Shown here: in pieces, positions 1 through 64,000 of the stretch
Layout of the letters: each line of letters begins with the position of its first letter
Numbering within the stretch: the first letter of the stretch is position 1
Source: a virus
Taxonomy: Duplodnaviria; Heunggongvirae; Uroviricota; Caudoviricetes
Virus record (IMG/VR): IMGVR_UViG_3300031920_000341
Location: 16,267 to 80,266 of that record
DNA length: 64,000 nt
Strand: one strand, 5' to 3'
Program-made: the position numbers and the translations under genes
The notes under the pieces: model-generated
Seen by the model: the letters and a program-made list of their open reading frames with translations, nothing else
What the model was told of the DNA's origin: nothing
Databases searched by the model: none

Positions 1-553
1 CCATGTAAACCTTATTATCGAATGAATCTTTAAAATATCCATCTACATTCATTTCAGTATCAAATATGTTACGATTTGCCATATACTGAAAAACTTTTGA
101 ACCAGTAGACGCTTTTATTAATGGAATTAATCCAAGTCGTTTTGTAAAATAATCCAAGTCTGGTAGATGTTGCATAATACCAACATCAAATAAGTAATCA
201 CGAATTGCATTACTACCTTTATTTTCAATATTAAGTGAACCTGGATCATAATTGCTATCTGTTTCAACTTCAAGATCCATTATATTTATGTTATATTCTG
301 ATGCATATTTTGAAACGAAGTTACCAAAAGACATGAAAGCACGACAACCACCATTAAAACACTTGTATGTATTTGTGTTTAAATAGATATTACCACGCTT
401 ACTTGATATTTTATTTTCTGAATCACCACAGATTGGACAAGCAATTCTATATCCTTTACTTGTAGCTTCAACCTTTTGCTTTTCAGAAATTCCAGGAAAC
501 CGTGCATCAAGCACGATCTCCAAAAATTCCTCTATTGTATTTGCACTATGCAT
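1..553 (-). CDS. DNA primase, T4 gp61-like (N-terminal part; runs off window)
   Basis: Not in ORF track. Manual translation from ATG at 553: MHSANTIEEFLEIVLDARFPG...YRIACPICGDSENKISSKRGNIYLNTNTYKCFNGGC, the gp61-type Zn-ribbon (CPxCGDS...KRG...YxCFN..C). Confidence 0.85.
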   Translation of the reverse strand, partial: MHSANTIEEFLEIVLDARFPGISEKQKVEATSKGYRIACPICGDSENKISSKRGNIYLNTNTYKCFNGGCRAFMSFGNFVSKYASEYNINIMDLEVETDSNYDPGSLNIENKGSNAIRDYLFDVGIMQHLPDLDYFTKRLGLIPLIKASTGSKVFQYMANRNIFDTEMNVDGYFKDSFDNKVYM

Positions 554-555
554 TT

Positions 556-2172
556 TTATTTTTTATCTTCTACTTCATCAATAATTATACAGTCAAGTGT
601 TAAAAATATTTTTGCAACTGATACTGCACTTTCAATTGCAAGCCTAGTTACTTTGGCAGGATCAAGAATATGCATTTTATACATATCACCAAATTTCCTG
701 TTTTTAGCATCATAACCAAAGTTAACATCTACTGATTTACTCATTTCAAGTCGAACAAGTTCTTTGTTCTCTCCAGTATTGGCCACTATATGCTCCATAG
801 GACTCATTAGAGCGTCCATAACTATAGTCATACCCGTTTTTATATCATCAGTATCTTTATCACGATATAGGTTGTCTATGTGCTTTTTAAGTAGATATGA
901 ACAATGATAATATATTGTACCGCCACCAGGAACCACACCTTCTTTAAGTGCTGATTTTGCAGCATGTAATGCATCATCAATTCTATCACCCTGTTCGTAA
1001 ATTTCCATTTCTGAATTTCCACCAACTTTAATTGTAACAGCCGCGCCGTTTAATTTTGATATACGTTTTTTAAGTGATGCTTTTGGTTGTGCGTTTTTTT
1101 CTTCCTTCATATTACTGTTAAGTTGTGCAATACGTTCTTTAACACGTAATTTATTCTTTTTTTCTTTTATAAGAACTGTTTCTTTTTCAGAAATTACAAT
1201 TCTATCAACTGAACCAAGTATTGATAAATCTTTTATTTCAGCAAGTGATATTCCTGTTTCTGCTCCAACAACTGTACCATCAATAAATGCAGAAATATCT
1301 TCAAGTGCTTCAAGTTTGCTTTTAGCAAATCCAGGTGATTGTATAAGTGCAATTTCTAATCCATTCTGTAATCTATTTAAAATTATTGTTTGTGCCAACC
1401 TGGTTTCAAAATCTTCTGCAATTATAATAATGGGACGTTTCTCCATTTTAACTGTTTCCAAAATTGGTAACAATTCACTAAGTCTGTCCATCTTATCAGC
1501 ATACAATAATACAATTGCATTTGTAAATTCAGCTTTACCTGTTGACATATTTGTAATAAAATATGGTGAAAAATATCCTTTTTCAAACATCATACCTTCT
1601 TTTATTTCCAATTTTGTTTCAGGTTCTACGCCCTTTTCAACATCAACAATACCATCAGCGCCAACACGTTTAATTGCTTCTGCTATTAATTTACCAACTG
1701 GTTCATCATGATTTGCAGATATGATAGCAATATCTTCAAGTAATGGACTATCTTCATCAATTTGAATTGCGTTTTCTTCTACCATATCAGTAACAAACTT
1801 TAATGCTTGATCCATACCATCTTTAAGATGTATTGGATTGGCTTCAAGATTTAATTGTTTCCTGATTTTTTGAATTAAAGCAGTTGCTAGAACAGTTGCT
1901 GTTGTAGTTCCATCGCCCGCATCAAATGCCATTTTTGCTGTTACGTTTTTGATAATATTTGCCCCAATATTTTCACCTGGGTCTTTTAAAGTAAGTGCAT
2001 TCGCAACAGTTACACCATCTTTTGTTACATGTGTTAATCCTCTGTGTATCGCAACATGGCGTCCACCAGGCCCAAGAGTGCTAGATACAGCAGTATATAA
2101 TTTTTCAATTCCATTATATACTACATTTTTTGCTTCTTCTCCTGTTAAAAAAGTTTTACTATTATTACTCAT
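556..2172 (-). CDS. groEL: Chaperonin GroEL (phage-encoded)
   Basis: TLGPGGR, TKDGVTVA, AGDGTTTATVLA and EGVVPGGG motifs; 538 aa; no GGM tail. Confidence 0.97.
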   Translation of the reverse strand: MSNNSKTFLTGEEAKNVVYNGIEKLYTAVSSTLGPGGRHVAIHRGLTHVTKDGVTVANALTLKDPGENIGANIIKNVTAKMAFDAGDGTTTATVLATALIQKIRKQLNLEANPIHLKDGMDQALKFVTDMVEENAIQIDEDSPLLEDIAIISANHDEPVGKLIAEAIKRVGADGIVDVEKGVEPETKLEIKEGMMFEKGYFSPYFITNMSTGKAEFTNAIVLLYADKMDRLSELLPILETVKMEKRPIIIIAEDFETRLAQTIILNRLQNGLEIALIQSPGFAKSKLEALEDISAFIDGTVVGAETGISLAEIKDLSILGSVDRIVISEKETVLIKEKKNKLRVKERIAQLNSNMKEEKNAQPKASLKKRISKLNGAAVTIKVGGNSEMEIYEQGDRIDDALHAAKSALKEGVVPGGGTIYYHCSYLLKKHIDNLYRDKDTDDIKTGMTIVMDALMSPMEHIVANTGENKELVRLEMSKSVDVNFGYDAKNRKFGDMYKMHILDPAKVTRLAIESAVSVAKIFLTLDCIIIDEVEDKK

Positions 2173-2507
2173 AAATCATGTTTTTTTTTAAAGTATTCGT
2201 TTTCATTACGTAAAAATTGAAAATTTTTTTCAATTGTTTTGCAGTTATCTTGGAAACTGTTAACCAATTCCGGTGTCAAATAAAACCATTCTCCTCGTTT
2301 ATTTTTATGACGAAGCATATTATGCATCGCTGTCTCGATCATTATAGCAAATTCACTTTCGTATTGATCTACTACAATTAAATCGGAATCATTCCCTGTT
2401 TGTAATTGTTTAAGACGTTTAAGACGTTGTGGATCTTTTCTTGTAAATCCTATCTTATATGTTTCTTCATCGTTTTCTTTTTTAGCGATTAAATATATGT
2501 AAGGCAA
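2169..2507 (-). CDS. GIY-YIG-like T5orf172/MUG113 family nuclease
   Basis: YIYLI...YKIGFT...RLKQLQTGN...E..MH...RGEWF pattern. The likely start is TTG at 2507, just after the polymerase stop; the ORF-track start at 2573 overlaps the polymerase gene. Confidence 0.8.
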   Translation of the reverse strand: MPYIYLIAKKENDEETYKIGFTRKDPQRLKRLKQLQTGNDSDLIVVDQYESEFAIMIETAMHNMLRHKNKRGEWFYLTPELVNSFQDNCKTIEKNFQFLRNENEYFKKKHDL

Positions 2508-2511
2508 TTCA

Positions 2512-4230
2512 TTATTCTGTTTTTTCTTGTGATTCGTTAGCTTCTTGTTCAATTTCTTCAGGCGGCGGAGCATCTGCTACAATAAATGCATCATTTATTA
2601 TATGTATAGCACCATTTACTGAATAGTTTTTAATTCGTTTCAAAAAGTCAAGTGATAATTCATATGTAAATTTACTATATGTTTTTTTAACAACAGGTGC
2701 AAGGGTTTCATTATTCATAATAAAACCATATGTTCCCTTTTCTGGTTTATATGCTTTTATTTTTTTACTAAACTCAACATAAACTTCTTTATCCATTTCA
2801 GTAAGTTGACTAAAAAATTCTGTTTTTTGTTTTTTCTTAAGTTGATCGTTTCTCTTACGTTTAATATACTTTGCTAATTCAAATTTAGGAACAACTTCAG
2901 ATAATAAACCATATGTCGATACACTTGCTATATATTCATCTTCATGTTTTTTTGGAACCTCAAGTAATGAATTAAGAATATAAGGATATAAAATCCTTGG
3001 TATTTCTTTATATTCAAGTGTTTCATTATTTATTACATATAATGGATATAAATCATCATCATTAATTGTTCTTTTAACTTTTGGTGCATTATATTTAACT
3101 GAACGTTTTAAACTACGGTCAACAGCCTGTGAGCCCATTGCAACTAATAATTTATTTACCGGTTCAACTACAGTCTGAAAAAATTGCTCATTGTAATCAA
3201 CAGGAAATGCAAACTCAATTGGATAATTACCAGGAATGTATCCAAATACATTCATTTCTTCATTATCAGAATGCTTTGCATAATAAAATTTAATTTTAGC
3301 GCCTTCACGTATTTTATAGTACTTTCCAATTTTAGTTTCATTTATCATAAAATTATAATATAAAGAAGCTCTACTATTAATAGGCATTCCTTTTGGAATT
3401 TCTAATACTGTATCATCTGGTACGTATTCATTATACTTCTTTACAAATTTATTGAAACTAATATCTTCTACATCATTATTTTCATAACCCTTACGCATTT
3501 TCTTAAGATGAGGTATTATATCTTTTTCAAGAATGGTTTCCTTACCTTTATCTAACATGATTTCAACAAGCTTACGTTGTTGATCACGTGCCCACTTTGG
3601 TATAGATGCTTGTGCTAATCCGATTCCACGTGCTTTGATTTTATATTTAGCTGTTAAATCCCGGTGATCAGCAATTTTAATAACGTAATGTTTCTTACCT
3701 GTCCATATTCCAGAATATGAAATATTTTCAAGTGCGAAGTTCATATGGTTTTCTGTATTGTAACTACTCGAATATTCTTTAAATGCATTATTAAGAAAAC
3801 TTGAAAATCTAAAATCAATTATCTTTTTATTAAATTCAATTTGTTTGATATTTGATAATTGATAATTTTCTATTGAGGAATATGCTAAATCAAAATTAAT
3901 ATATGTTGAATCAGTATCTGAATAAATTGCACCCTCTATTGATGGTTTATTAATCTTTAAATGAGATATACCCAAATGTTCATGTAATTCTTTATCAAGA
4001 TGCCATCTTTCACGGAAATAATAATTAACTGCAGCAATACTATATTTAATAAGATCTTGTCCTTGTAAAGTAATACTCTGTGCAATATTTCTATCATGAA
4101 AATTAAACCACTTATTACCAAAAGCACCATAGATACTATTAATAATAATCTTTATTGCATATTGTTGTTGATTAAGATACGCAATACGTTTCTTAATATC
4201 CTTTATTCGATCTTCTTTAGATTGTTCCAT
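2512..4230 (-). CDS. Family B DNA polymerase, C-terminal subunit (second fingers helix, palm, thumb, extension)
   Basis: Motif B KIIINSIYGAFGN, SITLQGQ, motif C IYSDTDS, KKHY. Lacks the exonuclease domain and motif A. Confidence 0.92.
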   Translation of the reverse strand: MEQSKEDRIKDIKKRIAYLNQQQYAIKIIINSIYGAFGNKWFNFHDRNIAQSITLQGQDLIKYSIAAVNYYFRERWHLDKELHEHLGISHLKINKPSIEGAIYSDTDSTYINFDLAYSSIENYQLSNIKQIEFNKKIIDFRFSSFLNNAFKEYSSSYNTENHMNFALENISYSGIWTGKKHYVIKIADHRDLTAKYKIKARGIGLAQASIPKWARDQQRKLVEIMLDKGKETILEKDIIPHLKKMRKGYENNDVEDISFNKFVKKYNEYVPDDTVLEIPKGMPINSRASLYYNFMINETKIGKYYKIREGAKIKFYYAKHSDNEEMNVFGYIPGNYPIEFAFPVDYNEQFFQTVVEPVNKLLVAMGSQAVDRSLKRSVKYNAPKVKRTINDDDLYPLYVINNETLEYKEIPRILYPYILNSLLEVPKKHEDEYIASVSTYGLLSEVVPKFELAKYIKRKRNDQLKKKQKTEFFSQLTEMDKEVYVEFSKKIKAYKPEKGTYGFIMNNETLAPVVKKTYSKFTYELSLDFLKRIKNYSVNGAIHIINDAFIVADAPPPEEIEQEANESQEKTE

Positions 4231-4249
4231 ATAAAAAGTTTAATTATTA

Positions 4250-4276
4250 ATTATATGAATAAAATCATTATAGTTT
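4250..4276 (-). promoter_or_regulatory. Putative early/middle promoter AAACT-N16-TATAAT
   Basis: Exact motif 20 nt upstream of the polymerase C-subunit ATG; recurs with the same spacing elsewhere. Confidence 0.65.
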
Positions 4277-4280
4277 TTAA

Positions 4281-4605
4281 TTATAACTTTTTGTTTATGG
4301 TTTCGGTATGAAAATTTTGTTCTTTGTATATTTTCATACGATCATCAGCATGTTTTTTTGAATATTTACCAAAATCATCAATGATATCAATAACAGTAAG
4401 ATATTTCTTTGTTTTGAATTTACGAAGGCCACGACCAATTGATTGACGGATTAAAGTATATGCTTTATATGATTCAGTAAATATTATGTAAAATAAATTG
4501 CTAACATCAATACCTGTAGAAAATGTACCGTCAATAAGAGGCAACCATATTAGTTGCCTCTTTATTAATTTCCTTTATGTTTTTATGAAATGTAACTTTT
4601 GCCAT
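4281..4605 (-). CDS. uvsW: UvsW helicase C-terminal fragment (motifs V-VI), interrupted by a frame change at 4533-4530
   Basis: 4605-4531 encodes MAKVTFHKNIKEINKEATNMVASY*. Skipping TGAC gives GTFSTGIDVSNL...LIRQSIGRGLRK...VIDIIDD, matching T4 UvsW VASYGVFSTG...QTIGRVLR. Confidence 0.75.
4531..4568 (-). promoter_or_regulatory. RNA hairpin enclosing GAGG, ATG-GTT-GCC-TCT-TAT and the TGA stop
   Basis: TTAATAAAGAGGCAAC-TAATATG-GTTGCCTCTTATTGA: 10-bp perfect stem, extendable to ~16 bp with one bulge and G-U pairs. Confidence 0.75.
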
Positions 4606-4665
4606 GTCTTTTATATTTTTTAATATCTATATCAGTCATGATAAGTTTTTTAATTATATATTTAC

Positions 4666-6087
4666 TTATTTATATGAGTTTATCCAAGAATCTAATATAT
4701 CATCACCAACTATTATATCTTTAGCATATTTTATTTTCCCATTAGTTAATTTAACGTTTGTATATTGATTTACTTTTATTTTAATATCATTTAATTCAAT
4801 AATTGTAACTAATTCTAAATTATCCATAATATTTATATAATCGTCTCTATCATTTTCATCAACATTACCATCAATATAAAAAACATTAGTATTAGATTCT
4901 TTTAAATTTTGATATAGTTTATAACCATACTTATCTTTAACATTATTGAAAAGAAATAATTTATTGTTTGGTAATGCGCTAGCTAGTTTTTTTATGAATT
5001 CCATTCTAAGTGGATGCTTTATTATTGTTTGTCTTTCAAAATCAAATAATTCTCCGGCAAATTTTATTCTAGCATCGCCTTTAAGTTCATTACCTTTTGC
5101 TTTGAATTTCATATAATCATTAACTAATTCATCATTCTTTGGATATTCTAATATAATACGTTTAACTGTTACTTCTGGTGCATATCCATCCTTTATAAGT
5201 TGATGTGTTTCATATTCATATACAAATGGCCCAAAGAATTTCTGTACTGTAAGGAAACTTGATTTAGTTCTATTTTCAATTAAAGTTCCAGATAATCCAA
5301 ATCGTGTATGTAAAGTCCCACATGAATTAAGAATATTTTTAATACTATCACCTTTAATTCCATGTGCTTCATCTACACCAATATGATATACTTTTTTAAA
5401 ATCTTCTTTTTTTCTTCTAAGTAAACTTTGATATGTACTTATAACAATTTCGGCTTCATCAAATTTCTTTTGATTAAATTTACTTTTACCGCCAAAATAT
5501 GCTATTTTAATTGGAACTGATCCATTATTATAATTTTGTGTAAATCTTTTATATGTCTGTGATGATAGGCCTTTCTTAGGTACAACAATTAACATTTTAT
5601 GATTAACATCAATTTCTTTTGTCACTTTAAGATACATTGCAATTATAAAAAATATTACTGTTTTACCCGCAGCTGTAGATAAATCAGCGGCGGCATATTT
5701 ATATTTGAGTAAATTATATGCTGATTCATATTGGTAGTATCTTAATTCTTTTACATCAGTACCTTTAAAAATTGTACTAAGAAATTTATCGTAATGTTCT
5801 TTTGTTATATCACGCATAAATTCTTTTATTCCATCAATTTTAACTGTATATTGTGGTCTATCATGGAAAAATTTTAATAATTCATGCCATAAACCAAATG
5901 GTAGTTTATAACCCACAAAGAATCTATCCCATCCATCCCATGCACCTGATCGATATGCTGGATCAAAAAAGAAACTATCTCTTTCTCGTTTAAAAAAGCT
6001 TCTTAATTCCTGTAATGCATGATCATTAGGATATGAAGTTAAGATAAGGTGTTTGTAATCGTTTGTTGTTTTAAATACAAATTCCAT
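4666..6087 (-). CDS. uvsW: UvsW SF2 helicase, N-terminal fragment with C-terminal Hint-like tail
   Basis: WDGWDRF, LRYYQ (Q motif), TAAGKT (Walker A), VDEAH, GLSGT, FYIDGNV. Ends before motif V with a ~45-aa tail ...VKLTNGKIKYAKDIIVGDDI. Confidence 0.92.
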   Translation of the reverse strand: MEFVFKTTNDYKHLILTSYPNDHALQELRSFFKRERDSFFFDPAYRSGAWDGWDRFFVGYKLPFGLWHELLKFFHDRPQYTVKIDGIKEFMRDITKEHYDKFLSTIFKGTDVKELRYYQYESAYNLLKYKYAAADLSTAAGKTVIFFIIAMYLKVTKEIDVNHKMLIVVPKKGLSSQTYKRFTQNYNNGSVPIKIAYFGGKSKFNQKKFDEAEIVISTYQSLLRRKKEDFKKVYHIGVDEAHGIKGDSIKNILNSCGTLHTRFGLSGTLIENRTKSSFLTVQKFFGPFVYEYETHQLIKDGYAPEVTVKRIILEYPKNDELVNDYMKFKAKGNELKGDARIKFAGELFDFERQTIIKHPLRMEFIKKLASALPNNKLFLFNNVKDKYGYKLYQNLKESNTNVFYIDGNVDENDRDDYINIMDNLELVTIIELNDIKIKVNQYTNVKLTNGKIKYAKDIIVGDDILDSWINSYK

Positions 6088-6590
6088 TACTGTCCGGTCA
6101 GAACCGATTCAAGTTCTTCATTTGGAAAAACACTGAGTATTTCGTTTCTGATATCATCGTTTATTTTTATAACAAAACTAACGTTTTGTTCCCATTCATC
6201 AAAGGTTGTACCAATTGTTATGTTATCTGGGTATTCTTCGTTAATATATGAAACTATAAATTCACCTGGAATATCTGACAATGAACCAATATCTACTGAT
6301 TCAAAATTATATTCGGGTTCACCATCAATAAGTTCTCTATTTACACCAACATAATCAATTGCTAATGTTTGCCATAATGATGCATCTTTTGTTTCAATTC
6401 CCATTATATCTATTAAGTAAAGCTCTTCTTCCATTTTAGCAATAATAATCTCATTATTACCATACACATAAGTAAATGGTGTATTTATAACAGATTTTTC
6501 ACCTTGTGCTTCGTTTCTATTTGCTGGGTTATCTTGTAATTGATCAAACCAATCTTCGAATAATGGTAATTGAACCGATGTATTTGTCAT
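6087..6590 (-). CDS. Hypothetical acidic protein, possible internal head protein
   Basis: ORF; likely start ATG 6590 (MTNTSVQLPLFEDW), preceded by AGATAAATAAA at 6613-6603. Confidence 0.6.
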   Translation of the reverse strand: MTNTSVQLPLFEDWFDQLQDNPANRNEAQGEKSVINTPFTYVYGNNEIIIAKMEEELYLIDIMGIETKDASLWQTLAIDYVGVNRELIDGEPEYNFESVDIGSLSDIPGEFIVSYINEEYPDNITIGTTFDEWEQNVSFVIKINDDIRNEILSVFPNEELESVLTGQ

Positions 6591-6618
6591 GCTATTGTTT
6601 TTTTTATTTATCTGAAAA

Positions 6619-7083
6619 TTAAATACCCAATAGGTCTTCAAGTGCCATACGATTCTTTATAGCATATAAGATATGATCAACCGTTTTGATAGAATTAGTA
6701 TAAAAACTTATCTGTTCGTTAAATAAATCATCGATTTTCTTAACATTAATATGTCTAATATTGCCTTCTACCATTATATTTTTTTCAGTTAAGTTACGGG
6801 TCCTAAACTGCATATTATTGTTTATTTGTTCAAATAAATCATGTTTAATTACTACTTTCTTGTTTATTAATTGATTATGCATTATCATTAAGGTATGTGA
6901 ATCTTCCAATAAACGTTGTCTCATAGATAATGATAAGACAGTCAACTCACTAAGCTTATTAATATCTCTCATCATTATTATTAAAGTTTTAATTTCCGTG
7001 CTTAGATCTTTCCTATTCTTTTCAAATTTAGTATTGAATTGATCATATACCTCTTGACTAAAATCTTCCATATGATTTATCAT
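6619..7083 (-). CDS. UvsY-like recombination mediator
   Basis: 154-aa helical protein near uvsW; C-terminus IKTVDHILYAIKNRMALE resembles the UvsY FxIKN end. Confidence 0.55.
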   Translation of the reverse strand: MINHMEDFSQEVYDQFNTKFEKNRKDLSTEIKTLIIMMRDINKLSELTVLSLSMRQRLLEDSHTLMIMHNQLINKKVVIKHDLFEQINNNMQFRTRNLTEKNIMVEGNIRHINVKKIDDLFNEQISFYTNSIKTVDHILYAIKNRMALEDLLGI

Positions 7084-7089
7084 TTTAAT

Positions 7090-7149
7090 ATTTTATATGA
7101 TTTTTAGCAAAAGTTTCATTAAAACTTTATCTAAGTTTTTCCATATAAA
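7090..7149. promoter_or_regulatory. Back-to-back divergent promoters (AAACT-N16/17-TAwAAw)
   Basis: Minus strand AAACT(7116)-N16-TAAAAT; plus strand AAACT(7122)-N17-TATAAA; lies between divergent genes. Confidence 0.55.
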
Positions 7150-7187
7150 ATAAGTAAAACAATTATTAAATTAATATAAACAATAAT

Positions 7188-7757
7188 ATGAAAGAATTAA
7201 TTATTTGGGATTTTGATGATACATTTATTAGAACACCAGGTCCAGAAGCATTTAAAGAACTTATTGATAATAAAATATTAGATATTGATAAAATAAATGA
7301 AGATAGAATATTATTCTGGGAAGATTCAATTTCTCTTGATACTAATTATTTTCAACTTGTATCTAAAAAACCAGTTGTGGATTTATTTAAAAGCTATGAA
7401 GATCAGGGAAATGTTGAACATATTTTAATAACAAATCGTAGTACACGAATGTTACCACAAATTAATCGTATACTTAAAGGAATTGGTGTTAATATACCAC
7501 ATATTTATAGTGGTACAGATTATGGTGGAAAAATAAATGTATTAAAGAATCACATAAAAAAACATAGTCCATATGATTATTTTGTGGTAGTTGAAGATTC
7601 AATACATAATTTATATGACTATCAAGAATTTTTTCTTAGTTCTGCTTTACAACATAAATTTATATTTGTTAATACCCATTCGATGGGTGAAATTGTGGGT
7701 AGAATACCAAGAATGACAAATGAACAAGATGTACAAATGATTTTACATAAAGATTAA
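7188..7757 (+). CDS. HAD-superfamily phosphatase (RNA-repair 'Swiss army knife' HAD-like)
   Basis: Motif I IWDFDDT, motif II LITNR, K, motif IV VVEDS. Confidence 0.75.
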   Translation: MKELIIWDFDDTFIRTPGPEAFKELIDNKILDIDKINEDRILFWEDSISLDTNYFQLVSKKPVVDLFKSYEDQGNVEHILITNRSTRMLPQINRILKGIGVNIPHIYSGTDYGGKINVLKNHIKKHSPYDYFVVVEDSIHNLYDYQEFFLSSALQHKFIFVNTHSMGEIVGRIPRMTNEQDVQMILHKD

Positions 7758-7761
7758 ATAT

Positions 7762-8325
7762 ATGATAACACTACTCGAACATCCAGAAATGGACCAGGAT
7801 TTAATTAATAGAATGAATGAAAGAGCAGATTTTTTAGGATTTAAGTGTTTAAATCTATTTGAAATTAATGAGAAATTCCATTCTGGAAAATCTATAAATG
7901 AAAGATATAATATATTGAAAAGTTATATAGATCATATGATGGGATTTATTACATACCATTCTAAGATTGATACAACAACAAGTATACTGATAAATCCTGG
8001 TTTATTTTGGGTAACATGGCTTGCTGAAAAATTTAATATCCATGGAATTGATGAATATTTATTAAATGCTACAAAAAGTAATAATTTCAGTCGTATCGTT
8101 ACGCTATATGTAGTTCCAAGTATTGATAGTCAAAGTATAACAATAGATCAAAACTTTGATAAATCCTTTAAATTTCAGCATGATATCATGTTAAAAAACT
8201 ATCTTAATATTTCTGATAGTAGGCGTTATAATAAATATTATCATATTGTATGTAGTACAAATGACGATGATTTAGTTGCTGATGTTGAAAGGATGTTAAT
8301 AAAAACATGGAAGCTAAAGGCCTAA
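7762..8325 (+). CDS. Hypothetical protein
   Basis: 187-aa ORF tightly coupled to the HAD gene. Confidence 0.6.
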   Translation: MITLLEHPEMDQDLINRMNERADFLGFKCLNLFEINEKFHSGKSINERYNILKSYIDHMMGFITYHSKIDTTTSILINPGLFWVTWLAEKFNIHGIDEYLLNATKSNNFSRIVTLYVVPSIDSQSITIDQNFDKSFKFQHDIMLKNYLNISDSRRYNKYYHIVCSTNDDDLVADVERMLIKTWKLKA

Positions 8326-8369
8326 CAATTTTTTTAAAGTAAATAATAAAGAAAAACAAAATACATTAA

Positions 8370-10103
8370 ATGCCAGGTATAAGAACATTACAAGAAATTT
8401 ATAAAGACAAGAGCGAGGATTTTTTAGTCAAATTATTAAATTCCTTTGTTATAGTTAACCAACAAAATCAAGGTTCTTTTTTTTCATTTCATAAAGAAGA
8501 TGGTGAAGTTATATTTTCAAAGAAAGGTGGTATAATTACTCATATTGATAGGATTCTTATGAAATATTACGAAAGTGCCATATTACAAGTAAATCAAATA
8601 CCTGCAGATGTAATGTCACAAATTGATGATGGATATCAATTCTGTTTTGATTATATTCCTGACGAACCTGCTAAAATGAGCTTAACTTATATTGTAAACA
8701 TGCAAACAAACAAGCATGTACATACTAATGTTGAACTTCAAAAATGGGCTAAATTATTTAATGTCAATGGACCTAATATTTTATTTGAAGGATTTCTTTC
8801 AGATGAACAAAAGAAAGATATACTTGATTTTGTATATGCTGATGAAGAAAAACTGATCAGTAAATATAAAAAATATAGTTTTACTGCATTTTTATGTAAT
8901 TTATTTGGCATAGACGAAGCTAATGAAAATTTAAAATCTATAGTATTTAGGTTTTATTATGCAGGAAAAGAAACAGGAGCATATATCGGAAAGATGATTG
9001 ATCCATTATTTAAACATAGAACTAAAGATAATGAAAAGATACATGATATTGGTGTTAATGATTATGTGTATCTAATAATAATTGATTTAATGAATTTTAT
9101 TGAAAAGTATACAATACGTGATTTAAAACGTATGGTTAAACTTGGGCCGAATCAATATGATAATTATATTCTTTTAATGAATGCAATATTTAAAGAATTT
9201 ATTGCTGAGTTTGGTGAGAAGTATTTTAATATTAAAATTGAACCACCAAAATTTATGCAAAATGATATATTTGATATAAATTCAGATATGCTTGACGATA
9301 ATGCAGTAAAAGTACTTCTTGATATACATCCGAATTACAAAGAGATTTATAAAATATTATTAAATTTCTTTAGAAAGAAAAGGAAAAAGCCAAATGGTAT
9401 TTTTGATAAAAACTTACTTATGTACTTTAATGATTTGGTTAATAAACTTAATAAATATGTATTAAGTACCGATGTAATGGAAACAAGTATTCCATCATTC
9501 AATGAATATATTTCACCATTATCTGAAAACTTTACAATATACAATCCTTTATCGGATAAGAACAGTTTTAAAGCGTATCGTAAAACATTACCAATTACAG
9601 TATTGGTTGATGAATTCCAACCATTTTCAAATAAGCATGTTAATAATATGCTTGCAATGCACAAGAAATATAGAAATAAAATTGTATTATTCCCCATATA
9701 TAACGAATCAACATCAATGTTTTCTGGTCAACTTATGCAAAATATGATGTCCAAATTGATGAATGAATTCAGTAAAGTAATACATGGATATTATTTAGTC
9801 GAAAATGAATCTATGGATGGTATAGTTGATAAATTATATCCGGAGTACAAACTTAAGCATTTAAGCTCAAGTGCTCCTAGAATACGCGATTACGTCCTCT
9901 ATCTTGATTTTTTAAAGAACAAGAAGAAAGAGTTAAACATTGATAGAGATTTTACTATGGTATCTTTAGATTATGACAATACAGAAATAATAAATGCATT
10001 ACTTGAGGACAACTATCAGCTGTTCTCAGAAAATGTACCATCCTGCCTACATATGTTTTTTCCTGAAATGCGACACTCAATGAGTCAGCGTCAAGAAACA
10101 TAA
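8370..10103 (+). CDS. Two-domain protein: degenerate RNA-ligase-like N-domain plus degenerate HIGH nucleotidyltransferase-like C-domain
   Basis: VIVNQQNQGSFFSF (cf. EKxDGS), PNILFEG, KSIVFRF (cf. EGxV), GKMIDPLF; C-domain VLVDEFQPFSNKH (cf. GRFQPFHxGH). Confidence 0.5.
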   Translation: MPGIRTLQEIYKDKSEDFLVKLLNSFVIVNQQNQGSFFSFHKEDGEVIFSKKGGIITHIDRILMKYYESAILQVNQIPADVMSQIDDGYQFCFDYIPDEPAKMSLTYIVNMQTNKHVHTNVELQKWAKLFNVNGPNILFEGFLSDEQKKDILDFVYADEEKLISKYKKYSFTAFLCNLFGIDEANENLKSIVFRFYYAGKETGAYIGKMIDPLFKHRTKDNEKIHDIGVNDYVYLIIIDLMNFIEKYTIRDLKRMVKLGPNQYDNYILLMNAIFKEFIAEFGEKYFNIKIEPPKFMQNDIFDINSDMLDDNAVKVLLDIHPNYKEIYKILLNFFRKKRKKPNGIFDKNLLMYFNDLVNKLNKYVLSTDVMETSIPSFNEYISPLSENFTIYNPLSDKNSFKAYRKTLPITVLVDEFQPFSNKHVNNMLAMHKKYRNKIVLFPIYNESTSMFSGQLMQNMMSKLMNEFSKVIHGYYLVENESMDGIVDKLYPEYKLKHLSSSAPRIRDYVLYLDFLKNKKKELNIDRDFTMVSLDYDNTEIINALLEDNYQLFSENVPSCLHMFFPEMRHSMSQRQET

Positions 10104-10133
10104 GCTATAAATTCAAATAAATAAAAATAAAAA

Positions 10134-10322
10134 ATGGCGAAGAGTGCGAAAAAGAATTATTTAAATTATATCGCTGGTAAAGAGCCATTAGAACATGCTG
10201 TACTTCATCAAGGAGATGAAACGCCTATACATGACTTTATTAATAAGAACATAAATAGACGTTTTTGGGTTTTACCGTTTGAGAAATATAAGAAGTCACA
10301 GAAAAATAAAGGTAAAAAATAA
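10134..10322 (+). CDS. Small basic hypothetical protein
   Basis: 62-aa ORF after TAAATA (10118-10123); stop overlaps the next ATG. Confidence 0.6.
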   Translation: MAKSAKKNYLNYIAGKEPLEHAVLHQGDETPIHDFINKNINRRFWVLPFEKYKKSQKNKGKK

Positions 10323-12244
10323 TGAGCATATTCACAAGCTTACATGGATTTTCTTTCATAAACGAAAATAAAGGTGTTGTACATGTTGATGTATCTGCAC
10401 TTAATAACAGTGAATTAGTTCAATTTGCAAATTATTTAAATAAAACTAATTTAAAGTATAATAGTGCAGGTGGCAGTATTATGGAAATATGGTCAGATAA
10501 GTCTGGTAATGAAATAATAGATTTACTTAATAAATCAAATGTTGGCAGTAAACTTAAAGTAAAAATTGCTAGTGTTGAAGATTTTCATTTAGAAGTAATT
10601 AATGATTTAGATACAAGAAATTATTCTGATGATGAATTTAAAGGAATAATGAATAAATACCGAGCTGATATTGATAGTAGAATGGGTGAACTTACAGCTA
10701 AGATTAATAGTATGGAAGATAATTTTGATCCATATAAGTTAACAGAAATAAAAAACTTGGTACTTTCACAATCAAAATACATTGAAGATTTAAAAGGCAA
10801 ACTAGAACTTGAATCTTCGAACCGTAAGAATATGCAAGATTACATTAATACAATGCGTAGTCAAATTGATAATCTTAATGTTCAAAACACACAACAAACA
10901 GTTGAAATACAAAGAGTAATTGAAAATAAAATTGATGATATCAATGTAAGAATTGATGATATATTAGATACCACAAATACAAATACACGTAAAGTAGAAG
11001 GTGACATTAGACGTCTTGTTACTGAATTTGATAGCATACGAGATGTACGTGAAAAAGATGATGCACGTGTAATAGAACTTGAAAGAAAAATTGATGCATT
11101 AAGTAAAAAATTAGAAAAGGGTGATACTGGCGGTTTAGTTAACTCTGTACTTATTGCAAATATTGCTGAAGATATTGAAACATATACTAAAACTAGGCAA
11201 AAAACTGTTGATGAAATTACTGCTCAACATATGGCAATTGAGGCACAATTAAAAGAACTAAAAGATACTGATCCTGAAAATTTCAAAATAATGACTGAAG
11301 GATTAGGCGAAATCACTAAAACTAAAATTGCTATTTTAAATGTAGTTGAGGCTAAAAAGAAAGAAGGAAAACCTGAAGAAGAAGATAAAACCAAACCTGA
11401 AGGTGAAGAAACTTTTGATTTTGGTAAAAAGGATCATATGACAGGTAATCAATATGTACATACAATTCATTTACCTATTGATAAAATGGTTATTTTAAAT
11501 GATCTTGAAAAAATTAAAGTTATTGGAAAACAAAGGGAAAAGAAATTTGATCCTGAACTTGATAGTACAATGGCAAAAGTTTCTCGTGGCTTACATAATC
11601 TAATGGGATATGATGCTGAAAATGAAGCTGCTCATGTGCTTGAATTTTATAGTGATTTTCGTGATGCTGTTGGTTCATTAACCGAATGGATATTTGCTAA
11701 TCCTGTTGCAATGCTAACAGGTATTGCAGGTGGTACAGTTGGTGCTCTTGTTGGTAAATCAAAAGAAGGATATGCTGCCGGAGCAGATTCTGCAGCAACA
11801 GTTGGAGAATTTATAAAACATGAAATGATTCAAAATCCCGGAGAATTAAATCCGGCCATTATAAAATTTGAAAATTGGGTAAGAGATAAATTACATCTTG
11901 GTATAAAAACCGAAAAACCTGTTGAATCAAACGTAACCCCAGCATCAATTAGTGAAAATATGGAAGCTGGAGCTGTTGCTACACCCGATACATCAAGTGG
12001 AATGGGAGCAACACCTGGAACTACATTTGATACTGGATTAAGTATATCTGGAGCTGGAGCTGCTTTTGCACCTACAGAAACTAAAGATGGTTCGGGTGAT
12101 AAATTTGAACCGGTTGGAAAGAAACAAAAGAAGAAAAAGAAAGGTGCATATAAGCAACAGCATAGATATGTTCCATTTCAAATACAAGATTTTGCTACAT
12201 ATAGTAGTACACTAAAAAAAATAAATTATTATGATTGTTTATGA
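10322..12244 (+). CDS. Coiled-coil putative internal virion protein
   Basis: 640 aa with long heptad region; FINE and ISE protease-site-like motifs; Gly/Thr-rich and Lys-rich C-terminus. Confidence 0.55.
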   Translation: MSIFTSLHGFSFINENKGVVHVDVSALNNSELVQFANYLNKTNLKYNSAGGSIMEIWSDKSGNEIIDLLNKSNVGSKLKVKIASVEDFHLEVINDLDTRNYSDDEFKGIMNKYRADIDSRMGELTAKINSMEDNFDPYKLTEIKNLVLSQSKYIEDLKGKLELESSNRKNMQDYINTMRSQIDNLNVQNTQQTVEIQRVIENKIDDINVRIDDILDTTNTNTRKVEGDIRRLVTEFDSIRDVREKDDARVIELERKIDALSKKLEKGDTGGLVNSVLIANIAEDIETYTKTRQKTVDEITAQHMAIEAQLKELKDTDPENFKIMTEGLGEITKTKIAILNVVEAKKKEGKPEEEDKTKPEGEETFDFGKKDHMTGNQYVHTIHLPIDKMVILNDLEKIKVIGKQREKKFDPELDSTMAKVSRGLHNLMGYDAENEAAHVLEFYSDFRDAVGSLTEWIFANPVAMLTGIAGGTVGALVGKSKEGYAAGADSAATVGEFIKHEMIQNPGELNPAIIKFENWVRDKLHLGIKTEKPVESNVTPASISENMEAGAVATPDTSSGMGATPGTTFDTGLSISGAGAAFAPTETKDGSGDKFEPVGKKQKKKKKGAYKQQHRYVPFQIQDFATYSSTLKKINYYDCL

Positions 12245-13244
12245 ATTTAAAGATTATCTCGAAGTTAAAGAAAGCATCAGACGAATAGATGAAACTAGGC
12301 TAGGTGATTGGCTAGGTAAAATGAAAGACAAATTAAAAAGTTGGCTTAGAGGTTCAACTACAAAGATTGATAACCTTATCGGTCCTCCAATATTAGATAA
12401 AATGATTGATAAAAAAACCGGTAAACTTATAGGTAATATTGTTAATCAAGATGATATTGCTAATGAAACTATACCAATATCACAAATTCTTGATAATGTA
12501 AAAAATAATATAAAAACAGGTAAATTCTTTTTAACTGGATTACAATTTTTACAAGATTCACTTGAAAAGACTGATAATAAATTTAAACAAGATATTGCAG
12601 GTAAAACATTAAAAGAATCAATTGATGCAAATTCAACAGATAATGTTAAACAAGCAGCGGCTGGTGCATTAAAAGATAGAGGGATTGAATATGAACAAGC
12701 ATTTCGTAAAAGTGTTAAGGGTGTTAAAGCCAATCTTGAAAAAGAAATAAGTCAACTTGTTAATTCAATTGGTGCTAATAAAATGCCTACAATTAAATTA
12801 ATGGCTGAGGCACGTTTTATGAATGCTCAGAATGTTTTACTATTAATTGAATACTTATTCAAAAAACGTCGTTGGAAAGTTGAAGACTTAAAAGAACTTG
12901 GTGATGAAATGGTTGATTCATATAAGAAAACCTTGGAACTCGAAGCCGATCTTGCTGAAAAAATAAAGGAAGCAGAAGATGAAATTAATGCTGCTGTTCC
13001 GGATTCAACAGATCCTAATGATTCAACAGATCCTAATGATTCAACAGATCATAAAGCAGAAGTTTATGCTAAATTTACTCTTGGACAGGAAGTTGATTAT
13101 ACCAAAGTATCTGGTAAAAATGCTGGAACTCCAATTAAAGTTAAAATTGTTGCATTTAATGATTCAGCTGTAGTTATTAAAAGTGTTAATGGAAGTTCAA
13201 ATTATGGAATAGGATATGAGAACTTTTTGGCTCGTACACCATAA
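12231..13244 (+). CDS. Putative internal virion protein
   Basis: N-terminus MIVYEFKDYLEVKES..IDE resembles a T4 capsid-targeting leader; DSTDPN repeats. Confidence 0.55.
   Translation: MIVYEFKDYLEVKESIRRIDETRLGDWLGKMKDKLKSWLRGSTTKIDNLIGPPILDKMIDKKTGKLIGNIVNQDDIANETIPISQILDNVKNNIKTGKFFLTGLQFLQDSLEKTDNKFKQDIAGKTLKESIDANSTDNVKQAAAGALKDRGIEYEQAFRKSVKGVKANLEKEISQLVNSIGANKMPTIKLMAEARFMNAQNVLLLIEYLFKKRRWKVEDLKELGDEMVDSYKKTLELEADLAEKIKEAEDEINAAVPDSTDPNDSTDPNDSTDHKAEVYAKFTLGQEVDYTKVSGKNAGTPIKVKIVAFNDSAVVIKSVNGSSNYGIGYENFLARTP
13002..13050 (+). repeat. In-frame 18-bp tandem repeat GATTCAACAGATCCTAAT x2.7
   Basis: Read directly; encodes DSTDPN-DSTDPN-DSTDH. Confidence 0.95.
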
Positions 13245-13283
13245 TAAAGTACATTTATAAGACATGTCCCATAAATGGGATAT

Positions 13284-13322
13284 AATAGGGACAGAATAAA
13301 GGACATTCTGTCCCTATTTTTA
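13284..13322 (+). terminator. Intrinsic terminator-like hairpin
   Basis: AATAGGGACAGAAT-aaaggac-ATTCTGTCCCTATT followed by a T run. Confidence 0.75.
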
Positions 13323-13387
13323 TCTTATATACAAAGACATTCTATATACTTATTGTTTTACAGATAAATAAAAATAAACATTATATA

Positions 13388-15208
13388 ATGCCAGGAATAA
13401 TTGGAGGAATAATTGGAGGAACAATTCCAGTAGGATCATTTAAAGGAATAGTTGATAAAGTAGGTCCAGATTTTGATGTATATGATAATAAAATAAATGT
13501 AGATGAAGTACCAGGAATGATGGGTACAGAATCTTTATTTAATCAATATAGTGTTTTTTCATTAATTAAAGCATCAGCAAATTCAAGAACTGATTCATAT
13601 AATACTAATGTACATAAAGATGTGCAAAAAAGTTTTGATGATTTTAGTAATTATAGTTTTAGTACAATTACATATGAAGATCCAATAACTGGTAAAATAG
13701 CAGATAATGGAGGATATTTACACTCTGATGATTATTCATCAAATTCTTCAAAAAGACCCACTGCTCAAAATATAATAGATTATGCTAAAGATGAAGGAGG
13801 CTTACAATTAACAGGTCCAATGCCATATTCGTGGTCAGATTTTTTATATTGCAAATACTATGGAATGATACCAAATAATAATCTTATTACATTAAGAAGG
13901 TATCCGCTTCCTGTATATGATAATGCAAAAACACCTAATGGCGAACCAATACCTCCAATTGCACAAGCAGTAACATGGATGGGTGAACAAACTGAGAATA
14001 AAATGTCTGAAGTTATGTCATTCAGTTATGGATTAGTATGGAAAGAGATTGAAGCTGAAGTACAGGATATAGAAGGTATAGAACGAGGATTTGGTGTTGG
14101 AGCAGAAGCCGCTGGAAGTAAATATGTAGGTAAAGCAGGATCTATTTTATCTATGTTTGGCGGTAAAGCCGCACAAAGTAGATGGTCTGGTCTTTCTGAA
14201 AAGGAACAAGATTGGAGAAGAGGAGCCTGGGATAATAATGGACCATACTGGAATCAAGTATATGGACCAGTTAACGTTGTACATAAAACTCATATGCGTG
14301 ATAGAGGTATGGAATTTGATCATACAATAAAATTAAATTTTCATTATTCATTAAAATCAATAAACAGCTTAAATCCAAAAGTTGTTATGCTTGACTTAAT
14401 TTCTAGTTTCCTTAGTTTAACATATAATAATGCTAAGTTTTGGGGTGGTGCAAATAGATACTTTCCAAATTATGCTGATGCTACATTATTCATGGGCGAT
14501 CAAAATGCTTTTTATAGTGGTAATTGGGATGGATATTTTGAAAGTGTAGGAGATAAGTTATCAAGCATGGGTTCAAGTTTAATAGATGGTTTAAAACAAA
14601 TGTTTTCAAAAGGTGGTGGTGGTTTAAGTGAATTACTTAATGTAATAAAGGATAAAGCCGGAAATGCTATAATGGGTAAATTAACAAGACAAAGTAGACC
14701 ACATATTTTATCAATACGTAGTTTATTAAGTGGTGATCCAATTGGAGAATGGCACCTTACAATTGGTAATCCAATGAATCCTTCATTTACGATAGGTAAT
14801 TTAATTGTTGATGATGTTAAAGTAGTATTTGGTGATATACTTGGTGCAGATGATTTTCCAACTGATGTAACATTTACTGTAACACTTAAACACGGAAGAC
14901 CAAGAGATAAGGGTGATATTGAATCTATGTTAAATTACGGTTATGGTAGAATGACATATTCTCCAATGACTCGTATGCCGTCAGCAGCTGGTACATTTGG
15001 TCAAGCATATGTAAAAGATGCAGCAGCAAATGCAGCAGCAGCTATTAGTGGAGGTGCTAAAAATTTAGAAACAGAAACAGAAAAGTTTGTTACTACAGCA
15101 GATACATATAATAGAGTTCATGGTCGTATGAGTAGACAATGGGGTCCTAAATATGCAGATAGTAGTAACTTTGGTTGGATATTAGGTAAAACTAAAGGTA
15201 AGTTTTAA
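13388..15208 (+). CDS. Putative baseplate/tail-associated protein
   Basis: First gene of an operon containing gp53-like and gp5-like genes; preceded by AGATAAATAAA; C-terminal tube-like beta pattern (GNLIVDDVKVVFG...FPTDVTFTVTLK). Confidence 0.55.
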   Translation: MPGIIGGIIGGTIPVGSFKGIVDKVGPDFDVYDNKINVDEVPGMMGTESLFNQYSVFSLIKASANSRTDSYNTNVHKDVQKSFDDFSNYSFSTITYEDPITGKIADNGGYLHSDDYSSNSSKRPTAQNIIDYAKDEGGLQLTGPMPYSWSDFLYCKYYGMIPNNNLITLRRYPLPVYDNAKTPNGEPIPPIAQAVTWMGEQTENKMSEVMSFSYGLVWKEIEAEVQDIEGIERGFGVGAEAAGSKYVGKAGSILSMFGGKAAQSRWSGLSEKEQDWRRGAWDNNGPYWNQVYGPVNVVHKTHMRDRGMEFDHTIKLNFHYSLKSINSLNPKVVMLDLISSFLSLTYNNAKFWGGANRYFPNYADATLFMGDQNAFYSGNWDGYFESVGDKLSSMGSSLIDGLKQMFSKGGGGLSELLNVIKDKAGNAIMGKLTRQSRPHILSIRSLLSGDPIGEWHLTIGNPMNPSFTIGNLIVDDVKVVFGDILGADDFPTDVTFTVTLKHGRPRDKGDIESMLNYGYGRMTYSPMTRMPSAAGTFGQAYVKDAAANAAAAISGGAKNLETETEKFVTTADTYNRVHGRMSRQWGPKYADSSNFGWILGKTKGKF

Positions 15209-15222
15209 AATAAAATTGTTGT

Positions 15223-15813
15223 ATGATTACATTAGAAACAATATATAGAAAACCTGCATTTCTTAAATCGGATGGCAATTATGTTATAGACTTAATTAAA
15301 TCTTCTATTAATTACTTATTTTATCCAGATGCCAAAAGTGTAGTTATAGTGACTGATGATTTTCAGATGCGTCCAGATTTGATAGCAGGTAGTACAATGG
15401 GAGATCCAAATAAAATGGATTATATTTTAAAATTCAATGGTGTATCTAATCCATTTTCTCCAATAATTGGTGATGTTTTAGTAATACCAGATGATCAACA
15501 AATGGCTACATCATTTTTTACACCAGAATCTGAAGAAAGCGAACAAGAGAGTGAACTTAAAGTTGCTGCAACAAAACCAGCTTTAGCTAAAGATAAACTA
15601 AGATTAGAATATTTGAAAAGAAAACTAGATGATGCAAATCTACCATTATTGCCTCCAAACATTAATCAACCAGATGCACAAAATATTAAATATAAAAATG
15701 GTAAGATTATATTTGGCGAAGACGTTACAAATTTTAATGAAGATAATTGTCCGGTTGTATTAACAAGAGCACGTGTTAAGGAAAGACTTCTTAGTAAAAA
15801 AATATTTGCATAA
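15223..15813 (+). CDS. Baseplate wedge protein, gp53/LysM-like
   Basis: MRPDLIA...ILKFNGVSNPF...GDVLVIP LysM-like pattern. Confidence 0.7.
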   Translation: MITLETIYRKPAFLKSDGNYVIDLIKSSINYLFYPDAKSVVIVTDDFQMRPDLIAGSTMGDPNKMDYILKFNGVSNPFSPIIGDVLVIPDDQQMATSFFTPESEESEQESELKVAATKPALAKDKLRLEYLKRKLDDANLPLLPPNINQPDAQNIKYKNGKIIFGEDVTNFNEDNCPVVLTRARVKERLLSKKIFA

Positions 15814-17285
15814 TGGGTGTTAAATTAAAAACATATACTCAGCCAACAATACCATTAAAAGAAATGGCAATAATGGATACTGAAACACCTGATAATGAAG
15901 TAGGTGCTGAAGATACATCAGTATTAAAAAGTAGATTAACAGGTAGAATATCGCCATATCTTAAAATTGATGGATTTGTTTTGGATCATCATTCTATTAT
16001 ATCAATGGAAATAGATATTAAAGGAAATATACCAAAATATTCATTTACAATAATTGATAAAAATGGTGTATTTGCATCAAACCATATTCCAAAAAGCGAT
16101 ATTATAGCCAATTTATATATAAGATCTAGTAATGATACATATAAACCTATTCGTAATGATATTTATATAACACAGATTACTCCACTTGGTAGAGGAACTC
16201 CAGCTGAAGCATCTGAGGGTAAGGGTAATACGTATTTAATAAAGGGTATATTATTTATACCTAATATTAGTGACAAAAGCACAGCAAAGGCTTATCCTGG
16301 TACATCTAAAAATGCTTTACTTAAAATATCAGAAAATTTAAAATTAGGATTTGTTACAAATGAAGATGTAACAGTAGATTCTATGAATTGGCTTAAGCTT
16401 GATTCATATTATCAAGCAATAAATGATATAACGAAAAGTGCATATAAAAATGAAAATAGTTTTTATGATTGGTTTATTGATCCTTATTATTGTTTAAATT
16501 TTATTAATATTTCTGATATGCTTAATAGTGATGATAATTGGGATTATTTTATTCCGCAATTTGTTGGCGGTATTAAATATTTGAAAACATCATCACGTGG
16601 CGGCGGAGCAAAAGAACCTATTAAAAATATTGAAAATTCCGATATACCATTAATGCTTTCTAATTTATCTAATTTATCCGGTCTTGATAATTTTATTTCA
16701 TCATATAAATTAGTTACAAAACAAGGTTTAACATTAAATGAATATTCATATATGCATGGGTTAAATTTTTATGAGAGTACTGAACCATATAAAGAACCGA
16801 GTGAAAATTTTGTTAGTTATAATTTATCATCATATGAGATGTATAAAATAAAAAATACTGATATTAAAGATGTTAAAAGATATACTTATGGCGGTATAGA
16901 ATATCACAATGGACATGAATTTTATGTACATGCACAGACAATGAATAAGAAAAATTTATCTGAATTAAATAATATAAACCTTGTAGTTGAAACCGATGAA
17001 GTAAATTTTCATATAGTACGTGGTATGCGTATTCCTGTATTTATAATTAAAGAAGGCTTAGAAACAAGAAATGAGGATACTGATTCACAATTAGAAGATA
17101 ATAAAAGTAAAGCATTGAAGAAGATAGAAGATATTTTACAAATTAATATAAGTAATGTATTAACAGGATATTATTTTGTTCGCGGAATCAAATACACATA
17201 TGGTTTAAGCAATAGAGATGGATACTTCTTTAAAACAGAATTTACATTGGCAAAAACTGTATGGGAAGATTTTTTTAAAAATTAA
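15813..17285 (+). CDS. Putative baseplate hub protein (gp27/VgrG-like)
   Basis: Position between gp53-like and gp5-like genes; C-terminal LTGYYFVRGIKYTY...TEFTLAK hub-like ending. Confidence 0.5.
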   Translation: MGVKLKTYTQPTIPLKEMAIMDTETPDNEVGAEDTSVLKSRLTGRISPYLKIDGFVLDHHSIISMEIDIKGNIPKYSFTIIDKNGVFASNHIPKSDIIANLYIRSSNDTYKPIRNDIYITQITPLGRGTPAEASEGKGNTYLIKGILFIPNISDKSTAKAYPGTSKNALLKISENLKLGFVTNEDVTVDSMNWLKLDSYYQAINDITKSAYKNENSFYDWFIDPYYCLNFINISDMLNSDDNWDYFIPQFVGGIKYLKTSSRGGGAKEPIKNIENSDIPLMLSNLSNLSGLDNFISSYKLVTKQGLTLNEYSYMHGLNFYESTEPYKEPSENFVSYNLSSYEMYKIKNTDIKDVKRYTYGGIEYHNGHEFYVHAQTMNKKNLSELNNINLVVETDEVNFHIVRGMRIPVFIIKEGLETRNEDTDSQLEDNKSKALKKIEDILQINISNVLTGYYFVRGIKYTYGLSNRDGYFFKTEFTLAKTVWEDFFKN

Positions 17286-17294
17286 TAAAAAGTA

Positions 17295-18314
17295 ATGTAT
17301 AATTTTATAAATGTATTTAATAATGTAGAAAGATTTAGAAGGGGTTATATTGAAGCGCCCGAAGGTAGAGATGAACCAACATTTTTAACATTTTCAATTG
17401 ATTTTGATTTTGAATCTACATTTAATAATGAATTTTTTGGTTTATATGATAGTCCATTATTTCAAGAAACCGATCCGCAATATAGTGCAATACACTTTTT
17501 AGAAAATAGGGGATTTAGGGCAGAGGCTGCTAGATTACGTGAATTTAGAACTTTGCTTCATTATATTACTGTATATGAACCTTGGTTTTTCCAATCTATA
17601 AGCGGATTAGGTGGTTTATGGAAAGGCGCAACTCAAATGGATCAAAATTATAAAGGCAAAGAAAAGGTTGTTGAAATACAAACATTAGAATCACTTGATC
17701 TTACTGTTACATATCTTGCTGATTTATATAGAAATGCGGTATATGATATGATATACATGAGAGAATTATTACCTGAAAATCTAAGGTATTTTTCTATGGA
17801 TATTTATGTTTCTGAATTTAGGAATCTAAAAACACTTCTTGAAAATGCTGTATTTACTGGTATTATGAAAACAAGTGCTACAACAGATCTTTTATCAAGA
17901 GGTTTAGAATTAGTAAGAGGAGCATCAAATTATTTTGAAAAGAATTCATCATTTATAAAGTTCACTTGTAATTTTTGTGAATTTGATTTTTCTGGTTCAC
18001 TTCCAGTACAGGATGGTATGAATGTTCATACACCAGAACTAGCTACCAATAAATTTGCAATTAAAACAAATTGGTATAGAGAAACAAGTAACTATCCATT
18101 ACATCCAGTTAAAACCGAACAAAAACTTTCAAAGCATAAAGACAATGATGGTGAATGGTTAAATAAGAAAATGGTTAATTTAAATGATATTGCAAATTCT
18201 GTTTCTACAATAATAAGTAGTGGACAGTATCTTAAAAATACCTTTAGTGATTTAGGTACATTCAATGGAGGAACTGGTGCTTCTGCTTCTAATAGTGGAT
18301 ACTATGGTAATTAA
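17295..18314 (+). CDS. Putative baseplate/tail-tube initiator protein
   Basis: Operon context; tube-protein-like segments (FFQSISGL, IQTLESLD, MDIYVSEFR, FTCNFCEFDF). Confidence 0.45.
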   Translation: MYNFINVFNNVERFRRGYIEAPEGRDEPTFLTFSIDFDFESTFNNEFFGLYDSPLFQETDPQYSAIHFLENRGFRAEAARLREFRTLLHYITVYEPWFFQSISGLGGLWKGATQMDQNYKGKEKVVEIQTLESLDLTVTYLADLYRNAVYDMIYMRELLPENLRYFSMDIYVSEFRNLKTLLENAVFTGIMKTSATTDLLSRGLELVRGASNYFEKNSSFIKFTCNFCEFDFSGSLPVQDGMNVHTPELATNKFAIKTNWYRETSNYPLHPVKTEQKLSKHKDNDGEWLNKKMVNLNDIANSVSTIISSGQYLKNTFSDLGTFNGGTGASASNSGYYGN

Positions 18315-18330
18315 TTAAAAATTTATTAAT

Positions 18331-19074
18331 ATGCAATTAACTGATAATTATATAGGAACAATAGAGGATATCGATGATCCTCAAAAAAGCGGTAGAACTA
18401 AAATTAGAATCCCATGGTTACATGGTGATATAGAAACACAATATTTACCATGGGCTACACAATTAAATGCTGAAATATTTGGATTAGATGCTCGTGCAGG
18501 GAATATATCTATACCTAAAGTTGGTGGAGTTGTTAATGTTCACTTTAGAGATAATGATATGTATAAACCAGAATATACTTCCATACAAGAACTTGCAACT
18601 GATGTATTAGATGAATTAAATAATGAATATGTCGGAACACACATTTTTGCATTTGATGGTGATGTTAAACTTAAAATGTATTATACTAAGACCAAAGGTT
18701 TAACATTTATGTTAGATGGTTCAAGAATTAATATAGCTACAGATAATGTTGTTACTATTGAACATAAAGATAGTACATCAATGATAGAACTTGATGGTGG
18801 AACAATAACAGTTACATCAGATAGCCAAGTTAATATAACTGCCGGTACACGTATTAAATCTGAAGCACAAGAAATATGGGAAAACGGAAAGATAACAAAG
18901 ATTGGGCATGAACCACAATTTTCAGCGGTATTAGGTGAACCATTAATGGCATTATTACAACTATTGGCACAGATGATTGATGTTAAAATGTATCCAACAC
19001 CACAAGTTGCAGCTGCAGCTGTAGATAAGCTAAAGACTCAAATATTATCGGATACGGTTAGGGTTTCTAAATAA
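18331..19074 (+). CDS. Baseplate central spike, gp5/GpV-like OB fold plus beta-helix
   Basis: YIGTIEDIDDPQKSGRTKIRIPWLHG...LPWA...IPKVGGVVNVHF. Confidence 0.85.
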   Translation: MQLTDNYIGTIEDIDDPQKSGRTKIRIPWLHGDIETQYLPWATQLNAEIFGLDARAGNISIPKVGGVVNVHFRDNDMYKPEYTSIQELATDVLDELNNEYVGTHIFAFDGDVKLKMYYTKTKGLTFMLDGSRINIATDNVVTIEHKDSTSMIELDGGTITVTSDSQVNITAGTRIKSEAQEIWENGKITKIGHEPQFSAVLGEPLMALLQLLAQMIDVKMYPTPQVAAAAVDKLKTQILSDTVRVSK

Positions 19075-19494
19075 TTATGTTAAAATATAATTTGGATCGG
19101 TTCCGTAATCAAAGAATTCAAAATCATTTTGATTAATTATTATGAATGAATATTCATAAGGATCACGTATTTCAACAATAACAAAGGATTTATCATTGTA
19201 TTTATATTTTGTTAAATATGTTGTTTGGTCTATACTACGTAATGTTACATCATCAACTTGCTCAGATTTAGCAAGGATATGCATTTTAAAAAATCCAAAG
19301 TCTTCTGAATCACCTGGTGTATTTACTGTAAATAATAAATTTTCTGGTTTTGCTTGTAATAAATCAGTAACCGCATTTACAAGTTTTTCTATACTACCAT
19401 GTTCTATAATATCAGGTATTGGAGAATCAGATTGAAAACTAATCCATTCGGTTTTATTTAATCGTTCATTTATGAAGTTATAAAATTCTTTCAT
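19075..19494 (-). CDS. Hypothetical protein with capsid-targeting-like leader
   Basis: Starts MKEFYNFINE (cf. T4 MKTYQEFIAE). Confidence 0.6.
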   Translation of the reverse strand: MKEFYNFINERLNKTEWISFQSDSPIPDIIEHGSIEKLVNAVTDLLQAKPENLLFTVNTPGDSEDFGFFKMHILAKSEQVDDVTLRSIDQTTYLTKYKYNDKSFVIVEIRDPYEYSFIIINQNDFEFFDYGTDPNYILT

Positions 19495-19495
19495 C

Positions 19496-19798
19496 TTACC
19501 ATGTATGTGATAACCACAATAAATAATTTTCTATCGATACTCCATGTGGAACATCATTTAACATTTCGTCAAAATCTGTTCCACTTAGATTAAAATCAAC
19601 ACCATCAGATCTCAGTATATAAATAGTTTTCTTTTCATCATCTATAATAACTTCCCCGCCTTTTAGTGCCGTATTATTAATATCATCAATTATATCACTA
19701 TCCAAATATTGCTTTTGTTGTTCCTGATTAGTAGGAAGCGGATCACCAACAATATTGACAGCCCAATCCTCAAAAAACTCTATTTGGAATGTTTTCAT
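19496..19798 (-). CDS. Hypothetical acidic protein
   Basis: Starts MKTFQIEFFEDW; coupled to neighbours. Confidence 0.6.
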   Translation of the reverse strand: MKTFQIEFFEDWAVNIVGDPLPTNQEQQKQYLDSDIIDDINNTALKGGEVIIDDEKKTIYILRSDGVDFNLSGTDFDEMLNDVPHGVSIENYLLWLSHTW

Positions 19799-20169
19799 TG
19801 CGCTTGTGGTAAATCATCATCATCCTCTTCTTGTGTCTGTATTACACCTGCATCGGGAATTTGAAATTCATCCTGTGTTTCGTCTTGTATATCACCAGGT
19901 AATTCCATTGGTAATTCATCTTGCACTTGAGTTTGAGTTTGAATTTTTGGTTCATTAGGATCAGAAATTGTACTTAATTCGCCTTTAAAATCAAGTATGA
20001 CTTCATTAAGTTTTTTAAGAGCTGCGTTTAATCCTGTAGATGCAACTGGTTTTTCACCAAGTAATTCTTGGAATTCTTTATATAAAGCTACAATGTCAGA
20101 ATATTTGTCTGTCATTATACTTATATTCTCATTTAACTTGAGATATTGTTTTAAATTAACGAATGCCAT
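19795..20169 (-). CDS. Hypothetical acidic protein with capsid-targeting-like leader
   Basis: Starts MAFVNLKQYLKLNEN; acidic Q/D/E tail. Confidence 0.6.
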   Translation of the reverse strand: MAFVNLKQYLKLNENISIMTDKYSDIVALYKEFQELLGEKPVASTGLNAALKKLNEVILDFKGELSTISDPNEPKIQTQTQVQDELPMELPGDIQDETQDEFQIPDAGVIQTQEEDDDDLPQAQ

Positions 20170-20218
20170 GTTATTAAGGTATTTTTAATTATATATTTGT
20201 TATTATAACACGTGTTTC

Positions 20219-21058
20219 TTATTTGCCGCGTAATGATTCTAGTTTAGACATTTCAGATGGAAATATTATTCTTTTTCCCGGTTCATATTGACAAGCATGT
20301 TCAATATCACGAATTCCTTTTACTAATTTGAATAATCCAGAAGGTTCAACCGATGATTTCTGGTCAGAACCCCATAAATCGCGATTTAGAGTCACGTGGC
20401 GCTCTATCCACGTTACGCCCATAGAAACAGTAGCAAATGTGGTTGCAAGCCCATATTCGTGCCCAGAATAGCCCACTTCTGTTCCATATGTATCTTGTAG
20501 ATGTTTTATGTATAGTAAATTAAGTTCTTCAACTGGTGAAGGATAAGTTGAACATGTATGCATTATTACATCAGGATTAGCATGACATACCGCTTCTACT
20601 ATTTGATCTTCTGTACTCATACCTGTTGACATAATAAGTATATCTGAATTTTCACGTGCATATTTAGCAAGATCCTCATTAACTAAATGTGCTGAAGGTA
20701 TTTTTAATATTAAAGGTGTAGATTCTTTTTTATATTGTTGTAAAAAATCAACTGAATCTTTATCCCAAACCGAAGCGAACCATTTAATTCCTGCACGTAA
20801 ACAAAATTCATCTATTTGATCATATTCGGCTTTATTGAATTCAACTTTATATTTATATTCCATATAGGTCATTTCTCCCCATGGTGTTTGTTTAATCTTA
20901 TTACGTTGTTCAATAGGTACACATAATTCAGGAGTACGTTTTTGAAATTTAACATAATCGCAACCAGCAGCAGCAGCAATTTCAATTAATTGTTTGGCTA
21001 TTCTTAAATCACCATTTGCATTAATACCAATCTCGGCAATAATATTGACTTTTTCCAT
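20219..21058 (-). CDS. neuB: Nonulosonic acid (N-acetylneuraminate-type) synthase, short form without SAF domain
   Basis: IIAEIGINANGD, VKFQKR, LKIPS, STGMST, HTCSTYP, GYSGHE, IERHVTL, GSDQKSSVEP. Confidence 0.95.
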   Translation of the reverse strand: MEKVNIIAEIGINANGDLRIAKQLIEIAAAAGCDYVKFQKRTPELCVPIEQRNKIKQTPWGEMTYMEYKYKVEFNKAEYDQIDEFCLRAGIKWFASVWDKDSVDFLQQYKKESTPLILKIPSAHLVNEDLAKYARENSDILIMSTGMSTEDQIVEAVCHANPDVIMHTCSTYPSPVEELNLLYIKHLQDTYGTEVGYSGHEYGLATTFATVSMGVTWIERHVTLNRDLWGSDQKSSVEPSGLFKLVKGIRDIEHACQYEPGKRIIFPSEMSKLESLRGK

Positions 21059-21075
21059 TAATATGGTTTTTTTAA

Positions 21076-21102
21076 ATTATACAATTAAAAACATTTAAGT
21101 TT
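21076..21102 (-). promoter_or_regulatory. Putative promoter AAACT-N16-TATAAT upstream of neuB
   Basis: Exact motif and spacing. Confidence 0.6.
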
Positions 21103-21410
21103 TATCTTATGAACTCACCTTTTATTGTAAATGATTTCCATTCTATACTTTCATTATTCTGTAGTATTTTTTTTATTTTAAATAATTTACTACTTAATCG
21201 TATATTTGAGTTTACTCGTATAAATGGACCGCCTGTGAATTCTATGGATTTAATACTGTTTCCAGCACTATTTCCAAATCCAAGTGTTGTTGCATAAATA
21301 TCTTTTGCTTTTATTGTTATGGTTTCTTCGTTAATTACATTAACATATCGTTCATCGGCATATTTTGAATAAATAACATGCTTTGAACTATGATTAGTTC
21401 TTTGTGACAT
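21102..21410 (-). CDS. Hypothetical protein
   Basis: 102-aa ORF with ATG start, co-oriented with neighbours. Confidence 0.6.
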   Translation of the reverse strand: MSQRTNHSSKHVIYSKYADERYVNVINEETITIKAKDIYATTLGFGNSAGNSIKSIEFTGGPFIRVNSNIRLSSKLFKIKKILQNNESIEWKSFTIKGEFIR

Positions 21411-21436
21411 ACAAATATTTTGTAAGTTTTTAATAT

Positions 21437-21466
21437 GAAAAGAGGACCAGTCTGGCTGGTCCTCTT
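21437..21466 (-). terminator. Intrinsic terminator
   Basis: AAGAGGACCAG-ccaga-CTGGTCCTCTT then TT, directly after the methyltransferase stop. Confidence 0.8.
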
Positions 21467-21472
21467 GGTAAG

Positions 21473-22390
21473 TTAAATTATTTCTGCTTTGGTTGCTGGA
21501 CGGTATCCTTTCTTTTCAGCAGATTCTTGTGTTATCTTTGTTACTCTTTTACCTGTATAATACCAATACAGTTTTTTGCCTGTTCTAGTTTCACCTGCTT
21601 CATGCATTTCTTCAATTGCTTCTTTATCTTCGCTTACATGTTTTGGAATATCTTCATCAATAGGTTCTATTATATCTAAATGTATAGGTTCATCTGGAAA
21701 ATCAATAATAGGTTCTATAATATCTAAATGTATAGGTTCTATTAAATCAGGATGCTCAATATATTCTGGTTTAATTTTAAATATAGCATATATTATACCT
21801 ACGGTATCACTAGCCCATTTTAATTTATATTTAGTTAATAAACTAAGAATATAATCCATATTTAATAAATTAGCTTTAATTATGTTTTCTTGAGTTATAT
21901 TATCCAATGTATAGTTTGAATCTATGTTAAATGTAACTGGGCCTGATCTATAATTCAAAACAATTTCTTTTGCATTAGAATCATTAAGTTTTGTTAAAAA
22001 CTCATCAGCAATTATTTTATGTGGTAAGTGATGAATAACATTAAAACATGTTATTACATCAGGTGGAGTAATAAATAGATTATCAATATACCCATCACCA
22101 AGATTTAATTCATATTCAAATTCTGTATTGTCTAATACATCTTTAGTTAGCTCTAATGCTTTTTTAACTATATCACTACCTATATATTTTTCAATCTGGT
22201 ATTTATTTAAATATAACATTTCAGGTAACCATCCGCCACCGCATCCTATATCAGTTATTACTTTATTTGTTAAATCAATCTGACTTAACCAACCATTTTC
22301 CCAATTTTTAATTGTTGGGGTTTTGTGTTTATTTGTTGCATGTAATAACCAAGCATGTGTGTTATTCCAAAATTTTTCAATATTAATCAT
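21473..22390 (-). CDS. Class I SAM-dependent methyltransferase with repetitive C-terminal tail
   Basis: ITDIGCGGG, YIGSDI, DVITCFNVIHHL; IEPIHLDI-type repeats. Confidence 0.85.
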   Translation of the reverse strand: MINIEKFWNNTHAWLLHATNKHKTPTIKNWENGWLSQIDLTNKVITDIGCGGGWLPEMLYLNKYQIEKYIGSDIVKKALELTKDVLDNTEFEYELNLGDGYIDNLFITPPDVITCFNVIHHLPHKIIADEFLTKLNDSNAKEIVLNYRSGPVTFNIDSNYTLDNITQENIIKANLLNMDYILSLLTKYKLKWASDTVGIIYAIFKIKPEYIEHPDLIEPIHLDIIEPIIDFPDEPIHLDIIEPIDEDIPKHVSEDKEAIEEMHEAGETRTGKKLYWYYTGKRVTKITQESAEKKGYRPATKAEII

Positions 22391-22457
22391 AACTATTGAT
22401 TTTTTTTATTATTTATATTAAAATCATTATTAATTTATTTCTAATAAACAATATACA

Positions 22458-23276
22458 CTAAAGTGTGAAGTTTTTTAGATCTTCAAGTTGTGTTTTTATA
22501 TCAGGAATATAATATAACATATTGTAGATAGAACATAAAGATTTGTCATGTGCTTCATTTGCATCAACTGGTTCTATTTTTATATTAAGATCATATACTT
22601 CATTAATAATTGAAACCAATTCATATTTAGTAACATGTTCAATAAATAAATGTCGAATACCTTCCCAATATTCACCATTGCTTATAATAGATCCTATTAT
22701 TTCAGCAAGTTTAAGGCAAGTTATACCACTCCAAATATGGTTTTTATATCCTGATACTGTTTTATTTTTATTCGATTTAACCCATTCTAATAGAGATACT
22801 TTATTATGTAATTCTTCTCCAACAATAGATGTTCTTATTACTGTACAGTCTTTTGGTTCACCTAATGCTTTTGATTTACCATAAATATCAGTTGCATCTG
22901 GAGTATGTATTTCAGAATAATTACCTTCTTTGCCACTAAAAACACAATCAGTTGATATGTGAATTAACTCATAATTATAGTTTTTAGTAAATGTATTTAA
23001 GTTATGTGGCAATAGTGAATTAAGCGTAATAAAATCACCATCTGTATATTCTCTAGTAGATAGTCGTTGTGGTATTAATCCAACACAATTTATTATTACA
23101 TCACCTTCATTTAAATTATATGGTAAAAATACTGCTGCTAGTTTGGGTATGGTATTTAAGTGTAAGAAATCCATTTCATTACTTGTTATTGGAATTACTT
23201 CAGTAAATATTGAACTAAGATATTTAAACACATATCTACCTAACATTCCATTAGCACCTAATACTATTATTTTCAT
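22458..23276 (-). CDS. RmlD-like NDP-4-keto-6-deoxyhexose reductase (SDR)
   Basis: VLGANGMLG, HISTDCVFSG, YGKSKALGE, RTSIVG. Confidence 0.9.
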   Translation of the reverse strand: MKIIVLGANGMLGRYVFKYLSSIFTEVIPITSNEMDFLHLNTIPKLAAVFLPYNLNEGDVIINCVGLIPQRLSTREYTDGDFITLNSLLPHNLNTFTKNYNYELIHISTDCVFSGKEGNYSEIHTPDATDIYGKSKALGEPKDCTVIRTSIVGEELHNKVSLLEWVKSNKNKTVSGYKNHIWSGITCLKLAEIIGSIISNGEYWEGIRHLFIEHVTKYELVSIINEVYDLNIKIEPVDANEAHDKSLCSIYNMLYYIPDIKTQLEDLKNFTL

Positions 23277-23282
23277 AGTTTT

Positions 23283-24275
23283 TTATTTTTTTAAAAAATC
23301 ACAATCAGATAACAATTGAAATAAAAATTTATCTGGTTGTATATTATCTTCAGAAGAAAATTCTTCAAAGTCAACCATCTTCGCTTTATCATAAAAATAT
23401 GTGCGATTTATATTCAATTGTGGTAATATTACATAATAATTCTGATTGAATTTATATGTGCTTTGTGATTCATGTTTAGAAATCAAAAGTTCATGTAATT
23501 TCTCACTTTCACGCATTCCAATTTCTTTTATTGTTGTTTCTTCATTACCATATGATTTAATCAAGATATTTGCTAAATCACTTATAAAAAATGATGGCAT
23601 ATTCATAACAAAGATTTCACCACCTACGCTATTTTCAACAGCTTCAAATAGTAAACCAATTGCTTGAGGTAATGTTAAAAAATATCTGGTCATTCTAGTA
23701 TCTGTTATTGTTATTTCATTTTCATTCCTTATTTGATCAATAAAGAATGGTAAAACACTACCATTTGAACCTAATACATTACCACCACGAATACATATAA
23801 AATCTGTATCAGTTGTTAAACTATTTGCTTGAATTGTGATTTTCTCGCCTATTGCTTTAGTCATTCCATATAAATTAGATGGCGATACTGCTTTATCTGT
23901 TGATACATCAATAAATTTAGTTACTTTATATTTAATTGCAATATTAATTAAATTTGTAGTTCCTACTATATTTGTTTTTATTGCTTCTTGTGGTTGATTT
24001 TCACATATGGGTACATGTTTTAATGCAGCTAAATGAAATACATAATCAATATCATTTATACTAAACATTTGATCTAATACATTTAAATCACGTATATCAC
24101 CGATTACAAATTTAATTTTTTCATCATTAAATTTACGTTGCATATTAACTTGTGCAAATTCACCTCGTGAAAATATAATAATCTTTTTTGGTTTTTTATC
24201 TAATAATTGTTTAGTTAATTCATTTCCCCATGAACCAGAACCACCTGTTATTAAAATAGTTTTATCATTAAACAT
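23283..24275 (-). CDS. UDP-GlcNAc 4,6-dehydratase (FnlA/PseB/CapD family)
   Basis: ITGGSGSWG, FHLAALKHVP, STDKAV, YGMTK, GNVLGSNGSV, MTRYF. Confidence 0.92.
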   Translation of the reverse strand: MFNDKTILITGGSGSWGNELTKQLLDKKPKKIIIFSRGEFAQVNMQRKFNDEKIKFVIGDIRDLNVLDQMFSINDIDYVFHLAALKHVPICENQPQEAIKTNIVGTTNLINIAIKYKVTKFIDVSTDKAVSPSNLYGMTKAIGEKITIQANSLTTDTDFICIRGGNVLGSNGSVLPFFIDQIRNENEITITDTRMTRYFLTLPQAIGLLFEAVENSVGGEIFVMNMPSFFISDLANILIKSYGNEETTIKEIGMRESEKLHELLISKHESQSTYKFNQNYYVILPQLNINRTYFYDKAKMVDFEEFSSEDNIQPDKFLFQLLSDCDFLKK

Positions 24276-24284
24276 TGTTTATTA

Positions 24285-25346
24285 TTATTTTCCTAATAGA
24301 ATTTTTATTACTTTATCTGAAACATTAATACAAGAATAATCTTCCATTAAATTCCATGATATTTCTAAATTCGTTATATTATTATAAGAATTAATCATAG
24401 TATCATAATCTATTCCAGTAAGTATAGTTGAACCATTTTCGATTAATTCTTGTCGTTCAGTAGATTCTCGTATTATTAAAGAAGGAATATTAAATATTGT
24501 GGTTTCTTCTGTTACTGTACCCGAATCACTAATAACACAGAATGCATTCTTTTCTAATTTAACAAAATCAAAAAATCCAATAGGTTCAATTAAAATAAGA
24601 TTTTCATTTATTTTAATTTCACTTTTAATTTTAGATTTTGTTCTTGGATGGATTGGAAATATTACTGTTTTATCTAATGATATTGTATTTAAAAATTTAA
24701 ATATTTCTAATAAATTTTTATTATTATCAACATTTTCTGATCTATGGATAGTTGTTAATATATATTCTTTTTGTATATTTAATTTATTTAAAATATTGCT
24801 ATTATCAATTTCCTTTTGATAATAATGTAATACTTCATAAATAGGATTACCTATTTTATAAACAAAATTTTTATGAAACCCTTCATTTAATAGATTATAT
24901 TTACTATTTTCAGTATATGGTAAATTATATGTTGATGTTAAATCAATTATTTTTCTATTGATTTCTTCTGGAACTCTATCATCATAACAACGATTACCAG
25001 CTTCCATATGATAAATTGGAATTTTATATTTTTCACATATAATAGAAAGTAATCCAGTGTTAGTATCACCCAAGATTAATATTTTATCTGGATTTTCTCT
25101 TTTTAATATCTTTTCAAATTCAATAATGGAATTTCCAAAAAATTCACCAAATGAATTGAATAAAAAATCAAAATAATAATTTGGATTTCTTATATTTAAA
25201 TCTTCAAAAAATATAGTACTTAAATTCTTATCATAATTTTGATTTGTGTATACCAATACATGTTCAACTAAGTTATCTAATTTTTTAATTATCAAACTGA
25301 GTCTAATTAATTCTGGTCGCGTTCCTGCTATTGTTAGTACTTTCAT
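24285..25346 (-). CDS. Non-hydrolysing UDP-HexNAc 2-epimerase (FnlC/WbjD-like)
   Basis: GTRPELIRLS, LGDTN, HMEAGNRCYDDRVPEEINR, HRSEN, SDSGTVTEE, RESTERQE. Confidence 0.9.
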   Translation of the reverse strand: MKVLTIAGTRPELIRLSLIIKKLDNLVEHVLVYTNQNYDKNLSTIFFEDLNIRNPNYYFDFLFNSFGEFFGNSIIEFEKILKRENPDKILILGDTNTGLLSIICEKYKIPIYHMEAGNRCYDDRVPEEINRKIIDLTSTYNLPYTENSKYNLLNEGFHKNFVYKIGNPIYEVLHYYQKEIDNSNILNKLNIQKEYILTTIHRSENVDNNKNLLEIFKFLNTISLDKTVIFPIHPRTKSKIKSEIKINENLILIEPIGFFDFVKLEKNAFCVISDSGTVTEETTIFNIPSLIIRESTERQELIENGSTILTGIDYDTMINSYNNITNLEISWNLMEDYSCINVSDKVIKILLGK

Positions 25347-25894
25347 TAAAATTTATATGTTCTACTTTCTACATTAAGTTCATAAAATCCCTTTTTAGCA
25401 ATTTCATCTAATTTCTTAGTTAAATAATTTTTAACTCTGTCTTGCCAAATTTTAGAATTTATTGTTTTTACTTCACCATCATGAATAGTAGAATAATGAT
25501 TTTGTTTAATATATTCAATTGATATTCGATCTAACATCTCACCAATACTATATACAATATCATCACTCATCCAAGTTTCAGTTTCATATTCTTTAACTTT
25601 ACTAAACATTTTATGAATAATCTTATTGATATTTAATTTACTATTAACTCTCATTTCCCCAACAGTTCTGGCCATATTTTCAAAATATGCTATCTTTTTA
25701 TAATCAATATCAACCTCTTTTCTACATGCTATAATTTCCATATTTGCTTTATAACAAGTAAAATTACTATCACATAATATTATTAGATCATTTTGTATAT
25801 TTTCATAAATATCTGAACTATTGATAAATACAATATTTCTTAATTCATCAATTAGATTACGAAAATTTATATTCATTAATATTGCTTCTTTCAT
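25346..25894 (-). CDS. DUF4254-like helical protein
   Basis: SIGEMLDRISIEYIKQNH resembles the DUF4254 motif found in glycan loci. Confidence 0.5.
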   Translation of the reverse strand: MKEAILMNINFRNLIDELRNIVFINSSDIYENIQNDLIILCDSNFTCYKANMEIIACRKEVDIDYKKIAYFENMARTVGEMRVNSKLNINKIIHKMFSKVKEYETETWMSDDIVYSIGEMLDRISIEYIKQNHYSTIHDGEVKTINSKIWQDRVKNYLTKKLDEIAKKGFYELNVESRTYKF

Positions 25895-25925
25895 ATTACT
25901 AATCTTATTTTTATATTATATTAAA

Positions 25926-26483
25926 TTAAATTGATTTGTTTCGATGTAATTTCATTTTATTAATTACAGGAATTTCTAAAAAATCACATATTTTTATTAC
26001 TGAATCATCATCTTGTGTAATATCTATTGTTAATAAATCATGTAATCTATCTTTAAAATAATTCTCAACCATTAATTTATGTGAGTCATAAACAAAAGAA
26101 AACCTATCTTTATTAAAATAATAAGTACCAAATGTTATTAAATGGTGATGTATAGTTTCCTGTTTTGAATTAGGATTATTAATCATACGATCCCAATGCT
26201 TTTTAATTGATACTAACCAACTTGATTTTTTTCTGATTGTATAAATAAATTTACTATTGGGATAAGTTTTATCTACTTGAGGAAATATCATTTCAAATGC
26301 ATTAGTTATACCATGGTATCTGTTTAATGTATCAAATGTGTAAATTCCCTTATACATCTTATTTCTTATTTCTTCACATACTGGACTACCAAAATGTATA
26401 GTTTTTATATTATTGTTATTTAATATACCAGTTAAACTAGATGTAGCAGTTTTTGGTAATCCTATTCCAATTACTTTATTCAT
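25926..26483 (-). CDS. PAPS-dependent sulfotransferase family protein
   Basis: KVIGIGLPKTATSSL (5'-PSB loop), YPNSKFIYTIR...WLVS, ICDFL. Confidence 0.85.
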   Translation of the reverse strand: MNKVIGIGLPKTATSSLTGILNNNNIKTIHFGSPVCEEIRNKMYKGIYTFDTLNRYHGITNAFEMIFPQVDKTYPNSKFIYTIRKKSSWLVSIKKHWDRMINNPNSKQETIHHHLITFGTYYFNKDRFSFVYDSHKLMVENYFKDRLHDLLTIDITQDDDSVIKICDFLEIPVINKMKLHRNKSI

Positions 26484-27236
26484 TTATTCATTAGACATAT
26501 TTTCAGCACCCTTTGGTCTCTTACCTTTTCTTTCAACAGCTTCATAATGATAAACAATAGAATCCATGCTCATTGTAAATTTAGCACCAGCATCATGACA
26601 ACGTTGAAAAAAATTTCTATCTGGTGTACCATTCTTTAATGTTAATTCCCAAGGACCAGCTATTTCCCAAAATCTTTTTGGAATTAAATATGGCATAGTA
26701 TTAGTATTTTTCCAACCACCTCTTTGTTGTTCAGTTTCTAATTTATCAGATTGGTATAGTTTTTTATACAACTCATTAAAATCAGACATATTAAATTTTC
26801 CATATTCTGGAATTCCAAGATTAGCATGAACAACATGTTTACCAATATTTTTAGGATGAATATGTATTGAGTTAACAATATCATTTTCATTGGCATGTTT
26901 CATTAAATTAATTAACCAATCTTTACCAAAATACTGGTCAGTATTAACTAAACCACAATAATTATTTAATTCAAACCCATAATTAAACCCATCATTCATC
27001 ATTCCCCTTAAATTTGGAACATAACCAACATTATCAATAGTTTTATGCTCAATTATATGAATATTTCTATATTGTTTTAAATCTTCTAAATAATAAATAA
27101 CTTCTTGTGAAGGTAACCATGTTACTACAATATAATCAAAATTATCTGTACCTGCATTATTATAAATTGAATCAGTTGAAAATTTTAACATTTCTAATGC
27201 TGTTGAAACACAATTAAAAATTGATACTCTTTCCAT
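26484..27236 (-). CDS. GT-A fold (GT2-like) glycosyltransferase
   Basis: MMNDGF, LVNTDQYFGKDWLINL, FWEIAGPW, D..FFQR, VYHYE. Confidence 0.7.
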   Translation of the reverse strand: MERVSIFNCVSTALEMLKFSTDSIYNNAGTDNFDYIVVTWLPSQEVIYYLEDLKQYRNIHIIEHKTIDNVGYVPNLRGMMNDGFNYGFELNNYCGLVNTDQYFGKDWLINLMKHANENDIVNSIHIHPKNIGKHVVHANLGIPEYGKFNMSDFNELYKKLYQSDKLETEQQRGGWKNTNTMPYLIPKRFWEIAGPWELTLKNGTPDRNFFQRCHDAGAKFTMSMDSIVYHYEAVERKGKRPKGAENMSNE

Positions 27237-27811
27237 TACTTTAATTTTATTTTTTCTTTTATTGCTAAAAATGCATCATCGCAATTTAGTTCACTGAATA
27301 TATAAATATCATATCCATGTTTCTCATATAATGATGGATCTAAATTAATTAAATGTTTTTGATATTTATTATTTGTTTTTGTTATACATAAATCATTATT
27401 ACTTTTTCCAACTGGTCCACCTAAAATAGCATATTTATAATTCATATTTTCAATTCTATTAAATATGATATCGTGTTCTTCTTGTGTTATATGTTCTAAT
27501 GTATGATGACAAATAATTACATCAAAATCATCTTTAATATCATAATCTAATATATTCATACATATATAATCGCCAGGAGGACCATTTTTTCTTCTCCATA
27601 ATACATCAGCTTCAAAAATATCAATACCCTTTATATCTTTACTATTAAATACAGAATATAATAAATCATTTTCTGGAAAATGCATAGGATGTGAAACAAA
27701 TGAACCACATCCTAAATCTAAAACAGTTGTTATACTGTTTAAATCTAACTTTTCTTTAAGCATATTAATTATTGAGTGAATTCTTTTCATAATTTTTAAT
27801 TTATTTTCCAA
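27236..27811 (-). CDS. Class I SAM-dependent methyltransferase
   Basis: VLDLGCG, GIDIF, FDVIICHHTLEH. Confidence 0.85.
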   Translation of the reverse strand: MENKLKIMKRIHSIINMLKEKLDLNSITTVLDLGCGSFVSHPMHFPENDLLYSVFNSKDIKGIDIFEADVLWRRKNGPPGDYICMNILDYDIKDDFDVIICHHTLEHITQEEHDIIFNRIENMNYKYAILGGPVGKSNNDLCITKTNNKYQKHLINLDPSLYEKHGYDIYIFSELNCDDAFLAIKEKIKLK

Positions 27812-28419
27812 ATACTCATACTACGCTTCCATCTATCTTCATTATGAATTTCTAATGGTTCACCTAAATCAAAGGGTTCAATTTCTAAATTTATTGGTTT
27901 CCATCCACATTCCATTTTTAATTCCTTTGGAGTTAATTCATTGTTCTTTTTAACCCACCTTTGTTCAGTTGCTAATAAATATGTAGATTTACTATCCTTA
28001 AAATTTTTAAGTGTTCGTGATACAAAATCATTAGGTAAATGAAATAAACAATCTCTACAAATTATTAAATCGGTTTTAGGTAATATTTCTTCACACATAT
28101 CAAATTCAATAAATTTAACATTTGGATTTTCTTCTTTATTTCTTTGAATAATTAAATCATTAATATCATATCCTATATAATCAATATTTCTATTAGGTAA
28201 ATCTAACAAGTATATCCAATTTTGATATACGCCACTTGGACTATCACTAATAGATGTAATATTATATTTTTTTAATATATCATTTATAAAATCAATAGTT
28301 CCTTCCTCTTTGATATGTTTATCAACTGAACCCGGTCCATTTGGTGGTAATTTTTTCCCCACCTGTAAGTTATAATAATACTTTTGTGATTCTTTTAATT
28401 TCATAATTATTTCTCCCAA
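27796..28419 (-). CDS. SAM-dependent methyltransferase-like protein
   Basis: GPGS, SISDSPSG, YIGYDI, DLIICRDCLFHL, INLEIEPF. Confidence 0.8.
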   Translation of the reverse strand: MGEIIMKLKESQKYYYNLQVGKKLPPNGPGSVDKHIKEEGTIDFINDILKKYNITSISDSPSGVYQNWIYLLDLPNRNIDYIGYDINDLIIQRNKEENPNVKFIEFDMCEEILPKTDLIICRDCLFHLPNDFVSRTLKNFKDSKSTYLLATEQRWVKKNNELTPKELKMECGWKPINLEIEPFDLGEPLEIHNEDRWKRSMSIWKIN

Positions 28420-28934
28420 ATATATGTTCCAATTTTTACTAATCCATTTGGATTAAATCCTACATGAATTGATTTATAATTAAATAGACTTGTCAATTCT
28501 TCATCTTTCCATTGATATAAATGACTTTCATATGGATTTCCTATCTTATTACCATCTTGTTTACATAAAGAAATTGGTATTGATAAATATATTTTTTTAA
28601 TGTGCTTTATGGCCTCTTTCATAAATATAATAGCATTATCATAAGTTAAATGTTCTAATACATCACCTAATATCATTATATCATATTTCTTTTTTGTATA
28701 ATCAAAATTAAGCATATTAACATTAAATAAATTATCATAATGCTCATCTAATTTAAATTTTACTATATTAGGTTTCCATATTTCAACACCATCTATTGAT
28801 TTAACTTTACCTTTGAGTTTTTTACCCCATTTTCCTTCACCTGCTCCAATATCTAAAACATTAGTATCGGATGTTTTTAAAATTTCTTGGAATATTAATT
28901 CTATTCCACCATCGGGTTGTTGTGATTCTGGCAT
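28407..28934 (-). CDS. Class I SAM-dependent methyltransferase
   Basis: VLDIGAGEGKWG, DGVEIW, YDIMILGDVLEHL, NPYESH. Confidence 0.85.
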   Translation of the reverse strand: MPESQQPDGGIELIFQEILKTSDTNVLDIGAGEGKWGKKLKGKVKSIDGVEIWKPNIVKFKLDEHYDNLFNVNMLNFDYTKKKYDIMILGDVLEHLTYDNAIIFMKEAIKHIKKIYLSIPISLCKQDGNKIGNPYESHLYQWKDEELTSLFNYKSIHVGFNPNGLVKIGTYIWEK

Positions 28935-28937
28935 AAC

Positions 28938-29804
28938 TTAGTTTATTATTTTTTTTATGATATCTCTTACTGAGTTATCAAATTGCATGTAATTATCAGC
29001 TGTAACTTTATCATTATATGGTCTCGAATGACTAGGATTTCCACCATACCAATGGATTCCTACTACATTTTTATGTATCATTTGACTATTATTTTCTGAA
29101 AAAGTCATTGCTGCAGATTGTTTAATATTTGTTTTAGCAAAAGGAAAGACAATATCTTCATCCATTTTATGTATTTTTAAATCTGTAAATTTATTTATAA
29201 TTGCATATAAAGATGAATAGCCAATTGCATTTGTACCACATGACTCATATACAGCAGGATTATATTTTTTAATACTATTGTGATATATCTCCTCATATAG
29301 TCTATTCTTGCCGTCTAGTGTGACCTTAGAGACCATGAAGGATACTGGGATATAATTCTTCCAATAGTCATAATTACTAAGATTAACATTGGCATCCCAA
29401 TCTATTAATTCATTTTCATCTAATGTATTACAAAAAAGAATATCCATATCAGCAACAATACAAGTTCGTGTAGCTAATAAATACCAATTAAGTATATCTT
29501 TAAACTGAACATTACATATATCTTTAATATTCTTAAGTTCGATTGGAACTATATTTTCTATGTTTATTATATTCAATTTAGGTATATCAAATAGCTTTAA
29601 TCTATAATCTTCACCATTATAAAATTCATCATCTTGTTTTGGTTCTTTTATTGATTTATTCCATTTATTAGTATTAGGCTTTTTATCATCTAATATTAAG
29701 TTAATAGTCCATTCTGGGTTATGAAAGCTAAATGACTTTATTGTCAAATATCTTAAAAATGACATTGATTGATTTCCCCAGAAAAAATATATTTGCTTTT
29801 CCAT
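28938..29804 (-). CDS. DXD-motif (GT32-like) glycosyltransferase
   Basis: IYFFWG, SF..HNPEW, KDIL, ADMDILF, GIHWYGG. Confidence 0.75.
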   Translation of the reverse strand: MEKQIYFFWGNQSMSFLRYLTIKSFSFHNPEWTINLILDDKKPNTNKWNKSIKEPKQDDEFYNGEDYRLKLFDIPKLNIINIENIVPIELKNIKDICNVQFKDILNWYLLATRTCIVADMDILFCNTLDENELIDWDANVNLSNYDYWKNYIPVSFMVSKVTLDGKNRLYEEIYHNSIKKYNPAVYESCGTNAIGYSSLYAIINKFTDLKIHKMDEDIVFPFAKTNIKQSAAMTFSENNSQMIHKNVVGIHWYGGNPSHSRPYNDKVTADNYMQFDNSVRDIIKKIIN

Positions 29805-29811
29805 GTTCGCT

Positions 29812-30585
29812 TTATTTTTTATTTACATGTATAATAGATTCTTGTTGAATTTCAGCATACAGTAGATTATTCTTCTTTGTTAAAACTGGTTCATATATGG
29901 TTGGTTTATGATGTTGATGTAAAACAAATGGATTATCTATCATTACGATATTCATGTTCATTCGTTTTATCCTTAATACAAATTCCATATCATCTCTACC
30001 TATTCCATATGCAAATCGTTCATCAAATCCACCAAGTTTATCTAGATCCTTTTTGCTTATAGCACTACAAAAGTGTAATAATGCTGGTCTATACTTACTG
30101 TGTTGATACCAAGCAGAGTCTTTAGTATTAAATAATCTTCTATTTTTTATTGGTTGTATTACATCAAAAGCTTTTTTTCCTTTACTTATATTTTCAAATT
30201 CCTTTTTATTGCTTGCATAACAACCAAATACCAAATATTTGTTATCTTCTATTTCACGATTTACTGTTTTAATTAATTCACCAATATGTAAACATTCGGG
30301 ATTTTGAATTATTACAACATCACCAGTTACTTTAGCGAAGCCTATATTATATGGTACAGATGGATTAACCCACCATTTATCTTTTTTTGAAATTTTAATT
30401 ACAGTTATATCTAATTTGTTAAATAAATGAGGCATATCATCTATATTATGTTCATCTGAGCTATTATCATTAACTATGATTATTTCTAAATTATCATAAT
30501 GTTGATTCATAATAGAATTAAGTGTATTTATGAGATGGATCCTACGATTATAATATGACATTACTATAGAAATTTTCATATACAT
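29812..30585 (-). CDS. GT2 family glycosyltransferase
   Basis: ISIVMSYYNR, IIIVNDNS, GGFDERF..GIGRDD, HQHH. Confidence 0.9.
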   Translation of the reverse strand: MYMKISIVMSYYNRRIHLINTLNSIMNQHYDNLEIIIVNDNSSDEHNIDDMPHLFNKLDITVIKISKKDKWWVNPSVPYNIGFAKVTGDVVIIQNPECLHIGELIKTVNREIEDNKYLVFGCYASNKKEFENISKGKKAFDVIQPIKNRRLFNTKDSAWYQHSKYRPALLHFCSAISKKDLDKLGGFDERFAYGIGRDDMEFVLRIKRMNMNIVMIDNPFVLHQHHKPTIYEPVLTKKNNLLYAEIQQESIIHVNKK

Positions 30586-30586
30586 A

Positions 30587-31237
30587 TTAATTTTTTATCC
30601 ATGTTGTAAATCCCATATTTTTACTACTACTTTTAGCTAATTTATGAGATTCTCTCCAAATTCTACCAATATCATTTACGATTATATTACCCTCTGAAAT
30701 TGAATTATATTCAGGATAATTTAGCATAATATAATTAGACTCAATTTGTCTTAATTGTAATTCTGGACAATTATTAAATAATAATTTTTTTGCCATACTT
30801 TGTGTCCAACTGCCTTTAAATAAACCAGGAGAAAGTCTAATTCTAAATTTATTTGAATTAAAGAGATATGCATTTAAACTTACACCAAGAATATTATTAT
30901 CTGAATCAATCATTTTTATAAGTGTATTAATATCAACTGGTCTATTTAATAACCAATCATCTTCAAGATTAAATACATACTTAGATATTGCATTTTTCCA
31001 TACCCAACTTAATGCTTTAGGAAAATTACCTTTTTTAGGAAAATTACATTTTACTGTATTAAAGTATTGTTTTGCTACATTAACAACATCAATTTGGTTT
31101 GTTGTTGGTATTGGATCAATATTTATGTATAATGTACAATCTTTAATATCTATTCCATATAAATTTTTACTAAAACTAGAATATGTTTTATCAATTAAAT
31201 CAGGTCGTACTGTTGCTGTTGTTGTAAATGATATCAT
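30587..31237 (-). CDS. GT-A fold glycosyltransferase-like protein
   Basis: TATVRPDL, INID, YVFNLEDDW, DIGRIW. Confidence 0.65.
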   Translation of the reverse strand: MISFTTTATVRPDLIDKTYSSFSKNLYGIDIKDCTLYINIDPIPTTNQIDVVNVAKQYFNTVKCNFPKKGNFPKALSWVWKNAISKYVFNLEDDWLLNRPVDINTLIKMIDSDNNILGVSLNAYLFNSNKFRIRLSPGLFKGSWTQSMAKKLLFNNCPELQLRQIESNYIMLNYPEYNSISEGNIIVNDIGRIWRESHKLAKSSSKNMGFTTWIKN

Positions 31238-31241
31238 AATT

Positions 31242-33251
31242 TTATTTTTTTTCTATTTCTATTAATGGTTTATAATCAAGAAATTGATTTAATTTAGAAT
31301 TATTAGTTAATGATATAAGATTAAATCCTTTATTTTTTAATGATAAAAAATTTGCTTCAACTTTTTTAAATCTATCATTATACCAATTTGGGTTATTATC
31401 ATGTGGATTCCTTGTATCATGTACATTTGACCAAAAATGATTTTTATTATCATCATAACTTAAACTTACAGCATAAATATAATACATAGTTTCAAATCTT
31501 TTATTACCAAAAATATATTTATCAAATATATCTATAGCTGTTGAAGTTGAATCTGGGTATTTTGATCTATCGATTCTATTAAATAATTTAAGTTCACCAC
31601 TTCGTATAAGTTTAGATGTTAATCTATGGTGTTTATTATTAGAGGCATGTACTAACCAATCACTACATACTAAATTCATACTCTTTAAATCAGCATTGCT
31701 TTCAATTAATTCTAATAAAATATCAACATCATTAAAAAATAAGTAATCAGTTTTACAATGTAACCACGTACGATTAATACCAATAGTAATTATATTATCA
31801 GGTATTTTGTTAATATCAAGATTAGTTAAATTTTTATCATTACCTAAAATTAATATTTTCCTTCTAATTTTACTATCAATAATTTTATCTGCTTTAATAT
31901 ACCTTTTCATTTTTCTGATTTCATGTATATCAGTAAATTTATTAACATATGGTATAAATTCATTTATTAATGAATTATTAGTTATAGATACTATATCATA
32001 ACCATTTTCAACCATATTTTTTACTGACATTACTATACTGTAATATTCTGAATTAATTGTATCTTTATCAATTTCACGTATTGGTTTAAAATCTGTATTT
32101 TCCCATATTAATGAATTTGGTGTATATACAAAATCCATTCCACCTAAATAAAATTTACAGTCATAATCTAAAAATATAATATTTGTAAAGATTTCTATTA
32201 TAGAAGATACATTATTTGATTCATATTGTGTTTTATCATTATTATATATTGTTAAATTTTTTTGTCTAAGTAAATCTTTTACGACATTAAATCTTTTACT
32301 ACTTTTTGCTGAAGTTAATAGTTTATTTGATGCGATTAAACGATATTCTTTTATTGTATTATGTTTATATTTTGATATTTCTATTAATTGATTTATATCA
32401 TCAACATAATAATAATCTGGTTTATTTATTAGCCATGATCTATTTAACCCAACTACTATAATATCTCTTGGTAATTTATTAATATTAATATTACGCATAC
32501 TTTTACTATCACTAAGTAATAAAATATTCATAGGTGGTTTTACTATTTTATCTTCTAATATATGTTCTGTTAATTCATTAGTGTCTATGTTATAATTATT
32601 TACAATACTATTTTCTAAGAAATTATTAAGTTGAGATTCTAAATCTATATCAAGTACATCATTTTCTAAATCAAAAAATATTGTATCTTTATTATAAAGG
32701 TTTAATGTTAATTTTTCAATTTCACTCACTTTTGCAATAGCAATATAGTGTGACATTTCAAATACATCAGGATGGTCTTGTCTTCTATAATAATCAGTAT
32801 TTGTTAATGGTGTACCATGTATTCCATCTATTGATTTATAAAAACATAAAAATGGTGAAGATTTTGGTTCCTTTTTACATAATAATGATTTAGCTTTTTC
32901 TTTTAATATCATAGTATATGCAGATTCAACATGTTCCCATTTTCTTTCAGGATATGTTAAATATAATGTTAATATAAAATCTGATGATTTTAATGTTAAT
33001 TCATTTATGAAATGAGATAATACTTCTTTTGTAGATGCAGTATCAGAAGCAATTTTATCTGGTCTAATAATATAATTAACATGATTTTCTTTACAATAGT
33101 TAATTATTTCTTCATCATCAGTACTAACATAAGTATTTTCTTTAAGTTTTTCTGGAATTATGCTTAAAGTATATGGCAATAATTTCCTGTTTTTGAATGG
33201 TGCACCTTTTGATCCACGTCTTGCTGGTATTAAAATGTATAAGTTATTCAT
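31242..33251 (-). CDS. neuA: CMP-nonulosonate synthetase (NeuA) fused to two Maf/DUF115-like transferase domains
   Basis: IPARRGSKGAPFKN, VSTDD, RRQD, DID; then two repeats (ILLLSD...VGLNR...YYVDD...LGGMDF and ILILGN...IGINR...FFND...YAVSL...HFW). Confidence 0.85.
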   Translation of the reverse strand: MNNLYILIPARRGSKGAPFKNRKLLPYTLSIIPEKLKENTYVSTDDEEIINYCKENHVNYIIRPDKIASDTASTKEVLSHFINELTLKSSDFILTLYLTYPERKWEHVESAYTMILKEKAKSLLCKKEPKSSPFLCFYKSIDGIHGTPLTNTDYYRRQDHPDVFEMSHYIAIAKVSEIEKLTLNLYNKDTIFFDLENDVLDIDLESQLNNFLENSIVNNYNIDTNELTEHILEDKIVKPPMNILLLSDSKSMRNININKLPRDIIVVGLNRSWLINKPDYYYVDDINQLIEISKYKHNTIKEYRLIASNKLLTSAKSSKRFNVVKDLLRQKNLTIYNNDKTQYESNNVSSIIEIFTNIIFLDYDCKFYLGGMDFVYTPNSLIWENTDFKPIREIDKDTINSEYYSIVMSVKNMVENGYDIVSITNNSLINEFIPYVNKFTDIHEIRKMKRYIKADKIIDSKIRRKILILGNDKNLTNLDINKIPDNIITIGINRTWLHCKTDYLFFNDVDILLELIESNADLKSMNLVCSDWLVHASNNKHHRLTSKLIRSGELKLFNRIDRSKYPDSTSTAIDIFDKYIFGNKRFETMYYIYAVSLSYDDNKNHFWSNVHDTRNPHDNNPNWYNDRFKKVEANFLSLKNKGFNLISLTNNSKLNQFLDYKPLIEIEKK

Positions 33252-33861
33252 TGAATAATTCTAATTTTCCCTTAGGTACACCAGTTATAAGACTATGTTC
33301 ACTTAAATTAGAAAGATGTGTACCATTTTTTTTTAACTGTTCATATAAGTATTTATAATCTTTACTTATTCTTTCAACATAACCACGTTCAACTAAATTA
33401 TGTTTTCCATCATTGGCATAAAAATGATTATCGGTAAAATCAACACCAAGCATACTAATATGCTTAGCTCCCATTTTATATGCTAATATAATTGCAATAA
33501 ATGGTGAGTTATTACTGTAATCTAATACCATTGCATCATCTTTTAATGTTGCTAAATGTTTTGTGCCAAGTTCAAATAAAACTTGTTTCTTCATATCATG
33601 TAATTTCCAACCCTTTATTTGGGTAAATACATATTTAGCATTACTATTATATACCGATTTATATCTAATACCTTGAAATTTAGCTGGGTGGTCAACAACT
33701 AATAAATATGTCGGATCGATAAAACGACCTATATCATTAACACCAATAGTTATTAGTTGTTTATAATTTGGTATTTTTACAATATCTTTAACAGAAGTTC
33801 CACATCCTAATACAAGGATTTTTTCATCTTTATGAATATCCTTGAATTCTGATATATTCAT
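33244..33861 (-). CDS. Maf/DUF115 (MAF_flag10-like) nonulosonyltransferase-like protein
   Basis: [51 protein letters not shown]. Likely start ATG 33861. Confidence 0.75.
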
Positions 33862-33882
33862 ATGGTATAAAACATTTATATT

Positions 33883-33937
33883 ATTATATAGAAAAAAATT
33901 CAAAAGATTTAAACTTTATTATATTTTTTTATATAAT
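33883..33937. promoter_or_regulatory. Back-to-back divergent promoters
   Basis: Minus AATCT-N16-TATAAT (33909-33883) faces the glycan cluster; plus AAACT-N16-TATAAT (33911-33937) faces dnaJ. Confidence 0.6.
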
Positions 33938-33941
33938 AGGC

Positions 33942-34898
33942 ATGGTAAAAGATTATTACAAAATATTAGAAGTAAAAAAAGATACATCTCAAAAGGATAT
34001 TAAGTCAGCTTACAGAACATTGGCTAAGAAATATCATCCAGATAAAAATCCAGATAATAAAGAATCGGAAGCTAAATTTAAAGAGATTGTGGAAGCATAT
34101 GAAGTACTGAGCGATAAAACTAAACGTGCCGAATATGATAGACCAAAAAATTATAATGGTTTTGGTAATGGATTCACTGGAGCATATGGTAGACCATTTA
34201 ATAATGGCCGTGGATATAGTGGAGCAGAATTTGCTAAAATGGTTAGGATTAGACAAGTAAAGGAACAATTAACATTAGGATTTTTATCAAGAGTTGAATT
34301 AAAAAACATAATGCTTGGTGAAACTATTAATATTAATTACAAGAGAGAAACAGTATGTTTAGAATGTAGACATATGGTAAATAAAAATAATTGTAAAGTT
34401 TGTAATGGTAGTGGAATTATAGTTGAAAATACAAATGCTACATTTGAAATAAACATTTCAAAAAATAGATATACAGTAGAAATTATTAATGGTATATCTA
34501 CACTTCGTTTAGAATTATCTGAACGTGGACATCAAGCATTGGTTGAAGATACAATAGTAACCGGAAATTTAATTATACGAGTTGAAATAATAACTAATAA
34601 AAATGTTGAATTAAATTTCTTTAATGGTAATATTATACATTTAGTAGATATCAACCTGGTAGATTTATTAGACTCCCATATAAAATTAAAGACTATACAT
34701 GATAAAGAAATCAAAATGTCTTTAGAAAATAAACAAATTGCAAGTAATGGGAAATTACGTATACCAAATTATGGATTACCTAACGCTCAAGCCTTTGGTG
34801 ATTATTTTTTCAAGTTAAATATCAAATTACCTGACTTTAGTAAGCTATCAAAAACTAATAGACGTAGGTTAATAAACATTTTAAATAAACTAGAATAA
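33942..34898 (+). CDS. dnaJ: DnaJ-family co-chaperone
   Basis: J domain DYYKILEV...YHPDKN...AYEVLSD, G/F-rich linker, single Zn site (CLEC...CKVCNGSG), DnaJ C-domain. Confidence 0.92.
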
Positions 34899-34922
34899 TC
34901 ATTTTTTAAAGTATATTTTCAT

Positions 34923-34955
34923 AAGCGTTGGTTTTAATTAATCAGCGCTTTTTTT
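34923..34955 (+). terminator. Intrinsic terminator
   Basis: AAGCGTTGGTT...AATCAGCGCTT plus T tract after dnaJ. Confidence 0.7.
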
Positions 34956-35018
34956 ATAATGTAACTAACATATGTATTTTATTTAATTTAATGTTACTTT
35001 TTTTGTTTAAGTTTCAGT

Positions 35019-35026
35019 TATAAATA
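35019..35026 (+). promoter_or_regulatory. T4-type late promoter TATAAATA
   Basis: Exact T4 late consensus 20 nt upstream of the protease gene. TAAATA cores also precede the genes at 8370, 10134, 13388, 39030, 40666 and 54777. Confidence 0.65.
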
Positions 35027-35046
35027 ATAAAAAACTTGCAAGTTAT

Positions 35047-37167
35047 ATGAATACTAACTTTAATACCGGCGATTATGTTCTATTGTTAGAACGACATAAC
35101 ATGACACGTAGTTCAAATGACGATTATGTATTTGAGGGTATTTGTGCCAAATTTGGCATAGCTAACGAAAATATGAGAGAATATTCTAAATCTGATTATT
35201 TGCCTCACCTAGAATACTTAAATCAAAAAATAGCAAAAAGGTCTTTACTTGGAGAACTTGACCATCCTAAAGATTATGAAGTATCTTTACAAAATGCATC
35301 ACATATTGTAGAGAAACTATGGTACGAAGAATCTGACGATAGTGTTAGAATTCGTATCCGCTTATTAAATGGTACACCTAATGGTGACTTAGCTAAATCA
35401 CTTGTTGATATGGGCGTTCCCTTATCTATCTCATCTCGTGCTGTTGGTCAAATCAAAGAAAGCAAGCAAGTTAAATTACACAGAATATTTACATATGATT
35501 TAGTTGCTGAACCTGGATTTTCTGAAGCTGTTCTTGATAGAAAATTAAATGAAAGTTTTAGCCCTATGGTTGGAATTAACGAACAATTTGATGAAATGAA
35601 AAAAGATTCATTATTTACATCACATATAAATGATGTTAATAACCAACAAAATTTTGCCGATGGTATTAAAATATATAAAATAAACGATTCAGATGAGATT
35701 TTATCTAAATTTAAACTTAATGAATCCTCTGAAAATAATAACGAAACAATGGATAATAACTATGTTAAGAGTGACGATTTTAATGATTTCAGCTTAGTGA
35801 CTAAGACTGAAATATCGAGTATTAAAAATACACTCGGTACTATAAATGAAAATCTTAAAACTGTAATTGATGCAACAAAACCTAAAAAGACTAATGAGGC
35901 TATTGAAGATATTCAAGCCATGCAAGCACAAGAGGTAGCACAAGATACAGAAGCACAAGATGCTCAAACGCAAATACAGGATGTAGATGCTCAAACTCAA
36001 GGAACACAAGAAGCTGAAACAACAGAACTTGAAAATGTAAGTGCAGATGATGATGATAAAACAGTAATTAGCAAACTTGCAGCTTATGTACAATACTTAT
36101 CAGATCAAGTTAAAGTTGTAATGGATCACAGTGATATTGTTACTGAGAATCTTAATAAGGTAATCAATTATTCACAGAATATTGGTTTTGCGGTTAACGA
36201 ACATGTTAATCATACTAACGGTGGATTTAAAACTGTTAATGATGCAATCAATTACATGCAATTTGTTGGACAGGTAGTTAATAGAGTTGATGAAAGTCAA
36301 GAGAAGATAATTAAATATGCTAATGAGCATACTAAAGTAATTAATGAAATGATTTTATTTAGTGATTACAATAGCGGTTTAGTTGGTAACATTGTTGAAC
36401 ATACAAACTATTTAGCAAACGTTCTACGTGGTAGTTCACTTGCTGACGGTAAAGGAACATCTGCAATCGAGAGAAATCTTGGTGCAAACATTGAATCAAT
36501 CAGTGAAAGTATAGTTACTGATACAGGAATGGTAAAAACCGATACAAGTAATGTAGTAAATGAAACTAAAGGTGAATTGATTACTGAAAAGGTCGATGCT
36601 TTACTTAGTTCAATTGAAAAGGACAGAGTATCAAATGTACTTGAAGCAAGACATCCGTTCCTTAAACTGTTAACTGAAGATGATAAAGGTAAATTCTATA
36701 AATTAGGCAATGATATGAAAACTAAAGTTGTTGCTACAATGGAAGCTTCTGTATATTTCAATAGAGAAGATGTTGTTAATCTTATGAATTCAATAATTCT
36801 TGAAGAAAATGCATCATTACCAAATCACTTAAAATTCATACCGGAAAAATTTAAACCAATTTATTCTGAAATGAATGAATCACAAAAAGTACAGCTCGAT
36901 AGAGCAGCTAAAAGCGGTATCTATAAACTTAATTCTGCCTACCAGGTTAAGTTTTTCTGGGAAAGCCAAGATTTTTCTGGCATAAAGGCTCAGATACATA
37001 ATGATAGGTTAGTTGAACAAAAAGCTAACAATGCACAAAAGAATTTAAATGAAGACCAAAGTAAAGAAGGTTTCATAAAAATCTCTGATTTAAACGAAGC
37101 AAAAAGAGGATATTCTTCTGATTACTTAGATTCAATCAGAAACACTGGTAGAAAAATAACAAATTAA
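35047..37167 (+). CDS. Prohead protease (gp21-like) fused to scaffold/core domain
   Basis: NENMREY, LGELDHP, ASH, GTPNG, SISSRAVG, TYDLVAEPGF, followed by ~540 aa helical region rich in (L/I/V)NE sites. Confidence 0.9.
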   Translation: MNTNFNTGDYVLLLERHNMTRSSNDDYVFEGICAKFGIANENMREYSKSDYLPHLEYLNQKIAKRSLLGELDHPKDYEVSLQNASHIVEKLWYEESDDSVRIRIRLLNGTPNGDLAKSLVDMGVPLSISSRAVGQIKESKQVKLHRIFTYDLVAEPGFSEAVLDRKLNESFSPMVGINEQFDEMKKDSLFTSHINDVNNQQNFADGIKIYKINDSDEILSKFKLNESSENNNETMDNNYVKSDDFNDFSLVTKTEISSIKNTLGTINENLKTVIDATKPKKTNEAIEDIQAMQAQEVAQDTEAQDAQTQIQDVDAQTQGTQEAETTELENVSADDDDKTVISKLAAYVQYLSDQVKVVMDHSDIVTENLNKVINYSQNIGFAVNEHVNHTNGGFKTVNDAINYMQFVGQVVNRVDESQEKIIKYANEHTKVINEMILFSDYNSGLVGNIVEHTNYLANVLRGSSLADGKGTSAIERNLGANIESISESIVTDTGMVKTDTSNVVNETKGELITEKVDALLSSIEKDRVSNVLEARHPFLKLLTEDDKGKFYKLGNDMKTKVVATMEASVYFNREDVVNLMNSIILEENASLPNHLKFIPEKFKPIYSEMNESQKVQLDRAAKSGIYKLNSAYQVKFFWESQDFSGIKAQIHNDRLVEQKANNAQKNLNEDQSKEGFIKISDLNEAKRGYSSDYLDSIRNTGRKITN

Positions 37168-37169
37168 AA

Positions 37170-38900
37170 ATGAACACTAAATTAATTAAACGTAGTCATG
37201 ACCGTGCGATTTTAGAAACTTGGACTCCGATACTTAAGGATTATGGTATTGTAGCTAGTGGAGATAACGCATATCAGAAAGTACGTAGTCAAGAGCGTAT
37301 CGAAATGATTGCCGAGTATGCACATAACCATGCAGCCTGGGACAATTATGGCGACGATTTTGGTAGTAAAATGTTGAATGAAGCAGTAACACCTGGTTTA
37401 TTCTTCCAACAACCTGGTTCAATCTCAGCAATGGGTAATCCTATTGCTCCAACCCCATCTCAAATACCTTTCCCTAGTGGTGATAAAGGTGCGAGTGGTG
37501 ACTCTGGATCTGGTGACAAATTCCCAAGTCTATTACCTATAGCAATCCAGGTAGCAGCTAAAACTATTGGATTTGACCTTGTGTCTGTAATTCCAATGGA
37601 TACACCTGTAGGATTTATTCCTTACCTAGATTACGTATATATGGGCGGTAACCTTGATACTGAATTTCCACCATTCCTAATCAAACTTAGTCTATTTGAC
37701 ACAACAGCTGAATCCGATGCATCTCCTGCTGAGATACTTGGTGATGTTGCTGTTGGTACAACATTTATGGTAATGGGTGGATCACCTAGTACTGAAATGA
37801 TTGAATTAAAACTTGTTGGTTTTAGTCGTGTAGATGCATCTGCAGTATTCCGCGTTATTGATTTAACCGCTGCTACTGTAGAAGCTGCTTTCGCTGCTGG
37901 TTATATTTTAACTAATACATCTTCAAGCAAAGAGTACACTTTAACTACAAGTAATAATACTGTTGATCTTGTATCAGCTCTTGAGAATCAAATTTCTGGT
38001 TTCACAAGTACTGATGATACAATGACAGACGACTGGTCTGGTCCTTTCCTACCGGAAATGACTTCAGGTAGTATGGCATTCCCAGGTTCAATGAAAAGAG
38101 AACAAGCTGAGAAAGCTAAATTCCGTCAAATGGGTGTTAAAATGTTCACAAAATTTGTAGAGGCTGAAGGTGACCAAGTTGCTTTAAGTGCTACAGTTGA
38201 ACAAATCCAAGATTTCAACCGTGTTTGGAACTTTGATGTTATCTCAATGTTAGAGAACATTGGTGTTAATGACATTGCTCAAAACATCAACAAGCGTATT
38301 GTTTCACGTCAAATGGAACTTGGCTATATTCACGATCAAGAAATTGCAAAAGCAGAAGGTGCTGGTTTAACTACACTTAGCTTAGCAGCAGGTGGTGGAT
38401 TTGAGAATACTTCAACTTTACAGCGTAGAGTTGCAACGAAGATTCTTGAAATGGCAAACCTTGTTTATCACAGAAGTCGTTGGGGTGGTGGTGAATATGT
38501 TGTAACAAACGGTCGCGTTGCTTCTGCAATCGCTGATATCGCAGGTTACTCAATCGCAACTGCACCTATCAATACTCCTTCTGCAGCTGGTCAGCTAACT
38601 CCTGCCGGTTCAGTTTGGGGACTTCAAATCTATGTTGATCCTAACTTAAAGTGGGGAGATAACAAAGTACTAATTGGACGTAAAGGAAAAGATGAAGAGC
38701 CTGGTCTCAAATTCTTACCTTATATCATGGCTGAAAGCCTACAGACAATCTCTGAAGGAACTTTCTCACCTAAGATTGGTATAAAAAGCAGGTATGCAAT
38801 TACTGAAGCTGGATGGCATCCAGAAACTCAGTATATCCTGTTAGAAGTTGATGGCATCAATAAGATTGTTGCTGGAGCTCCTGCAGTACCTGAAGCATAA
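37170..38900 (+). CDS. Major capsid protein (T4 gp23-like)
   Basis: IGFDLVSVIPMDTPVG, INKRIV, GGEYVVTN, IYVDP, LIGRKG, FLPY, TFSPKIGIKSRYA; follows the protease gene. Confidence 0.93.
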   Translation: MNTKLIKRSHDRAILETWTPILKDYGIVASGDNAYQKVRSQERIEMIAEYAHNHAAWDNYGDDFGSKMLNEAVTPGLFFQQPGSISAMGNPIAPTPSQIPFPSGDKGASGDSGSGDKFPSLLPIAIQVAAKTIGFDLVSVIPMDTPVGFIPYLDYVYMGGNLDTEFPPFLIKLSLFDTTAESDASPAEILGDVAVGTTFMVMGGSPSTEMIELKLVGFSRVDASAVFRVIDLTAATVEAAFAAGYILTNTSSSKEYTLTTSNNTVDLVSALENQISGFTSTDDTMTDDWSGPFLPEMTSGSMAFPGSMKREQAEKAKFRQMGVKMFTKFVEAEGDQVALSATVEQIQDFNRVWNFDVISMLENIGVNDIAQNINKRIVSRQMELGYIHDQEIAKAEGAGLTTLSLAAGGGFENTSTLQRRVATKILEMANLVYHRSRWGGGEYVVTNGRVASAIADIAGYSIATAPINTPSAAGQLTPAGSVWGLQIYVDPNLKWGDNKVLIGRKGKDEEPGLKFLPYIMAESLQTISEGTFSPKIGIKSRYAITEAGWHPETQYILLEVDGINKIVAGAPAVPEA

Positions 38901-38921
38901 GCTAATGGATACTGATAATAT

Positions 38922-38955
38922 AAAAGGGAAGATATTAGTTATCTTCCCTTTTTTT
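38922..38955 (+). terminator. Intrinsic terminator after major capsid gene
   Basis: AAAAGGGAAGATA-ttagt-TATCTTCCCTTTTTTT. Confidence 0.9.
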
Positions 38956-39029
38956 ATTATAAATCGTAGATAAATAAATAAAACAAATAGTACTATAATG
39001 TACTGATAATAAAAAAAATATTCATTACT

Positions 39030-39482
39030 ATGAGTGATTCAATTGTAAAGAAAGAAAAATCAGGTCTTTTCTCAATGTCAAGTCCAAGTAAAGTTGTTGA
39101 TTTTAATACTTTTAGAAAAGCACCAGAACAATTTATAACAGGTAAAAGTTTAAAAAGCGGTGAAAGTGTTAAAAAAGTAGCTGGAGATAAAGATTATAAA
39201 AAACTTATTAAAAGCGAACTTATGATGGAAGCGTTAAAAGAAGCCGGCGTAAGCGAAGAGCAAACAGCTAAGGTTGTTTCAATTCTTGAGAAAAAAACTC
39301 GTCCAGTTGGTTTAAAACAACGTTTAGATGAGAAGAAAGAAAAAGATGAGAAAGAAGCTAAATTGAAGAAAGACAAAGAAGCTAAATTGAAGAAAGACAA
39401 GAAGGAAAAAGAAGAAAAAGAAGCTAAACTGAAGAAAGACAAAGAAGCTAAACTGAAGAAAGCTAAAGAGGCTAAAAAATAA
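39030..39482 (+). CDS. Lys/Glu-rich hypothetical virion protein
   Basis: ORF after TAAATA; KEAKLKKD repeats. Confidence 0.65.
   Translation: MSDSIVKKEKSGLFSMSSPSKVVDFNTFRKAPEQFITGKSLKSGESVKKVAGDKDYKKLIKSELMMEALKEAGVSEEQTAKVVSILEKKTRPVGLKQRLDEKKEKDEKEAKLKKDKEAKLKKDKKEKEEKEAKLKKDKEAKLKKAKEAKK
39351..39462 (+). repeat. In-frame 24-bp repeats AAAGAAGCTAAA(T/C)TGAAGAAAGAC (~4 copies)
   Basis: Encodes KEAKLKKD x4, as two pairs. Confidence 0.85.
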
Positions 39483-39490
39483 GATACATT

Positions 39491-40084
39491 ATGCCTAAGG
39501 CTAAATTTATTACATTAGATGAATACTTGAATAGTAGTACTGAACCTATTGTTGGTAAAAAACCGATAGATCCAGTGCTGCTAAATGAGATTCTTATGGA
39601 ATCTATTTCAAGTGAAGATTTTGCTAAGGCGCTCGATAGGTTAGTATCTTTAAATTTTTCCACTGGTGCTGTTCAACAGGTTAATGAAGACAGAGGCCGT
39701 TTGAAGCGTTTGGTTGGCAAAGAACCTGATACTTATTTAGACAGTGCCGATACCAAAAAGATTGGTTTAATGATAGCCAATATGGATGGTACAAATAGAC
39801 GTGACTATATGGGTATAATTAATTTCCTTGGTGCATCTTGTAGAATTCATCATGAATTAAAAGAAGCATACATCGAAGAAGTTAGATCACAGCGTCAAGA
39901 TAATAGACAACCTCAATTATCAGATGAAGATTTAGCTGCAATTTCAAAAGCGGAAGCTGCTGGACGTGCACAAGATGATAAACGAGATCAAGAACGTCTT
40001 CAAAAAGAAAAACAACGTGAGTTGCAATCTAAAGGTGTTGGTGATTCAAATGCTCAAGAAGAAACACAATATGGAAGATCGTAA
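39491..40084 (+). CDS. Hypothetical protein, possible internal head protein
   Basis: MPKAKFITLDEYLN leader; LNE and VNE sites. Confidence 0.6.
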   Translation: MPKAKFITLDEYLNSSTEPIVGKKPIDPVLLNEILMESISSEDFAKALDRLVSLNFSTGAVQQVNEDRGRLKRLVGKEPDTYLDSADTKKIGLMIANMDGTNRRDYMGIINFLGASCRIHHELKEAYIEEVRSQRQDNRQPQLSDEDLAAISKAEAAGRAQDDKRDQERLQKEKQRELQSKGVGDSNAQEETQYGRS

Positions 40085-40098
40085 AAAGTTAAAGTAGA

Positions 40099-40647
40099 AT
40101 GAGTGAAACAATGATTACGTTTGAAATGATATTTAATCATAATATAACATTTGATACAAATGGTGAAGATGTTGTATATAATAAAGAAGAACAAGATATT
40201 GTTTTGCGCGAATTTAGTATATTTCCAAGTCTTGATATTAAAAAGATGGAAGTTATCGCTAAATATAATGGAGATGCTACTGAGGCAATAAAGGCTGCTG
40301 TTAAGAAAGTTAGAACACCACCAGGTGGTCCAGTTAGAAAGAATGCAGCAAAACCTGTACAAGTAGTTGGTGAGAAAACTAGTGAAGAGCCAAATATAAA
40401 TAATAAAAAGCGTTCTTTTAATATAATAACAAATAGACTGAAAGTATCAAAACAATTTCCTATTACATCAAATTCGAGTTTTTTTGAATTTGAATTTAAT
40501 CCGAAAGAAATTACTAAGTTTATTAATTATGTTGAAAGTAAAAAGATAAAAATATTTATTGATGGTGAAGAAATAAAACCTAAAAGTGAGATTGATTTTT
40601 TAAAAGAAGTTATTCCTACGGTTCAGGCTAAAATTTACCTTAAATAA
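40099..40647 (+). CDS. Hypothetical protein
   Basis: 182-aa ORF in the late operon. Confidence 0.6.
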   Translation: MSETMITFEMIFNHNITFDTNGEDVVYNKEEQDIVLREFSIFPSLDIKKMEVIAKYNGDATEAIKAAVKKVRTPPGGPVRKNAAKPVQVVGEKTSEEPNINNKKRSFNIITNRLKVSKQFPITSNSSFFEFEFNPKEITKFINYVESKKIKIFIDGEEIKPKSEIDFLKEVIPTVQAKIYLK

Positions 40648-40665
40648 CAAAATAATTAATTAAAC

Positions 40666-41235
40666 ATGGCAAAAGTTACAAGTGGTCTTCCACATTACGA
40701 TAACAGCACAGCAGCAAGAGATAATTTAGAACCTTTATTTCTTAATCAGTTTGAAGTTATAATTACACCACCTCAGATTATATCTGGTGGTAATATTTTA
40801 ACTGAACACGTTAAGAAAGTAACAGGTCTTCCTGAAATCACTCCTACTGGATTTGTTGAACAATTCTATAAATTCGCGAAACGTACATATGCTGATGCAC
40901 GTCCTGAGGATACTACTGCAGAATTAACAATTGATTTTGAAATAAACCTTAGTGAAACTAATTCAATGTATATTTATAATACATTAAGATCATGGGCAGA
41001 TTTACAATATAATCCCATGACTGGTGGACAGGGTCTTAAACGTGATTATGCTGGAGCACTTTCAGTATTAATACACAATAAGGCATTGGACCTTTATCGT
41101 GAATTTAGATTTACTCCAGTATATCTTATTGATGGATTTAATGCAATGGAATTAGATTATGTTTCAAATGAAATTTATATAATGACTGTTAAATTCAAAG
41201 CTGATTCTTGGAAAGAAATGAGAAAAGAAGGTTAA
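40666..41235 (+). CDS. Tail tube protein (gp19-like)
   Basis: NQFEVII.PP, LTIDF, LRSWADLQYNPMTG...KRDYAG, LDY, MTVKFKAD.W. Confidence 0.85.
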   Translation: MAKVTSGLPHYDNSTAARDNLEPLFLNQFEVIITPPQIISGGNILTEHVKKVTGLPEITPTGFVEQFYKFAKRTYADARPEDTTAELTIDFEINLSETNSMYIYNTLRSWADLQYNPMTGGQGLKRDYAGALSVLIHNKALDLYREFRFTPVYLIDGFNAMELDYVSNEIYIMTVKFKADSWKEMRKEG

Positions 41236-41249
41236 AAACATATTGAATT

Positions 41250-41552
41250 ATGAATAATTTTAATTTTGATGAAATAAATGAAATGGAAATGTTTAATATT
41301 AAAAGGCGTGATATTATTTCATTTAAAGAATTCAGTAAATCATATGATAATGTAACTAAAATTACAAAACCAGGTGATAAGAAAGCTGTGCTTAAGCCAT
41401 GGATACATGAAATAAAAAGGCTTGATATGTTTAGTCATGAAGCATTTGATCCAACCTATGATATGCTTGATAAAGCAAAAGGTAAGAAACCATCTAGTGA
41501 AACTAATCGAGCAAATGGTCTTTTATATACTCAGAGCCCTCCTCAAAGTTAA
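41250..41552 (+). CDS. Hypothetical protein
   Basis: 100-aa ORF; INE and IISFKEF motifs. Confidence 0.55.
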   Translation: MNNFNFDEINEMEMFNIKRRDIISFKEFSKSYDNVTKITKPGDKKAVLKPWIHEIKRLDMFSHEAFDPTYDMLDKAKGKKPSSETNRANGLLYTQSPPQS

Positions 41553-41958
41553 TTAAATGTAAATCTGGAACACTATATTTTAAAGGAAGATGCGAAAGCT
41601 CTTCCTTTTCGTTTATAACAATAAATGTAAAATTAATTAATTTATAATTGGCCTTTAGAAATTCTATAGTATTTATAATACCAGACGTACTCATATTACT
41701 ACTTACATAGATTATACGATTATATTTCTTATTAGCAATAGAGATTGCTTTATCCAATAGTTTCTTTATTTCAAAGTTTAAAAGAAAAGCTTGAATGTTA
41801 TTTAATATAAAACATTCATCTTCAAATTTTTCTTTTATTATTCTATCTATGTTGAGAACATAGTCATTTTTCTTTTTCTTATTTTTACGATTAAAAAATA
41901 ATTTACTGTTCTTTACAAAAAATATATTAATTCCTCTCGACTCATTAAGATCTAGCAT
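41503..41958 (-). CDS. Hypothetical protein
   Basis: 151-aa ORF coupled to the kinase gene. Confidence 0.55.
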   Translation of the reverse strand: MLDLNESRGINIFFVKNSKLFFNRKNKKKKNDYVLNIDRIIKEKFEDECFILNNIQAFLLNFEIKKLLDKAISIANKKYNRIIYVSSNMSTSGIINTIEFLKANYKLINFTFIVINEKEELSHLPLKYSVPDLHLINFEEGSEYIKDHLLD

Positions 41959-42451
41959 CTATTTCTTTATTATTTTTTAACCAAAAATCAACAACCTGTT
42001 GTGCAGCATTATTATCAAATGGGTCTACTATAACTTTAGGTATATTAATTGTATCATATACCTGATCATACTTAGATATTGTTTTTAGATTATCTTCTTC
42101 TGTATAATCCTCATCACGATCTTCCCATTTATAATTCTTACGTTTACATAATACTAATATATATCCACATCTATTTAAAAAGTCCTCAATGTGTAACTTT
42201 ATTAAATTTGTAATACCAGTTCCATTACGAAAAATATCACCATAAACAATCTCTGACATATAAGACCTATCAAATATAATAGGTTGAAAATCATTCTTCT
42301 GTATATCTTTTATGTATTCATTAGAAAAGTCAGTATGCTTATCAGGAATACCAAAATGCATAATTGGCATATTAATCATTTCCTGTACTTTCTTAGCTAA
42401 TGTTGTTTTACCGGATTGATCCGATCCTTCGAATATTATTCCACCTATCAT
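41945..42451 (-). CDS. Thymidylate/dNMP kinase
   Basis: IIFEGSDQSGKTT P-loop; IFDRSYMSEIVYG. Confidence 0.88.
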   Translation of the reverse strand: MIGGIIFEGSDQSGKTTLAKKVQEMINMPIMHFGIPDKHTDFSNEYIKDIQKNDFQPIIFDRSYMSEIVYGDIFRNGTGITNLIKLHIEDFLNRCGYILVLCKRKNYKWEDRDEDYTEEDNLKTISKYDQVYDTINIPKVIVDPFDNNAAQQVVDFWLKNNKEIDARS

Positions 42452-42456
42452 AATTG

Positions 42457-42771
42457 CTATTTTTTTATTAATTCTGAAGTTTGAAAACTTACTGGCATTA
42501 CTAATGGCATTCCAAAAATGTCACTATCGTAACTAGATGTAGATATTCTAATTTTACCACTCTTATCATTTGTTTGGAATTTAAAATTAGTTAACACATC
42601 ACCGATATTAACACTTTCAAATTTTTCGCCTTTGGTTATCCTATATCCACATTGTTCTATAGTATCCATATTTTCAACAATAGCTACTTTGTAGTCTGGA
42701 AATTGTTTTCCATTTCTTGTTAAGAGTGATGGTTTAAACTTGTTTTTTAATGCTTTAATTTCTACGTTCAT
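42457..42771 (-). CDS. Hypothetical protein
   Basis: 104-aa ORF in operon. Confidence 0.6.
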   Translation of the reverse strand: MNVEIKALKNKFKPSLLTRNGKQFPDYKVAIVENMDTIEQCGYRITKGEKFESVNIGDVLTNFKFQTNDKSGKIRISTSSYDSDIFGMPLVMPVSFQTSELIKK

Positions 42772-42778
42772 TGTTAAT

Positions 42779-45253
42779 TTATTTTAATTGATTTATATCT
42801 GAAAAATTACCATCAAATACTGGTTCATAAATTTTATCGAAATACTCAAATGGAACATCCATATGAGAAATAACAAATATCGACATATCATATTTTATAG
42901 AGAAATCCTTTAAAAGTTTTACCGTAAGCGCAGTATTTTTTTTATCAAGTGAATAAAATATCTCATCCAAGAACAATATATTAGTATATGGATTCCTCAT
43001 TTTAATCAATGGAATGAATGCTAACGCTGCCATTATATCAATTTCTTTTTTCTCACCTGCTGATAAAGTATCTAATCCAATGGATTCATTATTATCTGTT
43101 ACGATTGGATTAAAATTATCATCAAAGTAAAAACTATACCTAAAATTCAATTGAGTATGTACATCATGAATGTTTTGATTAAGTATTGGAATAAATTTTT
43201 GCATAAAATCACGCTTTAAACCATCTTCGCCAATTAACTTATCGACTGCTTTGTATAAACCTAAAGTATAATCAGCATTATCTCTATTCTCAATAGATTT
43301 ATTATAATCAATTTCAAGAATTTCAACATTATCTCTCATTCCTTTTAATATTAAAGCTGCTTGATCATCTGTTGATGCTTTTGTTATTTCTTCTTTTTTG
43401 TTTAAAAATTGTGATTGTAATACTTTAACACTTGTTGCTTTTTCATTATATTCATGTAATTTTTCATTATACAAACAGATATTAGTATCTCTTTCATTGG
43501 TTTTCTGCTCATTAAGTATTTTTAAATCATTTATCTGTTTTTCTATTGAATCTTTTAATTTTTGTGTTTCTGTTTGAAATTTATTTTTTAGATTAAATTC
43601 TTTATCGGAATATTCAGAAACAATATCTTCTTTTTTTACTTCATATTCTAAAATAAGCGTGTTGTTTATTTTATCAATTTCTTCTTCTATTTTTGTATAT
43701 TCATTTTTTATTGTTTCTTTCTCTAAAAGATATAATTCTTGTAATTGTTGCTTATTTTCATCAAGTTCAGTATTTCTTTTTTGTAATTGATTATTTCTTA
43801 TCTGAGTTTCCTTTACTTGGAGCTCGATAATGGTTTTTTCGAATGTAGAAGAGTTTGTATAGATTTCATTATACCGGGTTTTTTCTTTTTCGAAGTTTGA
43901 TTTTGCTGTACTTCGTTTTTTTTCGATTTTATCATATTCTATTAAATAATTTTCATTTTTATGCACATGATCTCCTGCTGTTAAATCGGTTTCACATTCT
44001 GGACACTTACCTAATTTATATAAATCAATTTTCTTTTGAATATTAATTAAATCATTATTTAAATCAATTGCTAATTTATAATGATCAGTTTTTAATTTTT
44101 CTGACTCTTTAAGTTGTTTTGTAAAATTTGTACGCGTTACTTCAGCCTCTTTTAGCGTTACTTCAGTTTCCTTTGCTGTTATTTTGGCTATTTTATCATG
44201 TTTGACATTTATCTTTGCTATTTTATCATTTTCTAATATTGTATGCTTTTCAAATCCCTCATCACTTAATTTATTTAATTTAGTATTTTTTTCATTTAAT
44301 GGTTTTAATAATTCAGTTTGTTTTTGAATTCGTTCATTATTAAGGTTAGTAAATAAATCAATTCTTTCAGAATTTAATACATTTAATTCTGAAGTTAGCT
44401 TAGATTCTTGTTTATTATCAATAGAAATGAGTTCCATTGATAATTCCAGCGATGGGGTTGAAATTTGGTCTCGTATGGTGACATTTAACGCATCTATTTC
44501 GGTTTTCAATGAAGATGTGCTATTCTCTAATAAAACGTGCTCACTTGTCGCGATATGTACCTTATTTTCAATATCAGCCAATGCGCTCTTCAATAATATT
44601 AGAGTAGAGTCCTTTTTTTGAGTAGACGTTACAGTTAACTCTGAAATTTTGAGTTTTTGCTGCTCAATTATTGAATTTTTAGTATTTACTTCATTATCGA
44701 ATAATATGTATTCATCTTGTGGTTCTCTTCTTTTTTCATTAAGTTCCTTTTTCATTACATTGAAAATATCAATGCCAAAAATCCTGTCAACAATTTTTCT
44801 TTTGCTTGCCGCATTCATATCGGCAAAAGATTCAAAGTCATTAATTGATAAAAGCAATGTATTTGAAAATACGTCAAATGGAATTCCAATTAATTCATTT
44901 TCTAACATATTTTTAATCACATTCTTATCATTTACTGTTTTATCTATACCATCGACTTCAATATTAAAAAAATCAGGTTTTATTCCACGATGTGTTTTAA
45001 CAATACGGTTATCTTCTGTTACAAATGTACTAAATGCTTCACCTGCTTTATTTTTTCTATTAACAAACCCAGAAATCTTTCTTTTTCTAAGTTTACCATA
45101 ATTGGCAAATGTAATAACATCACTTATTGACGTTTTACCTGAACCGTTTTCACCTATTATTAAAATAAGTTCAGGATCATCAGATAATGTAAAAGTGTGT
45201 AGCTTATTACCATATGATGTAATATTTCTAAATCCAAATTCTTTTAATTTCAT
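42779..45253 (-). CDS. Recombination endonuclease ATPase subunit (gp46/SbcC/Rad50-like)
   Basis: GENGSGKT Walker A, CPEC zinc hook, LSAGE signature, LFLDE Walker B, ISH. Confidence 0.95.
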   Translation of the reverse strand: MKLKEFGFRNITSYGNKLHTFTLSDDPELILIIGENGSGKTSISDVITFANYGKLRKRKISGFVNRKNKAGEAFSTFVTEDNRIVKTHRGIKPDFFNIEVDGIDKTVNDKNVIKNMLENELIGIPFDVFSNTLLLSINDFESFADMNAASKRKIVDRIFGIDIFNVMKKELNEKRREPQDEYILFDNEVNTKNSIIEQQKLKISELTVTSTQKKDSTLILLKSALADIENKVHIATSEHVLLENSTSSLKTEIDALNVTIRDQISTPSLELSMELISIDNKQESKLTSELNVLNSERIDLFTNLNNERIQKQTELLKPLNEKNTKLNKLSDEGFEKHTILENDKIAKINVKHDKIAKITAKETEVTLKEAEVTRTNFTKQLKESEKLKTDHYKLAIDLNNDLINIQKKIDLYKLGKCPECETDLTAGDHVHKNENYLIEYDKIEKKRSTAKSNFEKEKTRYNEIYTNSSTFEKTIIELQVKETQIRNNQLQKRNTELDENKQQLQELYLLEKETIKNEYTKIEEEIDKINNTLILEYEVKKEDIVSEYSDKEFNLKNKFQTETQKLKDSIEKQINDLKILNEQKTNERDTNICLYNEKLHEYNEKATSVKVLQSQFLNKKEEITKASTDDQAALILKGMRDNVEILEIDYNKSIENRDNADYTLGLYKAVDKLIGEDGLKRDFMQKFIPILNQNIHDVHTQLNFRYSFYFDDNFNPIVTDNNESIGLDTLSAGEKKEIDIMAALAFIPLIKMRNPYTNILFLDEIFYSLDKKNTALTVKLLKDFSIKYDMSIFVISHMDVPFEYFDKIYEPVFDGNFSDINQLK

Positions 45254-45603
45254 ATTTGTATTATATTAATTTCATGTTCGGGTTTAAATTTAGTATGCTT
45301 TGTGTATATCATTCCAAAATCATGGTTTTTATCTTCTTCCATATTAATTTCTTTATTGCTTTTCATTATTATGATATTATCATAGTAATCAGAATATGTA
45401 ACATTACCAATAAAATTTAATTTAAACTTTTTAATTGCATCATAAATTGGTTTACCTAATTTTCCTCTTATTGTAATATCATCTGGTAAACTACCATATA
45501 TCTTTTGAAACATATCCATCTCTCGTAAAAAATCACGAGTAATTCTAAGTTTACGTTCTACTTCTGTTTCCCAGTCATATATGTAAAATGTACTTGATTG
45601 CAT
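45250..45603 (-). CDS. Hypothetical protein
   Basis: Overlap-coupled ORF between gp47-like and gp46-like genes. Confidence 0.6.
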   Translation of the reverse strand: MQSSTFYIYDWETEVERKLRITRDFLREMDMFQKIYGSLPDDITIRGKLGKPIYDAIKKFKLNFIGNVTYSDYYDNIIIMKSNKEINMEEDKNHDFGMIYTKHTKFKPEHEINIIQI

Positions 45604-46217
45604 TAGTCATTTAATTTTCCACTACTTGAGAATGTTTTAACTGCCATCATTCCTTTTTTCTTTTCCCATAATGCTCTTTGTTGCCAATTACATTCTTCAT
45701 AATCAATATTTGGATCTAATTGAATATGCGACCAATATATAAATCCTTCTGCACTATTGCCATTTGGAAATAATAATACACCTGGTTTAAAATTATGTGG
45801 TGTAAAATCCTTTACTTTAATTTGTGTATCTCCTTCTTTTGTAAAGAATGATGAATCAATAACCTCAGAATTTTTAATAACAGATTTAAATTTAATATTT
45901 ATAATTTGTTCATATATCTTTGGTTTATCTTTATCTTTGATATTTACTGTACGGGTAATTTTAATAAATGATTGTAAGCTATTATTAGACAATGTTTCAA
46001 ATTGCATTGTTTTCATCATATTATTATTTTTAAAAACAGGTAATAGGAAATGAATGTCATTACCATGAAATTCACAAGTATCAGCAGGTCCAAGTTTGGA
46101 TTCCATGAAGATTCTATTTGATGCTAACATTACTATTGTAATAAGAGCACGCTTATCTTCAGGAGAAATAGTATTGTCATTATTTAATGTTATTTTTATT
46201 TCTTGTAAATTATTCAT
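45603..46217 (-). CDS. Hypothetical protein
   Basis: Overlap-coupled ORF between gp47-like and gp46-like genes. Confidence 0.6.
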   Translation of the reverse strand: MNNLQEIKITLNNDNTISPEDKRALITIVMLASNRIFMESKLGPADTCEFHGNDIHFLLPVFKNNNMMKTMQFETLSNNSLQSFIKITRTVNIKDKDKPKIYEQIINIKFKSVIKNSEVIDSSFFTKEGDTQIKVKDFTPHNFKPGVLLFPNGNSAEGFIYWSHIQLDPNIDYEECNWQQRALWEKKKGMMAVKTFSSSGKLND

Positions 46218-47304
46218 TATTAATTCTTGTTTTTTCTAAAGATGAATTATATATTTCATTAAATAATTCCATTATATCATTAATTTCATTTGGTTGATAT
46301 ATTCCATTGCCGCTAAGATTACCTTTTGCTAATGCTTGTATATCTAAATTAAATTTAAGAATGGTTGGTGTACTACCAGCGACATCAGGAAATGGATCAA
46401 AATCAAATTTATGTAATGTTCCTACTAATTCTTTGATATAATTCTTAACATCATCCTTTTGTATATGTTGTATAACAGAATTAGGGCCTTTAACTTTTAT
46501 AAATGAATTATAACAAATATCTTTTAATTGAGCATCTGTCATTTCAAGTAAATCAAATATATCAATATACTTAAATTCCGGAGATTTATCATTCCTAACA
46601 AAATCCATTTTCATATTAGGCATATCAAGTGTATATAGACCTTTTTTCTGTCCAATATCACCAAAATCTAAATGATATGGTGTTCCTAAGTAAATAAAAT
46701 TATCTTTTACTTGTGGTTTGTGAATATGACCTGAAATTACAATTTCATATTTTTTTAATATAGAAAAATCAATACCTTTTTGTATTGGATAACCATTATC
46801 ATAACTCATGCCAGCAACATCAAAATGAGAAAATACCATATCGGCTTTTCCTACATTATCTTCAAGTAATGTCATGATTTCATTAAAATCAGTTATCCAA
46901 GGAATAATTAATAATTTTTTATCGTTTATTCCTATAATTTCTGGTTTATTAAATACATGTACATTGGGAGTATTATATAAAATTTTTAATGAATGAATTT
47001 CATTGTTATCTGTATAATATGTGTCATGGTTTCCAATAAGAACATATACTGGAATTAATTTTGCTAACTCATAAAACAAATCCATTACATTATTGAATAT
47101 ATTTACATTAATTTGGTGTTTGGTTTCAAATATGTCACCAAATTGAAATAATATATCACCTGGCTGTACTGTTTCCTTAATATAAGGTATCAGAATGTCA
47201 TTAAAAAATCTTTTCTGGTGATTAAGCCAAACGATTGAATTTGCATCTACACCAAAGTGTAAATCACCAACCAAATATATTTTACCTACTTTGTTTATTT
47301 GCAT
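46210..47304 (-). CDS. Recombination endonuclease nuclease subunit (gp47/SbcD/Mre11-like)
   Basis: GDLHFG, GDIFE, GNHD, FSH, SGHIH, YLGTPY..DFGD. Confidence 0.95.
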   Translation of the reverse strand: MQINKVGKIYLVGDLHFGVDANSIVWLNHQKRFFNDILIPYIKETVQPGDILFQFGDIFETKHQINVNIFNNVMDLFYELAKLIPVYVLIGNHDTYYTDNNEIHSLKILYNTPNVHVFNKPEIIGINDKKLLIIPWITDFNEIMTLLEDNVGKADMVFSHFDVAGMSYDNGYPIQKGIDFSILKKYEIVISGHIHKPQVKDNFIYLGTPYHLDFGDIGQKKGLYTLDMPNMKMDFVRNDKSPEFKYIDIFDLLEMTDAQLKDICYNSFIKVKGPNSVIQHIQKDDVKNYIKELVGTLHKFDFDPFPDVAGSTPTILKFNLDIQALAKGNLSGNGIYQPNEINDIMELFNEIYNSSLEKTRINNE

Positions 47305-47329
47305 GTTAATTTATTTGTTCACTTGCATA

Positions 47330-47509
47330 TTATATAATATTAGTTAATGTTTCTCCATCAATTTCATATGTTTCAATGTAATCACCAGTATCCCATTCTT
47401 TGTATACTTCAATTACAGGAACAATAAGATTACCTATTTCCTTTTTAGTGAAAAAACCTATTACCCATTTTTTATTGTCTAACCTTCGTGCTTTAAATTT
47501 TACATTCAT
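47330..47509 (-). CDS. Small YopX-like protein (59 aa)
   Basis: Below the ORF-track cutoff. MNVKFKARRLDNKKWVIGF...TYEIDGETL resembles YopX N-termini and fills the gap. Confidence 0.6.
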   Translation of the reverse strand: MNVKFKARRLDNKKWVIGFFTKKEIGNLIVPVIEVYKEWDTGDYIETYEIDGETLTNII

Positions 47510-47513
47510 GATT

Positions 47514-47996
47514 TTAAAACATTTTACTTGTTTTTCCTAATATATTTATAGACTTATCTAATTCACTAACAAGTTCTGATTTATATTCAAACTTAAGAAA
47601 ATCAAATAGTGTTTTTGTTTTTATTCCTGTTAAACTTGATAATATATCAAATAAATATATTACATTAAACATATAACGATTACTTGGATCTTCTAAAAAT
47701 ATTACTTTCATTTTACCAAAGATCTCATTTAATACTTCTTTGTTAAATTTCTTTTTTACTTCTACATTAAATTTCTCTTTAAAATAATTATCGGTTTTAA
47801 TTTTTTCAATAATTACACGTTCCATATATGAATAAACTGTATGATTATCAAAATCATCAAGTTGACTAATTCCACCGCCAATTTCCGCCTTATTAATTTT
47901 TATTTCTCTAGTCGCAGTAAAGTCTTCTTTTAAATTTGTACCAACGTGATAACTATTATTAAATATTTTATCAACACGTCTTTTTTTATCTGCCAT
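47514..47996 (-). CDS. Hypothetical protein
   Basis: 160-aa ORF coupled to the helicase stop. Confidence 0.65.
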   Translation of the reverse strand: MADKKRRVDKIFNNSYHVGTNLKEDFTATREIKINKAEIGGGISQLDDFDNHTVYSYMERVIIEKIKTDNYFKEKFNVEVKKKFNKEVLNEIFGKMKVIFLEDPSNRYMFNVIYLFDILSSLTGIKTKTLFDFLKFEYKSELVSELDKSINILGKTSKMF

Positions 47997-49687
47997 TATA
48001 ATTCAACTTTTTTTAATAACTCAGTATATTCATCACTTGGACCATATTCGGTTTTTACTAGTGTGTTTAAGCTATGTTCTTCATTTTGTTTTACATGAAT
48101 TTTTTCTAATATTTCCGGATCTATTTTATAATCTTCAATATCTGTTGCTTGTGGCATAGTAGCAATTTTTTCTGTTTTACTATTTGCCATTGTATTTTTC
48201 TTATATGAATCATTTATTATTTGAGACATACTAGAATCAACACTTAAATTTGCATTTACATTACCAAGTGCACTTGCTGCAATTCCTAAGTTATTATATT
48301 CTTGATCCATTGCTGTTTCTAAACTATCCATATCCTCATCTGGCCAAAATTCACTATCGGTTGACCAATCTTCGATTATACGATAATACTTCTTTGACTT
48401 CCTAAAATACTTATAACTATTCATGTGCCCTTCATCTCTGTTTGCAATGTTTTTTATTTTAATACGTTGATCGGCAGAATTGCCAATTAATCCGAATAAA
48501 CTATCAACTGTAGCAACAAGTCCTGAGGATTCTGCTGTAGAATCTAAAAATAAATCATCAGCATTAAAATAAGCAGCTTTAACCTGTGTAGCTGAAAGTA
48601 TACACCAATTATTTCTTTTTGCAATTTTACGTAATTCTTCAGATATTGATTTAATCTTCTCATACATATTTGCCTCACCCTTATAATATTTAAGTAAGTT
48701 AATATAATCAATAATAATTAAATCAAATTTCATATCAAGTTCCTTTTCTTTACTAAGGAAAAAGTTCTCAACATCAAGAGATGTCATTGCACCGGTTGGT
48801 CCATCTTCTACAATTAATCTACCTAATTCATTCTCACCAGCTGTTTTCTTAATTGCATCAGCAACCATTGAAATACTTTGTTCATCAGTAAACCCTTTAT
48901 AAGCAGTATATGGAATATTAAATGCATTTGATCCTAATCGCTTCATATACTTAGCGGCAGAGAGCTCAACACTATATAATCCAACATTAAGTTTATTAAA
49001 TAATCCACGTACTGCAATATTACCTAATACTAATGACTTACCAACTTTTGGTGGACCTTCAAATACAATAAGTGTACCTGGTTCCCATCCGCCACCCAAT
49101 ACTTTATCAAAATATGGAAATCCAGTTGAATCATTTTTTTTAATCATCTGAATATGTGCAACAGGATCCATTATATCAAATCCTTTTTTTCTACCGGTTA
49201 AATCTATATTAAGTTCTTCATTAAACCTGTTCTTTACTTCATCAATAGTTTCTTCAATATTCTTTGGTGTAATCTTTTTCATTTTAAGTTCACCCATAAT
49301 CCCATCTACTGTTCTGTTGAGATTACCCTTCAGAATGAATGTTTTCATATATTCATATAAGAAGTCGGATTTATATCTATGTAAATTTAAAGAAAACATT
49401 GTTAATATATTTTCTTCTTCAAAATCATAGTTTTTAGTTTTAATTACACTAAATATTTCATTTACAGTTGGTATCTTACCATATTCAGTTGTGTATTTCT
49501 TTATTGCATCAAATACTATTTCACGTTCTGGATTATCGAAGAACTTTCCACTTAAGTTATGAATAACTTTAAATCTATCAATAACTTCATTCTCTACATC
49601 ATATAATTCATAATCATCATCTACTTTTACAATATAGTTGAGGATTGCGTTTTCAAATACTTCTGTGTTTTCGTCAAAATTTATCAT
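47996..49687 (-). CDS. Replicative helicase (gp41/DnaB-like)
   Basis: STGFPYFDKVLGGG, GPPKVGKS, SVEL, IIIDYINLL, SATQ, ESSGL. Confidence 0.93.
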   Translation of the reverse strand: MINFDENTEVFENAILNYIVKVDDDYELYDVENEVIDRFKVIHNLSGKFFDNPEREIVFDAIKKYTTEYGKIPTVNEIFSVIKTKNYDFEEENILTMFSLNLHRYKSDFLYEYMKTFILKGNLNRTVDGIMGELKMKKITPKNIEETIDEVKNRFNEELNIDLTGRKKGFDIMDPVAHIQMIKKNDSTGFPYFDKVLGGGWEPGTLIVFEGPPKVGKSLVLGNIAVRGLFNKLNVGLYSVELSAAKYMKRLGSNAFNIPYTAYKGFTDEQSISMVADAIKKTAGENELGRLIVEDGPTGAMTSLDVENFFLSKEKELDMKFDLIIIDYINLLKYYKGEANMYEKIKSISEELRKIAKRNNWCILSATQVKAAYFNADDLFLDSTAESSGLVATVDSLFGLIGNSADQRIKIKNIANRDEGHMNSYKYFRKSKKYYRIIEDWSTDSEFWPDEDMDSLETAMDQEYNNLGIAASALGNVNANLSVDSSMSQIINDSYKKNTMANSKTEKIATMPQATDIEDYKIDPEILEKIHVKQNEEHSLNTLVKTEYGPSDEYTELLKKVEL

Positions 49688-49697
49688 TAATAGATTT

Positions 49698-50018
49698 TTA
49701 TATTTTATAAAATAATTCTAGCGCTTGTTTGGTAAAGGTCATTTTTGATCCTTCATATTTAAAATAAACTTGTTCAAATATATTATATAACAATTTTTTA
49801 ATTTGTTCTTTCTTATTTTCATCAGAAAATGCAGGAATAGCTTGTTCTAACTCTGAAGACTCTAATATAAAGTCATTTATGCCCCATTTCTTTTTCCGTT
49901 TATTTTTAGACATAATGTATCTAAATATATCAAAAAGAATATCTTTTTCAGTAGGATATTCTTTTGATAATCTATATGCATTAATCTTGTACTTTAATTC
50001 GATGTCTTTATTTTTCAT
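49698..50018 (-). CDS. Hypothetical protein
   Basis: 106-aa ORF between uvsX and helicase (the position T4 gp40 occupies). Confidence 0.6.
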   Translation of the reverse strand: MKNKDIELKYKINAYRLSKEYPTEKDILFDIFRYIMSKNKRKKKWGINDFILESSELEQAIPAFSDENKKEQIKKLLYNIFEQVYFKYEGSKMTFTKQALELFYKI

Positions 50019-51300
50019 CTTCTAATGTAAATTTAACTTCTTTAACTTTAGTATTACTTAGTGCTTCAATACTTACATTTTTTAAATCATCTTCAACTGA
50101 ACTATATTGAAGCATTGGTTTAATTATATTTTCATCAAGCATTTTTTTAGTATTTGGTGTAAATGCAACATCACTTAAAACAACATCAGGATCAATATTT
50201 TGTAATGTATCACCAACGGCAAATGTTCTAGCACTTGAATTTCTAACAAAAGCAAACTTTTGATTAACTTTATCAATTTTCTTTTCAAACCAAAATGTTT
50301 GAAGTTCTTTTTTTGTAGAATTAACAGCAATACCATTTTTCCATTTTTTCATAAATTCTTCTTCTGGAAAAATTGTACCTTTATCAACCATACAATTTTC
50401 CCATGTTAATAATTCATGTATTCCCCAATATTCATTCATACCGTGCATAAATGATAAATGAATTTGAATTGTTTTTGGTACGGCAAGTCTATTCTTATAT
50501 GCTCTGGCTTTTAATAATACTCCAGTTTGTGTCTTAGCACCCTCGCTACCTTCTTTAAAGTATTTCTTTTCTAATAATAAAATAATACTTGCAGCAAATG
50601 TAGGACCGCCGCCGCCCGATGGAATCTCTTTATCTTGTGAGAATAACTCAAGTGTTGCTCCGGTATGATTTGTAAATAAAAATGGAATTGCTAAATTGGA
50701 TAAATCTAATGTGATATTACGAAAAAGTTGTCTACCTTCTTTTGCACGAAGACCCATATCAGCTGCTGATTTGCCAATTTTTGCATCTGCAAGTTCTTTT
50801 GTTGTATTTAACATAGCAAATGAATCAACAACAATCATAACTTTTAAATCCGGATATTTCTTCTTTTGTTCAATTAATGAAGTAATGAAATGTCTAAGTG
50901 TATAGAAAAACTTAATTGTTTTGATTAATTCAATTTGTTTAATATTAATACCCATACGTACCATATCAATTTCATCTATTGCGCCCTCAGTATCTATATA
51001 ATAAACATAATAACCTAATTTTTGTGCTTCACGTACAATATTCATAGCGAGGAATGATTTACCTGTACCAGATGGACCAGCTAATTCAATACTTCTTGTA
51101 TTTGGAATACCACCAAATATAGAACCACTTAATATTGCATTTAACATTAAATTACCAGTTCCGATATATTCAGTAATACCACCAAATTTTTTGAAGAGAT
51201 CAATATTGGTTTCTTCTTTTGTTGTTTTAAACTTTTTTGAAAGTTCTTTGTTTATATCAATAAAGCTTTTATAATTTTCACTAAAACTTTTCTTTGTCAT
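50008..51300 (-). CDS. uvsX: UvsX/RecA-like recombinase
   Basis: TGNLMLNAILSGS..GGIP, GPSGTGKS, DTEGA, VDS, DMGLRAK, TNH, SGGGG, KNR. Confidence 0.93.
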   Translation of the reverse strand: MTKKSFSENYKSFIDINKELSKKFKTTKEETNIDLFKKFGGITEYIGTGNLMLNAILSGSIFGGIPNTRSIELAGPSGTGKSFLAMNIVREAQKLGYYVYYIDTEGAIDEIDMVRMGINIKQIELIKTIKFFYTLRHFITSLIEQKKKYPDLKVMIVVDSFAMLNTTKELADAKIGKSAADMGLRAKEGRQLFRNITLDLSNLAIPFLFTNHTGATLELFSQDKEIPSGGGGPTFAASIILLLEKKYFKEGSEGAKTQTGVLLKARAYKNRLAVPKTIQIHLSFMHGMNEYWGIHELLTWENCMVDKGTIFPEEEFMKKWKNGIAVNSTKKELQTFWFEKKIDKVNQKFAFVRNSSARTFAVGDTLQNIDPDVVLSDVAFTPNTKKMLDENIIKPMLQYSSVEDDLKNVSIEALSNTKVKEVKFTLEDEK

Positions 51301-51677
51301 TATAACATTATTTTTTTATCAGATATGACAATATCTCTACGTCTCTGATCAGCCATTATTTGTTTAGCTTTATCTTCACCATATAATTCAGTAAAGTTTT
51401 TAAGTTGACTTGTGTATCGTTTACGATCAGCTTCAGCCTGATCAAATGAAATTTCTTCTAAGTATGCATTATGTATTGCTCTACCATGTTTAATATTTTC
51501 ATCTGTTATATTTACCCAACCTTCAAAGTTATTAGGTTTTTGTTGTTTAAAATGTGATCTTCTCATTCTTCTATCAGGATATACGCCAGGAGGATTTTTT
51601 TCTTTTCTTCTTTCTACTGATAATGGTTGATCTAAAAATCTAATAATTGTCTGTAATGTTTCTCGTCTTATTGCCAT
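51300..51677 (-). CDS. Hypothetical protein
   Basis: 125-aa ORF in operon. Confidence 0.6.
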   Translation of the reverse strand: MAIRRETLQTIIRFLDQPLSVERRKEKNPPGVYPDRRMRRSHFKQQKPNNFEGWVNITDENIKHGRAIHNAYLEEISFDQAEADRKRYTSQLKNFTELYGEDKAKQIMADQRRRDIVISDKKIML

Positions 51678-51693
51678 TTTTTCTTTAATTTTT

Positions 51694-52125
51694 TTATGCT
51701 AAATATGATATCAACATAAATAAAGATGCCGATAAAAATATATCCATGTTTGAATCTTTTATTAGAGTAGGGTATTGTGTTACCTCATATGTATCCTTTA
51801 TAGATTCAGCATTGATTTTCTTTATTACTGGTGTTAAATTAATTCCATATAATGGTGTATCTTTCGCATTATAAATATTTTCTCCGGACAATACGCCAAG
51901 ATAAAATAAATTATTAAGAAATTCTTCCATTTCTTCTTCTTCTACAATAATTTGAAATTTTTCTTTGAGAAATTTAAATATTGCATCACTATTTGATTTA
52001 TTATTATGCGAAACAAATAAAATACTATTTCTATCCTGATCTGTTCTACTTGTCAGTATGTTCATTATTGACTTTGACTTTTCGTCTAGTATGAACGGTA
52101 TTATTGCTATTAGTTTTTTTTCCAT
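51694..52125 (-). CDS. Hypothetical protein
   Basis: 143-aa ORF. Confidence 0.55.
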   Translation of the reverse strand: MEKKLIAIIPFILDEKSKSIMNILTSRTDQDRNSILFVSHNNKSNSDAIFKFLKEKFQIIVEEEEMEEFLNNLFYLGVLSGENIYNAKDTPLYGINLTPVIKKINAESIKDTYEVTQYPTLIKDSNMDIFLSASLFMLISYLA

Positions 52126-52717
52126 TAGATATTAATTTTTTTTTTTCATCGAGTAGAACTAATAACGATGCTGTAATTACTTCATTCTTGATTCCTTCTT
52201 GTACATAACTCGAAAGTTCATTTAAAAATTCTTTTGAATTTGCCGCATTTTTATACATTGCCTTTAAGAAAGCAATATCAGGTAACTTAATTTTTATATT
52301 AAGTGGTAAATCATATTCATCATTATTAAATTTAGAAAAATATGATTCCTGTGGTTTAACTGGTTTTTGTTCTACTATATTATTTACTTGTTGTTGTGTA
52401 CGCATTGGAAATTGAGTATTAGTTTCAAGTTCCAATTCAGCAAACTCAGGTTTTGATTTATCAATTAACGGCGCGCCACTTAACGATTCTGGTGCACCCA
52501 CATTAACATTGACATCATGTATACGTAAATACTTATCAATTACTGATAATTTTAACGAGGCGCCATCTGGAAATTCAAGCATAAATGAATCACCTCGTTC
52601 ACTTACATCTTTTGCTTTTATTATTTCACCTTTTACGTATTTTCCGAATGGTCTAACTACCTTAAAAGGATAAGTTAGATATTGGTTTTTTATACCTTCC
52701 ATTATATCACTTGCCAT
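52046..52717 (-). CDS. Hypothetical protein
   Basis: 223-aa ORF downstream of the polymerase N-subunit. Confidence 0.6.
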   Translation of the reverse strand: MASDIMEGIKNQYLTYPFKVVRPFGKYVKGEIIKAKDVSERGDSFMLEFPDGASLKLSVIDKYLRIHDVNVNVGAPESLSGAPLIDKSKPEFAELELETNTQFPMRTQQQVNNIVEQKPVKPQESYFSKFNNDEYDLPLNIKIKLPDIAFLKAMYKNAANSKEFLNELSSYVQEGIKNEVITASLLVLLDEKKKLISNGKKTNSNNTVHTRRKVKVNNEHTDK

Positions 52718-52728
52718 ATCTTTTATTA

Positions 52729-54126
52729 TTATTTTTCTAATTCTCTAAGTTCTTCTTCAAGATCTTTTATTTCATTTTGAACTTCAACCCTTAATCCATA
52801 TAGATAAACTAAAAGTTCTTTTGTAACTGAGTCGAATTCAAGTGTAAATACAGTATTGTTTTTTGTTATTGTATATGAACCAGGCATTAACTCATTTAAA
52901 TTAATTTGATCTGCTTGTCCAAGCAGACTATCCATTGATATATTGAATTGTATTTGAATATTTGGATACATTGATGAAAAGTCAAAACATACAATATTCC
53001 TATAAAATCCAGGTATCGGTTCTTTTACATATGCTCCTTTATATTTACTTTTATCATCTGTTTGAAATTTATTTTCTTTAGTTGTATGTAGATTACGATC
53101 AAGTAATCTTTTTATAATCATAAGCTCAGTCATAAATACTGGTCCAAATATTCTACTTATCTCTGTTCGAGCAATTGCAGAAATAGCAAATGATGCTTTT
53201 AATTGTTCTAAATCTTCATCAATCAATTGGGGTAATATCGTATCTATTATGTTATACTTTAAAAACTTAAAATGTTTTTGTTGAAGTTCATAAAAACTTT
53301 CACTATGTGTCAATTTCTTAATTCCAAGCACCCTGTTCGACGTATAATCTAAAGAGTGGTTTTCCATATCATCTAATGGTTTAAACTTCTTCAGTGCGTC
53401 TATATAATCAATAATACCCATATGAATAGGTATATTCTCTCTACCGAATGTTTCATGCGAAAGTAAATACTTTGTAATATCAATTTTATTATGCTTTACT
53501 GTTCTATTGTAAATGGTTTGCCAGTCAAAATTAATAACATTCCATCCGGTTAAGAAACCTATCTTAGGCATAAAATATTGAACAAATGCCGTAAGTAAAT
53601 CCTTTTCTGTTTTAAAGTAAGTATAGTATAACTTAAACTTTCTATTAAATGGTAAAAAGTATTCATTTACTTCAACCTCAAGTTGAATTCGTTCTTGATC
53701 ATCTAAATATTTTGTAGTTAATACATAAATATTATCACCTTCTACTAATGTAAGTGCATTAATTGGACAAGGTGCAATTTCAGGATCAGGAAATTTATTG
53801 CTTTTATCAACTTCAACTTCAATATCTACATAAAATACTTTTGGTGGTGCAACCGAAGATATTTTATCCCAATCATCTTGTGTAAATCGTTCATGCATTA
53901 TTTCTTCAATACGATAACGATTTAAATAATGAGTTCTCTTTTTAGAAACATAACGTTTATCCCAATTTCTACCTTCTGGTGGTCCATCACCAGCTGTATG
54001 AGGTACCCATTCGAATAAATCTTTTGATGTTATCTTTTTCTTAATATAATCAAGATTTCCTTCTTCATCATAATATGATACTAAAAGAGCTTCATGATTT
54101 TTATTATATTCTGCACCTACGAGCAT
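52729..54126 (-). CDS. Family B DNA polymerase, N-terminal subunit (3'-5' exonuclease, motif A, first fingers helix)
   Basis: ExoI YVDIEV, ExoII GWNVINFDW, SLDY, ExoIII YNIIDT, YKGAYVKEP, motif A FDFSSMYPN. Ends LRVEVQNEIKDLEEELRELEK*. Confidence 0.93.
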   Translation of the reverse strand: MLVGAEYNKNHEALLVSYYDEEGNLDYIKKKITSKDLFEWVPHTAGDGPPEGRNWDKRYVSKKRTHYLNRYRIEEIMHERFTQDDWDKISSVAPPKVFYVDIEVEVDKSNKFPDPEIAPCPINALTLVEGDNIYVLTTKYLDDQERIQLEVEVNEYFLPFNRKFKLYYTYFKTEKDLLTAFVQYFMPKIGFLTGWNVINFDWQTIYNRTVKHNKIDITKYLLSHETFGRENIPIHMGIIDYIDALKKFKPLDDMENHSLDYTSNRVLGIKKLTHSESFYELQQKHFKFLKYNIIDTILPQLIDEDLEQLKASFAISAIARTEISRIFGPVFMTELMIIKRLLDRNLHTTKENKFQTDDKSKYKGAYVKEPIPGFYRNIVCFDFSSMYPNIQIQFNISMDSLLGQADQINLNELMPGSYTITKNNTVFTLEFDSVTKELLVYLYGLRVEVQNEIKDLEEELRELEK

Positions 54127-54680
54127 TATTTAAGCTTTAAATTTATATTATTTGTTGAACCAAATCCACCGCCGCCACGTTCGGATTTTTTATCATATAA
54201 TTCTTCCAATGGTAATTGTTCTAATTTAGAATAGCCTGTAAGTAATTCAATAAATTGAACTATTTTTTCACCTTGACTAATTTTTACAATATGATTGGAT
54301 GTATTTATTATATTAATATGGATCTCACCTTGGTAATCGGAATCAATTACACATGCACCAAGTACTAAACCTTTTTTTGAAGCAATGCCTGATTTATTAA
54401 ATGCAATCTGTACAATATCAGGATCTAGGTTAACATGAATTCCAGATGGAATTAAGAAACGTTCACCGGGACCAATTAAAACAGCAGTCTCTAAATAATA
54501 ATATGAATAACAATCAGGTCTTATTGAATTTATATTTGGATTCTTTTCTTTAAGCTCAGCTATAAATTCATCTGTAAATTCAGGGACGTATACGTCTACA
54601 CCAGCTGATTGAGAAGTTCCTCTTGATGGAGGCGTAATTGTCCTTTTTGGACTAATTGCATATTGTAACTTTTTCACCAT
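54126..54680 (-). CDS. dut: Trimeric dUTPase
   Basis: SAGVD, NKSG, VIDSDYQGEI, RGGGGFGST. Likely start ATG 54680. Confidence 0.95.
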   Translation of the reverse strand: MVKKLQYAISPKRTITPPSRGTSQSAGVDVYVPEFTDEFIAELKEKNPNINSIRPDCYSYYYLETAVLIGPGERFLIPSGIHVNLDPDIVQIAFNKSGIASKKGLVLGACVIDSDYQGEIHINIINTSNHIVKISQGEKIVQFIELLTGYSKLEQLPLEELYDKKSERGGGGFGSTNNINLKLK

Positions 54681-54697
54681 TAGTTTATTGTTTTTAT

Positions 54698-54724
54698 ATT
54701 TTACCAAAAAAAGGGGAAAAGTTT
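54698..54724 (-). promoter_or_regulatory. Putative promoter AAACT-N16-TAAAAT for the dut/polymerase N-subunit operon
   Basis: Exact motif and spacing, 18 nt upstream of ATG 54680. Confidence 0.6.
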
Positions 54725-54776
54725 GACATTTATCAAAAATAATTTCGAATAAATAAATAAAAATATACTATAACAC

Positions 54777-57722
54777 ATGGCTGAATTAAATTTAGCGGAA
54801 TATACTGCAAGTGGTATCTATACGATTGAAGTCGATGGAACTCAAATGATATCTTATCCTCTTAACTCTGGAAGGATAGTAATTGGTACATCCAGAACAG
54901 GTCCTATCAATTCATTAGTATTAAACCGAGATTCAAAAACCGCACAATATGTTTATGGCACTAGAGACTTATATTTAGAGAATCGTGGAAGCTATTTCCA
55001 TAAAGCATTGGATATTATGTTAGGAATTGGACCAGTTTATTCACTTAACCTGGTACCTATTGATTTATCTTCTCCAAGCATTGATAACTTGGATCAAGGT
55101 AACTTTTTAATATTTAGTGCCGAAAGCGCATTACATAATGCAGGTGAATCTTACGCAGACTTAGGTATCGAACCTATAATGTTTAAACAATCCGCATATA
55201 AAGACTTTTACAATAGACAAAAATTTTGGTCTGCAAGTGAAGAACGATTAAATAGTACCAAAAATTCTGTCCTTGGTGAAACAGCAACATCATTTGGAAC
55301 AATTGCTGCTGCAAACAATATAGTTGGTTTTGCTAACTTAAGTAAACGTGAACTTACTATATTTGTTGTTAAAGCAAATGTAAACGGTTATGATGCAACA
55401 ATATTTGAATGGTATAATGGTTTAGGTGAAGATGTTGTAAAACCTGAATACTTACATAAAGATGATTTTGTTTCTGACTTTTTTGTTGATGTAATTGTAA
55501 TTGAAGGTGACTGGTCGGATAATGTTAGATTATCTAAAGATGTTAAATATTCTAGATATTTTAATAATAGTGGACTTGAATATTCAAATATTGATGAATT
55601 TATTCAACTTAAAGATGTTAAACTTATAACTCGTCAGACTGGTTCATTAATTGCTGATTTTCAAGACAGATCAGGTAATGCTGTTTCAATTGATAAAGTA
55701 TTTAATAGAATGTTTCCTATAACAGAATGTATTATGTCACTTGATGAATCAAAACTTGAAGCAATGCTTCTTAATACAGATACATTTGAAGCTGATGATA
55801 TTACAACACAGAGACTTGACTTAATCGGTCATGGCGCAACAGAAATTGATACTGGTGCTGGAACTGGTGCTGGAGAATATGCTGATGATTCAACAACTAA
55901 TAAAATAATTGATTTATTATCATATAGAAAACCATTAATTTCAAAACTTTATTTTAAAGCAACAACCGGTACTACTACTTCTGAATCTATAGAATTTACA
56001 ACAGCTGGTACACCAGCCGCTGTAGCTGAAATTACAGCATATGAAGATAGTAAACTATATAAAGCAATTATGTCTGGTTTCATTTATAATGGAATGACTT
56101 CAATTGATGATAGTGGAGCTTCTCCTGCTGATCCTGTAACTTATATTAAAGTTAATGGACCTTATACTACAGATATTGGTTCACCAGCAGTATCAGTAAG
56201 TTACTTTACAATAACAGCATATAGTGATTCTACATTATTAACACTATCAGAATTCAATTCATGGAACGATGGTGATGATGTTGTTACATTCGTTGATGAT
56301 GCTGATGATAATTATACACAAGTTATTTCAATGACATCCTTTGATAGCTGGACATATACTCAACCTAATGTTGTACAAATTGAAATGGTAACTGCTGATT
56401 TAGAAAATGATGATAATGCATTAATTCTCAATTACTTAACACCGGGACATTATGTTAAAGCTAAGTCAACTTCTGGAAGAATTAGAATGCTTAAGATTTT
56501 ATCTGTATCTAAAAATTTAACTAAAACTACATTATTAAAAACTTTTTACGATATTACTGTAATGACTGCTCAAGGAACTGAGATTTTGGGAATTGATATG
56601 GGAACATCTGGATCAGAAACATTAACTGTTTACAAAGGTATTCAGAAATTCATTACTGATATAAGAGGTTTTAATATTGATCCATTTATTTTAAGAGAAC
56701 AAGTTCTTCCTAATGGATCAGCAATAAGACAAAAGGTAATTCTTGATTACATATTTGATTCAGGATTGTATAAAGCATTAACTCAAAGTGATGCTGTTGA
56801 GATTAGACAAATTGTTGACTCATATGAAGGAACAATTGAACCTTCAACTAAGTATAACTTAGTTAAATTAGCAGCTACACATCAAAGGACTGCAGTATTT
56901 GCAAATGATCCATCAATGAAACAATTTGAAGAATCAGTAGATCCTAGTTTTATTGATAGTAGTAACGGTTTAGTAGATCCTCAACATATTGTTGATGGTG
57001 GTAATTTACTGTTAAATCCTTCTTTCACATTTACATTACCGGAAGAATCATTAAACGGAATTCCAATGGAATCCTTTGCATACTTTGTGATGCCTTATTT
57101 AATGATTCGTGATAAAGGTAAAAATAAAAGAATGATACCTGCTCCTTATATGGCTAATGCCTACTACAGGAAATTCCAAGGTGGTAGTAAATATGCTATT
57201 GTAGCTGGTACTAAAGGTAAAATTACTGAACCGGAAGTTATCGGACCAGAATATGATTTTGATGATGATGCACGTAAGATAATTGAACCAAAAGGTCATA
57301 ACTTAATTGTTAAACGTAAACGTCACGGTATAATGTTATTAAGTAACAATACCGCATACTATAAAGTTGAATCTGCACTTAACAGCGCACATGTTCGTGA
57401 GAACTTAATCTCTATTGAAAATGATATTGATGCAATTTTATTCGGATTCTTATTTGACTTTAATGATCCTATAACAAGAATTAGAGTTAAGACTCAATTA
57501 GAAAATTATTTAGATGGCGTTAAATCAAGTCGTGGTATTACTTATTATGAAGTAACAATAGATGAAAGTAATAATACTGAAGAATTGATTAGTAAAAACA
57601 TGGCACTTGTTGATATTAAAGTATCCTTCAATAAAGGTATACATAAATTTATTAACAGAATCATACTTACTCAATCAAATGGTGAGATTTCTCCACTACA
57701 AACTGGTTTCGCAATTAACTAA
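54777..57722 (+). CDS. Tail sheath protein (gp18-like) with large insertion
   Basis: N-terminal SGIYTIEVD...IG...GPIN; C-terminal AG..G.I, AHVRENLI, FLFDFND..TR, RGITYYEVTIDESNNTEELI. Confidence 0.92.
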   Translation: MAELNLAEYTASGIYTIEVDGTQMISYPLNSGRIVIGTSRTGPINSLVLNRDSKTAQYVYGTRDLYLENRGSYFHKALDIMLGIGPVYSLNLVPIDLSSPSIDNLDQGNFLIFSAESALHNAGESYADLGIEPIMFKQSAYKDFYNRQKFWSASEERLNSTKNSVLGETATSFGTIAAANNIVGFANLSKRELTIFVVKANVNGYDATIFEWYNGLGEDVVKPEYLHKDDFVSDFFVDVIVIEGDWSDNVRLSKDVKYSRYFNNSGLEYSNIDEFIQLKDVKLITRQTGSLIADFQDRSGNAVSIDKVFNRMFPITECIMSLDESKLEAMLLNTDTFEADDITTQRLDLIGHGATEIDTGAGTGAGEYADDSTTNKIIDLLSYRKPLISKLYFKATTGTTTSESIEFTTAGTPAAVAEITAYEDSKLYKAIMSGFIYNGMTSIDDSGASPADPVTYIKVNGPYTTDIGSPAVSVSYFTITAYSDSTLLTLSEFNSWNDGDDVVTFVDDADDNYTQVISMTSFDSWTYTQPNVVQIEMVTADLENDDNALILNYLTPGHYVKAKSTSGRIRMLKILSVSKNLTKTTLLKTFYDITVMTAQGTEILGIDMGTSGSETLTVYKGIQKFITDIRGFNIDPFILREQVLPNGSAIRQKVILDYIFDSGLYKALTQSDAVEIRQIVDSYEGTIEPSTKYNLVKLAATHQRTAVFANDPSMKQFEESVDPSFIDSSNGLVDPQHIVDGGNLLLNPSFTFTLPEESLNGIPMESFAYFVMPYLMIRDKGKNKRMIPAPYMANAYYRKFQGGSKYAIVAGTKGKITEPEVIGPEYDFDDDARKIIEPKGHNLIVKRKRHGIMLLSNNTAYYKVESALNSAHVRENLISIENDIDAILFGFLFDFNDPITRIRVKTQLENYLDGVKSSRGITYYEVTIDESNNTEELISKNMALVDIKVSFNKGIHKFINRIILTQSNGEISPLQTGFAIN

Positions 57723-57739
57723 ATTTAAATATGTAGTAC

Positions 57740-57771
57740 AAAAAAAGCCTGGACAAAATCCAGGCTTTTTT
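57740..57771. terminator. Bidirectional intrinsic terminator
   Basis: AAAAAAAGCCTGGA-caaaa-TCCAGGCTTTTTT between convergent genes. Confidence 0.9.
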
Positions 57772-57789
57772 ATTAATACACAATAACAA

Positions 57790-58233
57790 TTATACTTGGA
57801 CATATTTAGCGTCCATTTTCTTATTATCACTAGTTAACTTAGTTAATGTTAATGTTCTTGGCATATGATTTTTTTGATCTTGTCCACCTGACATTGATTC
57901 ACAGAATATAACTTCAACAACTTTACCTTTATCATCATATATTGCTGGAATTAAACTACCATTCTTTGCAATTTGTTCAATATCAATACTTTCATCATCC
58001 AATTGTAAACCACGAATTTTTCTTTCATGTTCTATTGATGTATCATACATAGAAACTGGTATTTCAGTAATCACACCCTGTTGTGCAGAATAATGTTTGT
58101 TTTCATAAGTAAATTCAAAACCTGAATCTCTCATACATATACCCATACGTTCACCACTATTGGTTTTTAGTCCTATTCCACTATATACTTCTCGTATTTC
58201 AATTGCACCGTCTTCATCAGTTGTTACTTTCAT
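57790..58233 (-). CDS. Hypothetical protein
   Basis: 147-aa ORF. Confidence 0.6.
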   Translation of the reverse strand: MKVTTDEDGAIEIREVYSGIGLKTNSGERMGICMRDSGFEFTYENKHYSAQQGVITEIPVSMYDTSIEHERKIRGLQLDDESIDIEQIAKNGSLIPAIYDDKGKVVEVIFCESMSGGQDQKNHMPRTLTLTKLTSDNKKMDAKYVQV

Positions 58234-58236
58234 AGT

Positions 58237-58572
58237 TTATTTGTTTTTAAGATCAAAATAAATAATTGTTATTTCTTCATTTGGTTCTAAATCAGGATAG
58301 AATTTTTTCATGCCTTCATACATATCTTCATTATCTTCATATCCATCATCCATACAAACTTCATCAGGAACCAAATTTAAATATGTATGAGTAACTTGGT
58401 ATACTGCAATATCTTCTTTATCATCACCAGATATTGATTCCATTACATTTAATCCCAATGGAACTTCTCTATGTCCCTTACGTATAGTTACAAATTTTGA
58501 ACCATCATATAAGCCTGGAAATATTCCATCTTCTAGTTTTAAAATCATGATATTAAAATTATTTTTCTTCAT
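58237..58572 (-). CDS. ASCH/PUA-like domain protein
   Basis: DGSKFVTIRKG (GxKxxTIR), DGY, KKFYPD, ITIIYF. Confidence 0.75.
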   Translation of the reverse strand: MKKNNFNIMILKLEDGIFPGLYDGSKFVTIRKGHREVPLGLNVMESISGDDKEDIAVYQVTHTYLNLVPDEVCMDDGYEDNEDMYEGMKKFYPDLEPNEEITIIYFDLKNK

Positions 58573-58849
58573 CTACCACAGCTATTATGTCATTTTTCAT
58601 AATAACCTGGTATGATTTACCTTTGTGTGTATAAGTTAGTCCTGCGTATTTCATTATTAGTACTATATCATCTTCTTCAAAATTATTAGTGCCCTCAATT
58701 GCATTTGGCCCTATTGCTATAACCTTTCCTCTTACAGGCATTTCACGTGCATCTTCTGCAAGCATAATTCCACCTGATGTGGTACTTTTAGTTGGTTCGA
58801 GTTCTATAATAACTCTTTCAAATAATGGTCTTAATCCTATTCTGCTCAT
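58559..58849 (-). CDS. groES: Co-chaperonin GroES
   Basis: LRPLFERVII, TTSGGIML mobile loop, GKVIAIGP, KYAG, DIIAVV. Confidence 0.95.
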   Translation of the reverse strand: MSRIGLRPLFERVIIELEPTKSTTSGGIMLAEDAREMPVRGKVIAIGPNAIEGTNNFEEDDIVLIMKYAGLTYTHKGKSYQVIMKNDIIAVVDEEK

Positions 58850-58863
58850 CTTTATTTATTTTT

Positions 58864-59064
58864 TTAATCATTCTTGTCCATAAATGTTATTTTACCAGTC
58901 TTAGTATCATACCATACTATACCTTGTTTCCCAGCTTTAAATTCTTCTTCTGTTAAATTTTTACCGGGTGGTAATGAACTAGTACCTTTTATTACTATTT
59001 TTTTATAATAATTTAAATTTACTATTTTTTTATAATAATTTAAATTTACGGCTTTATTTTCCAT
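58864..59064 (-). CDS. Small hypothetical protein
   Basis: 66 aa; contains a duplicated VNLNYYKKI. Confidence 0.55.
   Translation of the reverse strand: MENKAVNLNYYKKIVNLNYYKKIVIKGTSSLPPGKNLTEEEFKAGKQGIVWYDTKTGKITFMDKND
58992..59049. repeat. Perfect 27-bp tandem duplication
   Basis: TTACTATTTTTTTATAATAATTTAAAT x2 plus TTAC. Confidence 0.95.
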
Positions 59065-59076
59065 AATATTCTATTT

Positions 59077-59280
59077 TTAATTAATATATGTTGAAAATTT
59101 CTCATCGGTTGCTTCATCCATAAATTCAAATGATTGTAGTAGAAAACATATTCCAAACATTACTATAAAAAACATTTCTGATAAATGTGATCTCATATAA
59201 TAATTAACAATACCAAAAAGCATAGTTGTAAATCCTATGATAGCAAATATAATTATTGGATAATTTAGTTTATTTTTCAT
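59077..59280 (-). CDS. Small two-TM membrane protein
   Basis: Two hydrophobic stretches in 67 aa. Confidence 0.6.
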   Translation of the reverse strand: MKNKLNYPIIIFAIIGFTTMLFGIVNYYMRSHLSEMFFIVMFGICFLLQSFEFMDEATDEKFSTYIN

Positions 59281-60413
59281 AACATTCCTTGTTCCATTTT
59301 TACATAACTCATAAATTCATGATAATTAAAATCTTTTGTATTTTTAACTATTTCAAATTTTTGTTTAATTGTATCAATTAATATTTCTGGTACATTATTA
59401 TAAGCTAATCTTATCATTTTTATATTAAAAAGAAGATTGTTCAGTAATTCTGCTTTTAATTTTCTTTCATCATTCTTTTTAGTAAGATTCTTTTTAATGA
59501 AAGTTGCATTAACTATGTCTGTTAAAAATTCTTCATTTCTTTCATCAATTAACTTAATAAAATCTTTTGAATTATATTTGCTTATTAATCCTGTTATTAT
59601 TGATCTTGCCTGTGCTTCACTTACGTTCATTCTTCTTCCTGAATCAGATAAATAGTGATACATACTCTGCACATTATCTCCTGGGTCTCCGTGAATGAGT
59701 TTAACCATTAATTCTATATTGAAGTCTGATTCTTCTACTGAGTATTCTCTTTGGTCTTTAAAATAATTAAATACATTAGAAATTTGAAGTGTATTATTAC
59801 TTAAATCAATTCCTGTATTTTCATGTAATGGTAAATATACCATTTTAACATTTTTATGTTGTCTTTTAGGTGTTACCATAAATGTAACATTATCTTCCCA
59901 TTTTAACAACTGAGCTAGGTCCATATCACCAGACCAAATTATATTATGGTCTTTTAATTGTTGAGTAAGATGAAATATTAAATCATCACCTTCGGCACCA
60001 CGTACAGATAATACAGTAATACCATCAATTGTAGCTAAATCAGGTGCAACAGCTTTAAAAAAATGTTTAAAGAATTTATATACGTTTTTCTTAGTATCTT
60101 TTCCTTTTTTTCTATTTCCTTTATATTCAAATGGTTCTATATTTGGATTACGATTACAAAATTTATTAGCATAATATTTTCTCCAACTATCATTATCAAG
60201 TACAAAGTATACTTTATTAATCATACTTTTATATGGAAACATAATATTACTAAGAAATTTCAAAGAAAAATTCTTGAAGAAATCTTTTGCTTCATCAGTA
60301 AGATTATCTTCATTATCAAATATTTCATTATATGATGAATTTTGTTTTAATAAATATAATGCAACAGGAGATATTACATTTAAAAATGCATGTCCGTCTA
60401 CTAATAAATTCAT
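59277..60413 (-). CDS. T4 RNase H-like 5'-3' exonuclease (FEN family)
   Basis: LLVDG, VLD..SWRK, YKGNRK, EGDD, SGDMDLAQL, GDPGDNV. Confidence 0.92.
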   Translation of the reverse strand: MNLLVDGHAFLNVISPVALYLLKQNSSYNEIFDNEDNLTDEAKDFFKNFSLKFLSNIMFPYKSMINKVYFVLDNDSWRKYYANKFCNRNPNIEPFEYKGNRKKGKDTKKNVYKFFKHFFKAVAPDLATIDGITVLSVRGAEGDDLIFHLTQQLKDHNIIWSGDMDLAQLLKWEDNVTFMVTPKRQHKNVKMVYLPLHENTGIDLSNNTLQISNVFNYFKDQREYSVEESDFNIELMVKLIHGDPGDNVQSMYHYLSDSGRRMNVSEAQARSIITGLISKYNSKDFIKLIDERNEEFLTDIVNATFIKKNLTKKNDERKLKAELLNNLLFNIKMIRLAYNNVPEILIDTIKQKFEIVKNTKDFNYHEFMSYVKMEQGML

Positions 60414-60415
60414 AG

Positions 60416-60625
60416 TTATTTCTTTTTTATTGGTTCTATAATTCCACCTTCTAATACACGAATACTTTTTGAAATTATTTCAGATTCATTTAAATTAAAT
60501 GCGCCTTTTGATTGTGCATATATTAAAGCTGAAACTATATTGACAACAGACATATCTAATGTCATATGTTGAACATATTGTTCGTATTCTTCTGATGTGA
60601 ATTTTAATTTTTCAAATAGGATCAT
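60416..60625 (-). CDS. Small hypothetical protein
   Basis: 69-aa ORF between the ssb and RNase H genes. Confidence 0.6.
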   Translation of the reverse strand: MILFEKLKFTSEEYEQYVQHMTLDMSVVNIVSALIYAQSKGAFNLNESEIISKSIRVLEGGIIEPIKKK

Positions 60626-60633
60626 AATAAATT

Positions 60634-60661
60634 AAAAAATGGGGGAATTGCTTCCCCCGTT
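60634..60661 (-). terminator. Intrinsic terminator after ssb gene
   Basis: GGGGGAA-gcaa-TTCCCCC followed by ATTTTTT on the minus strand. Confidence 0.8.
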
Positions 60662-60668
60662 ATTTCAA

Positions 60669-61886
60669 TTAAAGTTTTTCTAGCATTGTTGCAAAATTAG
60701 TATTTTCTAATTTTGTTTCCGTTGCAGGTTGATTTACTACAGGATCTTCTACTTTAGGTTGTACCTTATTAAGTTCTGTTTCCATATCCATTCCTGTATT
60801 TTGAACTACAGGAGGTTGAGCTTGCTCTTTAGCCACAATTGGTTTTTGAACTACAACCGGAGGAGTAACTAAACTCTCAGTTGGTTGATTATCAAATACA
60901 AATTTTCCTTCAGCTTCATTTATAACTGGTTTTTCAGCAGTAGGTATAATTGGTGCATTAGTAACAGTAGGCATTCCAGTAAATCCTTGTGCAATAGCTT
61001 CACGTTCTTTCATTTTACTAAGAATAAGAGTCTTAGTTTCTAAATCGCGTGTAGTAGAAAGTAATTCTTGTAAAATACTTGGGTATTGTACAATTGCAAT
61101 TATATAATCTGCAACTTTATCACGAATATCAACAGTCCAAGGCTTAAATTTATAAGCATCAAGATTTGGAGTTTCTGCTTTTAAGAAACGTGCTAATGGT
61201 GTTTCATCACTTTTTGTTGTCGCATCAAGCATTGCTTGATCAACAGTATATACTTGACCTTCAAATTGAAAAGTAAACGGAGTTACCTGTTCAACAAATT
61301 GACAGCTATCATAATCTTTATATTGTTTGTTTTTCTTACTAACAATACAGAAATAATCTTTACCTTCTAACATTGAGAAAGGATTGATTGATTTAACTAC
61401 ACCTATTCCAAGTGATTCTGGTTCAATTTGTTTTTCAATTTGTTTTAAAATAGTTATACCAAATGGCCAAAGTTTAATTTTTCCATTAAGAGTTGAGTCT
61501 TGCATATCTTTAATTATATAAACCGGAGCATATACATTCATGTAACGGTTAAAATTAACCTTTATTTCTTTTGCAAGATTTTCATCGATGTGATTACGTA
61601 TTTTATTACGCAATAATGTGTCTAAATCCCAAAGAATTGAAGATTGCCTAATTGTTGATGGGCATTCTACAAAAAATTTCTCTTTGGTAAGAGGATGTGT
61701 AAGTATCGCTTGATACTTTTTGTACATTGAATTATTTGGGTCTTTCCACCAAGGTATATACCTTATACCTGCTTTATAAACTCCATTTTGTCCCTTTGCT
61801 GGGTCCGGTGTAAATAAGTTTTCATCTCTGAATCCTTCATGTTGTTTTTGTACAAAATTGTCATTTTTTAAATTTCCTAAATCCAT
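60669..61886 (-). CDS. Single-stranded DNA-binding protein (gp32-like)
   Basis: YKAGIRYIP, ECPSTI, VYIIKD...NGKIKLWPFG, NPF..LEGKDY, DYDSCQF; low-complexity tail. Confidence 0.85.
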   Translation of the reverse strand: MDLGNLKNDNFVQKQHEGFRDENLFTPDPAKGQNGVYKAGIRYIPWWKDPNNSMYKKYQAILTHPLTKEKFFVECPSTIRQSSILWDLDTLLRNKIRNHIDENLAKEIKVNFNRYMNVYAPVYIIKDMQDSTLNGKIKLWPFGITILKQIEKQIEPESLGIGVVKSINPFSMLEGKDYFCIVSKKNKQYKDYDSCQFVEQVTPFTFQFEGQVYTVDQAMLDATTKSDETPLARFLKAETPNLDAYKFKPWTVDIRDKVADYIIAIVQYPSILQELLSTTRDLETKTLILSKMKEREAIAQGFTGMPTVTNAPIIPTAEKPVINEAEGKFVFDNQPTESLVTPPVVVQKPIVAKEQAQPPVVQNTGMDMETELNKVQPKVEDPVVNQPATETKLENTNFATMLEKL

Positions 61887-61947
61887 TTTCTGTCGTTTTT
61901 TTTAATTAATACTACTTTCGTAATTCGGCTCTATAGCCATCGTCTTT

Positions 61948-61974
61948 ATTATACTATTATTTATCTAAAAGTTT
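61948..61974 (-). promoter_or_regulatory. Putative promoter AAACT-N16-TATAAT upstream of ssb gene
   Basis: Exact motif and spacing. Confidence 0.6.
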
Positions 61975-61990
61975 TACTATATTTGAATAT

Positions 61991-64000
61991 TTAAGTGCAT
62001 AAGGAATAATCACAATGCTTGCATTTTATACAGCCTTCTAAGTACATTAAGCCTTCACTTTCATGACATTGTGGACACTTTGTATCTTTTGGTTCTAATC
62101 CACTTTTAATATACTTTTTGATCATTCTCATTAATCCAGATTTCCATGTACCAAATTCCGCGCCTTCAATAGTAATATTAAGACCACGTACAAGTTCATA
62201 TAATTTATCAAGTGGCATTCCGTGCCTTAGTACTGCTGAAATTAGCTTAGAAGTATTATGAAATTCACGTTCAAATGATCTGTTCAATCCTTGCATTGTA
62301 ACTTGATAACCATCTTTATCAGTATAAATAAAATCATACCTTGAACCATTGCCATTTTTGGTTCTATTTATTATTCCATTTTCAACATAAGTTGGTACAC
62401 TAAACGCTTCTTGTCTACCAGTAAATGTTTCATAAGGTTTATCTTTAAGTAATCCAATAAATCCTATCCATTTTTCACCTTGATTTTGAAAACGAATCAC
62501 ATCACATGGTAAATTAGCCGGACGTTTTGGTGCATGTGTTTCTTTTATTTCATTACCTCGATCATCAGATTCAACATTACTATCAACAGCAGCAAGAACA
62601 TTTGCCATTGTTCCGGCTCTATATGTTGTTCCACCTTTAATTGTACCAGTTTCGTATAGTGCAGTATAAATACCTTTAAAATCTTCGTAATTATAATCAT
62701 TTGGAAGATTTATTGTTTTACTCATTGCACTATCAATATGACGTGAAAATACTTCCATTGTATTTATATGTGCATCTATATCAAGACTATTTGTATCTGA
62801 TGCCCAATCTGCTTCGGGATCCCATTCATTAAGTTCTTTTAAATGTCTTACTGCATAATCTTGTACTAAATTCTCCTTTGTTAATCCTCTATTAGAATCT
62901 AACTTATATACAACATCATTAAATTCAGTACGAAGTAAATTATCATCACCTTCACGAATCCAATTCCAAATTGGTGGATTATCATCAGGATCCCAATCAT
63001 AAGTTCTACCTTCATAGCTAATATTCTTAGGTAAAATCAAACCTCTTGGTTTTTGAACTACTATAGAAGTCCTAATATACTCAAATAAGAATATTGGCTC
63101 TAATCCACTACTAATTACGTTTGCAAATGAAGATGTATTACCAGTTGGTTGTATTGAAAGTAAATGTGAATTTCTCATACCATTATTTTCAATCATTTCA
63201 AGTGTTTCTGGCCATAATTGTTTTATAAATTCACCAGCTAAATACTTTTCTTTATCATATAGCTTAAATGAACCCTTTTCTTTGGCTAGTAAACTAGATG
63301 TCTGATAAGCCCAATTTTTAATCTTATCCATTATATCATTAGTGAGATTAAGTGCTTCTTTTGAACCATATCGTTTTTTTAACATCATAAGCGCAGAACC
63401 GTATCCTACAACACCTAATCCAAGCCTACGTTTATCAGTTAAATTTTCTTTTTGTGATGGGAGTGGTACATATGTTATATCATTTACATTATCCATAAAA
63501 CGTACAGCAATACTAACTGATTCTTTCAAAGAATCATAATCAATTGTATCGTTTTTAATAAATTGTGTTAAATTTATTGAACCAAGTAAACATACTCCGC
63601 CTATCGCTAATAATTGTTCCCCACAATTGCCTGTTATACAATGACTTAAACTAAATGTATGTGTATCATCAAATACATGAATATCCCATACGTCTTCATA
63701 TAAATTGGTTTTTTCTATTGATTTAATTCTAATTATATTTTCATCTGTATTTTTTCTTTTATATTCTTTATCTAAATATTTTATTAATTTTTCTTGTTTT
63801 TGTTGATGTGTGAATTCAAAAGTTTTTGCAAATTTAATAGCATGGTGTCCATTTATATGTAATCTATATATTGTATATTCTTTGTTATATTTTTTCTTAT
63901 TTGGAAATGATGGATTATTTTGTACTTGCTTGTTTATTGTACTTTTAATACCATAAAATCCTAATATTTCTGAAATATCAGATAAAATTTCTTTGTTTTT
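61991..64000 (-). CDS. nrdJ: Class II (AdoCbl-dependent) ribonucleotide reductase, C-terminal part, intein-containing
   Basis: Frame is open to the window end. CGEQ..., VCLLGSINL, RRLGLG, IQPTG, SSGLEP, IDSAMSKTIN, TTYR; C-terminal Zn ribbon CPQC...EGCIKCKHCDYSLC. Confidence 0.93.
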   Translation of the reverse strand, partial: KNKEILSDISEILGFYGIKSTINKQVQNNPSFPNKKKYNKEYTIYRLHINGHHAIKFAKTFEFTHQQKQEKLIKYLDKEYKRKNTDENIIRIKSIEKTNLYEDVWDIHVFDDTHTFSLSHCITGNCGEQLLAIGGVCLLGSINLTQFIKNDTIDYDSLKESVSIAVRFMDNVNDITYVPLPSQKENLTDKRRLGLGVVGYGSALMMLKKRYGSKEALNLTNDIMDKIKNWAYQTSSLLAKEKGSFKLYDKEKYLAGEFIKQLWPETLEMIENNGMRNSHLLSIQPTGNTSSFANVISSGLEPIFLFEYIRTSIVVQKPRGLILPKNISYEGRTYDWDPDDNPPIWNWIREGDDNLLRTEFNDVVYKLDSNRGLTKENLVQDYAVRHLKELNEWDPEADWASDTNSLDIDAHINTMEVFSRHIDSAMSKTINLPNDYNYEDFKGIYTALYETGTIKGGTTYRAGTMANVLAAVDSNVESDDRGNEIKETHAPKRPANLPCDVIRFQNQGEKWIGFIGLLKDKPYETFTGRQEAFSVPTYVENGIINRTKNGNGSRYDFIYTDKDGYQVTMQGLNRSFEREFHNTSKLISAVLRHGMPLDKLYELVRGLNITIEGAEFGTWKSGLMRMIKKYIKSGLEPKDTKCPQCHESEGLMYLEGCIKCKHCDYSLCT
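63626..64000 (-). mobile_element. Intein (C-terminal part, with LAGLIDADG-type endonuclease remnant) in nrdJ
   Basis: ...ILGFYGIKS...YRLHI... (blocks E/H-like), IRIKSIEKTNLYEDVWDIHVFDDTHTFSLSHCITGN|CGEQ (blocks F/G). The +1 residue is the catalytic Cys. Confidence 0.9.

Follow-up and report, generated by a model that had tools for sequence, protein, structure and literature searches.

Family B DNA polymerases (PolBs) that are assembled from the products of two genes are already known, both as gp43-type enzymes broken at the fingertip and encoded by adjacent genes, and as enzymes encoded by unlinked genes in phage PhiKZ and in Methanothermobacter. Split gp43A and gp43B are described for Aeromonas phages 25, 31, 44RR and 65 and for Acinetobacter phage 133 (Petrov et al. 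2006, 2010; PMC3061061, PMC2988022); the two genes are neighbours, separated by 2 bp to 3 kb and often only by a homing endonuclease gene (PMC3061061). The phage 25 products assemble non-covalently, co-purify and are active (PMC2988022). In PhiKZ and the chimalliviruses, the unlinked genes for DNAP-N (gp82, 638 aa) and DNAP-C (gp50, 731 aa) yield subunits that interdigitate in a stable 1:1 complex; the enzyme has no intein, is RB69-like in architecture and is active both as a polymerase and as an exonuclease, and its break falls after motif A, within a large palm insertion domain specific to the lineage (PMC13648687, a 2026 preprint). The archaeal PolB of Methanothermobacter thermautotrophicus is likewise natural, intein-free and encoded by two genes far apart (85 kb), with its break in the palm, approximately 83 residues C-terminal to the fingertip position (Kelman et al. 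1999, cited in PMC3061061). The archaeal Pfu polymerase, artificially cut at the fingertip in a bicistronic design, reforms a stable and fully active 1:1 enzyme with wild-type kinetics from fragments that are co-expressed or made separately (PMC3061061), which provides direct support that this site tolerates a break. Finally, the PolBs with split inteins (Nanoarchaeum equitans; PolB16 OarG), which are also encoded in two genes, are rejoined by protein trans-splicing at motif C (PMC10189870).

Here we analyse a 64,000-nucleotide stretch (the window) of a 208-kb metagenomic record from an uncultured jumbo phage, in which the sole DNA polymerase found is built from two genes. Like gp43A and gp43B of the T4-related phages, they belong to the gp43 family, are broken at the fingertip and have no intein at the break; unlike that pair, they lie in different operons with 48.5 kb between them and are not neighbouring cistrons. 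The lineage is only about 21–32% identical to the T4-type and cyanophage enzymes, and its fingertip (19 + 26 aa) is much shorter than that of the T4-related split gp43s. In phage 25, the ends of which we compared directly, gp43A stops 27 aa past the arginine of QRK, and the first residue of gp43B is 47 aa ahead of motif B. The unlinked, intein-free genes resemble those of PhiKZ and M. thermautotrophicus, but the PhiKZ halves are much larger and carry extra domains, and both of those enzymes are broken in the palm rather than at the fingertip. A literature search that covered part of the literature found no account of Lak or huge phages with a fingertip split between unlinked genes.

Anatomy of the two halves

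Both open reading frames (ORFs) are on the minus strand, are present exactly as in the original prediction, have no internal stops, and are confirmed as the halves of an RB69/T4 gp43-type polymerase. The N-half (465 aa; 54126–52729) comprises the N-terminal domain, the 3'–5' exonuclease with Exo I–III (Pfam PF03104, E 4e-11), the initial palm segment, which contains motif A, and fingers helix 1. Its AlphaFold2 model (mean pLDDT 93) aligns over residues 1–465 with residues 4–501 of RB69 gp43 (Z 28.6, 408 aligned residues). Across 65 homologues, the columns of D101, E103, D201, Y291, D295, D382 and R446 (equivalent to R482 of RB69) are invariant, and the residues of Exo I (DxE; D101-I-E103), Exo II (N196/D201) and Exo III (YxxxD; Y291/D295) are invariant or nearly so; motif A (DxxSxYP) is formed by D382, S385, Y387 and P388. 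The first fingers helix (residues 434–464/465; 52732–52827, minus strand), which carries the invariant R446, is assigned by DSSP to residues 434–464 at pLDDT 93–96, extends to the final residue of the chain, and aligns to fingers helix 1 of RB69 and of full-length relatives. The chain ends in ...VQNEIKDLEEELRELEK-stop, its last residues being ELEK.

The C-half (572 aa; 4230–2512) comprises the second fingers helix with motif B, the remaining palm segment, in which motif C (YSDTDS) and KKxY are found, and the thumb, followed by an extra module. Its model (mean pLDDT 87.6) aligns over residues 1–443 with RB69 residues 538–901 (Z 24.2, 330 aligned residues). The invariant columns in 46 homologues include K27, N31, Y34, D105, D107, K179, K180 and Y182; motif B contains K27, N31, S32, Y34 and G35, motif C the D105-T-D107-S run, and KKxY the residues K179, K180 and Y182. 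The chain starts with MEQSKED, and MEQSKEDRIKDIKKRIAYLNQQQ leads into KIIINSIYG and then YSDTDS. The second fingers helix (residues 2–36 by DSSP; 4123–4227, minus strand) aligns to RB69 from residue 538 and runs into motif B (KIIINSIYG). When the C-half is folded alone, this helix has a pLDDT of 40–74 and the first 50 residues are of low confidence, as expected because the partner helix is absent.

The extra C-terminal module (residues ~444–572, ~130 aa) ends in an acidic stretch. A Pfam search gave no match above cut-off for it, the aligned ranges of the PDB matches leave it uncovered, and no recognisable clamp-binding tail was found at the C terminus.

The N-half covers positions 18–144 of the Pfam DNA_pol_B profile (PF00136), in addition to DNA_pol_B_exo1, and the C-half covers it from position 147 on. 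The two coverages adjoin without overlap, and the halves are thus complementary and non-redundant, as had been proposed. The N-half ends 19 aa past R446, and the C-half begins 26 aa ahead of K27 (K560 of RB69), which places the break between the two fingers helices, i.e., after the helix with R482/K486 and before motif B. Relative to RB69 gp43, the variable fingertip loop is the sole part absent from the two predicted folds, which otherwise align without large inserts and without a palm insertion. The complete set of polymerase motifs (A, B, C and KKxY) is present, distributed over two chains.

Proposed assembly of the two chains

We put at roughly 85% the probability that the two genes encode subunits of one replicative gp43-type PolB that assemble without covalent joining. 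The anatomy, completeness, conservation and synteny of the pair, together with the lack of another polymerase in the record, are observed here; from phage 25, in which gp43A and gp43B co-purify as an active enzyme (PMC2988022), and from split Pfu, we infer by analogy that the window's halves also associate and are active. The N-subunit would contribute everything up to and including fingers helix 1, namely the N-terminal domain, the exonuclease for proofreading and the portion of the palm with motif A; fingers helix 2 and motif B would come from the C-subunit, as would the thumb and the portion of the palm with motif C. Both chains would be held together by the contacts of the one-piece enzyme, namely a palm made of two chains and the antiparallel packing of the fingers helices, and assembly would need no intein, intron or dedicated zipper.

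The original prediction of a heterodimer stands as the best reading in its non-covalent form, but its special zipper does not. In that version, an antiparallel coiled coil of complementary charge, between an acidic N-tail and a basic C-head, would serve as a dedicated zipper and as the main driver of assembly. In the window the net charges are indeed −5 (N-tail) and +2 (C-head), each end has three to four spaced hydrophobic residues, and both are predicted to be helical; opposite net charges also occur in three of six other genome pairs, with the polarity reversed in Lak-A2. However, the 19-aa N-tail and the 26-aa C-head are the native antiparallel fingers helices and contribute nothing beyond those of one-piece relatives. 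The mean charge among homologues is +1.1 for the N-tail (range −6 to +8) and +0.3 for the C-head, both ends are positive in two of the seven genome pairs that include the window (G004 and G005), and the window's acidic/basic pairing is an outlier. In addition, the two-chain palm provides a much larger interface, as in the interdigitated 1:1 PolB of PhiKZ gp82 and gp50 (PMC13648687) and in split Pfu (PMC3061061). A coiled coil as the main driver is unlikely.

Transcription units of the two genes

The N-half is the second gene of its unit. The first gene encodes a dUTPase (54126–54680, minus strand; Pfam dUTPase, E 9.6e-18; probable ATG at 54680), the stop codon of which overlaps the ATG of the N-half in TAATG at 54126; a dUTPase is likewise immediately upstream of the N-half in LR756500.1. 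A motif scan placed the promoter-like sequence AAACT-N16-TAAAAT (54698–54724, minus strand) 17 nt ahead of the dUTPase ATG, and AAACT-N16-TATAAT (4250–4276, minus strand) 19 nt ahead of the C-half ATG. AAACT-N16-TAWAAT occurs six times in the window versus 1.0 expected (0 of 100 shuffles reach six), and 22 times across the 208-kb genome versus two for the reversed control. The spacer was kept at N16, as N15–17 added mainly intragenic sites. The T4-type late promoter TATAAATA was not enriched in a scan of the window (27 observed versus 28.6 expected).

The sites at 4276 and 54724, from which both polymerase units had been proposed to start, are therefore real, but the motif is found genome-wide: it represents a general class of promoter-like sites rather than a connection reserved for the polymerase halves. 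Likewise, the motif at 54724 opens the N-half's unit as proposed, but with the dUTPase coming first. From the shared motif we infer a common expression class, and the two halves may plausibly be co-regulated.

The same arrangement could be read differently, with the halves also acting apart: the N-half could, for example, serve on its own as an exonuclease in proofreading or repair, or the two could be made at different times or in different amounts, such that their separation would be regulatory and not neutral. The genes are in different operons, the N-half being translationally coupled to dUTPase and the C-half having its own promoter-like site; the halves relocate independently in relatives; and the N-half folds confidently alone (pLDDT 93). 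Against this, both genes have the same class of promoter-like motif, and both halves co-occur, one copy each, in every genome examined. We regard such separate roles as quite improbable.

Still far less probable is a joining of the halves after expression, whether at the protein level, through trans-splicing by an intein split in a typical or atypical manner, or at the RNA level, through trans-splicing of intron halves. Split inteins are known in PolB genes, including one whose N-fragment is just 15 aa long (PMC10189870), and the C-half of Lak-A2 has an intein-like insertion at motif C. Unlike the split-intein PolBs, the window's halves lack intein blocks and junction residues: Pfam finds no Hint or intein family in either half, and the nucleophile/HN junction (Cys/Ser/Thr at +1, terminal HN) is absent. 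The 19-aa tail and 26-aa head are helical and align to the fingers helices, and the C-half opens in PolB sequence, so there is no space for a C-intein of 35–170 aa. The N-half stop is followed by the next ORF after only 11 nt, and the promoter-like motif is 19 nt ahead of the C-half ATG. At gathering score, Rfam finds no RNA family in the window, introns included. The reading as an intein-free and intron-free fingertip split of a gp43-type PolB with unlinked genes is supported.

Conservation of the unlinked arrangement

Split position and gene distance were then compared in relatives, for which C-halves were located by searching the records that hold N-halves; used as a single query against viral contigs, the C-half gave no match, owing to divergence. 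In five relatives (39–47% identity), the halves are unlinked, with the N-half upstream of the C-half on the same strand and 43–67 kb between them. In the two that were compared gene by gene (G001 and G005), the spacer is collinear with that of the window and has more than 20 conserved genes. Among 80 related loci examined, none has a C-half at a distance of 3 kb or less from the N-half. The arrangement is old and has remained stable, and an entire clade of jumbo phages has inherited it together with the spacer of roughly 45–67 kb and its replication, recombination and structural genes.

No PolB match beyond the two halves, no full-length polB, no PolA and no Pol III alpha was found in the 208-kb record. 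The record is estimated to be 78% complete, and a further polymerase on the missing 22% is formally possible; in relatives estimated to be 100% and 93% complete, there was likewise no further polymerase family, and a second polymerase is excluded in the former. That the window holds a misassembled contig, or pseudogene remnants beside another working polymerase, has a next-to-nil chance despite its metagenomic and incomplete record, since the order, strand and spacing recur in five independent contigs (two with a collinear spacer), the catalytic residues are invariant, neither half is interrupted by stops and complete relatives have no other polymerase family; for the clade as a whole, artefact and decay are already refuted.

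Beyond these relatives, the unlinked split is common to the Lak megaphages and phages of 460–735 kb, and the distance between the halves in huge phages ranges from 10.5 kb to over 200 kb. The halves are on opposite strands in some genomes, and in one (L119) the C-half directly precedes the N-half. Among the 150 nearest cluster representatives, N-halves that end 13–36 aa past the invariant arginine make up 113, with full-length forms interspersed. A single origin of the split was considered and rejected; across the phage family there are at least about 14 changes between the split and the one-piece state. The neighbourhoods of the more distant split representatives were sampled by IMG/VR scans only, and the scan for P0071 gave no match.

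As a tentative and rather doubtful extension, the fingertip break may have evolved repeatedly and been maintained by selection instead of being a neutral scar, its halves behaving as freely movable genes that occur on either strand, at distances of up to hundreds of kb, or with the C-half directly before the N-half. If so, an open fingertip could alter the enzyme, e.g., to tolerate bulky or modified dNTPs, as with split Pfu, or could permit subunit exchange or separate dosage control in very large genomes.

Implications

The finding leaves the understanding of the family B polymerase mechanism unchanged. Annotation pipelines, polB marker phylogenies and completeness checks mis-score genomes of this kind unless both halves are sought, and the phage family, with split, one-piece and permuted-order forms, offers a natural series for the study of protein fission and fusion and for split-polymerase design. 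An essential single-chain replicase can persist over long evolutionary times as two unlinked genes cut at one specific surface loop, and in a large group of phages, most of them uncultured, which includes the largest known phage genomes (Lak, 460–735 kb), this split is the rule.

Two complementary chains broken at the fingertip

The N-half (54126–52729, minus strand, 465 amino acids) and the C-half (4230–2512, minus strand, 572 amino acids) of the split family B DNA polymerase (PolB) lie exactly where the original prediction placed them. Pfam assigns the exonuclease domain and positions 18–144 of the DNA_pol_B profile to the N-half, and position 147 onward of the same profile to the C-half; the halves are therefore complementary with zero overlap, which upholds the claim of non-redundancy. 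In a sequence search against solved structures, the N-half aligns with residues 107–435 of RB69 gp43, a one-piece T4-type polymerase, and the C-half from about residues 540–556 onward. Exo I–III, motif A, R446, motif B, YxDTDS and KKxY are all invariant in alignments of 65 and 46 homologues. Motif A is carried by the N-half chain and motif C by the C-half chain; the palm domain would be assembled from both chains and, judging from the PhiKZ and split Pfu polymerases, should be their main interface.

AlphaFold2 models, built from 65 natural homologues for the N-half and 46 for the C-half, are both confident (mean pLDDT 93.0 and 87.6). Residues 1–465 of the N-half superpose on RB69 gp43 4–501 (Z 28.6) and residues 1–443 of the C-half on 538–901 (Z 24.2), leaving the variable fingertip loop (502–537) as the only part without a counterpart. 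The terminal helix of the N-half spans 31 residues (434–464) and bears the invariant arginine R446 (RB69 R482), and the C-half opens with a helix (2–36) that continues into motif B. Aligned with 16 one-piece relatives, the 19-residue tail after R446 and the 26-residue head before motif B coincide with the two native fingers helices, and neither broken end has added sequence.

The C-half also carries an extra C-terminal module of ~130 amino acids (residues about 444–572; 2512–2910, minus strand), which in the model continues past the RB69 gp43 C terminus and comprises a helix-helix, three strands and two helices. No Pfam family matches it above cut-off, and only a subset of homologues (the 539–596-residue forms) has it; its terminus is an acidic tail, and no recognisable clamp-binding motif is seen in it.

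A charge-complementary coiled coil had been proposed to zip the two chains together. In the window the tail is indeed acidic (net −5) and the head basic (+2), and each has three to four spaced hydrophobic residues, a spacing consistent with antiparallel helix packing; such packing, however, is that of the native fingers hairpin. The mean charge among homologues is +1.1 for the tail (range −6 to +8) and +0.3 for the head, both ends are positive in two of seven genome pairs (window included), and the polarity is reversed in Lak-A2. Charge complementarity is therefore not a conserved principle of assembly.

The split is neither an artefact nor spliced

The split is not an assembly artefact, and the halves are not decaying. 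They are the sole PolB matches in the window's own 208-kb record (IMG/VR completeness estimate 78%), where family A and Pol III alpha matches are absent; a full-length polymerase B gene elsewhere is lacking from this record and from the two most complete related records (100% and 93%), in which no other polymerase families were found. PF03104, the PolB-type exonuclease domain, is matched a second time, on its own, by a 252-residue ORF of the same record outside the window (G000:C1:100993-101154; 31.9 bits). N-half relatives (36–43% identity) are encoded by 91 IMG/VR stretches, and at none of the best 80 of these, kept as loci, does a C-half lie within 3 kb. Each of five long related records, the two most complete among them, has one N-half and one C-half, with the N-half upstream on the same strand and 43–67 kb away. 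Over the entire spacer, the window and two of these records, G001 and G005 (26–61% protein identity), have collinear genes, among them UvsX, a gp41-like helicase, homologues of gp47/gp46, structural genes and UvsW. It follows that the unlinked arrangement goes back to the ancestor of the clade.

The halves are intein-free, as originally claimed: Pfam finds no Hint or intein family in either, and an atypical split intein of the kind described for PolB (15 + 168 amino acids; PMC10189870) is rejected, the two ends being too short to hold even that form, and helical. The gap between the N-half stop and the next ORF is just 11 nt, the C-half ATG is preceded at 19 nt by a promoter-like site, and Rfam reported nothing over the whole window.

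Neighbouring genes and a shared promoter-like motif

Directly upstream of the C-half, a UvsW-type helicase is also in pieces (4281–6087, minus strand): a 473-residue N part with UvsW_N and DEAD/ResIII domains (4666–6087, minus) and a separate 87-residue ORF that resumes helicase motifs V–VI (4281–4544, minus). Two replication genes in fragments are thus neighbours here. A T5orf172/MUG113-domain gene (2169–2573, minus, 134 amino acids) overlaps the final 62 nt of the C-half and may be a mobile insertion; a primase-like zinc-finger gene occupies its position in the five related records. A phage-encoded GroEL-like chaperonin (556–2172, minus, 538 amino acids) lies just downstream.

The motif AAACT-N16-TAWAAT occurs six times in the window against 1.0 expected (4250, 7090, 21076, 33911, 54698 and 61948). 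These copies precede gene starts, including those of the C-half, the dUTPase/N-half unit (the dUTPase stop overlaps the N-half ATG as TAATG) and an SSB-like gene, usually by 4–20 nt, with no obvious Shine–Dalgarno sequence seen in between. The motif shared by the two halves is thus as predicted, but it is not private to them, with 22 copies genome-wide versus two for a reversed control. Judged from sequence, both units plausibly belong to one shared promoter class.

Distribution in huge phages and the wider family

Among deposited phage genomes, the best matches come from Lak megaphages and from the 460–735 kb phages LR756500–LR756504 and LR745206, in all of which the halves are separate: by about 10.5 kb on the same strand in LR756500, 101 kb in LR745206, 132 kb in LR756502, 221 kb on opposite strands in Lak-A2, and 281 kb in LR756504. 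The Lak-A2 halves likewise end at the fingertip. The Lak-A2 C-half is in turn interrupted: an intein-like insertion with Hint-like stretches sits at motif C (L097 2881–5029; MK250019.1 about 345.5–347.6 kb); polymerase sequence resumes at the junction between ...AHN and S, and the C-half reads as a pair of ORFs (273 and 329 amino acids).

The best 150 matches from an exhaustive search over 1.84 billion cluster representatives include 113 N-halves of 400–540 amino acids and 21 one-piece proteins of more than 800; in the aligned subset, N-halves terminate 13–36 residues past the invariant arginine. One-piece forms are scattered over the N-half-region trees, where well-supported branches require no fewer than 14 changes between split and one-piece states, and a single group of all split forms is rejected (delta lnL 1563, p-AU 8e-84, for groups named only after the tree was seen). 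In two other subclades that were sampled, more halves proved unlinked, and one gene (L116) is genuinely in one piece. In the more distant L119/L120 lineage the genes are adjacent but permuted, the C-half gene standing immediately upstream; in L119 (2661–5539; IMGVR_UViG_3300028887_000080) a 445-residue C-half gene stops 2 nt before a 512-residue N-half gene. From the scattered one-piece forms and varied arrangements, we conclude that the fingertip is a recurrent point of fission or fusion. The halves behave as independent genes. In one public record the C-half of a relative is named 'DNA polymerase subunit B'.

Relation to known split polymerases

Among T4-related phages of Aeromonas and Acinetobacter, a gp43 divided at the fingertip into gp43A and gp43B is well established; between 2 bp and 3 kb lie between the genes, and the two products, which co-purify, have activity (PMC3061061, PMC2988022). 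Pfu polymerase cut at the fingertip retains full activity (PMC3061061). The ends of phage 25 gp43A/B were compared directly with the split described here, which shares the fingertip break of the T4-related proteins but differs in its stably dispersed genes. The Methanothermobacter and PhiKZ polymerases are, like the window's, unlinked and intein-free; the former differs by a break in the palm, with genes 85 kb apart (PMC3061061), and the latter by a break at a palm insertion (PMC13648687). In the papers searched, no description of a dispersed fingertip split was found for Lak or other huge phages.

In sum, the split polymerase is real and conserved and, by its sequence, appears functional, and the combination of a fingertip break with stable gene dispersal is the usual state across a large clade. 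The mechanism is ordinary for a split PolB, and the finding is of moderate interest, its novelty lying in the genome organisation and in the breadth of its distribution.

Follow-up and report, generated by a model that had tools for sequence, protein, structure and literature searches.

A uvsW gene in three pieces

The window analysed here, a stretch of 64,000 nucleotides, belongs to a 208-kb T4-like phage record that has 29% GC, is 78% complete and is read with genetic code table 11. Its uvsW helicase gene lies on the minus strand in three pieces, an N-half, a leader and a C-half. The N-half (4666..6087, 473 aa) carries UvsW_N, DEAD/ResIII and the helicase motifs through IV, and ends before motif V. 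Its last ~50 aa (4666..4818) form an element-derived C-terminal tail, which resembles the start of the Hint domain and has no Cys or Ser at intein position 1. After a spacer of 60 nt comes the leader ORF (4531..4605), which has 24 codons, beginning with its own ATG (4605) and finishing with Ala-Ser-Tyr-UGA, and encodes the first strand of motif V. The leader start is overlapped by a micro-ORF of 18 codons (4583..4639, minus strand), which sits where relatives have an HNH endonuclease gene and is possibly a remnant of that gene. The C-half (4281..4529) encodes the remainder of motif V and motif VI, and it is the sole copy within this 78% complete record.

What lies between the leader and the C-half? 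The proposed take-off codon UAU (Tyr, 4534..4536) is followed by a coding gap of 4 nt, UGA and C (4530..4533); landing is proposed to occur on GAC, the final three bases of this gap. The resume codon GGT (4529-4527) comes next, and from there the frame reads Gly-Thr-Phe-Ser-Thr-Gly and continues for 82 codons to the stop at 4281. An RNA hairpin (4531..4568) spans the end of the leader, with 4568-4553 as its 5' arm and the Val-Ala-Ser-Tyr codons as its 3' arm, and compensatory changes are found in it. The initial annotation of this DNA had placed TGAC (4533-4530) between TAT (4536-4534) and GGT, followed by an open frame through motifs V and VI, and both points are confirmed on the minus strand. 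It had also described helicase motif V as broken by 4 nt. The break holds, but Val-Ala-Ser-Tyr is no part of the main helicase ORF, whose stop is at 4666; these codons end the separately started leader. The upstream split of uvsW and its homing-endonuclease origin were not mentioned there. Logan contig L003 (run SRR28373708) is identical to the window across 6471 nt and was possibly built from the same reads.

Some features of the surroundings should be recorded. An octamer of the T4 late promoter type, TATAAATA, lies over the N-half stop (4667-4674, minus strand), as it does in about seven relatives. It is not claimed as a late promoter, since it is not enriched in this genome (80 occurrences against a mean of 104). 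The family B DNA polymerase is also found as two far-apart pieces on the minus strand (2512-4230 and 52729-54126), the C-half directly after uvsW and the exonuclease half ~48 kb off. After the polymerase half come phage GroEL and a gene with a T5orf172-family nuclease domain (556-2573, minus strand). For the 127 ATG genes of the record, an SD-like motif is found before none and A at -3 before half, which suggests a Bacteroidota host. The 14 tRNAs of the record include neither a suppressor tRNA nor a Tyr tRNA. An alternative genetic code for the loci with a gap was considered and rejected, coding density being normal under table 11.

Gap junctions and hairpins in related phages

Is the break peculiar to this phage? 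By pattern scans and tail-based look-ups, 44 non-identical gap junctions, including that of the window, were gathered from diverse phages, several of them close kin. Every one has the same layout: a leader ending Ala-Ser-Tyr (Phe once), then UGA or UAG (44/44), and Gly after the gap. The gap is 4 nt at 14 loci, 5 nt at 2, 6 nt at 5 and 7 nt at 20, and lengths of 11, 14 and 17 nt also occur, so that 4 and 7 nt are the commonest classes and all three frames are represented, in 19 gap sequences (types) across the family. Judged from the sequences, the break is real and conserved. The initial annotation had proposed looking in relatives for conservation of the stop-containing gap and for covarying hairpin pairs, and both were found in the 43 further junctions. 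When relatives were chosen by the tail alone, 9 of 11 had a gap, while none was found among ~75 uvsW genes chosen by C-half similarity; thus the gap is a minority allele. No cultured phage with a gap was found, and the cultured split alleles examined are all gapless. A scan of the phage record for other sites with a hairpin, a Tyr or Phe codon and a stop gave five weaker matches.

The stop codons in the gap are informative. The first gap codon is never UAA, which terminates 234 of 366 ORFs (64%) in these loci; the search pattern behind about 25 of the loci allowed UAU-UGA only, and therefore the bias rests on the ~18 others, none of which has UAA. In two junctions (L170, with an 11-nt gap, and L295) the codon that precedes Gly in the resume frame is UAA, and three (L187, L191, L193, the gap being 6 nt in L187 and L193) have two consecutive stops in the gap. 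Decoding at these five must therefore resume at Gly or later. With a stop right before the resume codon, a fixed +1 shift or readthrough is excluded for the family, and at these loci frameshift, readthrough and upstream restart all fail.

A quick tree of the C-half, built on 91 columns, has gap alleles scattered among intact ones, with 13 changes, of which only 2 are forced by strong branches. Where dS can be measured, the C-half has a dN/dS of 0.04-0.29 between gap alleles, much as in pairs of a gap and an intact allele. These ratios indicate that the C-half is under purifying selection and, together with its being the sole copy in the record, that it is expressed.

The hairpin is a second common feature. 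That of the window (4568-4531) has 17 pairs and one bulge, with z = -3.5, and 1 of 200 shuffles was equally stable. For the 39 nt ending at the take-off codon, folding energies range from -13.9 to -26.7 kcal/mol at 41 gap loci and from 0 to -11.7 kcal/mol at 78 continuous junctions. The gapless split alleles, which are among the continuous junctions folded, lack the hairpin. Recoding with synonymous codons gave equal stability in at most 7 of 200 cases, and at 33 of the 41 gap loci the first base of the Tyr/Phe take-off codon is the last base of the stem. In two ungapped alignments 99% and 98% of cells are paired, with 3 and 5 compensatory columns, counts that are inflated by the relatedness of the sequences and lie above all shuffles and slid controls. 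Such patterns argue that the hairpin is selected and tied to the gap. The initial annotation had described the hairpin with the TGA included in its pairing; the hairpin stands, but pairing of the stop is true of this copy only and is not a general trait. At six loci (L005, L109, L187, L191, L195, L196) a strong SD-like motif, absent in the window, lies a few bases 5' of the hairpin; it could contribute to the positioning of landing if the stem is looped out.

The end of the gap is also biased. In 15 of 18 gap types the last triplet is the first best match to the take-off tRNA from +4 onward, compared with a mean of 3.9 and a maximum of 10 in 20000 shuffles, which is not a true probability since the loci are related. 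Among codon boxes, UAY fits the last gap triplets better than any other. The sole Phe take-off (L185) has a UUU landing 14 nt later, a Phe/Phe covariation seen at this one locus only. The match is usually imperfect: of the 19 gap types, 3 have a fully cognate landing codon and 3 a poor one (GUC, ACC, UGA), and GAC in the window makes 2 of 3 pairs with the take-off tRNA. A perfect UAC is present at +9 in the window, and landing there would give a dead product. The bias could be due not to selection but to decay of an original host Tyr codon.

How the gap might be crossed

How is the C-half translated? We consider hairpin-driven translational bypass the best reading, and on these comparisons a likely one: a cassette would have split uvsW, and the ribosome would hop the gap. 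The scenario may be as follows. A mobile homing-endonuclease cassette would have entered uvsW just before motif V and split the gene, with a tail added to the N-half, and a new start and a leader to the C-half. A short stop-containing gap would have been left within the motif V codons, probably destroying the cutting site of the cassette itself, by analogy with T4 mobA/gene 60, and the nuclease gene would later have been lost in the window phage. Ribosomes starting from ATG 4605 would melt the hairpin as they translate and would pause once peptidyl-tRNA-Tyr sits on UAU and the weak stop occupies the A site. Behind the paused ribosome the hairpin would then re-zip, and its closure would push the ribosome ~4 nt forward. 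We infer a step of this size because the last pairs use the E-site codon and the first P-site base, so that completing the stem must move the ribosome; it matches the shortest gap seen. The tRNA would re-pair at the first acceptable triplet, GAC in the window, and decoding would restart at GGU. The predicted outcome is a C-half of 106 aa in which motif V is exact and which would assemble with the N-half.

Two published observations bear on such a push. The 5' stem-loop of gene 60 has been proposed as a motor that closes 4 more pairs (PMC5009743), and a hairpin of 12 bp placed upstream makes 70S ribosomes slip forward, with an effect only when RF2 is lacking (PMC6321510). The initial annotation had suggested a hop from UAU to GAC that gives the exact motif, and with a conserved, covarying hairpin at 43 further junctions this is still the best reading, with the product a prediction. 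In the family as a whole, resumption is independent of frame and occurs at a triplet that does not overlap the take-off codon; the window allele presumably behaves alike.

Could a simpler frameshift serve instead? UGA-C is the A-site context of the prfB +1 frameshift. At the window's 4-nt allele, and perhaps at the 7-nt alleles too, a hairpin-stimulated +1 slip at UAU-UGA-C is compatible with the frame, provided that an extra Asp in motif V is tolerated; 4 and 7 nt are the most frequent gap classes, and upstream hairpins are able to stimulate +1 shifts on 70S ribosomes (PMC6321510). On the other hand, after a +1 move from UAU the tRNA would have one pair on AUU, compared with two on GAC, and the site has neither an SD nor a slippery sequence of the prfB type. 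In the continuous junctions examined Gly always follows Tyr/Phe directly, and gaps of 5, 6, 11, 14 and 17 nt are left unexplained. The prfB-like slip named as an alternative by the initial annotation thus fails for the family on gap lengths; at the window allele it is possible, and we consider it unlikely. If the gap were lost in RNA, neither its length nor the frame would matter. The polymerase might be pushed past template bases by a terminator-like hairpin, and the hairpin followed by a short U-rich stretch does look like a weak intrinsic terminator; or a nuclease and a ligase might excise a micro-intron. Against this, the gap always opens with an in-frame stop and closes with a Tyr/Phe-like triplet that tracks the take-off codon. 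The 3' boundary base is not conserved, no guide-like sequence or second copy with joined exons was found in the genome, and 4 bases are too few for known self-splicing or bulge-helix-bulge introns. The junction has no Rfam family, the sole match in that search being a chance snoRNA far under its threshold. Removal in RNA is accordingly quite improbable in our judgement. A group I or group II intron was rejected outright, with no Rfam intron match, a spacer of only 60 nt and a gap of 4 nt.

Two explanations without any crossing are much less probable still. Ribosomes might stop at UGA and restart nearby, at TTG 4544 or ATT 4535, so that the helicase would be in three pieces with one strand supplied by the leader peptide. 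TTG 4544 is in the frame of the C-half, and the gene already functions in pieces in relatives, but this codon lies within the hairpin stem, the gap classes share no conserved start codon, and at five loci the Gly codon is preceded directly by a stop, with no ATG there; such a restart is very unlikely. The long branch of the window's C-half would suit a pseudogene or an assembly error. The second assembly is identical, however, the 4-nt gap recurs in 13 other junctions, motifs V and VI are intact under purifying selection, and the 78% complete record holds no other copy, so that this explanation too is hardly credible. Both had been listed as alternatives in the initial annotation, and they are disfavoured by the conservation, the identical contig and the want of a conserved start. 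Translational bypass driven by the hairpin is left as the reading to be compared with known systems.

Comparison with known systems and the mobile element

To our knowledge, evidence for programmed bypassing in bacteria comes almost entirely from T4 gene 60 and its homologues, and only a few cases of very short natural ribosome hops are known. In the T4 gene 39/mobA/gene 60 cassette an endonuclease splits the gene, extensions are added, and a 50-nt gap is bypassed (bioRxiv 10.1101/2022.08.31.505936; PMC5009743); helicases are not mentioned in the former report. From its layout, the uvsW element would work like this cassette and is not a member of that family. In both, a free-standing homing endonuclease (HNH in the uvsW relatives) splits a replication gene, C- and N-terminal extensions are present, the coding gap comes early in the downstream piece, and a stop directly follows the take-off codon, UGA or UAG in 44/44 uvsW junctions. 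A 5' stem-loop that refolds behind the ribosome, proposed for uvsW, and possible loss of the nuclease with the gap retained are further likenesses. The host gene, however, is uvsW and not the topoisomerase II large subunit, the gap is 4-17 nt rather than 20-50, and take-off is from Tyr/Phe rather than Gly/Asp. In addition, uvsW landing is mostly near-cognate, take-off and landing are not matched to the same tRNA, and the take-off codon lies at the 3' foot of the sole hairpin, there being no take-off stem-loop that would carry this codon in a 5' arm. A mini Shine-Dalgarno 5-7 nt before the landing codon was not found in the window, and the genome avoids SD motifs.

Shorter hops offer another comparison. 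The synthetic stop-hops of E. coli and the byps of Magnusiomyces mitochondria also cross a slow A-site codon in a short hop, the byps tolerate imperfect landing matches, and the 6-nt uvsW alleles, like stop-hops, spend 9 bases on one amino acid (PMC5009743). The uvsW sites differ in being natural and conserved, on bacterial ribosomes and equipped with a dedicated upstream hairpin; no natural in-frame stop-hop was known to the 2016 review (PMC5009743). A weak A-site stop and a duplex 5' of the P site, by which the ribosome would be pushed forward, are shared with prfB (RF2) and with hairpin-stimulated +1 shifts (PMC6321510), but unlike prfB, uvsW has no slippery CUU-U and no SD 3 nt upstream, and its gap length varies. 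These junctions might make up an independent and widespread class of natural bypass, in which one upstream hairpin acts as both ruler and motor and carries bacterial ribosomes past a stop over 4-17 nt with little landing match, natural in-frame stop-hops included, efficiently enough for a phage helicase in several host groups; this broader proposal we hold to be evenly balanced. A literature search, whose coverage is incomplete, gave no report of recoding in uvsW. The junctions provide a separate natural series, with 19 gap sequences and one conserved hairpin within ~100 bases. With this series two points become open to test: whether take-off needs more than the refolding of a 5' stem, and how closely the landing codon has to match. 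The series further suggests that homing endonucleases repeatedly evolve recoding as target concealment, protection of the target site by the gap being a plausible analogy with T4, and that gene callers cut these helicases short.

What kind of element carries the gap? The same C-terminal tail is found on ~20 other, truncated UvsW proteins, and an HNH homing endonuclease gene of 277-326 aa, lost in the window phage, lies between tail and leader in most relatives. Genes fractured by split inteins are similar in having an endonuclease gene between two halves with Hint-like ends (PMC2677866), but the uvsW element lacks splicing residues, and the paper on fractured genes contains no uvsW and no coding gap. 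Compared with the start of the Hint domain, the tail shows a weak fold likeness only (TM ~0.5). None of the split-intein residues looked for (Cys/Ser at position 1, the block B His, a terminal His-Asn with Cys/Ser/Thr) is conserved in the leaders or in 20 tails, and the identity as a split intein was rejected for that reason. In the window the tail is Hint-like and Cys-less (4666-4818, minus strand), and the leader begins like an intein C-half (4531-4605, minus strand). Tail and leader are fused in frame in two relatives, P0170 and Vibrio phage 1.244.A, and may serve as a non-splicing coupler of the two helicase halves. An AlphaFold model of the naturally fused P0170 is confident for the helicase and uninformative for the insert (pLDDT ~50).

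The same split point, tail and leader are found in cultured phages, Dickeya phage LIMEstone1 (HE600015) and Vibrio ackermannviruses (OZ195882), which unlike the window have neither gap nor hairpin. LIMEstone1 has an HNH endonuclease between the halves, termed a putative intron in a report that does not mention recoding (PMC3296691). From these cultured phages and the two in-frame fusions it follows that the split form is viable and that the gap is separable from it. The reverse case is also seen: L196 (2126-2432, minus strand) has an unsplit, full-length uvsW with the hairpin and a 7-nt gap, and neither tail nor endonuclease, which indicates that the bypass signal can persist alone. In L170 (4199-5158) an in-frame UGA interrupts the endonuclease gene while the helicase gap cassette is retained. 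At three loci (L021, L032, L063) an unrelated ORF of ~270 aa, non-HNH by its start, lies upstream of the leader, and the tail match is doubtful; since this ORF precedes the leader, the two uvsW halves may not be coupled in these phages. The motif V coding sequence also recurs in short copies a little upstream of the endonuclease gene: in L111, L050 and L108 they come right behind the N-half stop, and in L005, L109, L172 and L174 they are on the reverse strand; they are possibly an operator for self-repression.

Follow-up and report, generated by a model that had tools for sequence, protein, structure and literature searches.

We found that uvsW is broken into two pieces on the minus strand of the window, by which we mean the whole stretch of 64,000 nucleotides of Caudoviricetes DNA that was analysed. 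The explanation that we consider probable is that the break is the relic of a homing-endonuclease cassette, which would have left the gene with a tail derived from half a Hint domain and with a +1 recoding insert, and that the helicase would be assembled non-covalently from the two products. The features of the locus are as follows.

4666..6087, minus strand: uvsW N-fragment open reading frame, 473 aa including the tail; helicase sequence exits after ...IMDN
4819..6087, minus strand: N-fragment proper, with UvsW_N, RecA1 (motifs I-III) and the first half of RecA2, to ...DYINIMDN
4669..4818, minus strand: 50-aa C-terminal extension, half-Hint relic with four predicted strands and the DDILDSWI helix, catalytic residues absent
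4666..4668, minus strand: TAA stop of the N-fragment; a stop is kept here in every relative
4606..4665, minus strand: spacer of 60 nt, an empty site where relatives hold a gene for a ~318-aa HNH homing endonuclease
4534..4605, minus strand: start of the C-fragment in frame A, with ATG, an extension of ~18 aa and the host beta-strand to VASY
4536..4562, minus strand: RNA hairpin with a 10-bp core stem, an inverted repeat whose 3' arm is the Val-Ala-Ser codons
4530..4536, minus strand: putative shift site UAU UGA C, with four extra bases, TGAC, compared with TAY GGN in intact genes
4281..4532, minus strand: remainder of the C-fragment in the +1 frame, with motif V (DGTFSTGID), motif VI (QSIGRG) and the C-terminal part

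The N-fragment proper matches the Pfam families UvsW_N, DEAD and ResIII and aligns with intact homologues of ~510 aa. Together the pieces carry the features of a UvsW-type SF2 helicase, with UvsW_N and motifs I-III on the first and motifs V-VI on the second. No second uvsW is found in the 208-kb record, and the split copy is the sole one. The restart ATG (4605..4603) lies 60 nt 3' of the N-fragment stop, in the same frame, and opens MAK...NMVASY, while the C-fragment terminates at a TAA (4281..4283, minus strand). The original prediction had correctly recognised the split, but overlooked its probable origin from a homing endonuclease, as well as the +1 frame change and the hairpin beside it. 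It had the second open reading frame resume the helicase; in fact a TGA (4533..4531) stands directly after VASY, and motif V onward lies in the +1 frame.

In the explanation that we favor, the cassette would have entered uvsW at a point after the last helix and before the beta-strand that precedes helicase motif V, bringing with it a stop and a restart of its own as well as two short extensions of the peptides. The C-fragment would restart at the cassette ATG, with a leader of ~18 aa followed by the host strand to VASY, and the HNH gene between the pieces would have been deleted in this genome. The 4-base TGAC insert, which follows after thirty bases of restored host sequence, would also be cassette-borne. 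As the insert sets UGA in frame, making the C-fragment of ~107 aa would require the ribosome to move to +1, a shift that the hairpin probably aids by refolding behind the ribosome. The two polypeptides would then assemble into a helicase without a covalent bond, probably docking through the half-Hint tail, which is acidic, and the leader, which is basic. By analogy with the MobA/gene 60 element of T4, the insert probably shields the carrier genome from its own endonuclease. Anatomy, conservation, the Hint fold of the tail, covariation of the hairpin and selection on both frames are observed, whereas we infer that ribosomes shift to +1, that tail and leader dock and that the insert confers immunity.

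When homologues were surveyed for the same break point, at least 17 distinct viral contigs were found to share the architecture, with N-fragment, conserved tail of ~50 aa, stop, spacer, short leader and frameshift in the same order. Tail, leader and frame change recur in these contigs although the helicase cores are only ~37% identical, and no random extra stops or indels were seen in the fragments across 17 loci. Among the best 80 IMG/VR uvsW loci, 79 are intact at the split site. The spacer ranges from 5 to 1026 nt among relatives. An HNH open reading frame (phrog_12434, E 2.5e-20) occupies it in L005, L108, L112, L119, L120 and L127, and leftovers of the 3' end of the HNH gene persist in L117 and L126. 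No HNH homing endonuclease gene stands between the pieces in the window, where there is only the 60-nt spacer, and going by these relatives we read its absence as secondary loss. Split, tail and leader are also present in Dickeya and Vibrio phage isolates, where the frameshift is absent. In such unshifted alleles, leader, strand and motif V lie in one continuous protein, and in Vibrio phage D506 the two open reading frames overlap by ATGA, with no spacer. At the nucleotide level, the locus in the window showed no similarity to phage DNA, and the shifted junction of L112 matched one uncultured record only.

The tail was originally predicted to be Hint-derived and splicing-dead, and both parts were borne out. 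Aligned by hhalign, 77 tails matched five inteins of related uvsW genes over 43 columns of the block-B region (probability 73%, P 3e-5). The AlphaFold model of the tail (pLDDT 91.7) was searched exhaustively against 48,161 PDB chains, and ~29 of the 34 chains at Z>=2 were inteins, Hog or BIL domains; the best match reached Z 5.8 with an rmsd of 2.0 Å over 50 residues. The counterpart of the tail in the Npu DnaE N-intein is residues 50-98. Judged from model and profile, the tail is the predicted second half of an intein N-fragment, and the Hint fold is represented by one half only. A complete Hint domain of ~130 aa with both pseudo-symmetric halves is absent, the non-helicase part amounting to the tail of ~50 aa and the leader of ~11-18 aa. 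Within the 77 aligned tails, no conserved Cys, Ser or Thr was found at the helicase/tail junction (the block A nucleophile), nor was the TxxH of block B, the columns aligned to the intein T..H being variable (N..T in the window). Similarly, no HN/nucleophile junction (blocks F and G) was found in 13 leaders, which continue directly into the host strand.

The possibility that the tail is non-conserved read-through is countered by its conservation and confident fold. The tail profile finds 87 protein clusters, in which the invariant positions are kept, and pN/pS of the tail is <1. In all of these clusters' matches, except two partial non-UvsW ones, no more than ~25 residues separate the tail from the C-terminus, and the tail-bearing proteins with enough sequence that were tested are UvsW N-fragments. 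A similar module is found in frame within RecA1 in P0047, and related uvsW genes carry true inteins at motif II. The tail has no match in Pfam or PHROGs, and its profile retrieved only chance interleukin-13 rows (E >0.6) from PDB sequences. A relation to the gp39 extension of T4 was considered, as the T4 topoisomerase structure 8yo3_C ranked first by Foldseek (E 1.4); it was absent from the VIA re-alignment, and because this second aligner did not confirm it we do not claim kinship.

The leader of the C-fragment is 11-18 aa long across loci. It was found in all loci examined, and its conservation shows in indels that keep the frame and in a pN/pS of 0.4-0.55. In Dickeya phage PP35 and Vibrio phage D506, the annotated C-fragment, which is unshifted, begins with the same MKP..., and because these isolates show it we regard MKP as the real C-fragment start. 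The original prediction had also called the module permuted. The HKNI segment of the leader does match best the strand before block B, but its score was reached in 18 of 1000 shuffles of the columns, and the permuted reading is weak. HKNI is missing in several lineages and could equally be read as the first strand of a C-intein, without any permutation.

Whether tail and leader dock bears on the most serious competing explanation, which we find rather doubtful: that the tail is a tolerated relic, the pieces associating through the RecA2 core, with tail and leader useless for docking. In the AlphaFold model of the read-through protein the tail is confident (pLDDT 92-98), while the leader (pLDDT 60-66) is helical and unpaired with it, so that there is no confident contact between the two. 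MAFFT had aligned the short leader peptides onto the tail, leaving the AlphaFold alignment without depth for the leader, and this weakens the negative result. The module within RecA1 of P0047 sits where docking is unneeded. Moreover, the halves of Aeromonas phage Aeh1 NrdA still bound each other after their extensions were deleted (Friedrich et al. 2007, as summarized in PMC2677866 and bioRxiv 10.1101/2022.08.31.505936). On the other hand, a useless tail is hard to reconcile with its invariant positions and pN/pS <1 across 87 clusters, and with its outlasting the loss of the endonuclease and even of the frameshift. The retained parts would also correspond to the segments with which natural split inteins begin to assemble, as reportedly described by Shah et al. 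in 2013. Finally, tail and leader bear opposite charges, tails averaging -4.9 and the first 10 leader residues +1.7. This complementarity is the sole ground for the putative non-covalent clasp of tail and leader, as originally predicted.

We turn to the frame change at UAU UGA C. The stop is UGA in 17/17 shifted loci and follows UAU, UAC or UGU (Tyr or Cys). Inserts are 4 or 7 nt long, always 1 modulo 3, and the L140-144 and L152 lineages carry a single extra T (a 1-nt insert) at a Phe codon. GAC is strictly kept before GGN in 16/17 loci. Within this genome UGA is a rare stop (8/138 long ORFs; TGAC once) and GAC a rare Asp codon (8%). Read with the shift, the C-fragment gives an unbroken alignment with the intact P0004 (52% identity, E 1e-22) containing one extra Asp. 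No C-fragment is interrupted before its natural end. Strong purifying selection acts on the +1-frame part, whose pN/pS is 0.09-0.38 within shift-sharing groups, with pS near-saturated, a selection signal that would partly predate the shift if the cassettes invaded each lineage only recently. UAU UGA C is not a classical slippery +1 site, because AUU offers tRNA-Tyr no re-pairing; the P-site does re-pair in lineages L140-144 and L152, on UUU-U and UUU-C. No Shine-Dalgarno-like element was found at the spacing known from prfB, and a quadruplet-decoding or suppressor tRNA was not found among the 14 tRNAs of the genome. The locus thus combines a conserved frame change, selection on both frames and a conserved stimulatory element, all features of programmed +1 frameshifting, and from these we infer that the frame change is a programmed ribosomal +1 shift.

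The stimulatory element is the hairpin, which in the window has an MFE of -18.5 kcal/mol (z -5.4) and extends on its 3' side to the first Tyr base, which leaves 2 nt to the stop. Each of the 17 shifted loci has such a hairpin, of 10-14 bp, whereas 56 intact uvsW genes and the unshifted split alleles have none. The MFE averages -20.0 +/- 1.7 kcal/mol in 15 shifted loci and -8.7 +/- 2.7 in the 56 intact genes, with separate ranges, and is -9.7 kcal/mol in the unshifted split allele L146. Strong hairpins were also found in the two lineages whose Phe codon carries a 1-nt insert, each hairpin ending at the shift site of its lineage. Compensatory changes were found in 6/12 stem pairs and 96.4% of cells are paired, a level reached by 0/500 shuffles, in an alignment that is model-fitted and includes reverse-strand echoes of the palindrome. 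A covariance model recovered the hairpin from every shifted locus, but from 0/10 intact and 0/5 other split loci. RNAalifold returned no structure on the MAFFT alignment, owing to unequal loops and to 5' arms that are out of register; the hairpin was established instead by per-sequence folds, the pair table and the covariance model.

The hairpin also fits an alternative that we regard as improbable, in which three polypeptides are made. A free 24-aa leader peptide would end at the UGA, and the C-fragment would arise by coupled re-initiation at a TTG or ATT in the +1 frame, the ribosome of the leader opening the hairpin and thereby freeing the nearby start. As in classical translational coupling, the hairpin buries the start region together with a purine-rich, Shine-Dalgarno-like 5' arm, and every locus has, within 4 codons of the junction, a +1-frame TTG (4 codons upstream) or ATT (1-2 codons upstream). 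Neither codon is universal, however: upstream of the junction the +1 frame lacks ATG, GTG and TTG in 5/16 loci, and L108 lacks ATT. Insert lengths of 4, 7, 7 and 7 nt preserve one frame relation. The strand ending in VASY is selected in frame A and identical to that of intact genes, which is sensible only if it is joined to motif V, and the unshifted alleles do encode leader, strand and motif V as a single protein.

Marginally less probable still is a short translational bypass, by which the ribosome would hop over the 4- or 7-nt gap and restore the wild-type ...ASY-GTF.... A stop right behind the take-off codon with a hairpin alongside recalls T4 gene 60, and the strict retention of GAC before GGN would suit a hop. 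Take-off and landing codons are unmatched, however, and the gaps, always 1 modulo 3, differ by whole codons, as if the remaining bases were decoded. Lineages L140-144 and L152, with their extra T, allow perfect re-pairing by a simple +1 slip.

We consider it very improbable that uvsW is a decaying pseudogene, with the tail as read-through and the frameshift as damage. UvsW is non-essential in T4 and homing endonuclease invasions can inactivate genes; against this, all three frames are open and selected in every locus (dS saturated, pN/pS down to 0.09), the tail folds confidently, the hairpin covaries and the record has no second uvsW. Scarcely credible is either a self-splicing group I intron with its endonuclease, as which the LIMEstone1 paper lists its uvsW interruption (putative intron I-LimI, PMC3296691), given no match in Rfam (E up to 10) across 3800-5400, a would-be intron of 22% GC that is protein-coding and under codon-level selection, and the ATGA overlap in D506 that leaves no spacer, or an active split intein ligating the halves, which the Hint fold of the tail and the true inteins at motif II of related genes might suggest, given that the block A nucleophile, TxxH and blocks F/G are all absent and the leader is too short.

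The closest known system to the cassette that we propose is the MobA/gene 60 element of T4, which comprises a C-terminal extension of ~44 aa, an N-terminal extension and a recoding insert that blocks self-nicking (bioRxiv 10.1101/2022.08.31.505936), and which is lost stepwise, endonuclease first and bypass next (Manning & Atkins, bioRxiv 10.1101/2022.08.31.505936). In both cases an HNH homing endonuclease, here in the relatives, splits a conserved replication or repair gene, an in-frame extension of ~44-50 aa ends the first piece and an N-terminal extension begins the second. Both elements also re-supply host sequence, and some tens of bases further downstream they carry a recoding insert that has a stop codon and a stem-loop on its 5' side; endonuclease and then insert are lost stepwise, while split and extensions persist. 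The two differ in the host gene (uvsW here, topoisomerase II in T4, as gene 39/mobA/gene 60), in the gap (4, 7 or 1 nt compared with a 50-nt bypass), in the matched take-off and landing codons, which are missing here, and in the leader (11-18 aa compared with 44-45), and the extension here is demonstrably half-Hint.

Other systems share part of this design. In the available summaries, nrdA-a/mobE/nrdA-b of Aeromonas phage Aeh1 likewise has an HNH gene inside an enzyme gene and tailed polypeptides that reassemble unspliced; it concerns another enzyme, and these accounts report neither a recoding event nor a Hint relic. The fractured genes of Dassa et al. 2009 (PMC2677866) have the gene order of the HNH-bearing relatives, with N-gene and intein N-part, endonuclease, and intein C-part and C-gene, and a similar setting of phage replication genes in aquatic metagenomes. 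Structurally, the tail corresponds to the N-intein part adjoining the split site. While those inteins are complete and splice, uvsW keeps only the non-catalytic middle, ~50 + ~15 aa, and ligation of its halves is therefore impossible. The uvsW genes of Dickeya phages LIMEstone1/PP35 and Vibrio phage D506 have the same break point, tail and MKP leader, with an endonuclease gene between the pieces in PP35, but lack frameshift and hairpin; for LIMEstone1 the split was published as a putative intron (PMC3296691). Finally, the CUU UGA C site of prfB (RF2) similarly has an in-frame UGA followed by C, a one-base advance to GAC (Asp) and an upstream stimulator. In contrast to prfB, the P-site UAU here cannot re-pair in +1, the stimulator is an abutting hairpin instead of a Shine-Dalgarno-like sequence 3 nt upstream, and no autoregulatory logic is evident.

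T4 gene 60 was an isolated curiosity for decades. We tentatively suggest that the uvsW element may represent a second natural family of endonuclease-borne recoding cassettes, in which a mobile HNH element would keep the host helicase alive by combining a docking, non-catalytic half-intein with a minimal stop-plus-hairpin +1 signal over a 4-base, target-destroying insert. Its recoding signal, simpler and far shorter than that of gene 60, would likewise be linked to a selfish element of this kind, and the hairpin-abutting UAU-UGA site, if indeed a shift site, would represent a +1 stimulator of a new type. The natural variants with 4-nt, 7-nt, 1-nt or no insert form a mutational series for the role of a 5' hairpin and a weak stop in forward frameshifting. 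A single Hint half that is confidently folded, without splicing chemistry, would be a natural example of the proposed half-domain ancestor, and might serve as a small, splicing-free heterodimerization tag. In current annotation, such uvsW genes appear as an intron or as two or three separate ORFs with no relation to each other, and the C-fragment is usually given the wrong start codon.

Two details of the region around the first stop complete the description. The originally predicted TATAAATA does overlap this stop, at 4667-4674 on the minus strand, but its 27 matches compare with 28.6 expected in a window of 29% GC, and the candidate T4 late-promoter motif at the N-fragment stop was rejected as no more frequent than chance. 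The spacer holds an in-frame TGA-C as well.

In the 208-kb, 29% GC viral record that contains the window, we found no second uvsW, and the single gene is laid out on the minus strand as follows.

4666..6087, minus strand: uvsW N-fragment ORF, 473 aa, with UvsW_N, DEAD and ResIII matches
4605, minus strand: leader ATG, 60 bases past the N-fragment with the frame unchanged, opening a 24-codon reading from MAK to NMVASY
4533..4531, minus strand: TGA stop that ends the leader reading directly after VASY
to the TAA at 4281..4283, minus strand: motif V and the other 83 codons of the C-fragment, in the +1 frame

Intact uvsW relatives are about 510 aa long and, past the helix ending ...ME..., continue with a strand and motif V (...VIVASYGTFSTGID). 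The window protein departs from this sequence past ...IMDN and runs for 50 more residues before a TAA, so that reading of the ORF confirmed the original prediction of a split gene whose first piece carries a tail. The further claim that a second ORF simply resumes the helicase overlooked the TGA and the change of frame that follows it. Skipping a single base gives an unbroken alignment of the second piece with an intact homologue (52% identity, E 1e-22), in which one extra Asp falls between ASY and GTF.

The same tail ends a protein relative that is 39% identical (P0002), and further split loci came from viral and metagenome contigs scanned with patterns and protein guides, their frames being read by script. 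At least 17 distinct sequences share one order: N-fragment, tail, stop, spacer, leader ending ASY, in-frame TGA and +1-frame motif V. Where intact genes have TAY GGN, the split genes hold four extra bases (TGAC) or seven (TGAGGAC, TGTTGAC, TGAGAAC). The split element is thus real and widespread, and no accident of the window contig; 79 of the 80 best IMG/VR uvsW loci are uninterrupted at the split site.

Both sides of the frame change appear to be under selection as protein, with pN/pS of 0.4–0.55 for the leader in its own frame and 0.24–0.56 for the C-fragment in the +1 frame (0.09–0.38 within groups that have the cassette and shift in common), synonymous sites being near saturation in every comparison. 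Every C-fragment is open to its natural end, and in unshifted relatives (L146/L148, Dickeya phage PP35 and Vibrio D506) leader, strand and motif V form one protein. In the shifted loci the stop is invariably UGA, and the next base is C (13 loci) or G; among 138 long ORFs of the window genome, just 8 terminate at UGA and 1 at TGAC, and GAC makes up 8% of Asp codons. Programmed forward recoding at UAU-UGA-C is a well-supported inference and the probable route to the C-fragment, with a +1 shift preferred to re-initiation or a hop. Coupled re-initiation would make the C-fragment as a separate product and keeps a modest probability, since a TTG or ATT lies close by in every locus; in 5 of 16 loci the +1 frame is free of ATG, GTG and TTG upstream of the junction. 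A hop across the insert is less favoured than the +1 shift because every insert is 1 modulo 3 in length, with differences of whole codons. As caveats on the +1 shift, tRNA-Tyr cannot re-pair on AUU at the site, and none of the genome's 14 tRNAs has an odd anticodon loop. One of them, tRNA-Asp(GUC), encoded outside the window (G000:C1:205841-205916), is cognate to the rare +1-frame GAC at the shift site.

A terminator scan returned an inverted repeat at this site, a hairpin that has the Val-Ala-Ser codons as its 3' arm and reaches as far as the Tyr codon's first base. The window hairpin (-18.5 kcal/mol, z -5.4) was not equalled in stability by any of 200 shuffles, and this hairpin is present in all shifted loci. 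Minimum free energies were -20.0 ± 1.7 kcal/mol in 15 shifted loci as against -8.7 ± 2.7 (minimum -13.7) in the same region of 56 intact genes and -9.7 in the unshifted split allele L146. Depending on the locus, the Ser codon's wobble position forms an A-U, G-C, U-A or C-G pair. A covariance model built from six loci matched 17/17 shifted loci, 0/10 intact and 0/5 other split loci. In the alignment fitted to this model, which includes reverse-strand echoes of the palindrome, 96.4% of cells are paired, double changes occur in 6 of 12 pairs and none of 500 shuffles reaches the same covariation; slid controls pair at 33–62%. A different arrangement is seen in two other lineages, L140-L144 (e.g. 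L141:3880-3915) and L152:3885-3925, where the insert is one additional T at the GTFSTG Phe codon, 9 nt further downstream than the site of the window type. These loci read ACC TTT TTC or ACC TTT CTC (UUU-U, UUU-C), on which tRNA-Phe can re-pair, and have their own strong upstream hairpins ending at their shift sites.

The tail was not recognized by Pfam, PHROGs or the PDB sequence set. A 12-sequence tail profile searched against 1.84 billion representative proteins (E ≤ 1e-3) matched 87 clusters, and the match ends no more than about 25 residues from the C-terminus except in two partial matches to non-UvsW proteins, P0108 and P0115, the latter with a bona fide Hint domain starting at the matched hairpin. 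Of ten tail-matching proteins run against Pfam, seven are N-fragments of the helicase, and another two are shorter pieces of such fragments. Profile comparison of 77 tails with five inteins that interrupt motif II in related uvsW genes aligned 43 columns onto the block-B region (probability 73%, P 3e-5). An AlphaFold2 model from the 77-row alignment has four strands and a terminal helix (mean pLDDT 91.7). Exhaustive comparison with 48,161 PDB chains gave 34 at Z ≥ 2, of which roughly 29 were inteins, hedgehog Hog or BIL domains; PI-PfuI was best (Z 5.8, rmsd 2.0 Å, 50/52 residues). For a domain of this size such Z scores are modest, and it is the near-exclusive family content on which the argument rests. 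All 27 rows of a re-aligned Foldseek list were inteins or BIL domains, ESM Atlas neighbours were likewise rich in Hint families, and the tail superposes on residues 50-98 of the Npu DnaE N-intein. None of the splicing residues is conserved: the junction lacks a nucleophile, and TxxH and blocks F and G are missing. The tail is thus the second, non-catalytic half of an N-intein fragment. A Hint-derived tail devoid of splicing residues had been predicted and is upheld; we consider its identity as a half-Hint very likely. In P0047 a tail-like module lies in frame inside RecA1 (residues ~220-270) of an otherwise split N-fragment, so the unit can also be plain internal decoration.

The part specific to the leader is basic, 11–18 aa long and kept with indels of whole codons. 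Within it, the best match for the HKNI segment is the intein strand before block B, as would hold for the predicted permuted strand, but the match is weak (18 of 1000 column shuffles score equally) and several lineages lack the segment, which might just as well be strand one of a C-intein, with no permutation needed. Because N-fragment and leader share one frame in the window, the N-part of RecA2, tail, spacer and leader were folded as a read-through with stops as Gly. The tail was modeled at pLDDT 92–98 and the leader at 60–66 as an unpaired helix, half of RecA2 being absent and the leader having no alignment depth because MAFFT misplaced the short leader rows; this model is a weak negative for tail-leader pairing. 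Tails have a mean charge of -4.9, leaders one of +1.7 over their first ten residues; this acidic-basic polarity is that of natural split inteins (Dassa et al., PMC2677866). A non-covalent clasp between tail and leader is plausible. Shah et al. (2013) reportedly found in Npu DnaE that segments of the kind retained here are those that begin assembly of the split intein. By analogy, the half-Hint relic may have a docking role, though this is somewhat less likely than not.

Spacers range from 5 to 1026 nt across split loci. Six hold an ORF of ~318 aa with an HNH motif (phrog_12434, E 2.5e-20; phrog_655, 'homing endonuclease'), akin to Mob-type HNH genes of T4-like and Ackermannviridae phages. Two retain nothing but the 3' end of the HNH gene, and no remnant was found in the spacers of the window (60 nt), L102 (5 nt) or L118 (17 nt). 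The series follows the course that homing endonuclease genes usually take, the window being at a late, endonuclease-less stage. In L114:1190-1978 (minus strand) the spacer instead holds a 262-aa Gly/Ala/Thr-rich ORF with weak matches to virion-protein PHROGs. True inteins occur at helicase motif II (DEC|LHP...) of the uvsW relatives P0045, P0010, P0118 and P0120, the last with a further intein at the P-loop; as P0045 has both the motif II intein and a half-Hint tail, uvsW is a hotspot for selfish elements.

The element represents a novel form of the 'genes in pieces' that endonucleases create, and its closest counterpart is the MobA element of T4-like phages (Manning and Atkins). There, an HNH gene splits topoisomerase II, gp39 gains an extension of ~44 aa and gp60 an N-terminal one, and a re-supplied stretch of host sequence is followed by a stop-containing bypass insert that shields its carrier from MobA; loss of the endonuclease comes before that of the bypass, and the extensions are kept (bioRxiv 10.1101/2022.08.31.505936). 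Like MobA, the uvsW cassette is seen at each stage: HNH with shift, shift without HNH (window), HNH without shift (PP35) and neither (D506, L146). It differs in host gene, in a gap of 4 nt rather than 50, in unmatched codons and in an extension recognizable as half-Hint. Kinship of the uvsW tail with the T4 gp39 extension was not borne out: the T4 topoisomerase structure 8yo3_C ranked first in Foldseek (E 1.4) but did not reappear on re-alignment. The analogy suggests that the insert may confer immunity to the element's own endonuclease. Other relatives in kind are Aeh1 nrdA/mobE and the split-intein 'fractured genes' (PMC2677866). Full-text literature searches returned no description of the half-Hint tail or the frameshift. 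The LIMEstone1 paper entered the uvsW interruption as a putative intron (PMC3296691), a reading contradicted by an Rfam scan of 3800-5400 that gave no match up to E 10, by codon-level selection and by the PP35/D506 comparison; the published LIMEstone-type 'intron' is the same genes-in-pieces cassette. In PP35 (MG266157.1 88335-90929) we find the tail, a gene annotated only 'homing endonuclease' and an MKP leader, with neither frameshift nor hairpin.

The family B DNA polymerase of the window is also in two genes, 48.5 kb apart.

52729..54126, minus strand: DNA polymerase N part, 465 aa
2512..4230, minus strand: DNA polymerase C part, 572 aa
2169..2573, minus strand: T5orf172/MUG113-domain ORF, 134 aa, overlapping the 3' end of the polymerase C part by ~60 nt

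The break falls within the fingers helices just before motif B (KxxxNSxYG), and no Hint-like tail is evident on either polymerase end. The T5orf172/MUG113 ORF may be another endonuclease-like mobile gene.

Follow-up and report, generated by a model that had tools for sequence, protein, structure and literature searches.

The window analyzed here, a 64,000-nt stretch of DNA from an uncultured metagenomic contig, contains an island of 17 co-oriented, tightly packed ORFs on the minus strand (20219..33903, approximately 14 kb), with intergenic gaps of -16 to +67 nt. The source record is 208 kb in length and 78% complete, and genes that were not found in it could be located elsewhere. The phage is jumbo-sized and distantly T4-like, with a lytic T4-like gene content, and no signs of lysogeny were seen within the window. 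As the first-pass annotation had described, the 17 genes share one orientation and lie between the baseplate and capsid operons. On one side, a gp5-like baseplate hub gene (18331..19074, plus strand; phrog_37871 and phrog_430), which has orthologues at the island edge in 13 related loci, ends the baseplate module; on the other side lie a full-length DnaJ gene (33942..34898; DnaJ, 94.1 bits, and DnaJ_C), which is divergent from o17 and kept in relatives, and the prohead protease (35047..37167) and major head protein (37170..38900) genes, all on the plus strand, the latter pair matching phrog_207 and phrog_138.

Synteny analysis, which had been proposed as a check, revealed that the same slot between the hub gene and the DnaJ, protease and major head protein genes was occupied by an island in at least 13 related viral contigs. 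NeuB was located beside the hub gene in 13 of 13 related loci; among the loci extending far enough, an o17-like gene and NeuA were kept in seven, and a small transferase similar to the D2 domain of o16 (see below) in seven. The cargo varied, with 11 GT2 enzymes, six acetyltransferases, five DegT proteins and four methyltransferases among 68 ORFs of the relatives. In the relative whose capsid is most similar (60% identity), only the o17 orthologue was retained, adjoining the protease gene. In the relative L004, where the rest of the island was missing, the o17 orthologue occupied the same position and was 39% identical. These islands consist of conserved anchors (Maf-core, NeuA, NeuB and the small sialyltransferase) and hypervariable cargo, an organization that is new here. 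Although the enzymes are of bacterial type and the contig is metagenomic, host contamination or a chimeric assembly is effectively refuted: the GC content of the island (0.21-0.34) and its gene density resemble those of the flanks, the island is flanked on either side by structural genes of the phage, the slot is filled in 13 independent viral contigs, and the NeuB of o1 groups in a mainly viral clade, split from bacteria with 99% support.

Nonulosonate and deoxysugar genes

ORF o1 (20219..21058; this and all following island genes are on the minus strand) encodes a short NeuB-type nonulosonate synthase of 279 aa, which consists of the TIM barrel only and lacks SAF (PF03102, 204.8 bits). It scored 195 bits with NeuB_NnaB vs. 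150 bits with PseI, both under the equivalog cut-offs, and matched PseI 8h2c (99 bits) and 6ncs (88 bits) in the PDB. ORF o16 (31242..33251) encodes a CMP-nonulosonate synthetase followed by two sialyltransferase-like domains, D1 and D2, assigned using PDB 6ifd and AF2/Foldseek; residues 2-210 matched the CMP-Neu5Ac synthetase 6ifd (E = 3e-13), and approximately 460 residues follow. For D2 (residues ~463-668; AF2 pLDDT, 93.5), 16 of the 16 Foldseek matches at E <= 1e-3 were bacterial sialyltransferases, comprising Cst-II/Cst-I and P. multocida 9c08, and its profile retrieved only sialyltransferases from the PDB, with Cst-II/Cst-I first (~15% identity, TM ~0.5). D2 is predicted to be a Cst-II-like sialyltransferase domain of the GT42 fold; its family is rare, with 69 matches among 1.84 billion representatives. 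D1 (residues ~242-437) is homologous to D2 (hhalign, 99.5%) and degenerate, the invariant Gly and the HFW-motif His both having been lost. ORF o17 (33244..33861; 205 aa), which likely starts at the ATG at 33861 within an ORF opening at a TTG at 33903, encodes a putative nonulosonate transferase with a Maf core of MptE-like fold. It matched the MptE-like family weakly (E = 9e-4), phrog_4603 ("alpha-2,3-sialyltransferase") and the D2 family (hhalign, 87.8%), and its AF2 model (pLDDT, 89.4) ranked Maf 5mu5 (E = 1e-5, TMq 0.60) above MptE and Cst-II in the PDB. The earlier calls of a NeuB, a NeuA fusion and a Maf-like protein were thus upheld.

The nonulosonate pathway is incomplete here, neither a hydrolase of the NeuC or PseG type nor an aminotransferase having been found. 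NeuB may draw on a hexosamine of the host or on the 6-deoxy-L-HexNAc that the island itself would make. The incomplete pathway would fit a soluble product, in which the island boosts or diverts the nucleotide-sugar pools of the host or yields a free or secreted oligosaccharide with no phage-encoded macromolecular acceptor. NeuB and NeuA without precursor enzymes are widespread in viral contigs, often by the auxiliary gene phoH (NeuA in 66 and PhoH in more than 30 of 80 loci). However, the six or seven transferase modules and the decorating enzymes imply acceptor-based assembly, and conservation within the slot is highest for the Maf-core and sialyltransferase-like anchors; we consider a soluble product unlikely.

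The dehydratase, reductase and 2-epimerase proposed for o5, o4 and o6 agreed with both the family models and the PDB scores. ORF o5 (23283..24275) encodes an inverting UDP-GlcNAc 4,6-dehydratase/5-epimerase of the PseB/CapE/FnlA class (Polysacc_synt_2, 332.5 bits; PseB, 320.9 bits; FnlA, 246.8 bits), with PDB scores of 245 bits to 2gn4, 240 to 4j2o, 225 to CapE and 170 to Mg534 4tqg. ORF o4 (22458..23276) encodes an RmlD-type NAD(P)H 4-ketoreductase (RmlD_sub_bind, 70.2 bits; rmlD model, 65 bits; PDB 2ggs, 58.6 bits) of 272 aa, the size class of the 270-aa Megavirus Mg535 (PMC9614988). ORF o6 (24285..25346) encodes a CapG/WbvD-type non-hydrolysing 2-epimerase of UDP-6-deoxy-L-HexNAc, which exceeded the cut-off of the wecB model (241.6 vs. 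210 bits), scored 69 bits with NeuC, and matched S. aureus CapG 7ya2 best in the PDB (324 bits, vs. 117 for the NeuC-type 6vlb and 110 for WecB 1f6d). With a CapG-type rather than NeuC-type epimerase, the trio is not a canonical nonulosonate precursor route; its predicted products are instead UDP-6-deoxy-L-HexNAc sugars of the L-RhaNAc/L-QuiNAc type, as in Megavirus.

Glycosyltransferases, decorating enzymes and expression signals

Four GT-A glycosyltransferases were recovered, in agreement with the estimate of about four. ORF o14 (29812..30585; 257 aa) was identified directly as a GT2 enzyme (Glycos_transf_2, 54.6 bits), the sole PF00535 match in the record. ORF o13 (28938..29804; 288 aa) was assigned from Atlas features and structure as a GT32-like enzyme (Gly_transf_sug, DXD); the clusters it resembles (feature score, 0.97) are 96% PF04488, and the structural TM is 0.79-0.83. 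ORF o15 (30587..31237; 216 aa) has a GT-A fold (Atlas structure TM, 0.75-0.85 to GT2 clusters) and is conserved in related islands; its homologues (34-48% identity) in loci L054, L076, L083, L085 and L086 are mostly located immediately upstream of NeuB. ORF o9 (26484..27236; 250 aa) is probably a divergent GT2-like enzyme, as judged from 175 homologues at 49-89% identity, eight of 27 sampled matching Glycos_transf_2 (best E = 1.8e-5), and from a weak full-length match to chondroitin synthase. No Pfam match was obtained at E <= 5 for o2, o7, o9, o13 or o15, and the "DUF4254-like" label found no support. The 102-aa o2 (21102..21410) and the 182-aa o7 (25346..25894) had no matches in Pfam, NCBIfam or PHROG either, and o2 did not match the small ORFs of the relatives.

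Three of the four SAM-dependent methyltransferases claimed previously exceeded Pfam cut-offs, namely o3 (21473..22390; 305 aa; Methyltransf_23, 30.2 bits, and Methyltransf_11, 24.1 bits), whose homologues adjoin NeuB in seven other viral loci, o10 (27236..27811; 191 aa; Methyltransf_11, 26.7 bits, cut-off 21.2) and o12 (28407..28934; 175 aa; Methyltransf_23, 36.3 bits), which also matched the Pse-associated methylase TIGR03587 faintly. In contrast, o11 (27796..28419; 207 aa), a possible methyltransferase, matched Methyltransf_2/25/12/23 weakly (17-20 bits), under every cut-off. The sulfotransferase was confirmed as a PAPS-type enzyme encoded by o8 (25926..26483; 185 aa; Sulfotransfer_4, PF17784, 60.5 bits, E = 2.7e-16); since APS kinase is absent from the record, PAPS must be supplied by the host.

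No membrane segments were detected among the island proteins (top 19-residue Kyte-Doolittle mean, 1.58), and no Polysacc_synt flippase, Wzy_C, Bac_transf, WecA-type gene or ligase was found across the 208-kb record, which extends to the whole record what had been stated for the island. The use of the phage promoter motif stood in part. About 30 phage genes, that of the prohead protease among them, have a late-type motif, TAAATAA(T)AAAA, approximately 25 nt upstream; within the island the motif is clean only before o3 (TATAAATA / ATAAATAATAAAAAA; 22410..22417, minus strand, 25 nt upstream), where its extended form and spacing are identical to those of the protease motif at 35019-35026, weak before o13, and absent before the first gene, o17. 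Sigma-70-like TATAAT elements are located upstream of o17, o7 and o1, and an intrinsic-terminator-like hairpin follows o3 (21440..21466, minus strand; 11-bp stem with six GC pairs and a T-run). Late expression together with the virion genes is indicated for no more than one or two genes of the island.

The probable target of the glycan

Judged from homology or fold, the dehydratase, reductase and epimerase (o5, o4 and o6) would turn UDP-GlcNAc into a UDP-2-acetamido-2,6-dideoxy-L-hexose (L-RhaNAc/L-QuiNAc type). A nonulosonic acid would be formed by o1 through condensation of PEP and an N-acetylhexosamine and then activated with CTP by the o16 N-terminal domain. The candidate CMP-sugar transferases are three modules of sialyltransferase fold (Maf-core o17, o16-D2 and the degenerate o16-D1); the four GT-A enzymes could attach UDP-sugars, and modification of the product could fall to the three or four methyltransferases and the sulfotransferase. 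We infer that o17 may act in the cytoplasm as Maf acts on flagellin, initiating the glycan at Ser/Thr residues of one of the phage's structural proteins, and that the fused NeuA-transferase may feed CMP-nonulosonate to chain extension, D1 perhaps being retained for binding. The particle would thereby gain an acidic, methylated and sulfated coat, the composition of which would differ between phages since the cargo between the conserved anchors is swapped.

The best reading is a phage-owned, wholly cytoplasmic system that glycosylates virion proteins, to which we assign a probability of about 0.5; the most likely, but not proven, target is the phage's own particle. The best structural match of o17 is Maf, a protein O-glycosyltransferase, the island is soluble, self-contained, native and kept in place in relatives, and o3 is preceded by a late-type motif identical to that of the protease gene. 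On the other hand, adjacency to virion genes is circumstantial, o17 comprises the Maf catalytic core only, without the flanking domains thought to bind flagellin, o16-D2 is nearest to Cst-II/Cst-I, which sialylate lipooligosaccharide and are not known to act on protein, no late motif precedes the first gene, and enzymes of the nonulosonate pathway are missing. Flagellin itself is an unlikely target: Shine-Dalgarno sites precede only four of 214 phage genes, a near-absence that hints at a host in the Bacteroidota, which are not known to have flagella.

The first-pass annotation had proposed a soluble, virion-directed pathway; its membrane-free, self-contained and phage-native activation, transfer and decoration steps stand, but the argument that the lack of a flippase, polymerase and membrane protein excludes host glycans fails, because Cst-II-type sialyltransferases and GT2 enzymes work from the cytoplasmic face on lipid-linked acceptors and rely on host export machinery. 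It is possible, if doubtful, that the enzymes act at this face on lipid A-core, undecaprenyl-PP O-units, capsule or surface proteins that the host then exports, which would block superinfection or keep progeny from sticking to debris. The Cst-like fold of D2 fits such remodelling, O-antigen and capsule loci typically hold GT2/GT32 enzymes, the TATAAT elements and the missing motif before o17 are compatible with early expression, and Iyer et al. (2021) interpret jumbo-cyanophage glycosyltransferase clusters as modifying the host outer polysaccharide (PMC7824862). However, the island is kept between virion modules in every related phage, host acceptors would have to match a hypervariable cargo, the 208 kb contain no initiating transferase, flippase, polymerase, ligase or Gtr-type membrane protein, and both the lytic gene content and the match of o17 to Maf argue against it.

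Phage DNA, which had been named as an alternative target, is very unlikely. T4-like phages glycosylate their DNA, with sugars placed on hydroxylated pyrimidines as in T4, RB69 and DLP3, and Straboviridae carry glycosyltransferase clusters for poly-arabinosylated 5-hydroxycytosine (PMC13326640). However, the latter account does not mention nonulosonate enzymes, characterised Maf and Cst-like folds use protein or glycan acceptors, and the single thymidylate-synthase homologue, which scored 249 bits with S. aureus TS, is a genuine ThyA that retains the dUMP-recognising Asn of the Y-x-N-H motif.

Comparison with known systems

The Maf flagellin glycosylation islands of Campylobacter, Aeromonas and Magnetospirillum (5mu5) share with this island a soluble cytoplasmic system, hypervariable genes, a nonulosonate synthase, a CMP-synthetase, an MptE-fold transferase and methyltransferases. 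The phage island lacks flagellin, aminotransferase and acetyltransferase genes, adds GT-A enzymes, a sulfotransferase and the 6-deoxy-L-HexNAc route, and sits between virion modules; of the 632-aa Maf, o17 corresponds to the ~200-aa core only. The Campylobacter jejuni LOS sialylation locus (neuB/neuC/neuA with GT42 Cst-I/Cst-II) shares NeuB, NeuA and Cst-like transferases, but the phage island has no NeuC, and its Cst-like transferase occurs as two copies, one of them degenerate, in a fusion with NeuA.

The trio can be compared with CapE/CapF/CapG of S. aureus (UDP-L-FucNAc), to which o5 and o6 scored as above, and with WbvB/WbvR/WbvD of V. cholerae O37 (UDP-L-QuiNAc); WbvR is an RmlD-type reductase like o4, whereas CapF is a larger, two-domain reductase. 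These bacterial pathways supply Wzx/Wzy-dependent capsule or O-antigen synthesis, machinery that the phage record lacks.

Among phages, jumbo cyanophages share variable multi-glycosyltransferase clusters, although the text of Iyer et al. mentions no nonulosonate, sialic-acid, pseudaminic or legionaminic enzymes (PMC7824862). In mycobacteriophages, the capsid and tail-tube proteins are glycosylated by enzymes that the phage encodes (Freeman et al. 2023, cited in PMC10877033); these systems use one or two glycosyltransferases and host sugars, without nonulosonate chemistry, sugar-nucleotide synthesis or sulfation.

The analogy drawn earlier with giant viruses is apt. The review of Megavirus chilensis, a eukaryotic giant virus, makes no mention of nonulosonic, sialic, legionaminic or pseudaminic acid (PMC9614988), but the mg534-mg539 cluster is likewise virus-encoded and adjoins glycosyltransferases, and the inverting dehydratase, ~270-aa RmlD-like 3-epimerase/4-reductase and WbvD-like 2-epimerase of mg534-536 parallel o5, o4 and o6. 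In Megavirus, mg534-539 account for L-RhaNAc, 4-O-methyl-L-RhaNAc and L-QuiNAc on the virion fibrils (PMC9614988).

Genomic setting of the island and its counterparts

The source record is linear (208,266 bp, an estimated ~78% complete) and derives from an uncultured phage, the window covering bases 16267-80266. The island consists of 17 minus-strand ORFs, numbered o1 to o17 from the baseplate-hub side, packed in 20219-33903 with intergenic gaps of -16 to +67 nt; the GC content of its genes (0.21-0.34) is in line with that of the flanks. It is bordered on one side by the last gene of the baseplate module, encoding a gp5-like hub (18331-19074, plus strand). On the other side, a gene for a full-length DnaJ with J domain, Cys-rich region and C-terminal domain (33942-34898) is divergent from the island and followed by a terminator-like hairpin (34923-34950). 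Next come genes for a gp21-like prohead protease (35047-37167), the island's other flank, and a gp23-like major head protein (37170-38900), with SbcCD-like and DnaB-like genes beyond. The closest database relatives of the protease belong to huge uncultured phages (~25% identity), and the phage is a distant T4-like jumbo phage. At the nucleotide level, megablast matched the island to none of 50,697 phage records, and no paralogues of island genes were found elsewhere in the genome.

Three small minus-strand ORFs (139, 100 and 124 aa; 19075-20169) lacking family matches lie between NeuB (o1) and the hub, in the slot that relatives fill with a small sialyltransferase; the 124-aa product is acidic and rich in Q, E and D. 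The protease ORF encodes 706 aa, of which protease families match only the first ~340; since the proteases of relatives have 676-785 aa, the long C-terminal extension is of conserved length. A domain common to o9 and the C-terminus of a relative's protease fusion (34% over 79 aa, gapped) was judged spurious. A Shine-Dalgarno core lies at -20 to -5 in only 4 of the 214 predicted genes of the record, which together with a GC content of ~27% suggests a Shine-Dalgarno-independent host such as Bacteroidota.

The synteny check proposed in the first-pass annotation placed the island in the same baseplate-head slot in 13 loci from related phages, found by homology on other contigs (L054, L075-L077, L079, L080 and L082-L088), with NeuB adjoining the hub gene in all 13. 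In the fullest of them, the major head protein, protease and DnaJ genes are followed divergently by an o17-like gene, NeuA and a 470-795-aa protein, then by six to eight variable 200-270-aa proteins, often by an o15-like glycosyltransferase after these, and finally by NeuB, two ~100-aa ORFs, a stand-alone transferase resembling the last domain (D2) of o16, and the hub. DnaJ is kept beside the island in all six related loci whose DNA reaches that side. A Pfam tally of 69 proteins, 68 of them variable ORFs of the relatives, comprised GT2 (11), hexapeptide/PglD-type acetyltransferases (6), DegT (5), methyltransferases (4), GT29-like (2) and MptE-like (2) proteins and single WbqC, AsnB-like amidotransferase and RgpF matches. 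Synteny and tally together indicate a conserved slot with variable cargo. In the phage of the window, a reductase branch stands in place of the amino branch, the fusion partner of NeuA is a duplicated D2-type transferase, and the island has gained a sulfotransferase.

The closest relative by capsid (60% identity), the 61.5-kb fragment L004, has the same order of baseplate genes, hub, protease and major head protein. Its hub-protease interval contains two minus-strand ORFs only, the protease-side one being an o17 orthologue (39% identical); the fragment lacks DnaJ and the 16 remaining genes of the island.

The two ~100-aa ORFs between NeuB and the small sialyltransferase of relatives (L085:10885-11473 and equivalents in L075-L077 and L086-L088), the first of which is Cys-rich (C-x3-C ... 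C-x2-C-G-C ... S-C-N), have no Pfam match and are absent from this phage; o2, o7 and the ORFs at 19075-20169 were rejected as counterparts of the Cys-rich small ORFs, as none matched. L085 also encodes a split or truncated aminotransferase of 209 aa (5986-6612), whose match to the 360-position DegT model is confined to positions 24-98, and a PhyH-type dioxygenase (7217-8002).

Predicted enzymes for nonulosonate and 6-deoxy-L-hexosamine synthesis

The presence of NeuB was borne out by the TIM-barrel domain of o1 (PF03102, 204.8 bits, cut-off 22.1; positions 1-236 of the 241-position model). Canonical NeuB, PseI and LegI carry a C-terminal SAF (antifreeze-like) domain, whereas o1 has only 279 aa, its alignment stops at model position 259 of 329, and it lacks this domain; a split into a separate ORF was ruled out, with no SAF match in the three ORFs downstream of o1. 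Short forms include a solved structure (PDB 6ncs, 290 aa) and thousands of 269-299-aa relatives in metagenomes, with relatives at 50-65% identity in 112 IMG/VR contigs. Among cellular sequences, three MAG/SAG contigs (53-61%) and a Streptosporangiaceae clade (~50%) match best. A quick maximum-likelihood tree grouped the NeuB of the window with the viral sequences and those of the three MAG/SAG contigs, apart from the actinomycete clade (99% support); the NeuB of the window did not join the subclade formed by its syntenic relatives. Of the 80 viral loci retained, 66 have NeuA and 14 an o17-like gene no more than 10 kb from NeuB.

SAF-less NeuB proteins of the same length form a tight clade in Streptosporangiaceae and allies (L092-L168, ~50% identity), sometimes with a NeuA-like gene ~1 kb upstream. 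A 233-aa protein adjoining NeuB in many viral contigs was rejected as a pathway enzyme because it is PhoH; it lies ~1.2 kb from a short NeuB in more than 30 otherwise unrelated viral contigs (including L009-L035) and, in this phage, ~31 kb from the island (G000:C1:4794-5495, in the whole record).

The trio of dehydratase, reductase and 2-epimerase described in the first-pass annotation is present in full; it is not, however, a canonical nonulosonate precursor route. The product of o5 is an inverting UDP-GlcNAc 4,6-dehydratase/5-epimerase (PseB model, 321 bits; PDB 2gn4, 245; CapE, 225; Megavirus Mg534, 170), o4 is an RmlD-type C4 reductase of 272 aa, and o6 is a 2-epimerase (wecB model, 241.6 bits) whose best solved relative is Staphylococcus aureus CapG (324 bits, versus 117 for the NeuC type and 110 for WecB). 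By their sequences, these contiguous genes are predicted to form a CapE/WbvB, WbvR-like and CapG/WbvD-type set making UDP-2-acetamido-2,6-dideoxy-L-hexoses; the order in which the enzymes act, the stereochemistry of their products and the timing of their expression are likewise predictions. The phage thus resembles the CapEFG, WbvBRD and Mg534-536 systems in having a complete, adjacent three-enzyme set. In Megavirus chilensis, the equivalent set (Mg534, the 270-aa Mg535 and the WbvD-like Mg536) makes UDP-L-RhaNAc and UDP-L-QuiNAc, and the virion fibrils bear these sugars, partly 4-O-methylated (PMC9614988).

The canonical Neu5Ac pathway proceeds through NeuC, NeuB and NeuA, but the hydrolysing UDP-GlcNAc 2-epimerase NeuC is missing here: the pathway contains no NeuC- or PseG-type hydrolase, and o6, at 69 bits, falls short of the 236-bit cut-off of the NeuC model. 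The pseudaminic and legionaminic pathways need a DegT aminotransferase and an N-acetyltransferase, which are present in related phages but absent here, with no match to the DegT-type C4 aminotransferase family (PF01041) across the 208-kb record and no acetyltransferase, including the hexapeptide type, in the island. Because hydrolase, DegT and acetyltransferase are all lacking, the substrate of NeuB should come either from the host or from the island's own 6-deoxy-L-HexNAc. The latter would need a release step that we do not recognize, and the product would be a 3,5,9-trideoxy nonulosonate, a class known, in the work of Vinogradov et al. (2017) as cited in PMC7371886, from one bacterial LPS, that of Fusobacterium nucleatum 25586, where it occurs alongside 6-deoxy-L-AltNAc.

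Transferase domains and modifying enzymes

The o16 protein (669 aa) begins with a CTP_transf_3-type cytidylyltransferase domain (aa 2-210), followed by ~460 residues that Pfam fails to recognize. Residues 2-205 match solved CMP-Neu5Ac synthetases (6ifd, E 3.2e-13; 1eyr, E 7.9e-9), whereas the PseF model gives 44 bits, under its equivalog cut-off. The call of a NeuA fusion was thus right at the fold level, with the qualification that the fusion partner is a tandem pair of Cst-like domains, D1 and D2. From 1.84 billion representative proteins, an exhaustive HMMER search with residues 201-669 recovered just 69 relatives, mostly stand-alone proteins of ~200 aa matching D2. Alignment of D2 with 22 relatives revealed invariant G, N, D, H-F and S positions. 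In the PDB, the profile matched sialyltransferases alone, Cst-II weakly (E 0.012), and the invariant His, which lies in an HFW motif, is a possible counterpart of Cst-II His188. In the AlphaFold model of D2 (pLDDT 93.5), the top matches were Cst-II and Cst-I (E 1.8e-5, TM ~0.5); all 16 matches at E<=1e-3 were bacterial sialyltransferases (Cst-II, Cst-I and a Pasteurella enzyme), followed by GT29 enzymes. The model therefore assigns D2 the GT-A-variant sialyltransferase fold of GT42 (Cst-I/Cst-II). D1 is homologous to D2 (hhalign 99.5%, E 7.5e-23); its invariant Gly is replaced (LLLSDS for ILGND), as is the His of HFW (NSLIW), and we read it as a degenerate copy.

A search of viral contigs for loci related to o16 and to its homologue P0002, which is encoded on a 282,842-bp contig, gave no match. 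The 470-795-aa protein that follows NeuA in relatives was rejected as an unfused D1-D2, since the D2 HMM does not match it; the L085 copy matches a GT29 motif.

The o17 protein is more distantly related to the D2 family (hhalign 87.8%) and retains a G-x-G-x-S loop and NHFY. Its model (eight orthologues as alignment; pLDDT 89.4) matched Magnetospirillum Maf best in the PDB (5mu5, E 1e-5, TMq 0.60), followed by archaeal MptE and Cst-II, and it scored 19.5 bits on Pfam MptE-like, under the cut-off of 34.6. The model thus places in o17 the central MptE-like/DUF115 catalytic domain of Maf. Maf proteins have ~600 aa (632 in 5mu5), and their N- and C-terminal domains are missing in o17 (205-219 aa; TMt 0.22), so the earlier description as Maf-like was correct for the fold of what is a Maf core only. 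Uncultured phages commonly encode proteins of 170-280 aa like o17, and some giant viruses also have them; none is characterised.

About four GT-A glycosyltransferases had been proposed, and the number holds: o14 is a GT2 enzyme (54.6 bits), o13 (GT32-like) and o15 (GT-A fold) were assigned from Atlas features and structures, and for o9, with no direct match, eight of 27 sampled homologues at 49-74% identity match GT2. SAM methyltransferase families were matched above Pfam cut-offs by o3, o10 and o12, o11 being a weak candidate. The family search lent no support to the DUF4254-like protein proposed earlier, and o2 and o7 matched no family. The o8 protein is a Sulfotransfer_4 enzyme (60.5 bits). 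Phage-encoded PAPS synthesis was rejected: the record contains no APS kinase, and the PAPS for o8 must therefore be derived from the host.

Target of the glycan and comparison with known systems

The first-pass annotation had proposed a glycan on virion proteins, or on DNA, rather than host serotype conversion. We put the probability of virion-protein glycosylation at about 0.5. It would fit the placement of the island between virion modules throughout the clade, the persistence of the Maf-core gene next to the protease gene even when the island is otherwise missing, and the ranking of Maf first among the structural matches of o17. There are also precedents in the Megavirus fibrils and in mycobacteriophages, whose capsid and tail-tube proteins are glycosylated (Freeman et al. 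2023, as cited in PMC10877033).

Transcription signals bear on the same reading. A TAAATAA(T)AAAA motif (35019-35026, 22410-22417 and ~30 other sites in the record) is most frequent 25 nt upstream of the starts of genes, among them a baseplate-module gene (13388), the prohead protease gene and several encoding more than 900 aa, and is a candidate T4-type late promoter. The form ATAAATAATAAAAAA, 25 nt upstream, is common to o3 and the protease gene, and favors the particle as target. The proposed use of a phage promoter motif by the island thus stands for o3 and fails for the first island gene, before which the late-type motif is absent. Enrichment of TATAAATA in the window was rejected (27 found versus 28.6 expected); it is informative only by position relative to starts. 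A (T)TGTATAA element resembling an extended -10 box is conserved in the divergent spacer between DnaJ and the o17-like gene of L054, L075, L077 and L086; as a promoter shared with these relatives it was rejected, being present here before NeuB and absent before o17.

The missing late motif before the first gene argues against a particle target, as do the resemblance of D2 to a LOS enzyme and the fact that no acceptor can be named. That the pathway ends in a non-macromolecular product is unlikely in our estimate. In agreement with the first-pass annotation, a simple hydropathy scan detected no membrane segment in any island protein, and the 208-kb record has no match to flippase (PF01943), Wzy/ligase (PF04932) or initiating transferase (PF02397, PF00953) families. 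The island thus differs from the Wzx/Wzy- or ABC-dependent O-antigen and capsule loci of serotype conversion, whose initiating transferase, flippase and polymerase/ligase are missing here, and fits cytoplasmic protein glycosylation of the flagellin/Maf kind. Cst-type and GT2 enzymes, however, act inside the cell on lipid-linked acceptors and depend on host export, so the lack of membrane and export genes is by itself compatible with remodelling of host surface glycans. The glycosyltransferase clusters of jumbo cyanophages were interpreted in this way by Iyer et al. (PMC7824862). Set against the placement of the island and the Maf-first match of o17, host remodelling appears rather unlikely. 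For DNA, the other target proposed earlier, the chance is minimal, because the only thymidylate-synthase homologue in the record (the sole PF00303 match) is a genuine ThyA-like protein that keeps its substrate-recognition Asn (compare PMC13326640); the dCMP-modifying homologue that supplies the hydroxylated base in T4/RB69-type DNA glycosylation is missing.

That the cargo is swapped within a conserved slot suggests that the glycan is under diversifying selection, the hallmark of a surface that faces an adversary. A more specific and distinctly doubtful extension of virion glycosylation is a clade-wide particle "serotype locus" specifying a phage-specific acidic coat: the fixed slot between baseplate and head genes would be anchored by Maf-core, NeuA, NeuB and small sialyltransferase and would carry exchangeable cargo. 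Since the reductase branch replaces the usual aminotransferase branch, NeuB would here condense 6-deoxy-L-HexNAc into a non-canonical 5-acylamino-3,5,9-trideoxy (7-hydroxy) nonulosonate, which would then be methylated and sulfated. Should the glycan be located on the particle, tailed phages would share with giant viruses the ability to produce a bacterial-type sugar coat of their own, which here would be sialic-acid-like, methylated and sulfated. Such a coat would bear on the stability and adhesion of phages, on how they escape recognition by hosts or grazers, and on how the immune system recognizes therapeutic phages. In little space, the island also provides soluble enzymes (a minimal Maf core, a fusion of NeuA and sialyltransferase, a rare family of 200-aa sialyltransferases, a CapG-type epimerase and a small sulfotransferase), whose expression and assay do not require the phage in culture.

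We found no description of phage-encoded nonulosonate-based glycosylation in the full-text literature searched, an absence that is no proof. Every enzyme class is already known, as are virus-encoded glycan clusters (giant viruses) and phage virion glycosylation (mycobacteriophages). The present analysis extends these with a jumbo T4-like clade in which the slot of the island is conserved while its cargo varies, a fusion of NeuA with two Cst-like domains, one of them degenerate, and a Megavirus-type 6-deoxy-L-HexNAc route that lies beside NeuB without the amino branch, together with sulfation.
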